Assembly: GCA_977862235.1 (NCBI GenBank)
Contig: OZ374558.1
Coordinates: 620,001 to 684,000, forward strand
DNA length: 64,000 nt
From: Dudresnaya verticillata
Taxonomy: Eukaryota
Direction of reading: 5' to 3'
Shown here: in pieces, positions 1 through 64,000 of the stretch
Position numbering within the stretch: the stretch's first letter is position 1
How the letters are laid out: each line of letters starts with the position of its first letter
Program-made: the position numbers and the translations under genes
The notes under the pieces: generated by a model
The model's input: the letters and a program-made list of their open reading frames with translations, nothing else
Told to the model about the DNA's origin: nothing
Database searches by the model: none

Positions 1-3000
1 TGAAGGATACACCCTTGAAGGCTACACTAAACATATTCGAGACCATTAAAGTCTCAATTCATTTTATAAAGGGAAGGGGCACGCTGACGAAAAGGAAAGC
101 GAGGTAGAACAGGATAAGTAGAAAGAGTGGGAACTGAAAAGTTGGAAAGTGCTATTGTGTTTCGATGGCTAGACGTACTGCAGACCTCGAGCCGGCCAGC
201 ATAAATAGGCCAAGGCCTGCACCACAATGTGTTGCTGCAGCATGAATACGGCTACAGTACTTGATGTAGCATAAAACTAAACAAACAGCTAGTTCTAACA
301 GACCGTAGCGGTGAACCGCTGGAATAATCGTAACAACATAGCAGAAATAGTAGTAGCTCAGCCATGAGTGAACAGCTGCTCAAGCCAAATTATTCATTCA
401 CGTGCCCTTGGGGCGGGGCTTTTGCGATAACTTTTGTTGCTATTCTTGTTCAGCGATACAAGATCTGATCGATTCCGAGGTGCACACTGCTTGGAACTGT
501 AACGTTTTCTCGATCTTGGAAAGGGCTGATGCCCAATCTTTCTATATTATCCCACTCCGTGTGCTGCCAGAACTTTGTCGGAAAACGCAAGGATTTGGAT
601 GCACTTGTTTACGAGAGCTATTACATATGGCTTGGGAAGACCTGCCCGGTGGCAGATTTGTTCTTTCAGAAACGCGCAGGGCCCCCGAGCTGGCGGTAGG
701 CAACCGCCGAGACTACTCGGCAAAGTGGTGAGCAAAGTTGAGAAAGAAAGCAGCGAGATACAGAGACTTGCGGCGACGTGACAAGCTGTTCGGTCGGCGA
801 CAGGGAACAGAGTGGAGCCCGGCGGTCCGCGTTGGCAGCAACTTTCGCCGTCGCGACAACTGAAAGCCAGAAGACCGCAACGGCCGCCACGCCCAGTGCG
901 GTGCATCAATACGAAAGTGATAAATCCGTTGCAGTATCAATATGGGGTGCTTGAGGTAGCGCAAACGTCCTCAACAGATATTCCTGTGGCTGCATCATTC
1001 GTTCCACATCGCTTGGTGCAGATAAGCAAGTGCTACTGTAACATTACGTCACGCTTCCGTCCACTGCAATAAACTCACATCTTCGATTCAGCCAGGTCAC
1101 GATGCTATGAGATATCGCTTGCCACTCGCACTTATTCTCATGAGTAAGTATCAACGGAGGATTGAAAAACTCTTGCAGGGTCTTACACGCATATGATATG
1201 GTGTTATAATGCATTGTTATGCAATGCAGAATGAAATAAAGAAGCACAAGTATATACAATTGGCATGCACTGGGAGGAGCAGCTCTTTTGAGGACTTGCT
1301 TACAATGTACAACATGCGGTTCGAGATGAGTAGGGAAAATCCGTTTCACAATCCTGGCTGCATACATTTGAAGCAACAAAACGCTGCAGGAACGTCATAT
1401 ATTGAGCATCACGCTGTCTCAGGAAAGATGGGACAGCCAAGCAGCCCATGTTGGAAAAGGGATTGCAGAATGCGGAGCATCCTGTAGTGTCTAGAAAACT
1501 TGAGTGTGTACGGGATACTGCAACATTCCAAGAGCTATTGTGGCCCAAGTGGAACCTGACCTTCGACAGCAATAAATAGTACCATCACACACACACGCAC
1601 ACCTCTATTTCTCAATCTATGGATCGTCACTGTATTCTGCGAGTGAGAGAAAATAGTGTCTTTCCATTTGCCAAGGCCTCCTGCATCCTGCATTTCGGCA
1701 GATCATGCGTACGCATCGAGACTAAGGTGTCATTCAAAACGGTCAAGGTGAGTGAGCGGCATTGTTCGAGCTATGCACTAATCAAGTTGGGGCGAAAAGA
1801 CAGGCCACGCGACGTAGTGTTCTTACAAGAAGGCAGACTTACCAGTCGCTCAAGTGAGCGTCTCGTGTGGTTGTCATGCTTCTCAGTGGAATCAGGAAGC
1901 CCAATACAGTAGACACTCATCAGACGCCCGCGAGGGACCTCACTGCAACTTGCGCAAGGAGTGCTGAGCACCTGCTGAATGGATTCGTTCCTCCGGGAGA
2001 AAACGAAACTGACAGCTTCCTTGCTGCAGCTGCTCACCTGACTCTAAGAGAAACTCGCAGTGCACAGCGCTCCTTCCTCTGTCCACACTTCTGCATATGG
2101 GTATTTTCTGCACACATCATAATAATAACCTCCGCATGGTCTTGTATGTGGATGACCGCAGTTTCGCGCATACCCCTCAATATTTCGATGTCCGCAGTAA
2201 TAAGGCCTCGCTCTCGCTTGCGTGAGAGCACAAAGTGATCCCACTATCGCCGCATCTGCTCCACGCTTGTGTCCTTGGCATGGAACGCCATTCTATGATT
2301 TTAGCATTAGCACTGGCTTTGGGCTTGGTGTGCGCCGTATCGCACAATTTGCGGCAGCGAAGCAAGGCTCTTCTCCGGCCACTGAACGCCTCAAGCTTAC
2401 TAATCACCTACTTTCCTTGGTCCTCCAATGTATCGCGGTTAGCATTAATTACCGCAAAGCTATCTCCCCCCCTAATTGCATTAGATCTACTTCCTGACCC
2501 GCCTTAATGAGCTTCATTGCAATAAAGGCAGTTTCGTTGATACTAAAAAAAGCTTGCTCTTACAAAGGCGTGTCCATGAATTGTTTTGTCTCTTTGGTGC
2601 TCAATCTTTCGAATCCTGCATCCATCGAACACGATTGACACAAACTCATAAAATTCGCAGTATTCTTGTTTAACAATCCTATGGTATCTTTATTAGACTC
2701 TTTTGGGTCAACTGCTCGAGTTAAATTGACGATCGACTAGACGCATGATCAAGAGAAGAATTATTATTACAGAAGTATATATCTGTGTATGACGTTATGA
2801 AAGAACTGGAATAAGGCATTGGCAAATGAGCTGTGGTAGCGGTAAGTTGCAGAACAGGTTCTACTAGGATCGAAACTGGCAATCTGGATCAAGGCTTGTG
2901 AGAAATTTTCTTACCTTGTGCTTTCAAGTAGATGAAAACCTCTCCTTAAATGAGTCAGTGTTGGGTAGTTTGGGTAAATGCTTCCTACAAAAATATAATA

Positions 3001-5340
3001 TTCTCTTCTTATCGAACCGCATATATGTACGAAGTGGAGTTGGTATCGTCAATATCGAATTAGTAGATGCTACATGGAACAGAGGAAGTACAGAACATGA
3101 AGGAAGTCGATAACGATAATTCAGAAATGTCACTTATTGAACATTAATTCATCAGAGCAGCAGGTTGCTGTGCTTTCGACATGGAAGGGGTTGTCACTGG
3201 AATTGTGCTCGAATATGTCGTCGTTGGCTCTTTTGTAGAGATGTGCTTAGGTAGCGAAGTTATTGAAAGTAGGACTCGCAGGCAGGACTCCAGTCATATT
3301 TCCAGAATTCGAAGACTTCACAACTTCTCAGCAAGTATTAGACCACATCCTTATTACTCTGTTGGCGAGGCAGCAAATTGGAGCACATCAAGTTGCACAC
3401 AAAACGCTTCCTCCAAAAACATCACTAGGTTGTCAAATAGAAGTCGGCCACTTTGCAACAGTTTCCTCTTGGTCGAGGATCCCCCACAAAGGCAACCAAC
3501 GCAGGGCTACAATAATATATATATATACTATATATATATACTTTCCCGCACTCTACGACCTGGGTGGTCTCGTTCCCCGCCTCTTCCTACCGACACAACG
3601 TCTTGCTTTCCGCACCGAACAAACATGGGCAACAAGTGGAGCACTCAAAAAATTGTTATGCAAAAGCCCCTGAATCATACAGAGTTCGGAGGGGGAGCGG
3701 GTCCATTCCGTCTTGGTCCTCGAAAAGGGGTCTTTGGCGGTTTGGTCTTCTGCAAATCAAGAACAATACCGCGAAGGATGAGGGTAATTCACCAAGGCGC
3801 GCAGGCCTGGCTGATATCGCACACGCTTCACCGAAATTGAAACCCGTGGAGCACCAAGAATGAAAACAAGGAGACCCCGGCTACATCTACAAGTGGGAAT
3901 GGGGAAATTATGAATGATCCATTTCCTAGCTGTAAGAAGAAGGGAAGTGGGCGTTGTGGGAAGACGGAAGGCAACGTTGGTGGCCTGCACTCATCGGACA
4001 AAGTCACAATAGCATCTACTAGCGATTCGGCGGAAAGCAAACGCGTAAGTAATAACGCACGCTAGTCGCCCAAGAAGTCCAAGTCACCTGCCATTACGAG
4101 GAGAGGTAGCAGAAGACTTGAAATCTCTACTACATCACCGCGAATGACGTCGAAAGGTATCCGGCAAAAATGGTCCGGGAGAAGTAGGCAACTAGACAAG
4201 GAGACACAGGAGAAGAATGGAAAGAGCTGTGCTCATCGCTCCCGCCCGCCCACGGTCCCTGCTCATTTGAAAACTTGCAAACGCAACTCAAACCATCGGA
4301 AGAGCAGCGATAACGCTAACGGCCTGAATACAACTCTGCCTCGCAGCAGGAAAGGACTTTGGGGCGACCATGCTTGCTCTCATTCTAAGCACGGGGAAGG
4401 CTTGAATTCTCGGAGGGCGCAGAGTACTCGAGATGAATCACGTCAGTGCAACGAGGAGGGAAGACGTTTGAAGATGGATAAACGCGCAAGCAAAAAGGAC
4501 GCTGCTTCGGGCCAGAACGGAAAATGGCTTGCCAAAAGGGGTGGCAGCAGTTCCGCAAGCGCTTTGAGCAGTAGACGTAACAGTCAAGAGAGGAGTGTCT
4601 CGAAGACGCTGAACACGAAGAAGCTTCCTCCTTCCTTTAACTCTGCTCGCCCATCCATCCGTACAGGAAAGCACTTGGCAATCGCAACAGGGATTAGACT
4701 TTTCTCTTCCAAAGAGCAGGTCTTCGGATGGAAAGCATTCCGTTCCATGGCATTTGAGTAGCACCCGTCCTTCTGGCAGTCCTAGTGAAGGACGGGGTGC
4801 GACCGTGGGCCCGTTTGCTCCTCCAGGTACTACGAACGAAGAAGAAGCAAGTGGAAATGACCGTGGAAGAGGTGGTGTTGGAAAGGTGGGACGCAGACGG
4901 ATGTTGCTGAATATTGGGAGTATGGAGAGAATTAACTTGAACTTTTCTTGAATGCAGTCGCTCTGGCGACTTGAGCCTCCAAGTGAGATAATGGATTTGT
5001 GCTGAAGAAGACAACGAGTGTAAGAGTGTAAGTTTATTCTTAAGGGGATGCATGGGCAGAGTATACAAGAGCGTAGCTGGCTAACAATGCGCTGCAGAAA
5101 CTCGCTCGCAAAAGCAGGACTTGAGCCAGCGCGCGTCGGTAGACGGAAGATGAGAGAGGTCCACAGTGTGGACGGCGGCCTCCGCCGGGCCGGCATTTCT
5201 ACGCTGTGCGGCGCCAGCGGTCGCGGGGCGATTAGGTGATAGGCTACGCACAACGCGGAGCGTCATCGGTCGGCCAACAACAGCCGAAGGGCCACACCGC
5301 ACCTCTCGCGAGAAGACTCGAACGACGCGTCGCGGCGCGT

Positions 5341-5540
5341 CCAGCAACAACGCCACGGCCCCAAAACACCAAACCGCCACAAACCCGTCAACCGCCGCCG
5401 CCGCCGCCGCGCAGTCCACAGCAATGCCGCGCGTCAATGCACTGCACCGCCACCGCGCCGGCCGTGTCGCAAACCGCATTGGCCGCGCGCCGCCGCCGCG
5501 TCATCCGCGCGCCGCCGTCAACACTGCCGCGCCGCGTCAA
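5341..5540 (+). promoter_or_regulatory. Upstream motif cluster of bZIP paralogue 1 (CGTCAA x4, CATTGG)
   Basis: CGTCAA at 5386, 5432, 5516 and 5535; CAGCAATG at 5419; CATTGG at 5477. The same motif order is mirrored upstream of paralogue 2. Confidence 0.5.
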
Positions 5541-5663
5541 CCGCGCGAGCCGCGTTGCGCGCGCGCCCGCCCCACCCCCCCGCGCAACCTCCGCTCAACT
5601 CCGCGCGCAACCCTCCGCCTGCCCCCGCGCGCGCACATCACGTCGCGCCGCCGCGGAACAGCC

Positions 5664-6532
5664 ATGTCGCCACCGCCGTCCACCCCACGCCCGCCCCCGC
5701 GCCCGCGCCCGTGCCGCCGCCTCGCGCCGGCCGGCCGGCTGCCCGCCGCGCCGCCGCGCGCGCCCTGCGCGCGCGCGCACGCGCGTGCGCGCGCGTCGCG
5801 GCCGCGGTACGCGCGGCTGGAGGAGCTGCGGCGCGTGCGCACGCGGCGTGGCGGGCTTCAGCGGGGGTGCGCGCGGGGCGCGCGTCGCGCGCGATCACCA
5901 AGCGGCAGCAGAGCAACAAGCGCAGCGCGGAGATCTGCCGCGCGGCGGGCGGCGTGTACGTCGGGTATCTGGAGCGCGAGGTCGTGCGCGAGGAGCAGCG
6001 CCAGCTGCGCGTGACCGCGCTTCTGTTCGAGCAGGCCGAGCTTGGGTGCACGCTGCGCCAGCGCATCCGGGTGGCTGAGCTTGCGCTTGTGCGTGCGAGA
6101 GGCGTGCGGAGCTGGATTGGGGGCGGCGTGGGGCGGGGTGCGTGTGGGGAGGAGCGGTTTTCTCTGGATTCGGACGGTGGTGGAAGGGAGGGTATGGGGG
6201 TTGGTGGCGATGAGCAGCACGGTGGAGGAGCTTTGCATGGTTTGGACTTGGTCTTGAATAGTGTGATTGCGGTGGATAACGAGGACGATCGCGAGCAGGA
6301 GGAGAAGAGATGTGGCTTCGAGTGGCAGGCGTGTTACTCTGAGAGCTCCGCAGTCAGCCAAAGTGAAGGCCCTTTCCCCGACGTAATCGAGGCTCTTGGG
6401 AATGGGGATGAAGGCGACGAAAAGTCGCAAGATGCAAAGCACAAGTCGCCTACGGCTATCGTCGGTACAGCATCTGAGTTGGCCACGATGATGCAGCTAG
6501 GAGAAAGCGGACGAGGTGATCCTTCAAACTAG
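5664..6532 (+). CDS. bZIP transcription factor, paralogue 1 (apparent frameshift near 5890)
   Basis: ATG at 5664 (MSPPPSTP...RLEELRRVRTRRGG). After a shift inside cgcgcgcga it continues as AITKRQQSNKRSAEICRAAGGVYVGYLEREV, which has the bZIP N-x7-R basic motif followed by a weak zipper. Aligns with the gene at 6847-7499. Confidence 0.7.
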
Positions 6533-6846
6533 CACACCCGTTGCGTATTGTACTACAGAGATGAATGAACACTTGTTCCGAGTTTTACAACTTTGATCCA
6601 AGCCATAGTGAAGACAACAAGTAGGACTTTGGTGACGAATGGTCGAGAGCCAACGGGCCGTGTAACGACGTCGAGTATAGGCCACCTGCTCTCTAGTAGC
6701 TAGCTGGGTGATGTGATGTTGTTCACAGCTCTGCTCTCGGTGATCTGCAATCTGCAAGCTTGGGAGACGCCAAAGTCTCAACAGAGATCAATGCGCATGT
6801 TGTCAACTCACGTTGAAGACAAACACTGAGATTTACTTTCAAACTA

Positions 6847-7499
6847 TTAAAGCGTTGACAAAGGATTCCTTACGCACTGGGTGAGTCGAATATTGGCCGG
6901 AACAGGAACGACGGCGGGAGTGCCGAAGACCGAGACCGGCGAGGACTCTGTTTCCAACGAATGCTTGACACGGTCCTCCTCCAGCGCATCACCACCAACA
7001 AGGCCGTCAAAGTCTTCCTTGTCAAACAACAACAAGTCGTGCTGAGCACCATCATCCCCGCCGTTCGGCCCACCCGTGTCGAGCACCCAAGCGAGCGCAT
7101 CCGCGTCACCCATGCGTTCCTCGCGGCGGCGCGCAAGCGCGTGTTCCGCGCGGCGTACTCTGCCGCGCAGGCGCGCGGCCAGCGCGCAGTGCGCGGCCAG
7201 CTGGCGCGCCAGGTGCGCGCGGCGCGCGTCGGCCGCGGCCACGTCGCGCTCCAGCAGCCCGATGTACGCGGCCTTTGCCAGGCGCGACCGCTCCGCGCTG
7301 CGCTTGTTGCTCAGCTGGCGCTTGGACAGCGCGCGCGCCGCGGCTCGTGCGACGCGTGCGCGGCGGCCGCGACGCGGCGCGCGCAGAGCGAGAGCTGGCG
7401 CAGACGCGGGTGCGCGGGCGGCGGCGGCGGCGCGCGGCGCGTGGCGCGCGGCACGGAGGCGGTGGCGGTGGCGGTGGCGGTGGCGGTGGAGCTCGGCAT
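6847..7499 (-). CDS. bZIP transcription factor, paralogue 2 (apparent frameshift near 7390)
   Basis: ORF 6847-7581 contains LSKRQLSNKRSAERSRLAKAAYIGLLERDV (N-x7-R-x9-L). The nearest ATG (7499, MPSSTATATA...HPRLRQL) is in another frame and aligns with paralogue 1 upstream of the basic region. Confidence 0.75.
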
Positions 7500-7585
7500 G
7501 GTGGCGGGGAGGGAGCGTTGCGGGGCGGTCGTGCGGGGAGAGGACGAGGACGGCGGGGCGTTGCGCGCGGCGCGGGCTCACGGGC

Positions 7586-7730
7586 TTTATGCGCGCGCGC
7601 GCGCGTTGACGGCGCCCGCGGCGTTGACGCGGCGCGCGCTCGCGCCAATGGGATTTGCGCCACGCCGGCGCGCGACGGCGGTCATTGCTGTGCGCGTTGA
7701 CGGCGCGCGTCCACCGCCCGTCGTTGCTGG
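7586..7730 (-). promoter_or_regulatory. Upstream motif cluster of bZIP paralogue 2 (TTGACG x3, CCAATG)
   Basis: TTGACG at 7606, 7624 and 7697; CCAATG at 7645; CATTGCTG at 7683; GTTGCTGG at 7723. Confidence 0.5.
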
Positions 7731-8043
7731 CAACCTCTTCCGCGTCGCGAGGCCCCGTCGGGCGGCAAGACGAGTCAGCAAGCTATGTCGCTTTGGATGC
7801 CAACCACGGCGATTGATCGCCAGCGCTTGAAACCGGAGAACGTGAGATACAATGCGAGGAGATGCCATGGCCCTTCCGACCGCGGATTGCGTGCCACGTC
7901 ATGGCGGAAACCGCGACGCAGCGATTCTGGAAACGCTTTAGCTTTTGGCAGAACAGGTCTCGGAAAACCGTCAAGTCGGCGCAACTTTGTTGAAGCCGGA
8001 CTGCAGCTTCCGAGCGGCACCCGCAATTAGTCAATGGCGCACT

Positions 8044-8100
8044 TCTAATTGTAGACACTGGCGCGAGTCTAATTGTCTGTGTTGGTGTAGTTCTAATTGT
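8044..8100. repeat. TCTAATTGT x3 at exact 24-bp spacing
   Basis: Identical 9-mers start at 8044, 8068 and 8092. Confidence 0.8.
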
Positions 8101-8741
8101 AAGAGCAGTAGGTTCTCGGCATTACCAGCAGGATAGAGGTTACCTAAAGAACCAGCTGCGACTGCTTGCTGGGAATAGCCCAATGCACGCAGCGCAGCAA
8201 GTTGACAACTCCCGTACACCTTTCAACAAAGTTGCACACAGCGCCGCATGCTGCCTGTCCGTTCACTGGCACTTGGGTACGTACATTCCCAATGCCCCCA
8301 TACGACCACTCTAATAGAGCAGTGAAGCACACGGTCGCACGCACGCAGAAGCCCGACTGCAGCTGCAGTGGTGATAAAGTTTACTCAGCAAAGTTTCGAG
8401 TGCACTTGTGCACTTGCCTCGGCGTCAACGGCCTACTGGCACACTCACACATTACGTATCTACAACTGGGATTATCGATCTGTGGAGGCGTCGTCGGAGG
8501 ATGTAGCATCTGCAGCTGCAGTGCGCAAAGTTGTTCGTTCATGACAAATGATACGTATCGCTCTTTCTCCTCGTTCTACCGCAATTTCCACAAGTTCTGA
8601 ATGCGCACAGCTTTGCACCAAATTGCCATTCTGCTGCTCCCCGCAACTCCCCCCAGGCCTTCCCCTCCCGGAAGCCCCCGCTTTAGTTTTGAGCGTACGC
8701 ACGACTAGACTTCCGCGAGACGGAAAAAAGGGGGTAGAAGA

Positions 8742-9365
8742 ATGCCCAACAGGAACAAGTTTTCGGCGTTGAAATCCGTCACGACGTCGCTTGGCGGCCC
8801 CGCGTCGTCGCGTGATGCCACCGTGCCGCCGAACGTCTTCCAGGAACTCCTGGAGAAATATTCCCTGATCGGCCGCGAGGTTTGCATACAGTGGCACGAT
8901 TCCGAGTGGTACGAAGCAGTCGTAGTGTGCTACTACACCGAAGAGGACTCGTACAAGCTGGTGTACCGCGCGGATGACGCCATCGAAGTTACCAAGCTCG
9001 GCGAGGACGTGCAGTGGTACGTGCTACCGAAGAAGCGTCCGATCCCGGGCCACCCCGTTCTTGATGGTGCGCTCGTCGAGTTCAAGTATCCTTTGGACGG
9101 GAAGCGATACTCGGCTATCGTTTACGATTATTCAAAGGATTGTGCGAAATTGAAGATCGCGTATACTGATCATCATGGGACTGATGTTCTTAAAGGAGGT
9201 GGATGGGACTTTATCACTTCCTCACCGTGTCTCAATGACTCCGAAATTGGAGGAAACATCTCTCAGCACGACCATGAGAGCCTCAGCGGCGGAGTGAGTA
9301 TCAGACAATCGTCGAATCAAGTCGAAAGACCTTCAAAAAGATTCTGTCCGGGCAAAGAGGAATAG
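8742..9365 (+). CDS. Small protein with tandem Tudor/Agenet-like domains
   Basis: Intact 207-aa ORF. IGREVCIQWHDSEWYEAVVVCYYTEEDSYKLVYRADD and GALVEFKYPLDGKRYSAIVYDYSKDCAKLKIAYTD both fit the Tudor-like beta-barrel pattern. Confidence 0.7.
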   Translation: MPNRNKFSALKSVTTSLGGPASSRDATVPPNVFQELLEKYSLIGREVCIQWHDSEWYEAVVVCYYTEEDSYKLVYRADDAIEVTKLGEDVQWYVLPKKRPIPGHPVLDGALVEFKYPLDGKRYSAIVYDYSKDCAKLKIAYTDHHGTDVLKGGGWDFITSSPCLNDSEIGGNISQHDHESLSGGVSIRQSSNQVERPSKRFCPGKEE

Positions 9366-10213
9366 ATCCGCTTGTGTTTGGGAATGGTGCTGCAAGTTTG
9401 CGTTGCTATCTCGTTACTACTTCCTTTTGTCTCCAAGGCGAAATATCCTTGATAAACTTGCAACGTAAATTTCCTGTACTAGGGCAAGTCCAAGACCACA
9501 GAGTTTATGTGGAAACTCTAGGAGGGTAACTTCGACAGACTTATCGTGTGTTTGTCTAATGGCAGTAAATTGCATACGGGTGAGACGTCACGAAATGTTT
9601 TGCTTCTTAAAACGTTTATTGTTATTCCAACCCAGTCAGTTGAATGACATCACGAATCTTATTACACCGTCCATCCTGAAAACTCGTTAATCACAAGTCT
9701 ACCTGACACCCCGAGAGCTTTATGTTTGTAGGTATGCTTCGACTGTATCCACTGTGCCCCTATTGACTTGACAAGAGCAAGTCACTGGAGCAGTTTCCCA
9801 TCGATGAAATGGAATAAATAATGCAGTGTTGCTCTCAGCACTCCCATGTCTGAATAACTTGGCTTGAAGAGCTGTTCACTAAAGGCTGAACCACTACCAT
9901 TTGTTTTAATGTTTATCGTTCAAGCACTGCCGTTCAAGCTATTTGTTTTACTGTTTATCATTCAAGCAGTTCAGCACTTACAGACGCCTACTGGCGAACG
10001 ATATGGATGGGTTTAAAAATAAATCTACCCAATTGGCGCGCGAAGCTGATTTTGTATTATGGCGCGCATTTAGTAATCAGCGGATGCGCGCCCATGCAAA
10101 GCCATGCAAAAACCCCCGCTGCCTCCTCACAGCTCCTTTCCTCTTCACCTTTGCTCTCCGGCTGCCCAGACAGTTTCGGCCACAATGTACACACAAACAC
10201 TACAGCAATTGCG

Positions 10214-10551
10214 ATGTCTCCGCGAGACGGCAATGAAATCAACAGCAGGCTCGCCGCTGCTGTTCGCGCTGTGAGCGTAGGCAAAACTTTTCGAACCGCG
10301 GATGCTGCATTGAACGTCAGCCTCAGTACCCTACATCGCCATGTGACGAAGAAGATCAATAAGCCGTCAACGAAGCCGGGCAGGAAAATTGCCATTCAAC
10401 CACAGGAAGAACAAGTCGTGATCTTCCTGCTTCGCTTTGCTCGCAGAGGCATCCTATTTACGCATGAAAATCTCCGACAGCCTGTTGAATTAATCTTCCC
10501 GGTATGTCCTCATGCAGACGTTTGCTACTGCCCTTCAAAAACGGCTTACCG
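10214..10551 (+). pseudogene. pogo/Tigger-like (Tc1/mariner) transposase, N-terminal fragment
   Basis: Psq-type HTH (LAAAVRAVSVGKTFRTADAALNVSLSTLHRHV), then GRK..I...EEQ and a CENP-B-type HTH start. After a frameshift it reads LPFKNGLP and is cut at 10552 by TGTAGTAGAATG. Confidence 0.75.
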
Positions 10552-10633
10552 TGTAGTAGAATGACTTCAAAGTCATAAATGACCACAAAACAGCGCGACA
10601 GGTCTTATAAGCGATATTCCACTGCGTCAATGG

Positions 10634-11923
10634 TGTAGTGGAATGACCACGGGGCCAGGTAGAACGGAAACAAACCAGAACACCTGTCCTATGGTCACCA
10701 CTAGCTTCGGTAGCTCGGGAAAAGGGGGTGTTGGTAGAGACTTGGGAAAAAGGCACAAAGCCTAGGACAAAGGGGAAAAGGGAAGAGCGGCGCTACCCAG
10801 CTCGCGCAGAGCTTCCGTCGTGCGGAGACCAGGCTCCTAGAGCGCCTGAAATGGGCTAAAAGTAGGGTGAGTCCGTGTGTAGTGCACTGGGACTCGCCCC
10901 ATTCGCCTGATCCAATTCCGGATCCTTTGCCTTACAGGCGCGCTTTACAGGCGCATCGTTGCCGACTGACTGACAGCACAGTCTACAGTAAGCACGAGCA
11001 GGCCCATTCAGCTCTCCACTCTAGATCTAGATCTAGCTCTAGCGCTTACAGCCTACAGTAGTGTAAGTGCGTCTTCCGGCGCCGCCGCGCCGGCGGCGGT
11101 AGTACTTACCCACCTAGGGCTGCACATCTGGTAAACGGAGTGGCATCGACCCTCGGGCCTAAACATTCGGTGCCAAGCTTGGAGTCGCGCGGAACCTGAG
11201 TAGCCTCACGCCTAGGACATCGGTGCCGACCGAGTCCACGTGAGCCTATCTGCTCGTGGACCTCCGTGAACGCAGATCGTCACCCGTTTACCAGTTGTAC
11301 CGCGAACTAGGTACGCTACCACTAACCTATCTCTACTGTCTACCTTTTCCCTTTTCCTTTACCTTTTCCCTTTCCCTTTTTGGTCCCTGCACCCTATCCT
11401 TTGCAGGGTGGTCTCCCGCACCGCGCCCGGACTGCGCGGGTGTCCTTACGATCAGGCCTGGCTTGTCCCTCCATCGGGACCTGTCTTTGGTGGATTGTGA
11501 GTGCTCCACACCGTGAATGCCAGAAAAGGGAACAAGACCCAAACCCACCATAGGGTTCTATTCAGGAGGCCCCTGCTACTCAAGGGCCTACTAATTATAG
11601 CAGAGCCGGAAATGCTCTTACCTCCTATGAGCTATTCTAAGCTATTATAGCTGTAATTATTATTCTAATAGTACGGCTGTTAGTTATAAATACGGATTAG
11701 TGGTAGTACTGCGTCGGGCCGCGTGAGCGGCTACAATGCATTACCCAATGGCAATTCGCCATCAAATTTGGGGCCAGCAGGGACGCCAGCGAGGCGCATC
11801 ATCCTTACAGCGCACGGCCCTTGTGCGCGCGTTACAGCTTGAAGCGAGTGCACGTCCTACACCTTAATTCGCACACAAGACTTACAGTGCGCCAGCACTT
11901 CTGCTGCGGCTCATTCTTCCACA
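10634..11923 (-). repeat. Probable 3' LTR of element A (interrupted by a solo LTR)
   Basis: Termini TGTAGTGGAATGA (10634) and TCATTCTTCCACA (11923) form an imperfect inverted repeat. There is no partner LTR in the window, so the right boundary is tentative. Confidence 0.5.
10878..11510 (+). mobile_element. Solo LTR (633 bp), TSD CCGTG
   Basis: TGTAGTGCAC...GTGCTCCACA flanked by CCGTG at 10873-10877 and 11511-11515. Confidence 0.85.
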
Positions 11924-12481
11924 CGGCGCCCTCATTAAAGCTGAGAGACCCGCGAAGCCAGCAATGCTGTTTCTATTGGCCCCGTCTTGGGCGAGGTTGA
12001 AATCATATTGGGATATTGGGCCAACGGCGCACATGTAACCGCCACCACGGGCGGTCGTTCTGCAACGGGCCTCAATAGTGACAAATCACTTGGTTCGCCG
12101 TCCCAATCTCGACGGCGCCCGTCTCGTTATTCCGCCGAACGGTGTGTGCTTTCGCGCGGAAAGCCCCAAGCGGCTGCATACTTCAGCAGGGTCACAGCGG
12201 CTTCCGCTACAGTTTCGTGTGCACACCCACCCTTCTCACCACCATCTCCAACCATCTCCGCGCCCTGCGCTTTCCTTCCATCTCCAACCTACCGCCACGC
12301 GGTGCCGTTTTGTCTCGACGAGCCGCGGTGGCTGTGCGCGTGGTCGAGTGCCATCCTCCGGCCGTGATCAACGGCGCCTTCGCCTGACATCCACTACCCT
12401 ACGGCGTCGCCGTTCAAGATCTTCGAGGATAAGTAGTCATTCTGACTCTGTTGGGCGACTTGTGCGCCCTATAGGAGCGGG

Positions 12482-14801
12482 ATGAACAACAGCCATATGG
12501 CTTATGGAGCCGCCAGTTCAAGCAACGGCGTGCTAGGACTCGAGGTCGATGAGATGGGCGTGCCCCTCACTGTCAAGGAGAGCCGCAACTGGCGGGTGCA
12601 CACCGATCTGGCGCACCTGAAAGCGCGAGCTGGCGCTGATCGTACCGACATCCGCCGTCGCGGAGCGCGCCAAGCCCAACGTTGTACTTGGAATACTCAC
12701 GCCCGGGCGCGTCTATCCCTGCTGACGGGTCTAACCCATCGCCTGCCCGCCCTCGTGGGTCCGTGGCAATGGGACTTATCGCACCCGCGCTTTCGGCATG
12801 AAGTGCGCTACACCGCCACATTGTGTGACAAGCTCAACTTTGAGCTGGAGCAGATGCAGAGCGTGTATAACGCTGGGCAGTACGACCTCGGGATGGTTGC
12901 GGACGAGCGCCCACTGATTCGCAGTGGTACGGAAAATTACCCTTACACCATGGTGCGAGTTGTCCGCTGGGACGAGACATCCAACTTCATATTCGCGATG
13001 GATATTCCCCAAAGGGCATGCCGTCAGACTTGGTGCGGTTCGAGCGTCGTAATCGACATCGCACTGGGTGCTACGTCCCGGCACATTGCCAAGAGGTTAC
13101 CTCTATCCGTCCCGAGTTGTACAGGGTGAAGTACCCTCAAGTTACAGGAGATCATGCGGAGCTCGAGGTATCCTACTCCATGCCCGTGGGCACGCCGACC
13201 ATCATAACCTCTCTTGGCTTGAAGATGATGGACACTAATACAGACGATAGCGTATTGTGCCCCATTTTCCGCCACGAATGGATAGTCTTGGTGACTCAAG
13301 TTTTCGTATACGAAGCCCGTCGGGGCTTGTTTTATTTCATCAATGCCCCACTTCGTGCGTCAATCCGCTCCATAGGCTCCGCCGCCTTTACCGCGACTTC
13401 GGCTGATGCCGACGATTTGGACCAACTTCTGGTATTTGTGGAACGGATCCGTTGGAGTGGCGTCTCAAAGCGCAACAGGCACTTGCCTGAGAATACCGGC
13501 CACATCACACCGGTATACGATCGCGGCGACTGTGTCGAGTTTGATGCCGTCAAGTGGCACCCAGTCCTTCCCGACTACGTAATGGCGCCTCTACCCTCCG
13601 AGGGTGAATCGATCCAATTGGATGAAGGAGAACGTCGCACCGGGTACAGCAAAGGTTGGGTGAGCGTTCGTTGGCGCGATGAAGGGCCTAAGCACCCTGA
13701 TGAGGTACCCCTTTCGACGACACTGTCGATGGGGAGCCGCAGGGCCCGTACGCTCCAGTGTTGACACACCATTACCGTGCTGATGCCGAGATCCGTTATC
13801 TATTTGGCCGTCGTGGGTTGGCCATCCGCTTGGCTGCCCATTGGGGAATCTCCTCCCTCAACCTTCGTAGTCTTGCTGACTGGGTTGAGGATGTATTAGC
13901 CGAGTATGAGGCTCACTGGATTGGAACCCCGGGCAACATTGAGCGCCTTCTGGCTCATATGGATAAGATGCCCCCGCTTGGGGGTACCGGGTCTAAGGTG
14001 GAGCCGATGGTCCAGGTTAAGGATGAGACTGGTATCCAGTCTACGAGAGAGCCTGGCTCTAAGGTGCGTCGCGGCGTTGGATATGGTAAGCCGGGTTCTT
14101 CAGCCCAAGGCTCTTCTGGAGCCATTCTGGCATCTGACGCTCGTGAAGCCAATTCGGCTGACGCGTCTAAGATTCCGCGTGAAGAGCCGTCGGCTGGGGT
14201 CTCTAGCGAGGGTTTAACTGCCGGGCCGCCGGCTGCGGCAACTATATCGTCCAAGACCGGCGGTCCGGCTCAGCCATCGGCTTCTCGGGTTGGCGTCCCT
14301 CTGCGCTCAGTGCTTCCAGGCAACGTGCCTACGCCTAGCGAGGCGCGACTCGGGCCTTTGCAGCCGAATCTGGTTGCCACCGGCGAGGCAGTGGAGGTTA
14401 CGTCAGGGCCAAGCCCTACAGTGACGCTGACGCCTATGCCTGCTCAGGCTGAGCTGCCTTCCGACGGAGCCAAGGAGGTTACCACGGAGCCGATAAATGA
14501 GGCGTCGAAGCCTACTGACGACGTGCGCATCAAGACGGAGCTTGTCCTCAAAGAGGAGGAGGAGTTGGAGGTCAACGAGAGCGAAGGTGTTACACCTGAA
14601 GCAACGCCTATGGACGTTGAAATTCCAGCCAGTGAGGCTCGCGGTGCCGCAATGGAGGGCATGTGCCGAGGCCGCGGCCCGCGTCGTGGTCAAGGTCGGC
14701 GAATTGTTCGAGAGGTTCGTCGCATCTTGACGGCACGAGCTCCCGCGGCTCCGAATCCGCCTCTTGACGGCGACGAAGTCATTGACCTTCTCTCGGATTA
14801 G
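12482..14801 (+). pseudogene. Antisense accessory ORF of element A, unknown function (two frameshifts, near 13015 and 13745)
   Basis: ORFs 12482-13129, 13018-13764 and 13758-14801 tile one protein. LVRFERRNRHRTGCYVP, ITSLGLKMM, IFRHEWIVLVTQVFVYEA and VERIRW align to the antisense ORFs of B, C and D. AATAAA at 14881. Confidence 0.75.
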
Positions 14802-15918
14802 CTGAGCCAACTTATTAATGGCTTGAGGCATCGAGCCTAATATGGGTTAGAAGCCTATCCCAGCGGCTTAGCCGCTTATCAATAAACCTTGTCTTGTTTG
14901 CTTAACCAAACGCCTTGGCAGGCTTCGAGCCTTCATGTCCTGTGCCACTTCCCATACTAGGGAGACAGTGGTGTACCTGGCCTGTTCGGGCACCGTGGGA
15001 CAGTCTATTACTGGTTGACCAATACGCCTCCACAGCGTCTGTCGTGGCTTGAGAGCGTGACAGCAATGTCAGCAGTTGCTCTACAGTAAAGAGCGACTCA
15101 CTGTAGCGTGTTTTGGCGCGAAAGCCTTTATGGCTGCCAATTGGCCACACCGCTCCGCCACCTTGCTGTAGCCCCTCCGTGGGCTTTGGTCTCTCGTTTC
15201 AAGCACAAGTTGGGTGCCAGCATGCGCATGGCGCCATGGGTTTTACCCATCGCCACTATCACGAGGTAGAGGTTAGCGGCGTCGGCTTCAAGCCCGCGTG
15301 GCCTCCAAGTTTTCAGCGTCAATACGCTTGGCGCTTATTCCCCCATGTCAATGGGGGTCTCATGCGATTCTCCACGGCTGTCCCAGCAGGGGTGGGAGTC
15401 GTGGTATCAAGACTCATGAGTCTGGGATTGGCGTCTTTTTGGCCTTACGCCCCCACTGGGTTTGGCGCTAGCGCCCTTTTTGGTGGGAGGTAGTTAGCAA
15501 CCCTTCGGGCTCAATGCCCCGTCCAGGTTGCAGCGTCGGCATCGCTTTTGGCAGTCCAGCTGCAGCTGGGCATGCCATCAAGAGCCATCGTGCTGATAAT
15601 TATTGTTGTAGTAAATTAAGCGTTGGCCATCGCCACTGTTCCTTACCCGCACCGAGGGGAGAGTGGCCACCATAGCTTTTGCCTTTCAGGATTGATTCCT
15701 TGGGGTAGCCATGTCCTGGAAACTCTGCCTAACGATAGCCTCTGTGCTCGAGTTTGGCCTTATTTCTTAACCCGGCCTTGAGTAAGGTCGCCAACCTTAT
15801 TAATAGCGATAACTGCTGTACTTTACACCGACACTCTGCTAACGTAGGATCGACTCCTAACTCTCAAGCGCACGCTCGCTTTGGTAGAACCCATCTTACA
15901 GAGGTCACCTCTTGATTA

Positions 15919-16033
15919 CATCTATCCATTTCCATGCATCTATCCAGGATCCAATCCTTCTGACATCTATCCATGTTATACATCTATCCCGAGTCTTGAA
16001 TCTTCGTTCATCTATCCACTTCCACATCTGTCC
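15919..16033. repeat. Array of six CATCT(A/G)TCC motifs (~45-bp unit x3)
   Basis: Copies at 15919, 15937, 15964, 15981, 16009 and 16025. Confidence 0.85.
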
Positions 16034-16328
16034 AGAGTCTTGACTCTTCGGCAGCCATTTATATTGGCTCATCTTCTTGAGAGGCTAACCCCTGCTTCCG
16101 TGTGCTCGGACATGGGCGAATCCCATAGATAGCCCATAGGCTGACTTCCTATTTGCGCGAGGGTGTCGACTTCGGAACCCAGAACCAAGGTTCTTCCTCA
16201 ACTCAAATGAGGTTAACCTGACAGTCGGGAGATGCGGCTCCATACAGCCTAACTACTATTTGGTTGGGCGGGTCTGATTGAGACCACTTGTAGGTCCGGT
16301 GCCTTACTCAGCGCGGTTATTCACCATG

Positions 16329-19300
16329 CTAATTGTCAGGGAAAGGTATCCCTTTTTGGCGGTGGTACCTCGCCACCAAATTGTGAGGGAGATTCCCCTT
16401 TGGCTCCCATGTGTCCTGCGAAGCCGGGCTTTGGAACCACCGCACACGATAGATATGTGTGTCGGGGTCATAGGAAACGATCCTTTCGTACACGTGTTCG
16501 CATGGTAGTGCCTTCTTGCAGCGCGAGAATTTGCGGCTTGACGTACCTTCAACCACTGTCGGTGCGGGCGATGGCGCGTCCACTTCATCGTCCATAGGAG
16601 CATTCTCCTGGGGTTGTGGCACAATGGGCGCCGTATGGGCACCGCTAGGTTGCCCATCCCCAAGTGTGTCAGCCAGTGTCTCGCCTACAGCACTAGGTGC
16701 TTCGGGGCGTGCCGGTTCATTACCGCCTGATGCGGTGTCCATCGGGGGCCCAGAGGCGTTTGTGATGGGCCCGTCCGTTGGCCCAGTTGGGCTACTTGAA
16801 GGTGCTGCACCTGTCTCCGGTGGCAACTCCACTACAGTGGGACTCCTGTCTAGTGCCAGCGGCGCTTCGTGTGGCGATGGAGCCAAAGTGACTCGATCCA
16901 AAGAGATTGTTTCTCTATCGCCCTTGATGTCGAGAACCACCACATGGGTGCCTCTCTCGAGAACCTTATATGGTCCAAGGGATTTCGGGAACAGTTTCCC
17001 TTCTCTCGCCACACCTGAAGCGCCCTTCACTTTGGTTTCCCTTTCGAGGAATACCCATGATCCAGGACTTACCTTTTGGTTGGCCGGTCGAATTCGGTTA
17101 TTGAAGTTGGCTTCATACCGCTTTTGCGCTAGTTGCATCCCAGGTAGAGCCGTATCCATGAGCTTTTCCAGCCGAGCGGTTAGGCGCTTCTTGACGTTCG
17201 TAGCGGGTATCCTGTCAATGTCTACCGTTTCCGCTTGTTCCAATAATAGGGAAGTCGGCGGATTTGACAAAACCGAGTCAAAAGGGACTAACCCTGTAGC
17301 GCGGTGGGCTGTCGTATTGTAAGCGTACGTGAGCGCTGAGGTGAACTCTTCCCAGTCCCTCTGGTCTTCCGCTATGAAGTGGCGAAGGCCCGCTAGGATA
17401 GTGCGGTTGAACCTCTCGGTTTGCCCATTAGTTTGGGGATGGTATGTCGACGTGAACATGTTCCGAATCCGTAGGATATCGCACACAGCGAGAAAGAACT
17501 TAGAGGAAAATTGAGACCCCTTGTCTGAAAGGACGTAACGGGGTGGTCCATAGATAAAGCCCCAATGGTCGCAAAACGCCTTCGCCACTGTATAGGCGGT
17601 TACCGTTTTCATCGGTATTGCTCGCGTCAGCTTTGAGAAGCGGTCCGTCATAACCAGCAGGAACTCGTTTCCTTTCCCAGAGCGGGGTAACGGACCCAGG
17701 ATATCGATTCCTACGAACTGTAGTGGCATGGTTGCCGGGAAGAGTTTCATATGCGAAGCATGTTTCCGCAACTTCACCCGCTCTTGCGCGCATTTGACGC
17801 AATTACGCACTGTGGCGTACACATCCAATGCCATCTCTGGCCAATATACCTGTCTTCGCAGGTTGTGATACATCCGGGTGCCACCTGGGTGTCCCGCCAT
17901 CTCGGGGTAGTGGGCTATGTGTAACGCCCTTTCCTGAAGAGAACGAGGTATGAGAACCTGTATCGCCTTGTCGACATATGACTGTCGGACTAAAAGTCCT
18001 CGTTCGTCCTCGAGATAGCAACCAGGCTTCCCGGCTTCGAGGTTCCGTCGGACCCAGATACAGAATTCATCTGTTTTCTGCTCACGGAGCAATTCTTCTG
18101 TGGTTATGAGGGATAGTCCCTTTTGTCCAGATTCCTTCTCGGCCACTTGGGCGATGAACAGTTCGTCATCCGAATCGGACTCATCGACGGGTTCGATTTC
18201 CCACGCTTCCAACGGTCGCGTGTTGGGCTCCGGTTGCGACCTTTCGCAGGATTCGTCCCTCTGATCAGTCTCGAGGACTAAAGATGGGATCTCCAGGTCC
18301 GGTTCCCACGGCGTGAAGCCATACGTGGGAAACCGAGATGCGGCATCAGCAATCTGATTCTTTTTGCCTCTTCGATACTGGACCGTGAAGTCGTATTCCA
18401 GGAGGCGTAATCTCCAACTGGCCAGTCGCCCAGAAGCATCTGTCATGCTCATCATCCATTTCAGCGCTTGATGGTCTGTATACAGGTCAAAGTGGGACCT
18501 TTCTAGATAGGTTCGGAGCAATTGTGCCGCCCAGACCACTGCTAGGCACTCCTTTTCGCCTACAGAGTAATTCTTCTCTGCCTTCGTCAGTTCTCGGCTC
18601 CAGAAGCCCATCGGGTGTCGAGTCCCGTCTTCTTCGGCTTTGAATTAGTGCGCAGCCAAATTGGTAGTCGCACGCGTCGGTATCCACCGATAGGGCCTTA
18701 CCCTCTTGTGGCAACCTAAGAATAGGAGGCGCTATTAGCGCTTTCTTCAGCAACCCGAACGCCTCGCGTTGACGTTCATTGAACTGCGGGAGTTCAAAGC
18801 CCACTTCCTTCTGCAGGAGGGAATTGAGCGGAGCTGCCACGCGAGCGAAGTTAGGTACGAATCGCCTGTAGACGTTGCACAGACCGATGAAAGACCGCAA
18901 CTGGGTCTGGGCGGTCGGCTCCTTGAAGCCTTCGATGGCTTGCGTGTTCTTAGTCGCCACTTCTAATAAATCCGGACGGATGACGTGCCCTAAGCAGTCG
19001 ACACTCTTTGTGAAGAAGTTACACTTCTTAAGTTTCAAGGAGACCCCGGCTTATTGTAATACAGAGAGAATCTCTCTTACATGCGTGACATGCTCGTCGA
19101 CAGTCGCAGAGAATACGATAATATCGTCCAGGTATACGAGGCATGATTTCCATCTAAATCCTGATAAGAGGATGTCAACCGTTCGCTGAAAGGTTACCGG
19201 AGCGTTGCATAGCCCAAAGGGCATCCTGCAAAATTGGAAGCAGCCCGCGTGGAATGTAATAGCAGTCTTATGCTTATCCTCCGGTGAAACTGGAATCTGA

Positions 19301-20863
19301 GAGTAGCCTGAGTTGCAATCCAAGGTCGTGAAATATTGGGCTTCGCCCACGGAGTCCAGACACTCGTCCATGCGTGGCAGAGGATACGTATCCTTCACTG
19401 TAATCGCGTTAAGCTTTCGATAGTCAACGCAAAAGCGGAGTGACCCATCAGGCTTCTTAACCAAGACGACGGGGCTCGCAAACTCAGAGCTTGCAGGCTC
19501 TATGACGCCTTCTTTGAGCATTTTGTCAACCTCATCCTGTTCTGCTTGACGGGCTTTAGGGCCCGACCGATAAGGTTGCTTAATCACAGGTTTCGAACCT
19601 TCTTGAAGCTCAATACGGTGTTCGGTCACCTTAATGGTGCCGATTTGTCCGTCCCACATACCGGCGAACGGTTTAAGCATTTTGCGTACGCGGCGCCGAT
19701 CCGAAGTGGACAGGTGTTCCAGCGCGAGGTCATCGACCGTAACAGCGGTTGACGCTGATGTCGCGATATTGATTCCCGGCTTAGAGTCTATATCCGTCTT
19801 CAGGGCAGCAGCAAGCCCCGCCCCCTACATCGGAGAATGTTCCGGACGAGGGAAGCGAGTCACTTTCAGGAACAGGATCCTCAATGGAGACAGTGTAGAC
19901 CGGCATCTGCGTGGGCGCCGGTACAGCTTTGCCAAGGCTTTGATTCTTGGAAAGCCGCTGAGGACGCGAAGAAAAGTTCGCGACCTGACGTGAAAGAGTC
20001 GTTTCTCTTGAATATTGACGATGCCATTCGTCAAAACAACTTGGCGACGCTCGTATAAGCGGGGGAGGGATTCCAGGAAATGTGTTCCTTTGGAGGAACA
20101 GGTGACAGGAACCCATGGCTCACTGCCCGGCAGTAAATTAGTAGTTTGTGCGACGCGAATGAGTCGCGAGTTAGGTAATGGGGCGAACCTCCATTGGTTC
20201 GTCAGACCTGCCTTCACGGGGTATACCGAATCGGCGGCATAGAATTGGGTGGATGGATCCGTCGCAAAGAACCATGTTCTGTTGGCGGACGCGTAACCCT
20301 TCCACGTGGGTATCGATAAACGTGCAACCCAAAATGGCATCTACTGCCAATGCCCTTACGACGACAAAAGGTTGCCGAACCGTGTAGGACTCGAGCCTGA
20401 TTATCAGGGAGACGGTTCCCAGTGTAGTTAGTCGGTGACTTGACACGGAGGTCAAGTTCACAATTGACCGCGTTCTAGAAATCCTTTTCTTGTCTTTCGG
20501 TGATAGAACATCCGCGCGGATGAGATTAGGGCCTGCCCCTGTATCCAATACGGAGAGCACACGAGTAAGGTCGTCAACAGAAGTCCCAATGGACGCAGCT
20601 ACTTTATAGTTGTAGCGCGACAAGGAGCAAACGGGATCCTTACAATACTCATGATATTTCCGTCCAGGGGGTAAGCCCACGGGACGCGCTAAGATCTTCT
20701 TAGGAAGAGAAGTGACAGATTCACTGACAACCGTTCGATCCGTTGAGGAGAAGCTTTCGAAGCTGTAGTTTGAGGAGCTGGATTCAACATGCCGATCGGG
20801 GGGTTCCGATGCCACCTGTGATATGTGGTGTATCGAAACCGGTGCCCCCCTCGCTAGTTTTTC
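16329..20863 (-). pseudogene. pol: pol of element A: protease, RT, RNase H, integrase, chromodomain
   Basis: LDTGAGPN (PR); LRFCVDYRKLN, MPFGLCNAP, YLDD (RT); DTDAC, TDHQAL (RH); H-H-C-C, GIDILGP, NGQTERFN, GPY (INT); YRVRWFQSPASQDTWEP (chromodomain). Several frameshifts and stops. Confidence 0.95.
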
Positions 20864-22710
20864 GCATTCGTTGCGGGCGACCGCGGTAGCGGTGGAGGTG
20901 GTGGGAAGGGACGAGATCCTTGGCGTGGTGACCTGGACGTTTGCCTCGGAGCGTCAATGGGGTGGTTCAGTCGAGGTTGAAATTGAACCTGTCGATTTCC
21001 CCCTTGACTTGCACCCAAATTTTGACGGGGCTCCATCCGTTGCCCTATGGGCGGCCCGGCGGCCACTCGCCCGTTAGCGAACTCCGGCAGTCGGCCAACG
21101 GTCGCCAACGACGCTTTTTGCTCGTGTGATAGTCGATGAAACTGTCTTCTTTTTAAAGTCTCAAAAGACTGCTCATCGGTACGAGCCAAATGTGGACAGT
21201 TGGGCTTTTATGGCCAATACCGTAGCATTCGAAGCAGATATCATTGGGTTGGTCTTCAACCACCAGCCACACAGGGCGTTGAGTCCTGGTTGGCTGTGCC
21301 CTGGCTGGGAGCCTATGATTGTAGTTCTGCAGTACCGCGTCAACTTCACCGTGATTCGGTTGGTCATAGTAATACTGTGTCGACCACGAATCTGATTGGA
21401 TCGCTGTTGATGGTGCCGCTTCGTTAGCGATTGAGGCCACGATTTCGTCTTTGCTTTCCGCATCAGAGCCGCTGCTCTTTGAAGTATCCGAATCGGAGGC
21501 GGATGCATCCTTCGCCTGGCGAATTAGGAGCACCCGTCCCGACTTGCGGGTACGAACCTTCTTCAAGGTCTTCCTTGGTGGCGTCCTATTCGCTTTTGGC
21601 GTTCGTCCGCCACCCACTAGCGCCCGATGGGAATCTCCCTGTGCAGTTGCAAGCTCGACGTAATCCGCCAGTCTGGCAGTCCTTGGGTCCAATGACGACG
21701 TGCTTAAAAGCGGCTTCACCGCTGGTAACAACCCAAGAATAAACCTGGTTATCAAATCTTGTTCGGTGTACACCCCAGCGACTCGACGCGCTTTGTTCTG
21801 CAACCTTCTCGAAAAAGTAACCTCGTCCTCATCTGGCTCCTGCGCCATAGTGTCCATCTCAGAGGCAATCCTCTCAATGTAGACGTCCTTGGCATGAGTC
21901 CGAAGGAGGTAATTCACGGCTTCGGGCCATTCGGTGAAACCACCATTGTCGTCACCCGCAGCGTCGAAATTCGCTTCAAACACATCCTTCGCATCCTTCT
22001 CGAGGAACTCGGGAATGACGAGGATAACGGTACCTTCGCTGATATGAGCTTGATCAAGCTGCCTCTTCAGCGTGGCTAAGAAGCCAATAATTGACACCGG
22101 GTCACTTCTATCAAAGCGGCGACTCCTCATAACGGACTTTACGCGTTTGATATTTTTCGTGGTCGTCTCGGTCACCTCGGGCCCGCGGTAATCATCCAGG
22201 TTCAATAATGTGCCTATATCTTCTATAGGACAGTACCTGTATGAAGGCGGGATTCCTAGGAGTCAGCTCCTTCACGCCGGAACGTCGGGGAGCCCTCCAG
22301 GAAGACCATGAAGGTCTAGAATGCGAGCGGGAACCCGGTCCTTCTTCATCCGAGGGACCTGTATTAGGGTAAGTCCCTGACCGGTGATTCTCTTCGTGAA
22401 GATGGCTTGAATGTCGGTCACGATGAGAATCCACTGGGTCGCGGTGCGTAGAAGACCCAATTGGTCTGTTGCACTTGCAACCCGGCTGGCAACGGCCTCC
22501 ATCCCCTTCACCTTGGGACCCACTGTCCGAACCCCTATGGGGTAGCCTCCCACGCCTGTCGCGCGTGCCGCGAGGCACCGGTGAACGTCGTCTCATGACT
22601 TCAGGGATAGTATCCCTTTCGCGGATTACGCGCCGCATCTGCAATTCCAGAAAAGCGACACGACGCTTTTCCTCATTGAGTTCTTTCCTTAGGACCTCGA
22701 TGGCTCTGTC
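20854..22710 (-). pseudogene. gag: gag of element A (5' end missing)
   Basis: KELTPRNPAFIQVLSYRRYR and WPEAVNYLLRT are shared with the gag of B and/or C; CFECYGIGH zinc knuckle; ends GAAAAAC-TAG. Confidence 0.85.
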
Positions 22711-23528
22711 TGTGGTGCAATCCCACTGGGTAGAATCGAGGATGCACCTCAGGCGGTTCGGGGGCCTGGCGGTAGCAGGTGAGGTAGTAGCGGTAGAGCA
22801 GGGGAGTAGCCCCGTAGTGCGACTGTAAAACACTACAAGACCGAGAAAGGGGGGTACCCTAGAAAGAAAGAGAAAAAAAGGAAAAATAAGAGAAAAACAG
22901 GATTCTGTACGATGGAGAAGGGTAGCGTACGTACTGGAGTCCAGCCTAGCGACGGAGTCGATAGGGTAGGAGGGTATGTCTCGCTGGGCCCAAGCTTGGC
23001 TGTTTATTGTATGAGGGCGCACCTCAGGGCCCTAATATACTATGTAAGAGGAGGGTGCGCCCTGGTGGCGGATTAAGGTAGTGGAAGGGGGGCGCGCCAC
23101 TTGGCATTACGTGGCCCGCGCAAGTCTATAATTATCTACTAAAATATCAACTCTCAGCCTATTGGTGGTGTGGCTTGACAGTGTGCGCCAAGGGGGCGCA
23201 CGTGCGCACGTGTACGCGTTGTCGTCTTGCGGGGCCATCCTTGCTGGCAGCGGAAACTGTCAGCGGCGATGGCTTACAGGGGGATTTCCCCAATATCATT
23301 GCTGGCGTATGCGCGTGGTGCCAGAGCTTATTACAGGAATTGGCTCTGAGCTCAAACATACGCGCAGCGGTTGATCCGCAGGAACCGGCCGCTGTGCGTC
23401 CGTCGTCCGCAGTCGCGTGAGCCGCGGGTGGCGGCATTATGAATAATTCTTCAGCTGGGCGCGAAGGCGATTTGAGCCAGATCTCCCCCCCGTTAAGCGG
23501 CGAGTATCCGCACGAGCCCACACTAGCA
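22711..23528 (-). repeat. Probable 3' LTR of element B (right boundary approximate)
   Basis: TGTGGTGCAATCC terminus, a purine-rich U5-like stretch and a TATA-like element near 23035. A purine tract GAAGGATGGG lies on the minus strand just beyond 23528. Confidence 0.5.
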
Positions 23529-23649
23529 GACCCATCCTTCGCAGGTTGGTGCTCCGGTCCCTGTTTCCGGCGCTGTTGCGGTGGTAGCGTGTTTGGTTTT
23601 TGCGGACCCCCGGGTGTCGGCCCCGTTCCGCGGCATACTACGTCGGACA

Positions 23650-25329
23650 ATGCCGCCGAACTTCTCACTGGCGGAGCTAGACCGCGTGCTTTTGCGCGCC
23701 CCGCAGACATCTGCATCGTATCCATCGCCAGCCGAGTTTGAAGGCAAGACGCCTTGGCGCGACCTTATTGAATTCGCGAACGCTCCGTGGATGTTCCACA
23801 ATAATTTCGGGAACCACGCTCTCATCGAGCAGTACGTCTCGGAAGACGGTTTCCTTCCTGGGGAGCTTCCCCTGCGCGTAGTAAGGACGCCCGAATGGCG
23901 GCGGCATGGCGCCATTCGCCCGGATTGGATCCGCCGTCACGGCGGGTAGGACGTACGCAGGGCAAGGTTGCGGTATGTCCGCTTGGTCTTCCAGCGGCTT
24001 TCCCGCACTCCCTGTCGGGTGGTCATACCGCACGGCTACTGGCTTGACCCTGGCGTCTATCGCACCGTTGGGGAAATCCCCTATGCTGATGCCCTTGAGA
24101 ATCTTCCCATCCCGCATGCGTGGGATGGGGTCAAGCCTCGGGTGCGCCAGTCGGCACTGTTACTGGGCGTGCAGCTTCGTGCGGAATTCCGCTTTGTGCG
24201 CAAACGCGAGAATAACGCACTTTGGGAAAAGATTCGTTGGGAGCGTCGCGCTCGCTCCCGTCTGGGCTTCCCGGTGCCCTATCCAAATGTCGAAATCGAC
24301 GAAATTCATCGCACTTATCGTGATCGATGTTATGTGCGACTGCCCGTCCCACAGTGGGGCTTGGTGGAGTGTTGTGAGGGTTTCCCCGTCGAGTTGTCCC
24401 CCGCGGTGAGTTACACCATGTCATCTGTTATCGGCTACCCGCAGTCGGGATTGTGGACCGTGTACTACAAGGAGTTTGTGGCGAAGACGGCTGTGCAGTG
24501 GCTGTGGGAATTTTATTATACGTACCGTATGTGGTACGTATCTCCCACAGTCCTGACGCTCTTTGCGCAGTTGGACTTGAGGATTATCCTAGGCGGAGTT
24601 AACAATGAAGCGGAATTCCGCGTATTGTTGGGGTTTTATGCCCAAGTTGATTGGGACCATGACGATCAGCGGGTCCCGTTGTGCAACAACAAGAGGAGTT
24701 CCTCATCGACCAATTTCTCGCCTGGGCTTCGTCACCCGTCTTGCGGCGATTGGGCTTGGTTCGACCCTTGGACGCGAACTTTCGTCGCTGCGGACCGTGC
24801 CGTTTGGTTGCGTAACCACCCGCGTTCGATGCCGCCGGGCCAGCCGTGAGGCTACCTGGTGGACCCCGAGGCGGGTGCCGTTGCCGAGTCGGATTACGAG
24901 GAAAAATCCTCCGACCCGGGTAGTAATGGGGAACTCCCCGATGATGACACGATGACGATCGATACGCTGGTGGTGGGAGAATGCCCGGTTGCGGCAGTGC
25001 CGGCTACTGATGATCCGAGCGGGACGGCGGAAGCGACGGTCGACACGGGTGAGGCAAATGGCGGCGGCGCTGTGATTGCGAGCGTGCCGACCGTTCGGCC
25101 TCCAGCCATTCACCCGTCGTCGCCTGACCCTGAGGGCCAGCCTCGCGCACGTCGCGTGCGACTGAGCTTCAGTCAGCGTATTGCCGTGATCGGCTTTCTG
25201 CGTCGGACGGGAATTCCCGAGAGTGCCATCCGCGGCAACGACGAGGAGCTCCTCGAGGCGGCCGTGGATAAGGGTTATGACCCGGACGTCGAGGAGGAAG
25301 CGGGCCCAGGCGGGCCTGCTGATGTCTAG
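23650..25329 (+). pseudogene. Antisense accessory ORF of element B, unknown function (one frame, two premature stops)
   Basis: ORFs 23581-23949, 23968-24849 and 24859-25329 are in the same frame (stops at 23947 TAG and 24847 TGA). Strong similarity to the C copy: SPAEFEGKTP/SPVDFFGKNP, LLGVQLRAEFRF/LLGVRLKADFRY, CEGFPVEL/CEGFAVEL, SCGDWAWFDPWT/ACGDWIHYNPWT. Confidence 0.85.
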
Positions 25330-26073
25330 TCGATCGTCGACATGTGGCGTGGGGCAACCGACCACGTGGGAGTAGTCCGTGCGCTGTAGTAGGGAGAGCG
25401 TGACCATGTTCAGGACTTATTAAAGTTTGCCTTTTGTTGTTTTGTTTGCTTTAATACGGCGCGTTGCTGTTAGGGGTGTTTCCCTGAGAGGTGGTGAGGC
25501 GTAGCGATTCGCAAGGCAACTGTCGGCGCGCGACGGGGTCGCGATACGTCGTCATTGAGGCATATGCCGCGCAGCGTGGAATTCCACATATCGTAAGCAA
25601 CTTGCACGTAGATGTGCCCCGACCACTGGGCGTGCGGTTGCTCAAGGCCGTTGGCGGCTCAGAGCGGTATGTACGGATTTCCGTTTTGGGCATGGCTCGC
25701 AATTCCAACTTAGTCGTGAACGACTTGGGGGAGGAGGTGAGGTGTACTTGCGGTCGTCCGCTAGGGTGGGCCGCTGTGTGGGCACACGGCAGGTGATTGG
25801 TGCGGGGTGCGTCGGCACCATGATTATCCAATGGGTATTCATGGAGTGGAGCACGGCACGTGACTTGAATGCACACTGCGGCGGGTACAGTAGACCAAAC
25901 GCGTACTGTGGCCTAGCCACATTAATTGGGTATACAGAAGTCTGTTGTCGAGTTTGTCTGCCTATGTTGCATGCTGACCCGTTCGCGCAAGCGCCGATCT
26001 GAGCAGTTGGGCGATAGGGCGATTCAGTCCGTCAACGTCGAGTCGAGTTCGACGTGAGAAAGGACGTAGCCGT

Positions 26074-29000
26074 CTAGATAAGTGGAATGCCACGTGAATT
26101 AGTGGCATGCGCAATGGGGTGCGCATTTGCGAGGGCGTCGTTCGCTGGCACAGATTCCGGCTCCGGGTTTGCAGGAGCAGGGATTGGCGTGGAGACAGTG
26201 GCTTCAGTGCGTGTGGTAGGTGGTGAGTGCATTGCGGTAGTCCGCGTGCGGACGCCAGCGGTGCGCCCGGGTATTATCGGCGGCGGTAAATCCGCCAACC
26301 CGCGGTCTTTGCGTGGTTGTATGGCTGGTGCCACAGCATGAAAGGTAATTGGAGTATTTTCCCCGTAAGGTACAGTAGCTCCGGCGGGGTACTGTACTCG
26401 GGTCTGATCATTATCGGGATCGTTCGTTGGCGGTAAATCCGCATCTGTCGGGTGTGCCGTCCCTTCGGCGTTGGCTTGGTTGGTCGCGTCCCTTGGTGGG
26501 GCCGGTGCCAACACGACCCTGTCGCGGGAAATCCGCTCGTATTCAGGCCCGTCCTTCTCGACGGTGACCGTCTTATCATTTGCGTCACTCACGCAATAGG
26601 GGCCGTTGGCGATAGGCGCCAGTTTGTGTTTTGGGGTATCTTTCCCATAGTACTCCTTGCGTACGTAGACGTAGGAGTCTACTCAGATGATGTCGCGTGA
26701 GGGACGTACCCTGTTATCGAAATTGCGCTTGTATCGCGCTTGTGTCTGGTCATCGCCTTTGGTGGCCTTTGACAGTAGTCCTGTGAGCCAGGACTGCCAC
26801 TTGGCGTGGAATGTAGCCGAACTCGGCACTGGTTCCAGTGAGGGATGTGCCTCGACGCTTAGAGCGGGTGGAGGTCTGGAAAGTACCAGTTGGAAGGAGG
26901 CCAGGTTCATGGTAGAATGAACTCGCGTATTGTACGCGTAGGTGATGGCATCTGAGAATAAATCTCATTCACGCGGATGATCCGCAACGTAGTGCAGTAG
27001 CGCGGCGCGCATTGTGCGGTTGAAGCGCTCAACCTGCCCATTGCATTGGGGGCGATAGGTTGTAGTAAAGAGATTTTTGATCCCCAACGTTCCACATAAC
27101 GACTGAAACAACTTTGCGGCAAATTGTCCGCCATTGTCCGATAGTAGGTACAACGGAGGTCCGTAGACGTAGACCCAATGCGTAATAAACGCTTCGGCGA
27201 CTTTCGCAGCCGTAATATTCTTCATCGGAACTGTCCGAACGAGTTTGGAGAAACGGTCCGTGATGACCAAGAGGAATCGATTACCTCGCTTTGTGCGAAT
27301 CAGTTCGCCATAGATATCAATGGAGACAAACACCAGGGGTGGTTTTGCTGGAAACAGCTTCATGTGCTTTGTATTACGGCGTAGCATAACGCGATTGCGT
27401 GAACAGATTGTGCAGTTTCGTACGGTGCCGTAACAGTCCACAGCCATGGAAGGCCAGTAGAATGATCTACGGAGTGAGTAATACATCTTGCGACCACCGG
27501 GATGTCCGGATAGTTTCGGGAAGTGTGCCAAGTGTAGCACGCGTGCGCGAAGAGTGAATGGTATCACAATTTGAGGAAGTGCCTCTCGTGTGCGAATGAG
27601 GACTCCTGTCTCGTCCAGCGCGAACTGTAACCCCTCCCCCCCGTTAAGACTAGAACGCAGGAAGGTGCAGAAAGCATCTGCTAATTGCGTTTGAAGAAGC
27701 TCTTCCGTGGTGATTGGGCGCAAGAGCTCGGGTTGTGATAAAGGCGGATTCGCCAGGAGGAGGCGATCGGCGACTGCGTCATCTAATTCGAGGAATTCCT
27801 CCGTATTGCAAAGGGCGCAGGTTGCGGGAGCGTCCGCCTCGACGTGGAAATACGGAATTTAGTCGTCGATATCGACTTGGGTTTCGCCAAGCGTTTGCAG
27901 GCGGGAAAGGGCGTCCGCTTGGGTGTTGATGCGTCCCTTCTTGTAGCGGACGTCAAAGTAGAATTCCGACATGCGTAAGCGCCAGCGCATAAGGCGCCCG
28001 GAGAGATCATTAATCTCCATTAGCGAACGAAGAGAGGAGTGATCTGTGTGTATGGTAAACGTTTCCATTTGTAGGTAGGACCGTAAAGTGGTAACAGCCC
28101 ACACCAATGCCAAACACTCCTTCTCGGAAACCGAGTAGTTCTTTTCGGCGGCTTGCAGAGAACGGGACCAGTACCCGAGTGGTTTCCTCGTACCGTCGGT
28201 GTGCGTCTGGAATAAGGCGCAACCGACCTGGTAGTTCGACGCGTCGGTATCAACAGAGTAGGGCAAGCCAGGTTTTGGCAGAGATAGTACCGGGGGTTCC
28301 GTGACCGCTGTAATCAACGTCTGGAACGCGGCGTCTTGGTTGTCGTCTAACGACTCAATCTTATCCGGATGATCCTCTTTGAGGAGCCGGTTCAGTGTTC
28401 CTGCCACGTGAGAGTAATTGGGGACAAACCTCCTATATACGTTGCATAGTCCGAGGAAAGACCTCAATTCCGTTTGTGTACGTGGGTATTTTGCTTTGCG
28501 GAGTGCCGCAGTGACCGTTGGATCGACCCGTAGTAGTTCGGCTGGGCGGATGATATGGCCGAGGTAGTTGACGGTGTTTGTGAACAAGTCACATTTCTTC
28601 AGTTTGAGGGTAACCCCGGCTTGATTCAATGCAGTCAGAATCTGCTCGACGTGTTCAAAGTGGGATTCCACGTCCTTGGAGTAGATGATAACTTCGTCCA
28701 AGTAAACGAGGCATGTCTGCCATTTGAAACCTGAGAGCAGGATATCCAGGGTCCTCTGGAAGGTAGCGGGAGTATTGGTCAGGCCAAACGGCATCCTCTT
28801 GTAGCGGAAGGTTCCCGCATGGCATGTAAACGTGGTTTTATCACGATCGCGACCGTTGATGGGGATTTACCAATACCCCGAGTTGCAATCGAGCGTAGTG
28901 AAGACGTTTGCTTCGCCGAGTGAATCGATACACTCATTGATGCGAGGTAACGGGTATGTATCCCGAACGGTTGCGGCATTTAAACGTCGATAATCGACAC

Positions 29001-30420
29001 AGAATCGTAAGTTACCGTCCTTTTTAGGCACCAAAACAACTGGAGACGCCCAGGGAGATTGTGCCGGTTCAATGGCGCCAGCTCGTAGCATGCGGTCAAC
29101 TTCCGCTTGTTCCACTTGGCGTTGCTTCGGACCCGCCCGATAGGGTGGGCACGAGAATGGCCTCGTACCCGGAAGCATATCGATGTAATGTTCCGTAGTG
29201 GTGATTTCACCTAGTGAACCATCCCACATTGTATAAAACCTACCAAGTAATTGCCGAACACGCTTGGCGTGATTCTCTGTCAGGTGGGATAAATCCACGT
29301 CGTCCACCGAAGGTGGAGGTTCGTTTTCAGCTTCAAGGGTCTTCGATTGAGCGTCACCTTTGTTTGTCGTATTCGACAGTCTGCCCAGTCGTTGGGACTT
29401 TGTTGCGGTATCGTCCGCTAAGTCAGCCAACCCAAGCACGTCTGCCAGCCGGATGGGACTGGGCACCACGGCGGTGGGGTGCGGGAGGGCGGTCGCGACG
29501 ACTTGGTTCTTTTGCAGAACTGGGTCATGCGGCGTAAAGTTCGCGACTAGAATGCGGAACGGCCGCTTTGGTTCAACATGGGCTATTCCATTCGTTGCGA
29601 TGATTCCCTGCCGGTGATACGGTTTGTCGTAGGGCTGAAGGCAAATCAGCCCCGCGCGTTCTGTGGTTACTGAAACCCACTTTTGCGCTTGGGCTGGGAT
29701 TACGGTTCGCCCCGCTACGCGTATTTTCGTTGAGGTATGACCTCGTAGTGGCTCATACTCCTGATCGTCAGGTAGTGGTGGAGCCGTGGGCGGTCGCTTC
29801 AATGGTCGCCGTGTAATCGGCACGCGAGTCCCATTGTCGAGTTCGACTTCACGGCTCCTCGGATAGATGGCTTCTACGAAACGATCGCAGAAGTCACATC
29901 CGAGGATGACCGGGGCGGCGAGTCTCTCGCGGACTATAAAGTCAAGTTTGACAATGCGGTCGCCAAATCGGACAACCAAGGCGATTACGCCGCATGTCTG
30001 CAACGGCCGGTTGTTGGCGTCGCTGATAGTGGGGATGTCCCCTTCTCGAATGTGGGATTCCGCTTGAGGTGGTAGTTTAGATTTTCTGATAAAGTTGGGA
30101 CCGGCACCGGTATCTAGCACAGTACGTTTACGCGATAGGTAGCTTGGGTGTAAACCCGTATCTGCGTATACTTTAAAGTTGCGCTTTGCCGCTATCAGCA
30201 ATTCGCCTCGTATGTGCGGGGGACGGTACCGGTGCCAGGGCCTGCGTAACCCCTTCGTTGGAGGTGCGGCAGAGGTCCTGCTAGCCCTTGCAGGGTTTTG
30301 CAGTATGATCTTTGGCGTTATGTCCTCCTGCTTGTCGGGTTGTGACCCTTGAACTTCGGTTGGAGATGGTTCCGGCTGAAATTCCCCAGTCAAAGGGGGT
30401 CTGACCCCGACTAGTTTTCC
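26074..30420 (-). pseudogene. pol: pol of element B: protease, RT, RNase H, integrase
   Basis: LDTGAGPNFI, LRFCVDYRRLN, YLDE, DTDASNYQ, TDHSSL, GHPGGRKMY..CTIC, NGQVERFN. Frameshifts present; no chromodomain seen. Confidence 0.95.
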
Positions 30421-31442
30421 GAATTGCGGATGTCCGCTCGTCCGTTGCATCCGTTCGTGGGGGACTGGCCTACGGGCGCGAACGCCTGAGGGTGGCGTTC
30501 GCTGGTGTGGGGTACCACGTTGGTTGGGTGCCCCTGGGGCCGACCTTGAGGACTGGCCTCATCACATTGTCCCTGTGCTCTCGCCTTCATATAGGACGTA
30601 GCCGGCACGCGCTCGCGGTCAACCGCACTAAGTGATTCATAATTGAGGATAATCCTCAGGTAGTCCTTCCATGCCAAGAAGCATTCGGGCGAAACATGCC
30701 CGGGCTTGTAGAAAATGTGGCAGATGATTGTCTGCTTGGGACCGAGGTTTCTTTGCGGATTTCCCCTATCTTTCCAGCCCGGCCGAGCGCGTGTCATACC
30801 AGGTGAATGCTCCTGGTATGGAATGCGTGGGGCCGGGACCTGGCGAGAGCGCATGAGAAACGCGTTATCTTCGCTTCCGTATGATCCTACTCGCCAGTCG
30901 GTAGGTGGGTCGGACGACAGCAGGGCCGCGTCGGGATACAAGAGATGCACCTCGGCATCCTGCGCTCCCACCTGCCTACGTGGAACTCCACTTCCGTCCC
31001 GAAACTCAATAGAAGACTCGACCATCATAGCGGAATTTCCGCGTCCCAGACGGCGTCCTCCTGAAGCTGCGGTACGACCAGCGAGTTGGTCTTGTCCAGC
31101 GCGTGGTGCCCGACTTCTTCCACGGTGAGCTTCACCTTCATCTTGTGCGTAATGCACTAGTCGTTCAAACGACAATTCGTGACGAGGAGTTTCCTCTCGA
31201 TACCGGGCGACCAGCGAGCGGATGCTCGGATCGAGGCCGTCGATGAAGTACGTCATCTTCTTCCATTCGTTGTGGACATTGCCACACCGGTTACACGATT
31301 TCGAGACTCGCATACCGAAGCGTGTTTCCGATTCGCCCGCGTTCTGCCGAAGGGCACGGAGCTCGAGGATTGCCTCTCGTAATGCGCTCGGCGTCGCATA
31401 GGTCCGCAGAAGATACCGCACAGCTTCCGGCCATGAGGATAC
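30411..31442 (-). pseudogene. gag: gag of element B, 3' part
   Basis: WPEAVRYLLRTY, FIDGLDPSIRSLV, and a degenerate knuckle CHIFYKPGHVSPEC. Cut by the LTR at 31443. Confidence 0.9.
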
Positions 31443-32341
31443 TGCGGTGCAAGGGGAGGGCTGCCCTTTTTTCACTGTGAGCGTATTATATGCCAACCTC
31501 TACCGACGGCACGTCAAGCGCCGTTGGCGCGCGAACACGTCATGGACGATTGGCCCACGGGCATACGGTCGCCGTTACCCCGCGCGGCGCGGTGCACGCG
31601 CACACTGTACGGCCAGATCCGGATGCATCACCCCGATCGGCAAGGCGCAAGGCGCACGCCTGTAAGCTTGGCCCGGATCCGGATCGGATCCGGATGGGAC
31701 ATCGGGATCCGGCATCGGGATCCACAGTGATGTAAGGAGCGCGCCTGTAATGGCCGCGCGCCAGCAATGCTGGCGGGGATCTGGATCCGAATCCGGATCA
31801 CCCGCACTGCTACACGCATGCGCCTGTAAGTCACCCATTACTCGCACGCATGTGAGTAATGGGTGACTTACAGGCGCATGCGTGTAGCTGTAAGCTACTC
31901 CTGAGCTCCTGCGCACGCGGCTGCATGGCGACGACGACGTGTCAGACACTCGACGGCGCGACACGCGTCCTGAGTTCCCGCGCACCGCGCCCGCCGCCGT
32001 CGCCCACGTAGTATATTAGTTAATCCGTCTGAGACGCTGAGTAAACCCCGGACAAGCCGGCCTTGGTCCAGACTTCCCCGTTCCGCACACGCGTACCCTA
32101 CCGCTGCCTACGGCTCAAGCGTCTACCTCCCGTGCTTCCACGTCTATCACCGTCCTTGACGTGTTTCCCTTTTGTTTCCTTTTTCCTTCCTTTCCGCCTC
32201 GGGCGTCTACAGTCCGCCCAAGGCGTGTCCTCTGCTCTACCACAAGTCGCCCAAGGCGAAGCTACTCAACGCCACGGGCGCAGCTACACACCGAGCCCCG
32301 AACTGCTCGGCGGTGTTCCGTCTCCAGACGTTTGCACCACA
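31443..32341 (+). repeat. 5' LTR of element C
   Basis: TGCGGTGCAA...TTTGCACCACA. Its 3' ~290 bp are nearly identical to 44763-45051. Confidence 0.9.
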
Positions 32342-32343
32342 TC

Positions 32344-32356
32344 TGGTCTCCCGACC
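32344..32356 (+). promoter_or_regulatory. Primer-binding site, probably tRNA-Tyr
   Basis: TGGTCTCCCGACC starts 2 nt after the LTR. Its complement ...TCGGGAG-A-CCA has G72/A73, as in eukaryotic tRNA-Tyr. Confidence 0.6.
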
Positions 32357-32482
32357 TATAATTGTGCTACGTTTCAACGAGTTACTCCGTCGTGCGACGT
32401 CCGACTTTCCTTCTTCGACTTTCCGTCTTTAGACGCTCGTCGCTAATCGTCCACGACGTTCAAGCAACTCTACGACTGCATT

Positions 32483-35037
32483 ATGGCCTCACGACCGCAG
32501 CCGTCGCGAGGCCCAAGTTCAAGGAGACCGTCATCGACGCCTGGGAGTGTCCCCGCGTCGGAACGGTCGCTACAGCGGATGAAAACGAGGTCTGGTCGCC
32601 TGGTAAGCCCGGAGATCGCGTCGGCGTTCCCGACGCTACCCCTGGACCACGGCCACGCAGGCTCCCACGCGTCGCTCAACGGAGGAGAGTTACCTCCCCC
32701 GCCGACGCGCATCCCCGTCGTCGTCCGCACCTCAGCCCCCGAGGGGTCGGCCCTCCGCACCTACCGCTCCTACCTTGACTCAGCTGACACAGTACAAGCC
32801 GAGCAACAGGACGTTGTAGACGGAACACAAGCCGACATCGTCGAGGAACAACCGGAACTTCCGGATCAACCAACCATACCCGTCAGCGACGATCAAGGGC
32901 ACTGCGCGGAGCGCAACGTCGTTGACGACACATTGACACACGGGGCATGTTGCCCCACTCCCCACGGCAGTGCCTGTTGTTCGCCGGCTAAGCCGAAGTC
33001 GCCAAGCCAAAGGGTGCAAGGAACGCCCGACCGGTCAAACCGCGAAAGCCAACCACCAACGGCGTCACCCTTGGCCGTCCGCGTGAGTAACTTAACGATA
33101 CCACGCGAACGGATCCGAGAGGTATGCGTCTTGGAAGACGATTCCATGCTCGCTAGGTTCGCCGGGTTACTGGACGACAGTGTCGGAGGAATCGTAAGTC
33201 GTCTACAGACGTTGGAAGAGGATCGGGACGGCACCCTACAAGGGCTTCGCTCCGACCTCGACCGTCTCTTGACGAGCCAAAACGCCCAAGGCGAGGGTAC
33301 ACAACCACCGCCGGCAGTAACGGTTCATTCGCACTCGGAGCTTAGCTCACGCGAACGCTTTCAGCGACTGGCGACTCGCTTAGAGCCTCTCAAAATCGCC
33401 AAGTAGCGCAACGTTCCACCGTTGGGTGACGAGAGCTCGTGCGAAGATCGTCACACACGCAAGGATCGGAAGAAACGCCGCCGCAAACTGCGTCATGGAC
33501 GGAAGAAGAACCTTCATCGACGTGGGGACTCATCCTCGTCCTCTTCGGACACATCAAGTGACGGAGAGTCATCAAACTCTTCGTCTGAAGAAGACGACTT
33601 CCCGGCCCTCGGCAGTGCCGCAAGACCTCGCGGAAAGCGGTTGAAGGCGTTGAAGGAACTACGGCCCTCCAACCCCCTTTTCGATCAGTTATTATCTTAC
33701 AGAACTTACCGTCTCAAAGACGTAGGGCAAAAACGCTCAGGGCGCGACATGGGTAAGGTCAAGGACCATATTAAGCGCGTGGAGCTGACTATGAAGGACG
33801 CCGCCTTCAACGGCAGAGACCCCATCATGGTCCTGGAGTTCCTAACGCGTTTCGCTGATGAAACCGATACGCTGGGGATGAGCGAAGCCCAAACGTTCGT
33901 CGCACTGCCTACTTCTTGCGAGGTACGGCAGCCACGCAATTCCGCTCCGTCAAGTCGACGTCTTCTCGCCATCCCGGCGGGGTGTCCTCGTATCCGGAGG
34001 CGGTACTGTACCTCCTCCGTACATATGCTACGCCAGCGGCGATCAGGGACGCTGTACTCGCCCTACTGTCGACCGCCCAGAAGCAAGGCGAGGACGAGAC
34101 GACCTATGGGATGCGGCTAGCCGGTGCGTGTATTCGTTGCGGTAACGTATATCCAGATTGGGAAAAGATGACGCTGTACATCGACGGGTTAGACCCATCC
34201 ATCAGGTCCCTGGTCGCTCGCTTCCGAGAAGAAACCCCAAGGGCGGAGTTTTCATTTGAGCGGCTGGTCCACTTCGCACAGGACGAAGGGGATGCCAACC
34301 GCGCACGACACGGCGGGGCCGGTTCCGCGTCAGCACGACGAGACATGCTAACTCAAGCCGTACGCACATCGCGACCCGACATCGGCGATGCCCAAGGGGT
34401 ACTGCGTCCACAGACTAGAGGCGCAAAGCCTGGAGCGCGCGCTACGATAGCGGAGTCCTCCGTCGAGTGCTGAGACGTTAGCCACCCTGTCGATGACATG
34501 GGAACACACGCCGAAGGCGATCTATACTTGGCAAACGAGCAAGCGTCGGTGCCAACTTCGGCTCTACCGACGGAGAGCTACGTCAATGACGAAGACGCAA
34601 GGGGTATGGACCCCGCTCTCGCCTTTGGGCGCCCGTTCGTACCAGCGCCACGCGTTCCATGTTCCGAGTATGCCCCTCACGTTCACCGAGCAAGGCCCGG
34701 ATGGCAGGACAGAGGTCCGCCCCGTCAAGACGCGCATCGGCAGCTGGTATGCCACCCATGCTACGCCCGCGGACTCATCACGCTGGACTGCTTCCTTCGC
34801 ATCAGCGACGTCATGAAGGTTATTACCAACTATGAAGGACTAAACGAAGCCGAGAAGGCTGGTGTCCCCGCTGATGCGTATGTACGTTGCAAGGAACGCG
34901 CGACCCGCGACGCTGCTCGCCGTGCTGCACGACCACAATCGCCACGAGGCGGACCCATGCCGCACGCGTCAGAACGTCATCCGACGATGATCAATCGCTA
35001 TGTAGCTCCACAACAACCGCCGCAGGCGAAAAACTAA
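32483..35037 (+). pseudogene. gag: gag of element C
   Basis: Tiled ORFs 32483-33406, 33422-34120, 33916-34473 and 34498-35037; FNGRDPIMVLEFL, YPEAVLYLLRTY, YIDGLDPSIRSLV, degenerate knuckle CHPCYARGLITLDC. Confidence 0.9.
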
Positions 35038-38000
35038 CTCGGGCACCAAATCCTGACACAGGGGTGTCGCACCGCGAAGAGAGGCCTAGACCTCGGGTGC
35101 TGACACGGAAGGAGGGCCCGAAGTTAGTTACTGATGACGCCAACGGGCGGATAGAGTCGTCACAGACGTCATTAAAACGCCCATGGCGAAGGTACCAGCC
35201 CCCCCAGGCGCGAGGGCAGTTGTTCGTAATGGCCAAGAGGAACTATAAGGTGTACGCCGATTTGGGCGCAACCGTTAGTACCTTGGCACGTAAACTCACT
35301 GTCCTCGACACGGGGGCTGGTCCGAATTTCATTCGCATTGACGACATTCCGCTGGAAGCGCGATCGCGCATCGTGGCAAAGAGCCTCCCCGTCATAGCCG
35401 ACGCCAACAATAAGGCGATTCAGACAAGAGGCACCATCGACCTGGTCGTTCGTCTGGGACGGAGAGTCGTCAAGTTGGAACTGATCGTTTGCGAGCGACT
35501 CGCTGCGCCGGTTATACTCGGCTGCCACTTTTGCTACCGCTTCGTCGAAGCAATATATCCGCGAAGTCGCGAGGTTGAATTGGATGACGGGACTCGTGTC
35601 CCTATAACGCGCCGCCCGCTGCGCCGACCCCCGTCGTATCCTCCGTTACCAACGGAACAGGAATACGGCAAGGCCGAAGGAAGGACGTCGCCCAAGATCC
35701 GAGTCGCCGAACGCGCGATCATCCCGCCTAAGGCGCAACAATGGGTATCGGTGACCACCGAGCGCCGGCATCATCACCATTCAACCGTTCGGAACACTGT
35801 ATATTTAAAAATGTCTGACGGTTACGAACGGGATTGCTCAAGTGGAGCCGCTAAAAGCGTTTCGCATTCTGGTTGCCAACTTCTCTCCCCGCCCGTAGGC
35901 GCTAGCCAAAGGCCAAGTCGTCGCGACGGCGTTACCATATCCGACAGCAGTGTTCCCCAGTCACGTAAGTCTAGCCAATGTTTTGGGCCTCACAGAGGAA
36001 CAGGCCGAGGAGGAGAAGGCAAACCAAGATTTCCGTTTTCAAACGAACGATAACACTGCGGCACAGCCGGATACTTTCACGAAGTCTATCGAGGCAACCA
36101 CTGCCAAGCCTCTGTCAGTAGACGATTTGGACCTGGGACATCTCCCCGCCGAGCATTAAGGCCGGCTTAAGGAGATTTTACGTACGTATTCGTCTATGTG
36201 GGACGGTTCGTTGGGAGAAATCTCAACCACGGAGCACTACATCGACTTGCTTCCCGGCTCTAGACCGATATCGTCCCCGCCTTACCGAGCAGGGCCGAAC
36301 CAAAGACAACTCGCTCAAGCGGAAGTGGACCGTATGCTGCGTCAAGGGGTTATCGAACCCGCACAATCGCCGTGGGCGTCACCAGCGGTCTTCGCCCCCA
36401 AGCAGGACGGGACCCTCCGCTTTTGCGTAGACTAACGCCGATTAAACGCAGTACCCGTACGGGATACGTACCCGCTGCCGCGTATCGACGAATTCATTGA
36501 CATTCTAGCAGAAGCAAACGTCTTCACCACCCTAGACTGTAACAGTGGGTACTGGCAGGTGCCGATCAATCCGCGAGATCGCGATAAGACTGCGTTCACG
36601 TGCCACGCCGGACTGTTCCGCTATAAGCGTATGCCATTCGGTCTCACGAACGCACCCGCTACGTTTCAAAGAACGTTGGACATACTGCTCGCTGGTTACA
36701 AATGGCTTTCGTGCTTCGTCTACCTCGACGACGTAATAATCTTCTCCAGCGACATCGACAGTCACTTCCGTCATGTTGACGAGATCCTTTCGACATTGCA
36801 CCGCGCCGGGGTGACTCTGAAGTTGACCAAGTGTGACTTCTTCACCCCGACCGTCAACTACTTAGGTCACGCCATACGTCCAAGAAGGTTAGAAGTTGAC
36901 CGCACTGTCACTACCGCGCTACGCGAAGCCAAGCATCCACGGGATCAGAAGGAGCTACGGAGCTTCCTCGGTCTTTGTAACGTCTACAGACGGTTCGTCT
37001 CGCGGAACGAGCATGTCGCTGCCCCCCTCAACAAGTTGCTGAGGAAGGAACAGGACTTTCGGTTACAACCGTTCGATGATACACAAGCCAAAGCGTTCAG
37101 TACGCTCGTCGAGGCCGTGACTCATCCGCCTATACTGGCGCTACCGCAGCAGGGTCTCCCCTATTCCGTCGATTGTGAAGCGAGTATCAGGTCGGATGCG
37201 CGCTCTTTCAAACGCAGCCCGACGGGGAGCGTAAGCTACTCGGCTTCTGGTCCCGCTCGCTCACCGCTCCAGAGCGTAACTACTCGGTCTCCGAAAAGTA
37301 GTGCCTCGCAGTAGTATGGTCCGTCATGACGCTGCGACCTTACCTCCAGATGGAGTCATTCACAGTCCATACGGACCATTCGTCACTGAGGTGGCTGATG
37401 GAAATCAGCAACCCCTCTGGACGGTTAATGCGGTGGCTCCTTCGCCTTTCCGAGTTCGACTTTGTCGTGAAGTACAAAAAGGGGTACCTGAATACTCAGG
37501 CAGATGCCCTTTCGCGTCTACAGACGAAGGGAGAAACCGTCGAGCCCATTGACGATGATATACCGTGCTATCACGGAAGCTACGTCGAAGACGGCCATAA
37601 AACGTCAAAAGACGATCTGTCAGACGCCGAAGGCGAGGTCGACTTCGCCGAACGAGAGTTCGAAGAGTTCGACCAAGTGTTGATCAACAACACGCCATCG
37701 GCGGATGAGGTACTCCTTCGTCAAGTGACGCATGAAGAGTTGGTACACGCCCAAGGCGATGACAAATACTGTAACGATGTCAGGAAACGTCTGGATGACG
37801 GGATCATCTTACCGTTCGCAACGGATGAACAGGGTCTGTTGGTCCGAACAGTGGAAGTCCGTCCGCAAGTGGTCGTACCCTCCGCGTTACGCGCTCGCTT
37901 ACTCCACCTTCGGCACCACGCCAAGTTGGGAGGGCATCCCGGGGGCGTAAGTTGTATCATACGCTTCGACGCGAATACTATTGGCCATCGATGCCAGTGG

Positions 38001-39746
38001 ACTGCTATGCGACCGTCCGCAACTGCGTAACCTGCGCTAAGAATCGCGTATTGCTGCGAAAGAACCAAGCAACTGAAGTTGTTCCAGGCAACCGAGCCTC
38101 TCGAATTCGTATCGATCGACATCCTGGGCGAACTCATATGCACGAAGCGAGGAAACAAGTTCCTACTCCTCATTGTGGACCGCTTCTCGAAGCTGGTCCG
38201 GACGGTCCCACTGCGTAGTATTACGGCATTGGAAATCGCTAAGGCGTTTGTACGACATTGGGTCTTCGTGTACGGTCCTCCCAAGAAACTCTTGTCCGAC
38301 AACGGACCACAGTTTGTGGCTAAGCTGTTTCAGGATATCTGCCGTCTTTTGGGAGTGGGGAATCTCTTCACCACGACGTACCATCCGCAATGCAATGGCC
38401 AGGTAGAACGATTCAATCGAACTATCCTGGCCTCGCTGCGTCACTACGTTGCGGATCATCTGAGAGACTGGGATCTGTTCACGGATGCCTTGACGTTCGC
38501 ATACAACACCCAGTTGCATTCGTCTACGCATCTCGCTCCGTTTGAATTGGTGCTGTCTAAGCCACCACGGCCATTTTTGCTCGAAGCGGAACCGTCGCTC
38601 GAAAGCGTACCCACCGCGGGGCAATAATACACCAAGTGGCGAACGTGGTTGGCCGCACTGATGGGAACCGCTAAAGCGTCGTACGAGAAAACTCAAGCAC
38701 GTTACAAACGGAACTTCGATACCCGATTAAGGAAATTGAAGGAAGCAATCGCCGTAGGCGACTTCTTATTCGTACGTAAGGAATACTTCGCCCGCGGCGG
38801 GAGCACGGATCGCGCAGAGCGTAAGCATAAGTTGGCGCCAGTGGCGGACGGACCATATTGGGTAACTCACGTTGAGAACGAGACCGTAACCGTCGAAAAG
38901 GGACGTGACGAGCGGGAACGTTTGTCCCGAGACCGCGTGGTCTGGGCTCCGACCCCACCGGGTCAAGCGGCCCCTCCAATCGTCGTACCAACAGGCCCGC
39001 CTGAGGAGCAGGAAGCAGTCGCCCCCACGTCACAAGACGAAGGGACGACTACCCCGGGCATGCCACCAGCGGACCCGGAGGGGGACGCAGAGACTTCGCA
39101 TACTGCGGGAGATCCGCAGGAGCACACAATTGCAACGTCACGCAGTAGTGGGTTGGCAGAGCTTTCGTACTTCGCCGCCGACCCCGACGACCGCGCTTCG
39201 CAATCCGTCTCCAACGACGACAATACCCCAGGGGTTCGCACCCGTTTGGAACACGTCGCTACGGCACCGCCGAATGAGAACAATGACTGCGCTGAAAGCG
39301 CGTCCGATAACGAAGACGTTAACCGTGTAAGCACGAAGCAAGGCACTGCAAGCGATGGACTCGTCTCAAGACGCAGCAACCCACTGACCGCTGATCGAGC
39401 GTCCGAGGCCCAAGGCCAACGCCTTCGGCGATCAACTCGTTGAGTACGCTTCTCCGAACCGGAGCAGACGCCCATCACGCAACGCGACGAACCGCCAAAG
39501 GCGCTGGAAGGGCCCACGTCCAAGCCGAACGCTGTGAGCGGGAAAGAATGCGTGATCGAACGCATCGAGTCGCACGCGTACGCGGGTGATGATGAGATCC
39601 TCTACCGTGTCAAGTGGTTTGGATACCCTGCTTCAGCGAACACCTGGGAGCCAGTCTCCAGTTTGCCGCGATCCCACGTCACACGGTACCACCGTCGAAA
39701 ACGTACACAGCTGCCGCCAAACGTCGACGACGCGCAGCGCGGCTAA
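35028..39746 (+). pseudogene. pol: pol of element C: protease, RT, RNase H, integrase, chromodomain
   Basis: LDTGAGPNFI, YLDD, TDHSSL, SIDILGEL, NGQVERFN, GPY, and chromodomain VIERIESH...YRVKWFGYPASANTWEP (39534-39746). Multiple stops and frameshifts. Confidence 0.95.
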
Positions 39747-41298
39747 CCCTAATCCGGAAATACCGCTGGAAGCGAATGGACGGACGATCGAGACCGCGTG
39801 CTCGACCTACGATCGCCAAAGGCGCGGAAGCTCAACCCATGGCCTGTGGACGCGGTCGCCAGAGCGACAGCGCCAAACACGTTTGCGCGCCATGGACGAA
39901 CGCGGACGCAAGTCGTTGCGTCATAGACAGCCAAGCGCACTTCACCTCGCAGCAGCCCCCATACGGAACTTCTGGATGGGCGCGCTGTTGACAATGGATC
40001 CAGATCGCAAATCCAGATCCGCCGCCCGCGCCCCTCGGGTAATAGGAGGAGGTATTTGGTCAAATTTTAATTTCCAAACACGGCAGCGTGCACCACCCCG
40101 CCGTCAACGCACGACGAACGCAATCATGCCAAGTGACTGAGCAGGTGCTACGAGCCCCAGCGACGACAGGCGCAAGTGGCAGCGCGCAACAACCGTCTCC
40201 GACGTCGAGATGTGCACTCGCCCCACGGCCAAGTCTCTGGGACCACCACCCTGCCGGCCACCGTCTCGCGCGAAAGCACCCGTCGAACGTCTCCAACGTA
40301 ACTCGCCGAAAAAGGGGCGCACCGACAAACCCACCCCCGAAGGGGGGAGGTGGTTGAAGACGCAGTTGCCGTGGGTTCCGTGCACGACGCGCCAACAAAT
40401 CGCCAACGACTCCGCCGCTGCCCGCGGCTGCCGCGGTCGCAGTCGCGCGAGCGCGACCACCCTACCCTACCCCCAAGGAGGAACGTCGAAGATGAAAGGG
40501 GCGGCAACGCAAAGGCGTCAACACCTACCTCATCGCCTTCGCGACCCTCGTCCAGGACGCCGACAAACCACGCCCAAGGCGCAGCGCGACACATGCATTA
40601 CAAAAACGCTAAGTCAGCGGAAATACGCCAACAGCCGCACGTGCAACACGACGAACAACGCTACGACAGCGGACCCTACCCGCCAAACACAGCCAAGTGC
40701 CAACGCATGGCTAAGGCTAATGGAATCAGACGCCAACGCTACTGTAGCGGGCAATCACGAAAACGACGCATGGTCGAAGTGGGACCACAGGGCACACCTT
40801 AAGACCAACGGGAAACGCGACACGGGAAGACGCTGACAATGGCCGAAGTTTACGGGGCTTTAAACGGACGGGGACAACCCCTCGTCCTCGCTAACAAACG
40901 ACCATTACAGCTACACTAATCGTTAATGACGACGAGAACAACGCCTCAGGCGCACTACACAACGCTAACGCAGCGAGCAACGAGGGGGAGTACAACGCCC
41001 AGATCACGTCGCCACGACGAGACAAGGATTTCGCTGACGCGCCCGCAACACTCGTCGGCAAAGACGCGACGGCCGCGGCAAGACGAAAACAAACTACGTT
41101 ATCAACGATGCAATTTATTGGGGTAAGCAACGAGGAACCCCCGCACCCAAACTCCAAGCCACGGCGGCTAACGCCGCAGGACATTCCACATTACTCGTCA
41201 ACAACGTATGATCCCCTACCTGCCGACTCCGCAAGGGAGCCGACAAGGTACGACAATGCTCTCACCACCGCCTTTCGCCCCAAACGACGCCGACTACG

Positions 41299-43659
41299 TC
41301 ACGTCGCAGGCGGCTTCGCTGAGCCCACAGCACCATCGCCCTCGGCGGACTCCCTCAATGCCTCTTCATAGAGGTCATCTTCCGTCACCGACGGCAAACC
41401 CACAGCAGTAGCTGGGACGGACCGCAAAGGCACCGCCACCACTGTCGCTGAAGGAGTATCACGCGCCACTGGCGAAGCGTCCGACTCACCGCCTGCATTA
41501 GACGGCGAAGCCTCTTTGGCTTTGACAACCGCCGATGGCGTAGAACCAAGTCGATCACTCGCCTCCGGCGCTGCCACGACAATATCCGCCACAGGCGATG
41601 AAGCAACAACATACGCCATAGGCGCAGAGCTCAAGCTATCGTTCGCCTTAGGCGCGGGCACAGCCCCATCCGCTTTAAGCGCAGTCAACGACTCATCGAC
41701 CGCCTTTGGCGTAAGTTCAGAAACCGCCTCGATTGGCGTCGCCTCTTCACTAGCCTTCGGCGTTGTTAACCCGACACTCGTCACTGACGCAGGAGCACCT
41801 AGCCCGTTCGGAGCCGTCAACGACGCAATAGCAGCATTCGCTTGGCTCGCCGCAGGCGGTACAGTCATACTCACGTCTTTAGACGCTGGAGCATTCGCCT
41901 TAGGCGACGAAGGCTTCTCTGCCACACCTTCCTTCGACGCAGAGTCTACGACAATAGTCGACTTCGGAGCGGGCCCACCCTGAGGTGGAACCGCAGCCGA
42001 CAAAGATTGGCTCATCCACTCTGAGGGTGAGCCGCTCAGACGGCTAGTAGCGACGCCAGCAGCCCGCAATAACGCAAGCACGGTGCGGCGCTGTTATTCG
42101 GTCGAAACCGGCACCGAAGCTGGACTTCCTGAACCGTCTACGACGTTTGATACTTCGCCTTGAGGCGTTACGGTCGGCGCAGCCGACTCAAATATTGGCG
42201 TCGCCATAAAGGCATCGCCATCATCGTAAGCGACGGGAGCCGAAAGGTCCAGAGGTGCAACAGCTGGCAGGCCAGCTGGCACTCCACCGCCACCGACAGA
42301 ACCTCCGGGCAAAGCCGATGGTGTGGGTGCAGCCTCGGCAGACGACTCAACCGCCATAGGCGTAGCGACATCCGTCCCAGACGGGTTCCCCGGTTCTCCA
42401 TCGGCGTTAAACGCACCCTCCACGGCCATTAAGGCACTCAAATGCGGAGGAAAATCGCCGACAAAGTCGCAGCTCTTACGCAAACCACGCGGATGATTAC
42501 CCGGGGTGAAGCGGTCCGTTTTGCGATGGCGCTCCGCAACATTCTTCGTCGTACGACGCTTAGTCCATGGATTATAATGGATCCAATCGCCACAGGCGGA
42601 GTGAATACGACTCATCGTGAATCGCGGACTGTTCGCCTTACGGCGGTTGTTCGCATACGGCACCATCGCCGGATCGTTCCAATCGATCTCATCCGCAACA
42701 GCGCGCAGGTTCCAGAACTCCTCGGCGTTCCGGTAACCGCCAAATATTTCGACCAAGTCGAGGCTACCAAGCTGGGCCACCACACGCGGGGGTAGATGGT
42801 ACATACGGAAGGTGTCATACGCCTCCCATAACCACGCATATGCCACGTTGGCGACCCACTCCGTGTAAAACACGATCCAATACCTGGAATACAGGTCGGT
42901 CATCAGCTCGGAACCAAGAGACGTGACATTTGGGGGGAGCTCTACGGCGAAACCCTCGCATATCTCAAACTCTCGCCATACAGGCGGTACCTTCACGAAA
43001 CAGAAGGGTAACTTACTACGCTCAATGCGATCGACCTGCATGTCCTGGTAAGGTACTAATACGCCCTTTAGGCGACGCGTCTCGCACTCCCACCGGATAC
43101 AACGCTCCCAAAAGAACGTATCCGTACGATGCAAGTAACGGAAATCCGCTTTCAAGCGTACGCCTAATAGGTAAGCCTCTCCCAACACACGGGGTTCAAT
43201 CGACACGCTCACATGTTTGAGCGATAGCGTCCCGAGACGAGCACCATATTCGGTCTCGCCGGCTGTGCGATATTTCTCCGCATCATAATTGAACAGGGGC
43301 GGCGTTAACGTCGACCCCGGATAACGCGTGAAACAACGATAAAAGTTTGAGACGAACTGCGCGTGGACTTCCGCACCCGATTGTCCCGCTCGCACCCAAA
43401 GCCATTCCGCAGGAACGGCACAGCGCAACTTCCATTCCAACGTCCAGACGACGCCAAGGGGCAGGCCCCCCGACAAGAAACCGCTAGTAGCGTAATGAGC
43501 GACCAGTTCCTCCTCGCGCAAAGCCTCCTGGTCAAACCAGGGGGCCCGCGCGAAGAAATGCGCGTGATCGCGAGGGTTCTTCCCGAAGAAGTCGACCGGC
43601 GAAGCGTACACCGGCGTAGCCGAGGGCGCCGCCACCTGCATGCCATTGAACATCGGCAT
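41299..43659 (-). pseudogene. Antisense accessory ORF of element C, unknown function (one frame, one premature stop)
   Basis: ORFs 42094-43707 and 41299-42081 are in frame; first ATG at 43659. Homologous to the A, B and D copies. AATAAA on the minus strand at 41114-41119. Confidence 0.88.
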
Positions 43660-44135
43660 GACGTCAACGACGAGAATATGTTCGCGCCGTCGGCGATGCC
43701 TGTACAAACGTCAAAGACGACTCTTGTTCTGCGCCACTGGCGAAAGCTTCAAGAAGCGTGCGTCGAAGACGATTACTGTTGTAACGCCTCAGGCGAGGAA
43801 AAGAAACCCACGTCAACGACGTTCAGTTGCTGCGCCACTGGCGATGCCAAAGGCAAACGACGTCGATGACGATTAAGTTGCGACGCCCCAGGCGAGGGAT
43901 ATCCGATAGACGTCAGCGACGGAGATCGTTATGCGCCACAGGCAGTGATGTCGGGGCAGCGTCAACGCAGTCGCACAGGCACAAGCACGCAACAAGAGCG
44001 AAGTTCTTACGGCACAGCCGGGGTCGCAACGAACACGCGGGCGCACCAACACAAGACGCGAAGGCGTGAGAGTTGGCAGTAACGAAGCGGGAGTGCGCAC
44101 GGCAGCAGGTTGAGGGTCGGACATGTTCGCGTTTT

Positions 44136-44144
44136 GGAGGGGGG
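44136..44144 (+). promoter_or_regulatory. Polypurine tract of element C
   Basis: GGAGGGGGG, 3 nt before the TG of the 3' LTR. Confidence 0.8.
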
Positions 44145-44147
44145 TCT

Positions 44148-45051
44148 TGTGGTGCAAGGGGAGGTGAGCCCTTTTTCGCTGAAAGCGGGCAACAACAAAT
44201 ACGTCGATCGACGGAGAAACCGCCACCGGCGCTCACCACCGCCATTGGCGCGCGAACACGTCATCGACGGCTCACTGGGGCGCGCGCGCACGCTGCGCGC
44301 CGCGCGCCACGCGGGCACTGTACGGTGATGGGCCGACATGGCGCCCCGGGGCACTGTAATACGGATCCACATGGGATCCGGATCCGGTATCCAGATTGGC
44401 CATCCGGATCGCCTGAGCTGTAAGATACGCGCCTGTAAGGCTGCGAGTGCTCGCATTGCTGGCCCGGGTCCGGACGGGATCGGGATCGGACAAGTATCGG
44501 ATTGGATCCAAGGCGCACGCTCTACAGTACACGCGCGCGCACAGCTGTAAGGCACACGCGTCCACGGGTGTATGTAAGCGCCCACGCAGGGGGTTGCGCG
44601 GCAACCTCTCAGGCGCGCGGCTGCATGCGATGAGTGATCTGTCAGACGCGCCTCGGGACGACACGTGTCCCGAGTTCCCGCGCTACGCACACGCACCGCC
44701 GCCGCCGCACCGCCGTACTATACTTGGGTAAGCCGTCCCAGACGTAGCAGTAAACGCCCGGGCAAGCCGGCCTTGGTCCAGACTTCCCCGTTCCGCACGC
44801 GCGTACCCTACCGCTGCCTACGGCTCAAGCGTCTACCTCCCGTGCTTCCACGTCCATCACCGTCCTTGAAGTGTTTCCCTTTTGTTCCCTTTTTCCTTCC
44901 TTTCCGCCTCGGGCGTCTACAGTCCGCCCAAGGCGTGTCCTCTGCTCTACCACAAGCCGCGCAAGGCGAGGCTACTCACCGCCACGGGCGCAGCTACCCA
45001 CCGAGCCCCGAACTGCTCGGCGGTGCACCGTCTTCAGACGTTTGCACCACA
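44148..45051 (+). repeat. 3' LTR of element C
   Basis: TGTGGTGCAA...TTGCACCACA is a perfect 10-bp terminal inverted repeat; homologous to 31443-32341. Confidence 0.92.
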
Positions 45052-46637
45052 AGTCGAGAGTTTTAACGAGAACCTTGTCCAGCGGTTACGTCATTACGCA
45101 GTGGATCATCAACGTGACTGGGACAGCTAAGTGCATCCGCTCACATATGCGTATAACCTTCAGGTTCACCACTCTACTGGTACTACGCCCTTTGAACTCG
45201 TCCTATCCCGGCCACCTTCGGATATACCTCTACAAGGTTCTCCCACATCGCTTCTAACCAGTCAATTGGATTCTCAATTCACCGCAGCCGCTGTTAGGCG
45301 TTTAACCCTTCGGAAACTTCAACAGGCCATTGCTACCACTAAGGGCACCCTCACGGTTGCCCAACAACAGTACAAACATGCCTTTCATACCTCCGTGGCA
45401 CGACCCTTTTCGGTTACTGTTGGAGCTTGCGTCTACCTCGATCGCCCTAAATTCACTAAACGCCAAGTAGGTGAACGTGTGGTGAAGCGGCCGATGTGGA
45501 GTGCCGACGACGGTTGAGCCGACTCGCGACCGGCGCCCCGGTGAGCTGGCGCCAAAATCCGAACGGGAGTGCAGCGACACAGTGGCACTGTACGCCTTGC
45601 TGGAGTCTGCGTGCACCACCAATAGGAGCCAAGTAGTTGATTTATTTGTAATTAGGTAATTGTAATGATGCTGTACAGTACGTAGTGTCAGCCGGCCAAT
45701 GAGAATGCCGAGCATGTCCGCAACGGTGACCGGGACCAGTAGGACCGGACCCACCGGTGGCCCAGACCCATTGGGGTCTGGTCCACACGGACCGGACCGC
45801 GGGCGTATCTCCCAGTATATTAATGCGTGGCCACCGCGAGTCCTACAGTAAACGGGCACGCAACCCTGGGCAAAGTGACTTACCCTTAGCCTTACCCTCA
45901 TACTCCTTTACGGTTTCCCCTCGCCAGCCCCGTGCACGGATTCCTCTTACCTCCGTCCCGGTGTAGCTGCCCTGGAACTGTACCGTCCCCCTTGTCTGTT
46001 GTGTCCCTTTACTCCTTACAGGTGTTGCCGCTCGAGGTACTCCCTTCGGTCTACGAACTAAGCTCTACTACCCCGGTGCCGTGTGAGATCACTCCTTATT
46101 GGGATTGCCTGATCAGCTCTCCTTACAGGTGTGCCTTTCACTTCAACAGAACGACAGGCTTCCCTCGTCGATCCTGCTGAGGAGCAAAACCTTTCACGGA
46201 AACTTTTGCGCAAAGCGACCGGACCCTTTTTGGTTACAGCCGTTCATGCCAACCATACGGTCACCATTAAGCAATACGGGCTCTTTAATACCGTCTCGCA
46301 AGACCACATTTCGGTTGACCCTCATTGTGGTCCCCGCACGGGCTAACCACGAGGGTATTCAGGATCCACCATCGGCTCCTACGCCGACTACATCGCAAAC
46401 CCACTCGGATTACTATACGGTTGACCATTGGTTACGCACCGTGTCTCCAATTGTGGGTACCAATACAAGGTTCGCTGGTATGGTTACGCCCCCATTCCTG
46501 ATACTTGGGAACCGCCCGCACACATCCCGCACAACTTTGTGTTACGCTACTGGCGCCGGCTTGACCAGACGCCACCGCCCGGAGCTGGGGGGTGTAGGTT
46601 TCGTAGACTTTCGCGGACTTTAAAATATCCATCGTGA
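45052..46637 (+). pseudogene. pol: Integrase C-terminal part and chromodomain of element D, split by a solo LTR
   Basis: VESFNENLVQRLRHY..QRDWD, LTYAYN..HHSTGTTPFELV, KLLRKATGPF, YKVRWYGYAPIPDTWEP. The reading KRQVGER|QASLVDP rejoins across the TSD. Confidence 0.9.
45478..46148 (+). mobile_element. Solo LTR (671 bp), TSD GAACG
   Basis: TGTGGTGAAG...CTTCAACA flanked by GAACG at 45473-45477 and 46149-46153. The core is similar to ~51900-52080. Confidence 0.9.
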
Positions 46638-46883
46638 AACGTCACTCAGAGAGTTATGGCCACCCGATCAGAAGGCCACGCGATTGCCTTATCCCATGGA
46701 GGCAAACGAAACGGCACCATGTCCGTCCCTCTTCCTTTCTTCTATTTATTTTACGCTGTTTATGTACAGTACTACTGTACTCTCACAGAAACTAAGTCAA
46801 TGGAGAACCACACAGGGAGATACAACACAGGACACAAGATGTTTTACTGGACACTCTTAAGATCACCCATGAGGTTCTTCTAC

Positions 46884-49180
46884 TCAGAATATATACTGGT
46901 AACGCGAGCGCTTCTCGCCCGACCCATCGATCTCGCCCGAGCGTGAAGCCGCCAGGCGGCGGGGTTGGAAAGACGAAGCCTGAGGCGCTACCACTGGGGT
47001 AACAACTCCAGGAGTCGCCTCTCGAAAAGCCGCCGGACCAACTACCTCCACAGCCGAAGTCTCCATGAGCTGAGACACCTGATAGGTAGAAGGTCCGGCC
47101 CCAGTGGTCTGCCCGTCCTCAAACACAGCGGTTACCTCTTGGGTAGCAGCTCGACGCGCTGGAACTTCTGGAGTTGTACTCGTTGGGTCCGAAGCCAGCG
47201 GATCACCAGTTGGGTAATTGGCTGTCTGAGCTAGAGCCCCCTGAGCCTTAGTTCTGAGATTCAGTTCGCTCTGATGCATAACCATACGGGTGAACTTCTT
47301 GCACGACGTAGCGAAGCTCATTGTGTTCTGTGGCATCGCCGCCGCCATACTCGCGAGAGGCGACTTGACGGTCACCACTTCGGTTCCGAGGAGATCCCTC
47401 GCTGCCGTATGGTTGTTCAGCTGATCAATTTGAAAGTTACCCATCCGGGTCACCTCGCGAAGTAACCACTTGAGGAGTGCCTCTTTAGGAACCCACTCAA
47501 GGGCAGCATCAAAGGCTTCCTCTACGGTCTCCGGAACGGGTACCTTCGCGTCGCGGCAAGCCTCCTTAAGTAGCTCAACCCTAAGGTGAACCGAGGAAGG
47601 TAGCGTAATCCCTGAAGCAACCGTCGTGGTGCCAGAAGGGCCACCTGGTTGACCCACCGGGGTAGCTCGTGAAGTCGCAATTTCTGGGGTCGTCAATCCG
47701 GACGTAGCCACAGGCGCGACCACAGTTGGTAGCTTCGGAAGGGTTGCTCGCACAGGTGTCGCCGATCGTCGACCACACATGTGCGTCATCGTCGCCGGTG
47801 TTACTCCTGGATCCGGAGCCGCTCGACGCGCTCCGATACCCGGTGGAGCAGCCCTCACCCGATAGCTATCGCCACGGGCCTCACGAACCCGATCGGGAAA
47901 ACCTCCATAGGTCGTCGCATCTGGTTCTTCGTCCACAAGGTTCCTCGCCGAGCTTGGCGTAACCTCACTCCAACCCCGATGGTTATCATATGGTTGCTCA
48001 AAGGAGTACAGTGGGGGACCAGGACGGTTATCCACAAGGTGGCGCCTACCATGACGGTCAACCGCTTCGGAAACGCCGCCGTCATAGGCAATCCAGGCCT
48101 CGCCGGCAGCCCACTTGAAGGTCTCCGTGGCGGTCAGCAGCCCCGCCAAATATTCACCAGCAAAGTTACTCCCCTCAACAATACGGTCAACCCCAAGGGT
48201 GCGGATGGACTCGATGAGTGTCTTCGGGAGGCAAAAGAGTCGACCATCAGGGAGACCATCTTGAGCGTGGTAACCATCCTCGGTATACGGTGTCACTTCG
48301 CACATGCCAGAATGGGTGGCGTGCAGAAATGCTAATGCCACGTGGAGAACCTGTTCGGTTTTGGCTATTGACCATACTGGGTAATACCACTTCGAAGATC
48401 GGTCACGAGCGTCAGCGCCATAATAGGCCAGAACGCCTGGAGTTAGAGACGGCAACGAACGCGGGCCTTCAATGGTATGCCAACAGTTGAGTTTCTTGGC
48501 GTAGTGTTCTCGGCGCCGGCCCAAAGGGAGATTCCACATCTCAACGTTATGGAAACCTGCGAGGAGACCATCTGCACGGTTTCGGATGCGCGTCTCCGTC
48601 CAAATATTCACGGCCCACCACTCCGTCAACCACAACAGCTCAGGAAAGGGCTTGGCTTCCATTAATAACTCGGGGAGTAACTTGATTCCCTTCACCCACT
48701 TGTTGCCTTCAAGCTAGTCATGGACTCTTGGAACGTAATCTTCTTCAAAACCAACACGGTACCACTTGAGGTCACACCCGTTATGGCGTGGCAAGAGGGT
48801 GCTCGGCGGACAGTGACGCAGACGTGCGACCCACTGCGACTCGCGGTTTCCTTCAGGGACGGTGCGAAACCGATAGGTACCCGCATTGGTGCCCAAGAGG
48901 CAGACCTGCAGTGGAAACGTCTGGAGTACCTCTGCGTTGGAGAGGGAGGGCAAGAATCGGTAGTTGACCGAGGGGGAGGATTCAGCCATCGCGGCGTAGT
49001 ACCCTCCGCGGGGGACGCAAGGCGTGACTCGAAAGACGATGGGTGGATCGGAGAGACGACGCCGGCGCTGGGGCGAGAGACGTTGAGTTGGTTGCGCCTG
49101 ACGTGGGACCATATTGGAAAAGACTTTGAGGTGATGATACACTTGAGAAGAAGTACCGGTGAACTCGGGATCGATTGCAT
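46884..49180 (-). pseudogene. Antisense accessory ORF of element D, unknown function
   Basis: The 603-aa ORF 46884-48695 is in frame with 48714-49142 across one stop; start approximate. KTEQVLHVALAFL and RLFCLPKTLIESIRTLGVDRIVEG...ETFKW align to C (YTEWVANVAYAWL; RMYHLPPRVVAQLGSLDLVEIFGG...DEIDW). AATAAA on the minus strand at 46745-46750. Confidence 0.75.
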
Positions 49181-49779
49181 GCCGACGACGGTCGTGGGCG
49201 TTGAGCCGTCTGGATACCGAGTGGCTATGATTTCCCGCGAAACACGTGCAGGCTGCCCTGGCGTCCCGAGGACGGGCCGCAATCTCGCGGGGAGCTCTGT
49301 AATACAGCGAGATGGCTTACAGAAGTGGGCCCTCTACCCGCGTGTATGCGCCGAAATAGCGTTACCTATGGGGCGCCAGCAGGGACAAGACGGGTAGTCT
49401 ATGATTGGTCCAAGTGTTACCCTGTAGGTCAGCATCTTAGTATCCGTCTATCTAGTTAGAAATTATAGTTTAGGATAGGGGCGTGTATATAGCCCAGTAT
49501 GAGTGGTGCTGCCTGACACCACTCGGAGTACCGTATAAGGGTACCTCCCGGAGCGGTCACTGTACAGTAAAGGTAAGCACGTTCCGGCCCCAACAACATC
49601 CCCAAGCCATCGGCACCGCTGCACACTCGTTACCCGTGTACAGTTAGCCGCCCGCCCAGTGAACTACCTTCAGTATCGTCTTCCAATTTGGTTACGTGCC
49701 CTCGTCTACCCTTTGAGTTCCTCCCGCTATACCACCGCTACGAGGTACCCGTTCTGTGGCTATCTCAGTGATTGCAAAG

Positions 49780-50545
49780 TGTGGTACAACACTCGGGCTC
49801 CCCGCAGTGCGGGTTGATAACCCTTTTCCGCGCGACCTCGCGCTCGTCCGCGACGCGGACCGCTAAGTTGGGATCACCCATTGGCCAGTGGTCAACCACG
49901 ATAGCGGACCCGCCTCCACACGTGGGGCTTTCCCCCGCCGTCGCCTTTACAGGGCCACACTCGCCGCCTTACAGCCACCGCCACGCAAGCGCGCACGACA
50001 CGCGCAACAAGCGTGACACGTACACACGCGCGCGTCATTACATGTCTTACAGCGCGCTGGTGTCGGTGTACAGTAGGTACACTACTGTGGTGTTAGCTTA
50101 TTGTACTTCAGTGTTAGTTTATTTGATAGTGTACAGTAGCCCTAGTCGCCACCGCCGCGGCGCTGCCGCCGGCGGTGGGACTTAAGGGGCTAGGACCGAC
50201 CTCCTACAGTAAACCCAACCAAGCTTCGGCTCCACACTTAGGGTACCCCTACCTGCGTGCGCTTGGCAAGTGAAGCCATCGCGGAGCTGGGCTACGTACG
50301 CCTGTGGTGCTGACACCTTTCTCTCTTCGTGTTCACACGCTTCTGTTGTGCCAGCGCCCTCCTCTTCCGGCTTACTTGGTGTTCACACGGGCTTTTGTGT
50401 GTGTTTACAGTCCGCACACTGGGGCCTTCCCCTTGCTCTACCCTACCACGCGTGGACGCGCTCAAACGCGTCACCGCGGCTACCCTCCCACACCGAACTC
50501 GTGGGTTGTGTTGGTTGCGACCCTCATTCGGCGGATTGCACTACA
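49780..50545 (+). mobile_element. Isolated LTR without matching TSD
   Basis: TGTGGTACAA...TTGCACTACA; homologous, in inverted orientation, to 50654-51318. Flanks CAAAG / CACTG. Confidence 0.8.
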
Positions 50546-50653
50546 CACTGCTTGCGTTCACAAAAGACTGACCTAAAAGGCACTTCTGTCACAACTTCCT
50601 TACATACATCATCACTTTATCCCAGCCTACTAGCCCTGGGGAAATGGCACGAT

Positions 50654-51318
50654 TGTAGTGCAATCCTCGATGAGCGGATGCTCAAACGGCCCCAAGTGTC
50701 CGGACGTGGGCGGGTAGTAGGCGATCACGCCGTAAAGGCGCGAAGGCGGTAGTGGTAGAGCGTGCTGGTGACGGCAGTAGGTCTGGGGTGCCCGCGTGGG
50801 TGGACTGTAAACACCCACGAAGCACGTGCTCACACGAACAACAACAAACAACCAAACACCCGTAGAGCGTGAGCGCGCGGCGAACGTGAGAACACTGAGA
50901 GAAAGGTGTAGGCACCACAGGCGTACGTAGCCCAGTTCCGCGATGGCGTCACTTGCCAAAAGCACGGAGGGAGGGGGTACCCTAAGTGTGGAGCCGAAGC
51001 TTGGTTGGGCTTTACTGTGTGAGGGGGTGCCTGTGCCTTAAGTCCCCGACGGCGACGGCGCCATCTAGGGCTACTGTACACTAAACCACTACTTACACTA
51101 CTGTGCCTCTCTCCAGTGTACCTGGCGTCCGCCAAGTGTCGCACCACCGCGTTCAGCGCTTGTACTGTAGAGTGGCGCGTGTCCACGTGGCACCAAATAA
51201 GGGGGCGGCACGCATGCGTCGTCGGCGGACGCGTGCGGGGTATGCGGTGGCGGTTCGCCGGGCGCGCGAAAAGGAGTATTTCAACCCCGGCCCCGGCGCG
51301 CCTGGCCGTTGCACCACA
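50654..51318 (-). mobile_element. Solo LTR (665 bp), TSD ACGAT
   Basis: TGTAGTGCAA...TTGCACCACA flanked by ACGAT at 50649-50653 and 51319-51323. Confidence 0.9.
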
Positions 51319-53135
51319 ACGATCGAAAGGGTTTGTCATGAGGTGAAGAGAGCCATCACGGCAATGTTGTCGGAACGGAAGCTTGCTCCGAAAGACTGGC
51401 CTGCAGTGACTGAGAGTATACAAAGAATACTGAACCGTGCGCCCCTGAAGCGGTTGGGACCCGTTCAGGCGGATGAACGAACGGCTTTCCGATGCCCTCT
51501 CGAATTTATGACAGGGCTCCCCTCCAAACGTCCGCTATTGATGGAATTACCGCTGGAGAACTTCGTTCAACTGGAAAGCCTCACTGAGGTTCGCGCCAAA
51601 CAGCTTCTACACGTTGAAAGAATTCAGGAGACCTTGGAACATTTCCACAGAAATTTCGACAAGCGCGTTGTGGTATAGTGCGTTTCGCTGATGGTGACGG
51701 TGCGGAACGGATATAGTGTGGCCCGCTGTGGTCACCTGCTTTAGTGATCTGGCAACGTATATCCGTGTCGGTTTGGCGTGCATTGCTGTGCGCCGGTGTG
51801 CATTGCTGTACAGGAGTGAAGCACACCAACCGTAGCAGAGTATTTGTAGTATTTATTCTTCATTTTTAGTGAGTGTGTGTACAATGTGTAGAGTAGCGCG
51901 CCAGCCAATGAGAATGCTGCGCATGTCCGTGTCTGAGATTGGGACCAGCAGGGCCGATTCCACCATGGGTCCAGACCACTAGGGTCTGGCCCACATGGAC
52001 CGGCCCGCTCGGTGTCACCCTGACTTGAATATCAGGGCGGCACCGCAGCCGATCCTAGGGTAAACGGGCAAGCAACCCTTGAGCCTTAATCCCACTGTGG
52101 CTCTTTCCTTTACGGTTTTCCCCGCGCCAAGGCCGTTGCGGTCTTCCACCACCACCGTTACGGGGTCCGTCCCGGCACTTGTATCACCCATGTCTGTTGC
52201 TTCCCAATATCCTGTGGTATAACGAAGTCCACGGTGATGCGGGGGAGTCTCGCACTGTAAGGAATGGTCTCGGAGCCTAACTTGTGGCCTCGTAGCCTAA
52301 CGGAGAAAGGGGAAGGGGTGGTGGCGTGGTAGAGCGGAGCGACCAACACGAAGGACCACGGTGTCAACGTATTCGTGCGCGGAAGGGAGAACTCGAGCGA
52401 TCGATCACCGGGGCTGACTCCGGGTGCGCGGGGCTATCGAAAGCGAGGCTCGACCGTATCCGCAGTCATGAAGACGAGGACACCGAACTCGAAGAAACAG
52501 GCGTTTACTGAAGACTCCGAGGTCCGCGCGCTAGTCGCTTGCCGGAAACCCTCGGAGGTTGTGTCAGAAGACTGGCTAAGTACTGCTACGTGAGCACGAA
52601 TGCACGTCAATGCGGGAGACAGTTCGTACTCGAATGATTCGTAACGGCCTCGGTGCCAACGAACGGTCGCCTCACGTATGGCGGCGGTTACGAAGTGCTC
52701 CAGAAATGCATATGTAGGTGCACGCGCGTCATGGGCCTCGGGGCCGTTAGAGCATCTCCAACGGTATGGTCCATATCACGTTTCAATCTAAACTTGGCAT
52801 TAAGCTATTGGTCATCCGAGACACCGATTTAATCTGTTCCAAGTATTTTTAGAATGGACATGCCGGCTCCTGGCCAAACCCCCAGCGGTATTCCTGAGAA
52901 CACGAGATGCACAAGCCACACGTATCTCGGCACACCCCGGAATTCGAACTGGCGTTGGATCCAACGCCGCTTGGCCCGCCTGCTCTTCTCGGCTTCGCTG
53001 CGTTTTGTGTACGTTTGCCTGCTTGACAACGCTACGTGTATAGTGTGTCTGAGCTATCCGCACCGACCTGGCTGCTCATCGGCTCTCCGCTAGAGCTGTG
53101 TCACAAAGCACAGAAATGAATGCCCCGGTGAATAT

Positions 53136-54470
53136 ATGGAGGAGGTCGAGGTGTGCGCTGCTATATGGACATATATGCAGATGTTAGCGGTCCCAGCGCA
53201 ACAGATGGTAATGAAGCCATGGGGTGGCTCACGTCCAGGGCGCAGTGCAAATGCGTTCCGGGACTTCGCACTGTCGCACCGCAGGGTCATGCTTGATTCT
53301 TTTTGGACGAGGCAACGGAAAGAGATGACGGACCAGGCGAGATTGGTCCGGTCTACACCTCGCAAACGTTTGAGCGCAGGTTTCGTATGCCTAGAAAGCT
53401 GTTTCTGCGCCAATTTTATGCGGCAGTGCTGGAGAGAGACTATCTAAGGTTGGGACTCAAGGCAGATTGCACGGGCAAGGTTGGAGTTTCTCCGTTGCTA
53501 AAAGTTGTTGCAGCTATTCTTTATGTTTCATACGGTTGTCCTGCAGACAGTTTAGAAGAAACCATGCGGCTTGGGGAGTCAACGACCTTGCTGGCAGTAA
53601 AGGAATTTTTCAAAGCCGTAGTGGAACGCTTTGGGGAGCAATTTCTGCGCGCGCCGCGACGGGACGATCTGTCCAGAATCGAGAGAGAGTTTTCTAAAGC
53701 GGGTTTCCCCGGCTGCATTGGGTGCCTTGACTGTCCCGGATGGGCGTGGGACAACTGTCCAAAAGCCTTGCAAGGCATCATGAATGGTAAAGAGAAGGAG
53801 CCGAGCCTGTGAATGGAGGTGATCTGTGATTTGGATCTGTGGATATGGCATTTATCTTTCGGGTATCCCGGCTCAATGAATGACCTTAACATTGTTGAAG
53901 TGAAATCGCATTTCTCAAACGTCCTCAGTGGAAAAACGTCTATAGCAACGCAACGTTACTCAGTTTTGGGTGAGGTTTTTAACTGGTGCTACTATCTCAC
54001 GGACGGGATTTACCCGGCTTGGAAAACATTTACGGACACCACAGCGATGGCCCGGAACACGAAGGAGAAAAGGTTCGCGGCACGTCAAGGAGCTCGCAGG
54101 AGTGTAGAGCGCGTGTTTGGGGTTTTGTTTAAGCGGTTCAATGTGCTTTACGTGCATTCGAGGTTTCGGTATAGTGAGGACATGCAGGTTGTTCTGAGAG
54201 CATGTTGCATCACGGACAACATGCTGGTCGAGGAACGCAGAAAGGAGTATACAGGAAACGGCGTCGAAGGTGTCAGACAATGGGTTGGGGTCTGTTGATA
54301 GCAATGCGTCAACGAAAAATAGCAGCAATGTGACGCTGATTAGACAAAATGCGCCTGACGTCCTCTCTATTCTTGAGCGATATTCGTCTGTCGCAGATAT
54401 TCGCAGTGCAGCTCTGCAGTACAGACTGAAAAGTGCCCTCGTTGACAACATTGCTTCATTGAACTTGTAA
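53136..54470 (+). pseudogene. PIF/Harbinger DDE transposase
   Basis: FERRFRMPRKLF, GFPGCIGCLDC..W.W.NCP, GYPGSMNDLNI, YYLTDGIYP, RRSVERVFGVL. Frameshifts near 53300 and 54280; stop at 53810. Confidence 0.92.
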
Positions 54471-54564
54471 ACAGTAATGTCTCAAACTGCTATCCATTCT
54501 ATTCCTGATCTACCAGCTCGCTCATGCTCATTCCACGGCAATGCGGTGACGGTCTGTCAATGTT

Positions 54565-55665
54565 TTAATCATCGCAATGATAGTCTCCAGGAGTGCTGGG
54601 GGGTCCATGACTGCTGCAGATAATTTCAGTACTATCGACAGGCGAGGCTGTGGCGGGAGATAGACGTTGCACAGGAGGAATGCGCTGAGCGGATGCGTCC
54701 ACAGACACGGCGGCATTTTCAACATCATGACTTGCACCCGCTGGGCTGGTTGACTGTAACTGCCGTGTCTGACTTTCCGATTCCATTCTACCAAGCGCAG
54801 ACAGTTGCTCCATTTCCATAAACCTCTTCATAAAGCTCGGATCTGTACCGGGCATAGCAAACAAAGGTATTCTAGAGTTGCGTTCCTGCACAACCAACGC
54901 CTCCTTCGAAATAGTATTGCGCTTCGTCCTCTCCTGTACGAGACCTTCAATAGCGTTTGCTCCACGATCCAGTGCATCTGCTGTCTGTACTATTTCTGCA
55001 GTCCGCTTCGCACCGGCTGGACGTTGCGAAGGAGACACACTAGAGGTTGTTTTCATATTTGGTGCTTTCGTGCCACCCCCGTAACCAGACAAATCAACAT
55101 CTACGCTTCTCTCGGCGCTAACGCCCCGGCTTGTGTTACTAGAGATCGGTGTAGACGCCTTTTTGGCCTGACTTGCTTCCAAAGCCTGCCTTATCATTGT
55201 ACAAAAGGTGCTGGTGCGCAACCACAGATAGCAGTTCAAGAAGATTAAACTTCGCCCCGGATTGGCGCCGTCGGGTCCGAAGTAACGATAGATGGCCTTG
55301 TGCTCCCCTGCAATATCCAGTCGTTGATTGAAGATGGCTGTGGCAGCCTGGATGTAGTCACCTTCCGTAGGGTGACCGGTAAGATAGAGAGCTTGCAATT
55401 TCTGATAATGACCTTCAAAAACTAAACAGGCCCTCTTGATGCGCTTGAATCTCTGGGTAACAGCAGACCCCGGACGCGGCAGCAGAGCTGATTCTGCGTC
55501 TTTTGCGCGCTCTTGCAAGGCTAATCGTTGATAGACCTTTGATACTCTGTATTCAAATGCCTCTAGCTTATGGTAGTTGCCTCGTTTGGCGTCCTCCGAT
55601 GCCTCGACATAGGATTTGCATGCCAGGGCGTTCTCTCGCTCTGTCCAGCCCTTTCCCGCACCCAT
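54565..55665 (-). CDS. Harbinger Myb/SANT-like DNA-binding protein (second ORF)
   Basis: Open frame beginning MGAGKGWTERENALACKSYVEASEDAKRG, typical of the PIF Myb-like protein; lies inside the TIRs. Confidence 0.8.
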   Translation of the reverse strand: MGAGKGWTERENALACKSYVEASEDAKRGNYHKLEAFEYRVSKVYQRLALQERAKDAESALLPRPGSAVTQRFKRIKRACLVFEGHYQKLQALYLTGHPTEGDYIQAATAIFNQRLDIAGEHKAIYRYFGPDGANPGRSLIFLNCYLWLRTSTFCTMIRQALEASQAKKASTPISSNTSRGVSAERSVDVDLSGYGGGTKAPNMKTTSSVSPSQRPAGAKRTAEIVQTADALDRGANAIEGLVQERTKRNTISKEALVVQERNSRIPLFAMPGTDPSFMKRFMEMEQLSALGRMESESQTRQLQSTSPAGASHDVENAAVSVDASAQRIPPVQRLSPATASPVDSTEIICSSHGPPSTPGDYHCDD

Positions 55666-56142
55666 GTCCGTAAGAGTCCAACTCCGGTGCAACGTATCAC
55701 AAGTTCTGAACTCAGTTCAGGCAGCCAGTGTCCGGAGAAGTTCAAACTGGATACCAACCTCAGGATATCACCGCGCGCGGTGAAGAGTGAGCTGGATACC
55801 AACCTCAGCATATCACAGCGCGCGGGGAAGAGTGAGCGGCCCGCCCACGTTCTGTTTCTGTTGTTCGTTACCATTCCCGCGAGAACGAATCTAGATTACG
55901 GGGGTGCAGATCCAAATCAAATTGTTGGATTTGGATTGAACATTGTATTCGACAGGGCAAAATCGGGTCCAAATCAGTGCAATTTGGACCCAGAAGCAGG
56001 CGAAGTCCAATCCAAGTCCAACGATTGGATTGGAGCCTGAGCGCCGGGGGGAGGGCCAGTGCTAAACAATGTCCAAAGTTTACATTGGAACCCCACCGTT
56101 GGAGATGCTCTTACGCGCAGGAAACAACGGGAAAGCCACGAA

Positions 56143-56376
56143 GGTGTCAGCGATTTCGTATCGAGTGCGCACTGTAATGCGACTTGCCATCGTGGAGCGC
56201 GCGATCACGAAGTCAGCTCGGAATTCGTCCGGAGGTGTCAGCGATTTCGTATCGCGTGCGCACTGTAATGAGAATGCCATCGTGGCGCGCGCGCAGTATG
56301 CGCACTGTAATGCGTTTGCCATTGTGGCGCGCGCACAGTATGCGCACTGTAATACGTTTGCCATCGTGGCGTGCGC
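56143..56376. repeat. Tandem repeats inside an LTR (TGCGCACTGTAAT...TGCCAT(C/T)GTGG x4)
   Basis: Copies at 56166, 56257, 56299 and 56341 (spacing 91, 42, 42). Confidence 0.9.
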
Positions 56377-56649
56377 ATTCACGGAGTCACTTCGAAATTT
56401 GTATTTCTCGATTATTTTCACGTAGACCACGGAGTCGTTTTGCGCACAGCGTCTATACCACATATCCGTCACGGTAAGCCGCTTGCTGTTCTCCCTGTCG
56501 GTGCGAACTGCCCTTCCACCCCGTGGAGGTAGTGACGCTCTCGCCCCATGAAGGAAAGTAAGGCCAGCTGTCCGTTACGGAAGTGTGTGAGTTTTCACTA
56601 CACCACACTCGTCACAGCGTCTCGACGCAGGGCCTTGAATCGTCAGAAC

Positions 56650-56968
56650 TGTAGATATCGACTTGACGACACTTGTAGCTGGAGGAAGCACTCCGAGATC
56701 GGAGTGGTCTACTGAGGCGGTGCCGGGGAGGTGCACTCACCGCAGTTTGTAAACAATATTCCTGCCTCTTCCCCTTCCAGCTAGTCGGGCCCGGGGGCCT
56801 TAAATATTCTAGAAAATGGGGGCGAAACGGCCGCGCCCACGTGAGGGAGGAACGCCTAACCCTGGGTGACCTCCGGAGATATTTCGGAAGTGCCCAGGGC
56901 TAGCAGCAGTAGTGGCGTGTAAAGCACTAGAGCAAGACAACTGTCCACGCGTAAGGCGGATTTATACA
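56650..56968 (-). repeat. 3' LTR of the Copia element
   Basis: TGTAGATATC...GATTTATACA; purine run GGGGAG adjacent on the minus strand; 56650-56741 matches 63909-64000. Confidence 0.85.
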
Positions 56969-56979
56969 CTCCCCGGACT

Positions 56980-59840
56980 CTACTCCCGAGCGTGGGCATC
57001 CCTAACGATCCACTGTTCCACTGGCGTCTCGTCACTTCCAGTGCTCAGAAGCTTCAGGAGCGGTTTGCATGTCTTAGTCTTTGTAAGACCATCTGCAATG
57101 TTGCGTTCACCGCGTACGAAGCCAATGTTAGATATTTCATGGTTGTTGTACGCTTGGCGAGCTGCGGCAATGTCCACCATTAATCGCCGTTCCTGGGTCC
57201 TAAAAACCGTAGCCATAACGTTAAATAACTGGCGCGAATCAGTGCGCATTTGTATCGGCAGGGATCGGTTGAGCATCCGCTTAAGATCATGTCGCAACAT
57301 GAATGCGCTGTCGAAGCCTTCCGTAATCGCATAAACGTCTCCACCCGTATAGAACGCACGACGCGTTTGCACTTCCGGCTTAAGACGTCTAGGACGTGTG
57401 AATCGTTCGAGTCGTCTCAAAGAAGGACAATGAAGCGTAACTGTGAGCTGAAGTCGGCATTCGTTGCGAACGAAGCATCCGTATATGCACGGATGTGCAA
57501 TGTGCTAATATCCAGAGGTCCAGACGATAGTGCTATACCGATAGAGCCTTTCCGTTTCCTGACACCCTTGTTAAACGCCTGTATGTTCTCTGCATTGAAG
57601 CGTTCCGACGTGACCTGGGCTGCCTCGTTGACATAGCAGCAGATATCTGGGCGTGTATGTGTAACCCAAGCAAGTGTGGCCCTTGCACTTCGAGAGTACG
57701 CGTAAGTTGTCTCGTCAACAAGTTCCACCAAGTTTCCGATGTAGCTCGACTGATCAATAGTACGGGTTCCGTCCGCTTTCCTTGAGATATGTACTCCGTA
57801 AAAAGAGAAGTTATCAAAGCTGCGGGGGTTGGACTTGAACCTTTCGACCATCTTATCTGTGAGGGAAATGAATTCCTCATCCCCTGTACCAAGGGAGTCG
57901 TCTACGTAGATTCCCAACACCCCATTGGCCTCGCGGTCTTCCTCGCTAACAGGTTCGCAGTGCACGAACACAGCGGCATCACCTTCCAGTGGCTCCATAC
58001 CGAGACCTTCTTCGACGAGCGTGGTGTAAGTATTCTGCCAGTAATCACCGGAGTCGCAAAGACCGTAAAGCGGGCCAAGAAGGCGAAGCAATTCGTCGTT
58101 TCCAATACTGAAATATTTGCGGTTGGGCGGCTGTGGGCTTAGGTATACTTCACGTTGGAGTCCTTCGTCACTCTGAAGGCATGCCTGCGATAAGTCGTGG
58201 GTAAACATCCTATAGCGTTTGAGTGATGCGAATGACACGATAACTCGGGTGTAACGTTGCTGCATTGGCAGACTGTTGTGGACCAGTGCCCCCTTCTCCG
58301 TATCCTTGTGACCTTGAACAAAGTAAAGAGCCTTGTTTCTTTCGCGTTCCGGTCCCAGGCTCCTTTATGGTAAATGCGAATCGACCGCGGAGGCGCCCAC
58401 AGGTACCATAATAATCTTCACAGGCGTCCAGGTTGAAAGATTGGTGAGTCCAGCGATCTCCTTCTGCTTGGCGGTTTCGAAGTCTTTAGAGTTGCTTCGC
58501 GGATCACCTATCTCCAGATTTTCCGTCAGGAATACTGGGGAGGGGTCGACGTCTCCTGTACTGGCCGACGAGACATCGTCGGTAGAGGACAGAAACTCAC
58601 TGGGGTCGATATGGTTACCGATTGATACACCGCCGGATTTCTGCTGCAATTCGGATTGCAATTCATCTAGCGTTGGGGAACTGTCATGGGGTTGCTCCGT
58701 TGTGCTCTCCGGGGCAATCGTTGATGGCGCATGGGCAACTGCAGCTTGAAGCGGCGATCGATGGTAATGCTTGACCTTGGTGATGGAGAACGACTTCAGC
58801 GACCCCTTCACTTCTAGATTGACCATCTTGTCGCTCATGGATACGACCCGGAGATGGCGTGCCATTGTCCGTCTGACGTCTTGAGGGCCTCGCGATATAC
58901 TAGGGACTCATCTCCAGCGCAAGTATCGCGAATAGTGGCGGCAGAAACATTGGAGCGCAATGCAGCGTTGACTCTACTCTTCGCTACAAGCTTGACCATT
59001 TCCTTACGAGCTTCCTTCATGGCTTTCATCCTTTCCTCCTTGCCAGGGTGGCATTGAGTAACAGACACCTTCGGAACTACTCCGAACACGAGCAACGTTG
59101 GCACGAGTCCATCTGGTCCGGCGGTGTCGTTGAGTGCCTTGACGGCCAGCTGCAACTTCTAATCGGCGTCCATGCCCATGTGTTCCATTGACACGCGCTT
59201 GTAAATACCACGTAGGAAGTCGTGGTATCGCTCGCCCTCACCCAGAGAGTTGTGTTCCTCCACGCCGGACAGGGCCAGCTTCATGCCATACATACGGCAC
59301 AATCCTCCGAATTCCCAAACACCACACAGGCGCCCGCCTTACCGCGTGGCGCCTGGTACCTAACCGCGGGAGAGCGCTTCGAACACGGTAGGGGCAATCC
59401 CCGTTTTTGGGTGTTGCACTACACTTATGAAGCTTGCGGAGCTCCTCAGAAGTGGACAGAATACCCGTTTCCCATGTTGCGTACATTTGGCCTCGTTTTC
59501 TGGTCAATGGCACGCTCCATGTGTCATCGCGGGCGCCCATGATGTTTCCCGCCACGTCAATGACTACATAGTAGGTATCCATGTACTCGAGGCCCATTAG
59601 GAGTGGGACGTCAACGTCTACTACCTCGACCAAGAGCTCCATGAACATCAGCTCGCCCACTGGTATGCGCAAATCAATACTTCCAAGTCCTGGATAAAGA
59701 TGGTCACCAAACCGATAGAGCCCTTTTGTCCTCCTATCGTGACGGTACGGTGCATACGTCAGACCCATGTGTTGGCAGTACGCAATAGCTTGCTGTTTGC
59801 ATATCACTGATCGCTGAGCCCCAGTATCGATGCATGCCCC
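56980..59840 (-). pseudogene. pol: Copia pol: protease, partial integrase, RT, RNase H
   Basis: CIDTGAQRSV (PR); HNSLGEGERYH, KALNDTAGPDGLVPTLLVFG (INT); PLYGLCDSGDYW, IYVDDSL (RT); YTDASFA, TDSRQL, NIADGLTK (RH). Confidence 0.92.
59320..59423 (+). mobile_element. Short LTR remnant at the site of the missing Copia integrase N-terminal half
   Basis: Ends in TTGCACTACA, the terminus used by other LTRs here. Left boundary approximate. Confidence 0.5.
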
Positions 59841-61639
59841 TTAGAAAGTGCGACCATCGTCGGTACGGGCAAATCGTAGCCGAGGGAGTCCTGTAGGGTC
59901 CTCCATCACGGGAACTTCATGTTCGGGCTTGTTCTCTTCAGACACCACGCCGTAAGTTTCGGGGTCAGAGTCAGTAGCATAGACTTGGTCGGAGTATCCG
60001 TCACGGTCGTAGAAGGGCTCGTATGCCTCATCAGTCCATCCAGCAGATCCTAAAGAAGGGAGAGAACGATGGGAGATTGCCTGAACCATATACATCGGAG
60101 TCTCCGCTCTCCAATAGTTCCTCGAATACTTCGCGATCTGACTCTTCGCGTTGGTTATGGTCCTCGGCCATTGCAGCCTCGCCATCAGCTCTGCCGGCAT
60201 CTATCTGGAAACACAACCCTGCTAGAACTAAATGTGTAGCCCTTCCCTTCGATGCGTCCTTCTTGGCGTAGTATTCAAGCTTCCGCGATGCGGCCTTCGC
60301 AACATTAACGAGTTTTTACAGTCTTTCAACATATGCCCGGGGCCACCACAGTTGAAGCAACCACATATCGAGAGTGGGTTAAACTTCTTCCCGTCTTGGG
60401 AGCCAAACGATACGCGCCTGGGCCAGTTGTTGGGTGTCAAGGGCCTCTGTCTACCATATCGAGCTTGACCGGTGTACAGCACACCCGGAAGGTCAGAGTC
60501 GAATGCCAACTTCTTCCCAGAGGATCGTGCAAAGATTTCGTCCTTCAGTCTTGCGACTTCAGCCTCCTTTGTGAGTTGAAGCTGGACCTACAGCCCGCCA
60601 TAGAGCTGTTGGAAGTTGAGGCCGATAGTAGCAATCCTGCTCAAAGGTTCCAAGGACCACTCATATCCAGCAACGGCTCCGGCTAGGAACTCGACCTTGT
60701 GCGCGTCGCCGCGATGCGTCGGAGGGGCTTGCCGAGAGAGCTTAGTAACAATACGATATACTTTCTCTAAGGCGTCGGCAGGTTCCACACCATCAGAGAC
60801 AAACTTGCTAACCCGCAAGGACTTGACATAGTTCTTTACCTTGTTTTGGCATACCGGCGAGTTATATTCTCGTTCGATATGATCGACCGCCTGTTGAAAC
60901 TTTTGGGCGTACCCATCCACGTTCTCTATGTAGAACCGTTTTGCATCACCATGAAGGAGTTTGTGCAGATAGTGCAACTTTTGCGTCGGTGAGATATTGT
61001 AGTCGCGGGATACCTGCCGATACTCGTAGACAAACGCTTGTCAACATTCCCCAATGTCACCTCAGAACTTCTTTGAGTTATCGTTCAAGCGCATCGCGAT
61101 GTTGTGTGCTACGTTCTCGGGTGGAGCCCCAAAATCGTGATGAGGCTGCGGGGGATGATCCTCAGCTTGGGAAACTGTGTTTACCGTTGTGGCTGGGCTT
61201 GGGTTCCTGCGGCCGAGGGAGATGGCATCCCTGACGATGGAGATGGCAGATTCCCTATCCTCATTGTCTGAGTAGACGTTGTGAGTTAGCGTCATAGCAA
61301 TGCGGCGTGAATTGTGAGGACGCATTTTAGTACCCCGGCAGTCCAGGAAATTGCGAAGCTGGACGTGCAGCACTGGCAAGGTCCAAAAGTCTCGTCCGAA
61401 AAGCACGGCGGGCGGAAACATCGCTGCGACGGACTGTAGAAGAGCTGTCCCGTTAGGGGTTGTGTCGTCTTCAAACAGTCGCATCGTGCTGATGAAACCC
61501 CGGAGTATGTCGCTGATTTTGTCGAGCTCCTCGGAGGGTAGCGACGACATAAAACGATGCGTCGGCGGAGGCGGGGTATCCGGGAGCAACGGGTCGTCCT
61601 CGCCAGTGGGGTACCGGACGGTCCAGCGGGAGAAGGCAT
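59841..61639 (-). pseudogene. gag: Copia gag
   Basis: Tiled ORFs 61062-61589, 60588-60977 and 60228-60509; CCHC knuckle CFNCGGPGHMLKDC. Confidence 0.8.
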
Positions 61640-62164
61640 GACGCAGTATTTTGCTTCACACGGGTATGTGGTCTTATCTCTGAGCTTGACATTGAACTTC
61701 TACCTGAACTTGAGCATCAACACAGAAACCTGTGCGCAAAGTGGCTATCCCCCGTAGTCAACAGTTGCTGACCAAGGACAGGTCCTTCACCAGCAATGCA
61801 CACTGGAAGTATCCCAATGCAAAACACCTTTGGAGACAACAGACAACCGTTGGCGGCTGGAGCCTTCCTCTCTGTCTAAGACAGGCTCTTTGCAATAAGT
61901 CCCCACTGGTCCCACGCAATTTGAAGTTACTTGCAGTACAGCGATTAATCGATGATGGTAGGTAGAGTGGTTGCCGCTCTGATTAAGGCCGGTCTTCCCA
62001 AAGGGGTCGACCAAGATCCGACGGGGGTTTACCTGACGCGAACCCGAAGCCCTCGGCCAAGCGCTATCCACCTGACAGCACGTATCTACCAGGACAATTA
62101 ACCAACCACAGGGACGCAAGCGTTGCCTAAGGGCGGCGTCGCTGCTATAGACACGCGTGCCTTG

Positions 62165-63096
62165 TGTGGTGCAAACGCGTCTGTTGACGGACGGACTGCA
62201 CCTCCGGGCCGTTCGTAGTCCGGTGGGTAACCGCTGGAAGCGGATAGATGTGGTAGAGCTAATGGAACTCGCCGAGGGCGGACTGCAAATGCCCTGGGCG
62301 GTAAAAGGAAAACAAGAGAACAAAAGGGGAAAACGAGGGCAGAGAGAAACACGTCGTGGACGCAGTGCACACGCGGAAGCGCGGTAGGTCAGACGTTTGG
62401 GCCTCAAGGCTAGCGGGTAGGCACTCGTACCGCGAGAAGGGTAGTCTGGACTAAGGCCGGCTTTCCGGGAGTTTACCTCAACGTCTGGGACGGATCAACT
62501 ATATAGATATAGAACTACCTAGCGGCGACGGTGTGTGCGTGCGCGCCGTTCGGGAACTCGGGACACGTGTTGTCCCGAGGTGCGTCTCACAAGTGCCGTC
62601 CGTCATGCAGCCGCGCGTCTGACAGATCACGCGAAGCTCGCCGCTTGAGTACTTACACGTACACGTGGATGTACCTCCCTACAGCCGCACTCGTCCTGTA
62701 GAGCGTGCGATCTTGATTCGTACTAATCCCGATCCAATCCGGATTCGGGCGAGCCATGCGGATGCGCCAGGCTTACAGGAGCGTGCCTTACACTTCCTGA
62801 TCCCCGATATCTGATCTCGATGCGGGATCCCGTTTGAATCCGGATCCGAGCCACGCTTACAGCAAACGTTCCCGCCACTGCGCCATGCGCGCACGCGTGG
62901 CGCCGTACAGTGCTGCGGCGCCGGGCGTGTGGTCTGTACGCCAAATGAGCCGTTCTGGCCCGGGGGCCAGCGGCATGCGTCGGTGACGTGTTTGCGCCGC
63001 TCGCGGGTTGAGCGCGTCGTTGGCGGTCGCCCGTTTGTAGACACGGACATATCAACTTGCTCAAAGCGAAAAGAGGGACCCACCCCTGGCACTACA
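62165..63096 (-). mobile_element. Solo LTR related to the element C LTRs (932 bp), TSD CCTTG/CCTCG
   Basis: TGTGGTGCAAACG at 62165 and GGCACTACA at 63096; shares AAGCCGGCCTT(A/G)GTCCAGACT, ACACG(T/C)GTCC(C/T)GAGTTCCCG and GGATCC clusters with the C LTRs. Confidence 0.88.
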
Positions 63097-63908
63097 CCTC
63101 GTTAACAATCCGTAACCGGCGCAGGGCCTGGAGCACTCAATCGGATCAAGCCAAGTGCCAGCAGCTGATACACCGTATCAACCTTCTAGGATTCCCACGA
63201 AGGCCAATGATTTCGACGAGCTAGAGCAGTTCCGTGTAGGGCAGGATGCGAATGGGCGCAGCGGCGCGGCAACGGCGAGGCATGATACGAACAGGGGCGG
63301 CGTAATGTGCCACACGGAATGAGGCCTCATTCCGCCGCGCCTGTTCGTAGCATACCGGTGCATCATACCGGTGCTGCACGGAGGCAACACACTTGTACGG
63401 AGACACATGTTACCGTGACGCGGCCGGCGGAGAAATGTCCGAGTTGACGTGAAAGCACGAGCACCGGAGAGCGGTGGTGGTGATGGGGGGTCGAGCGATC
63501 CTGGTGGGTTACGTGGTTGAAAATGCCGTCCAGGGGGCGGGAAGCTTCGCAGCGAAACAAAAGCGACAGGAGCGGAGCAGACGCAAGTTCGGAGTGGCTG
63601 TGTGCGGAAGCCGATGGGCCGCGGGAGAACCGCAGCAGATAACACGCGGCGGCAGCGGTGAAGAGGGCTGGAATAACAGGCGCTCCGACGGCGTCGGGCG
63701 CGCGCACAGGGAGAAGGCCGCGTTAGGCCAGCGGGGGGTTGTGACCGTTGCAACGGTGCCCTTAACCGCAACGGGTCACATGCGCGCGGCGGCGGAATCC
63801 CGTTTGGGTTTAAAAAGGGTTGTCCCGTTGCTTCATCGTCGGCGACCGCGCCAAATAATCCGGCTCTGGGGGGGCGCGGTGCGTGTTGCAGGTCCCCAAA
63901 TTCGCGAA

Positions 63909-64000
63909 TATGGATATCGAACTGACTATACTTGTAGCTGGAGGAAGCACTCCGTGGTCGGAGTGGTTTACTGAGGCGGCGCCGGGGAGGCGCACTCACC
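63909..64000 (-). repeat. Partial LTR of the Copia family (candidate 5' LTR)
   Basis: 11 mismatches in 92 nt against 56650-56741 (hand count). Confidence 0.8.

Follow-up and report, generated by a model that had tools for sequence, protein, structure and literature searches.

Introduction

REM1 of Chlamydomonas reinhardtii is an algal Gypsy element that reportedly carries a reverse-strand third module after pol. A PHD finger is ascribed to REM1 by a citation in PMC6673714. LTR retrotransposons with extra genes in antisense have been on record since the 1990s, and the functions of these genes are still unknown; the carriers of such an antisense additional ORF between pol and 3′ LTR (aORF-3R) include maize Grande with gene23, rice RIRE2, Silene Retand, PvRetro13 and Botrytis Boty, and for gene23 of maize Grande a promoter of its own and a nuclear location of the product are described (PMC7264820). 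These plant precedents, to which the initial annotation of the present locus appealed, are real, and Retand belongs to a non-chromovirus lineage of flowering plants (PMC7264820, PMC11963269). Chromodomain Gypsy elements arose outside the chromoviruses too (PMC12477816). Transposon-encoded anti-silencing is represented by VANC of the Arabidopsis VANDAL elements, which has a MAIN-like fold (PMC13547354).

Here, we describe a 64,000-nt stretch of DNA (the window) in which four antisense genes accompany the Ty3/Gypsy elements A to D. They resemble the aORF-3R genes in position, orientation, lack of env features, conservation across divergent elements, a probable transcript of their own and unknown function, whereas the protein is unrelated, without a match to TRP28 (PF04195) or SMC, and the host is likely an alga. 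Carriers A, C and D have an integrase chromodomain, unlike the non-chromovirus Retand of flowering plants. REM1 is reportedly likewise a Gypsy element with a reverse-strand module past pol, but the present antisense protein has no PHD finger, conserved Cys/His or chromodomain. With VANC the likeness lies only in the proposed action, that of an element-encoded trans factor opposing silencing; VANC is a DNA-transposon protein, whereas the present protein has no Pfam or PDB sequence match, and its fold was compared from a weak model. The env-like ORFs of Gypsy/Athila elements are also third ORFs between pol and the 3′ LTR, but they are in sense orientation, whereas the present genes are antisense and encode neither a membrane helix nor a hydrophobic N-terminus.

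Results

Nested Gypsy elements carrying the antisense genes

The elements form a nested and partly deleted block. Four Gypsy elements had been proposed; A, B and C indeed show the domain order gag-PR-RT-RH-INT (Pfam, tblastn), whereas D proved to be an integrase/chromodomain remnant, for which the window contains neither gag nor RT. The following features were delimited:

10634-12211, - strand: candidate 3′ LTR of A, tentative; terminal inverted repeat 9/10, without a partner LTR or clear PPT
16329-22710, - strand: element A, protease-RT-RNase H-integrase-chromodomain (Pfam) preceded by the 3′ part of gag; 5′ part missing
22711-23479, - strand: probable B 3′ LTR, whose inner boundary was placed by means of the purine tract at 23480-23491
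26074-31442, - strand: element B, pol (PR-RT-RH-INT) with the 3′ part of gag before it, truncated at 31442 by an LTR
31443-32341, + strand: 5′ LTR of C, chimeric, with the PBS next to it
32483-39745, + strand: gag-pol of element C, chromodomain at 39495-39722; interrupted by stops and frameshifts
44148-45051, + strand: 3′ LTR of C, with a purine tract ahead of it, adjoining the D integrase
45052-46620, + strand: what is left of element D, namely the chromodomain (46464-46559) and the C-terminal half of integrase (tblastn E 1.7e-17 and 1.1e-5 for the remnant)
45478-46148, + strand: solo LTR splitting the D integrase, with a 5-bp target-site duplication
49485-50608, + strand: candidate D 3′ LTR with a purine-rich tract before it; limits tentative

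The best PDB match of the RH-INT region of A was Ty3 Gag-Pol (E 1.3e-39), and its chromodomain matched Pfam at E 1e-4, under the curated cut-off; no chromodomain was detected in element B. The end of the B 3′ LTR falls within the gag-leading ORF of A. The 5′ and 3′ LTRs of C are ~55-75% identical in their left part and 96% identical in the right 295 nt, and no target-site duplication was found for C. The integrase remnant of D is 30-38% identical to A/B/C. The window gave no tRNA or Rfam match.

Position and decay of the four antisense genes

As the initial annotation had claimed, four long ORFs (559-786 codons against its ~560-790) lie opposite to pol and 3′ of integrase, and the core peptides that it listed are present in the four frames. 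Each of them is broken, with one or two lesions:

12482-14801, + strand: accessory gene A, ~773 codons in three frames; frameshifts near 13030 and 13740; core common to the family at ~13030-13560
23650-25329, + strand: accessory gene B, 559 codons; in-frame stops at 23947 and 24847
41299-43659, - strand: accessory gene C, 786 codons; conserved domain at ~43600-42500, single in-frame stop at 42096, within the tail
46884-49112, - strand: accessory gene D, 742 codons from the in-frame ATG at 49112; single stop at 48716

The start of gene D had been placed at ~49180, where the ATG is in a different frame. The slot between pol and the 3′ LTR is clear in C, which has both LTRs, and in B, from the purine tract and the LTR end; genes A and D lie downstream of integrase, and the LTR limits of their elements are tentative. 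The frames are strongly depleted of stops, with 2 in gene B, where 500 shuffles gave 18 on average and never fewer than 7, 1 against 28 in gene C and 1 against 26 in gene D. The antisense genes carry ~1.3-3.6 lesions per 1,000 codons and pol ~3.4-8, so that their decay does not exceed that of pol, and each copy probably still had an intact antisense gene at the time of its insertion. Introns were considered as the source of the breaks and are unneeded, the first stop of B lying in a gap-free alignment and the stop of D having no spanning candidate.

The four genes form one family under purifying selection

The four ORFs had been described as one collinear family. Homology turned out to be unequal from pair to pair, yet profiles recovered all four. 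Proteins B and C are 36% identical over 386 aa (tblastn E 4e-69), and genes A and D went undetected by tblastn. In pairwise alignments, A against C scored 80, a value equalled in 0/300 shuffles, D against C scored 61 (0/300 shuffles, marginal), and A against D was not significant. With hhalign, gene A matched the B and C profile at E 4.8e-6; gene D gave an hhalign match at E 8.8e-6. Two outside proteins, P0001 and P0002, are natural members without stops and bring the family to six sequences. An HMM built from these two alone matched all four genes (E 5e-73, 9e-54, 4e-15 and 8e-6, of which A 3.7e-15 and D 7.8e-6), and no further match at E<2 was found among the 1,306 six-frame ORFs of the window. 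The closest pair is B-C for both the gene core and integrase, and both yield the split BC|AD, a congruence that rests on one quartet and is expected by chance in 1 of 3 cases.

The mode of divergence points to selection on the protein. Between B and C, nucleotide identity by codon position was 0.52/0.60/0.34 (379 codons), a contrast inflated by the protein-guided alignment and with third positions saturated, for which reason no dN/dS value is given. The alignment score was 617 in the antisense frame and at most 306 in the remaining 17 frame pairs. The way in which divergence is spread over the codon positions shows that the antisense frame has been under purifying selection, which gives protein-level support, for the B-C pair, to the earlier claim that retention reflects a selected function. 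The antisense gene diverges more quickly than pol and gag, with a B-C identity of 37% against 75% for RT, 72% for INT and 47% for gag. Integrase identity across the elements is merely 30-52%, yet the antisense protein is conserved.

Chance open frames or convergent similarity could in principle mimic such a family, and A and D are indeed only 17-27% identical to other members in the core and were missed by tblastn; moreover, the profile was not significant for the N-terminal half of gene A (351/2,000 shuffles score equally) and was marginal for that of gene D (9/2,000 shuffles). However, an independent profile that matches all four genes and nothing else refutes this explanation for the core, and stop depletion and the codon-position pattern also speak against it. 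We therefore consider it highly improbable, and as judged by sequence comparison the four ORFs are one gene family.

Protein architecture and conserved residues

The protein consists of a ~380-residue globular domain, rich in aromatic residues, and a low-complexity, mostly acidic tail in which P/A/S/T/G/E/D make up 57-70%. The tail pI is 4.1-4.8 in B, C, P0001 and P0002 and 5.0 for the tail frame of A; the D tail is basic (pI 9.2). In agreement with the earlier statement that env-like membrane features are absent, the highest 19-residue hydropathy is 1.51, which gives no membrane helix, and the N-terminus is not hydrophobic. Basic clusters are present, but no conserved nuclear localisation signal was found. 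A common ~35-residue helical tail motif was also considered; it passed 1/3 leave-one-out tests, was not found in A or D, and is not claimed.

A basic E-x3-R helix occurs in all six members, in which E191, E232, E267 and R195 are invariant. Across B, C, P0001 and P0002, 52 residues are invariant, many of them Trp/Tyr/Arg and none Cys, His, Lys, Ser or Asn. The motif D-x4-R-x3-E-x2-Y occurs once per gene, with 4 matches in 93,819 six-frame residues and 1 in the reversed control; it was chosen post hoc, and B and C fit it by construction. This motif, together with the three invariant glutamates, might mark the site of an enzyme, either unrecognised or captured and since disarmed, with host defence marks or nucleic acids as its target, and the size of the conserved domain would fit an enzyme. 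We consider this unlikely, since invariant His, Cys, Ser, Lys and Asn are all missing, the motif is a post hoc choice, and no Pfam, NCBIfam or PDB sequence match was obtained.

Searches for relatives, domains and folds

Searches of Pfam, PHROGs and NCBIfam gave no match of note for the cores, tails or outside proteins. TRP28 was not matched at E<=10 in 6 core pieces, nor in 6 tails and the outside proteins; no similarity to SMC, PHD or VANC/MAIN was found in Pfam and PDB sequence searches, and sequence searches detected no known DNA-binding, zinc-finger, PHD or chromatin-enzyme domain. The sole PDB profile match, to the Tudor region of UHRF1 (E 0.18), is likely due to chance, as the model has no beta-barrel there. 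A first AlphaFold model (pLDDT 37.8) was set aside, and the second was weak (mean pLDDT 50.6, pTM 0.45); with the latter, Foldseek returned no match at E<=0.001 in PDB or BFVD, and the best VIA Z was 4.3 (rmsd 2.8 over 59 residues; 48,161 chains), so weak a model supporting neither a known nor a new fold.

With protein C alone as the query, 5,345 candidates of 286-912 aa yielded 0 matches. A four-row profile gave 2 matches among 7,691 candidates of 144-707 aa and a six-row profile 0 among 3,922 candidates of 1,141-3,255 aa, these profile searches flanking the range of 708-1,140 aa, into which A, C and D fall at full length. Locus scans of metagenome, viral and prokaryotic contigs and of phages yielded no relative. 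Outside Repbase, REXdb, GyDB and subscription papers, the literature searches turned up no description of the family; the curated repeats of the Bostrychia preprint could include such elements. Thus, the domain that the initial annotation did not recognise matched nothing in Pfam, PHROGs, NCBIfam, PDB or the fold searches, the last made with a weak model; the protein family appears undescribed, whereas the gene category, an antisense ORF between pol and the 3′ LTR, is already known.

Polyadenylation-like signals and the putative antisense transcript

A polyadenylation-like hexamer follows each gene:

14881-14886, + strand: AATAAA, 80 nt past the stop of gene A
25419-25424, + strand: ATTAAA, 90 nt past the stop of gene B
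41114-41119, - strand: AATAAA, 180 nt past the stop of gene C
46745-46750, - strand: AATAAA, 134 nt past the stop of gene D

A(A/T)TAAA thus lies within 200 nt past the stop in 4/4 genes, against a background of 75/1,622 windows, the hexamer pattern and the 200-nt window having been picked after inspection of the sequence. It is likely that each gene has its own mRNA, which would start from an antisense promoter located within the 3′ LTR or close to it and end at the hexamer short of pol. Because the hexamer sits before pol, the antisense RNA would not overlap pol.

This arrangement bears on a further set of explanations, in which the gene spread by host manipulation or benefit, or antisense RNA tunes the element with the protein secondary, or the outside homologues P0001 and P0002 are host genes, the source from which the elements took theirs. 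Antisense RNA regulation has been discussed for such genes (PMC7264820). On the other hand, the predicted RNA would end ahead of pol, and the protein is conserved across elements with strongly diverged integrases; these routes seem to us quite unlikely.

Discussion

As specific functions, the anti-silencing, transactivation and targeting named in the initial annotation can only be inferred. The reading that we tentatively prefer is that the protein may be a nuclear factor, likely transcribed separately, that sustains expression of its own element against host silencing. Possibly, the globular domain with its basic helix would bind nucleic acid or chromatin of the element, while the disordered acidic tail would recruit activating or de-repressing host factors in trans, a division of labour that we put forward with equal reserve.

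The accessory protein might instead serve replication, by binding genomic RNA or virus-like particles, or by helping the pre-integration complex into the nucleus or to its target. Such a role would have equal sequence support as a selected gene, the basic helix and the many invariant Trp/Tyr/Arg suit RNA as well as DNA binding, and roles of this kind have been proposed for antisense ORFs (PMC7264820). However, separate antisense transcription would be more in keeping with a trans-regulator than with a particle component needed in stoichiometric amounts, the integrase chromodomain of A, C and D is already available for targeting, and the gene outpaces pol and gag, as proteins in conflict with the host tend to do. 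A replication function appears rather unlikely to us.

A bolder proposal, which we regard as speculative and improbable, is that these elements represent an ancient algal chromodomain Gypsy lineage whose dedicated antisense gene is older than the divergence of their integrases to ~30% identity, encodes a protein of new fold and disarms silencing. The family adds a large conserved and unclassified domain, found in deeply divergent chromodomain-bearing elements outside flowering plants, and with two stop-free members and few invariant residues, tests of structure and function are practical. Silencing of transposons in red algae and the response of the transposons are an open question (bioRxiv 2025.02.11.637652). 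If the host is a red seaweed, the family bears on algal transposon silencing and the counter-response; if the bolder proposal is true, it would be an independently evolved retrotransposon counterpart of VANC and would offer a handle on transposon silencing in red seaweeds.

Antisense genes and their homology

Behind integrase, each of the four decayed Ty3/Gypsy elements A, B, C and D carries an ORF that lies on the strand opposite to pol and is directed towards it, as the initial annotation had proposed.

Antisense genes of the four elements
12482-14801, + strand, antisense gene A, two frameshifts
23650-25329, + strand, antisense gene B, two stops
43659-41299, - strand, antisense gene C, one stop
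49112-46884, - strand, antisense gene D, one stop

Shuffled sequences contained 18, 28 and 26 stops for B, C and D, against 2, 1 and 1 observed. Lesion density was about 1.3-3.6 per 1,000 codons in the antisense genes and about 3.4-8 in pol. As the former was not above the latter, the genes were probably intact when the elements inserted, and then decayed along with them.

The B and C proteins showed 36% identity over 386 aa. A B+C profile detected A at E 5.9e-7 and D only at E 1.2, while A+B+C detected D at E 4.4e-4 and A+D detected C at E 5.7e-8; controls on reversed sequences gave best E-values of 0.14-1. A search with the four-row profile over candidates of 144-707 aa recovered two stop-free singletons from ENA assemblies, P0001 (460 aa) and P0002 (651 aa); a six-row profile added none over 1,141-3,255 aa. 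An HMM of these two proteins only, themselves recovered with that four-row profile, matched all four ORFs significantly (C 4.6e-73, B 8.9e-54, A 3.7e-15, D 7.8e-6), with no further match at E<2 among 1,306 window ORFs, and hhalign of C+B+P0001+P0002 against D gave E 8.8e-6. The region around residues 185-365 of the C protein is common to all six proteins; the N-terminal 180 residues are clearly common to B, C, P0001 and P0002, marginally similar in D (9/2,000 shuffles) and not significantly so in A (351/2,000 shuffles). The motif D-x4-R-x3-E-x2-Y, picked post hoc, occurred exactly once in each antisense gene (4/4), with no further instance among the 93,819 residues scanned. We regard an artefact as very improbable.

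Selection, inheritance and putative transcription signals

B and C aligned well in the antisense frame only. Their identity by codon position (0.52/0.60/0.34) had the same shape as that of RT (0.77/0.87/0.40) and gag (0.62/0.67/0.28); third positions were saturated, so that dN/dS could not be computed. The element-borne antisense gene is conserved and under selection. It evolves faster than pol; B and C, the closest pair, share 40% identity in the gene core and 52% in integrase. Both gene core and integrase split the elements as BC|AD, which fits vertical co-inheritance, with a 1-in-3 chance of agreement for four taxa.

On the gene strand, AATAAA or ATTAAA was found 80 (A), 90 (B), 180 (C) and 134 nt (D) downstream of the stops, against 1/4 on the opposite strand and 75/1,622 background windows; shuffle rates were 0.04, 0.02, 0.01 and 0.18, for a pattern chosen after sequence inspection. 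The gene is likely to have its own transcript, predicted to come from the 3' LTR side.

Anatomy of the retrotransposon block

The window is eukaryotic and holds a block of LTR retrotransposons at about 10.6-51.3 kb. Its intronless bZIP-like genes, its GC content and the appearance of the elements point tentatively to a red seaweed as host. Element A, on the minus strand, retains PR-RT-RH-INT-chromodomain and, of gag, the 3' part. The 3' LTR of B ends at 22711, within the gag-leading ORF of A; the gag of B is interrupted by an LTR beginning at 31443; and the 3' LTR of C ends at 45051, within the integrase of D. The two LTRs of C (31443-32341 and 44148-45051) are 96% identical over the last 295 nt and only about 55-75% over the remainder, and no target-site duplication was found around the pair. 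Of D, only the C-half of integrase and the chromodomain remain; a solo LTR that has a 5-bp duplication splits this remnant (45478-46148; a related copy at 51900-52205 is about 72% identical). The simplest reading is nested insertion followed by a single recombination between two related LTRs, by which A, B and D would have lost their 5' parts. The chimeric LTR pair in C and the missing 5' parts would look no different after a misassembly. Therefore, of the four elements one is near-complete and three are truncated, with all four antisense ORFs present.

Elsewhere in the window, related LTR-like stretches at 50127-50425 and 50790-51083 form an inverted pair facing each other (81% over 215 nt). 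Two convergent, apparently intronless bZIP-like paralogues lie at 5243-6532 (+) and 6847-7782 (-), 76% identical over 102 nt, one with a Pfam bZIP_1 E of 0.0016, below the cut-off. The region ~52750-56050, which we take to resemble a PIF/Harbinger-type DNA transposon, holds decayed transposase-like frames on the + strand and a convergent 383-codon ORF (54565-55716) with no Pfam match. A decayed Ty1/Copia element (RVT_2, protease, DUF1759; LTR copies 90% over 88 nt) occupies 56654-64000, with a C-related solo LTR inside it (62165 to about 63100).

Protein architecture and possible function

The core is aromatic-rich and predicted to be mostly helical, and is accompanied by a tail of 60-400 residues rich in P/A/S/T/G/E/D, acidic except in D. 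No membrane helix was found in the antisense proteins, in agreement with the initial annotation. The tails of B (~25170-25280), C (~42093-41990) and P0002 contain, amid low complexity, a helix-loop-helix-like stretch of about 35 residues whose similarity is not statistically robust. The better structure model had a mean pLDDT of 50.6, rising to ~70-83 across the greater part of residues 260-330 and 360-380, and is not strong enough for the fold to be judged firmly.

G60 (doubtful for A), E191, R195, G199, E232, E267, L318 and W327 are invariant in all six. B, C, P0001 and P0002 have 52 invariant positions in common, and none of these is Cys, His, Ser, Lys or Asn. This speaks against zinc fingers, hydrolases of the thiol or serine type, and dioxygenases with His ligands. 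We consider it unlikely that the protein is an enzyme, whether unrecognised or disarmed. Architecture, fast evolution and precedent lead us to suggest, tentatively, a nuclear trans factor offsetting element silencing. The globular domain would recognise the element, and the acidic disordered tail would recruit host activators, whose recruitment may offset silencing. A particle or RNA helper is a lesser possibility, and other roles, host origin included, are quite unlikely.

Comparison with known systems

An ORF placed antisense between pol and the 3' LTR is indeed an established category: PMC7264820 lists Grande, RIRE2, Retand, PvRetro13 and Boty as carriers, with function unknown, and gives the Grande ORF its own promoter and a nuclear product. 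In the Retand lineage, described in PMC11963269 as non-chromovirus and restricted to flowering plants, 97% of clusters encode TRP28, whereas the window family lacks TRP28 and is carried by chromodomain elements. The PHD finger attributed to REM1 in PMC6673714 and PMC9940879 is absent from our family, and no sequence similarity was found to VANC, described as MAIN-like in PMC13547354. Accessory genes in algal DNA transposons are reported in PMC12477816, PMC6431247 and bioRxiv 2025.02.11.637652, in passages that do not describe the present gene. Sequence-library searches returned no family match for the antisense protein, and literature searches found no description of it. The suspicion of novelty apparently holds, and the family appears to be undescribed in the literature searched. 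The protein family is real and sits in a known genomic slot.
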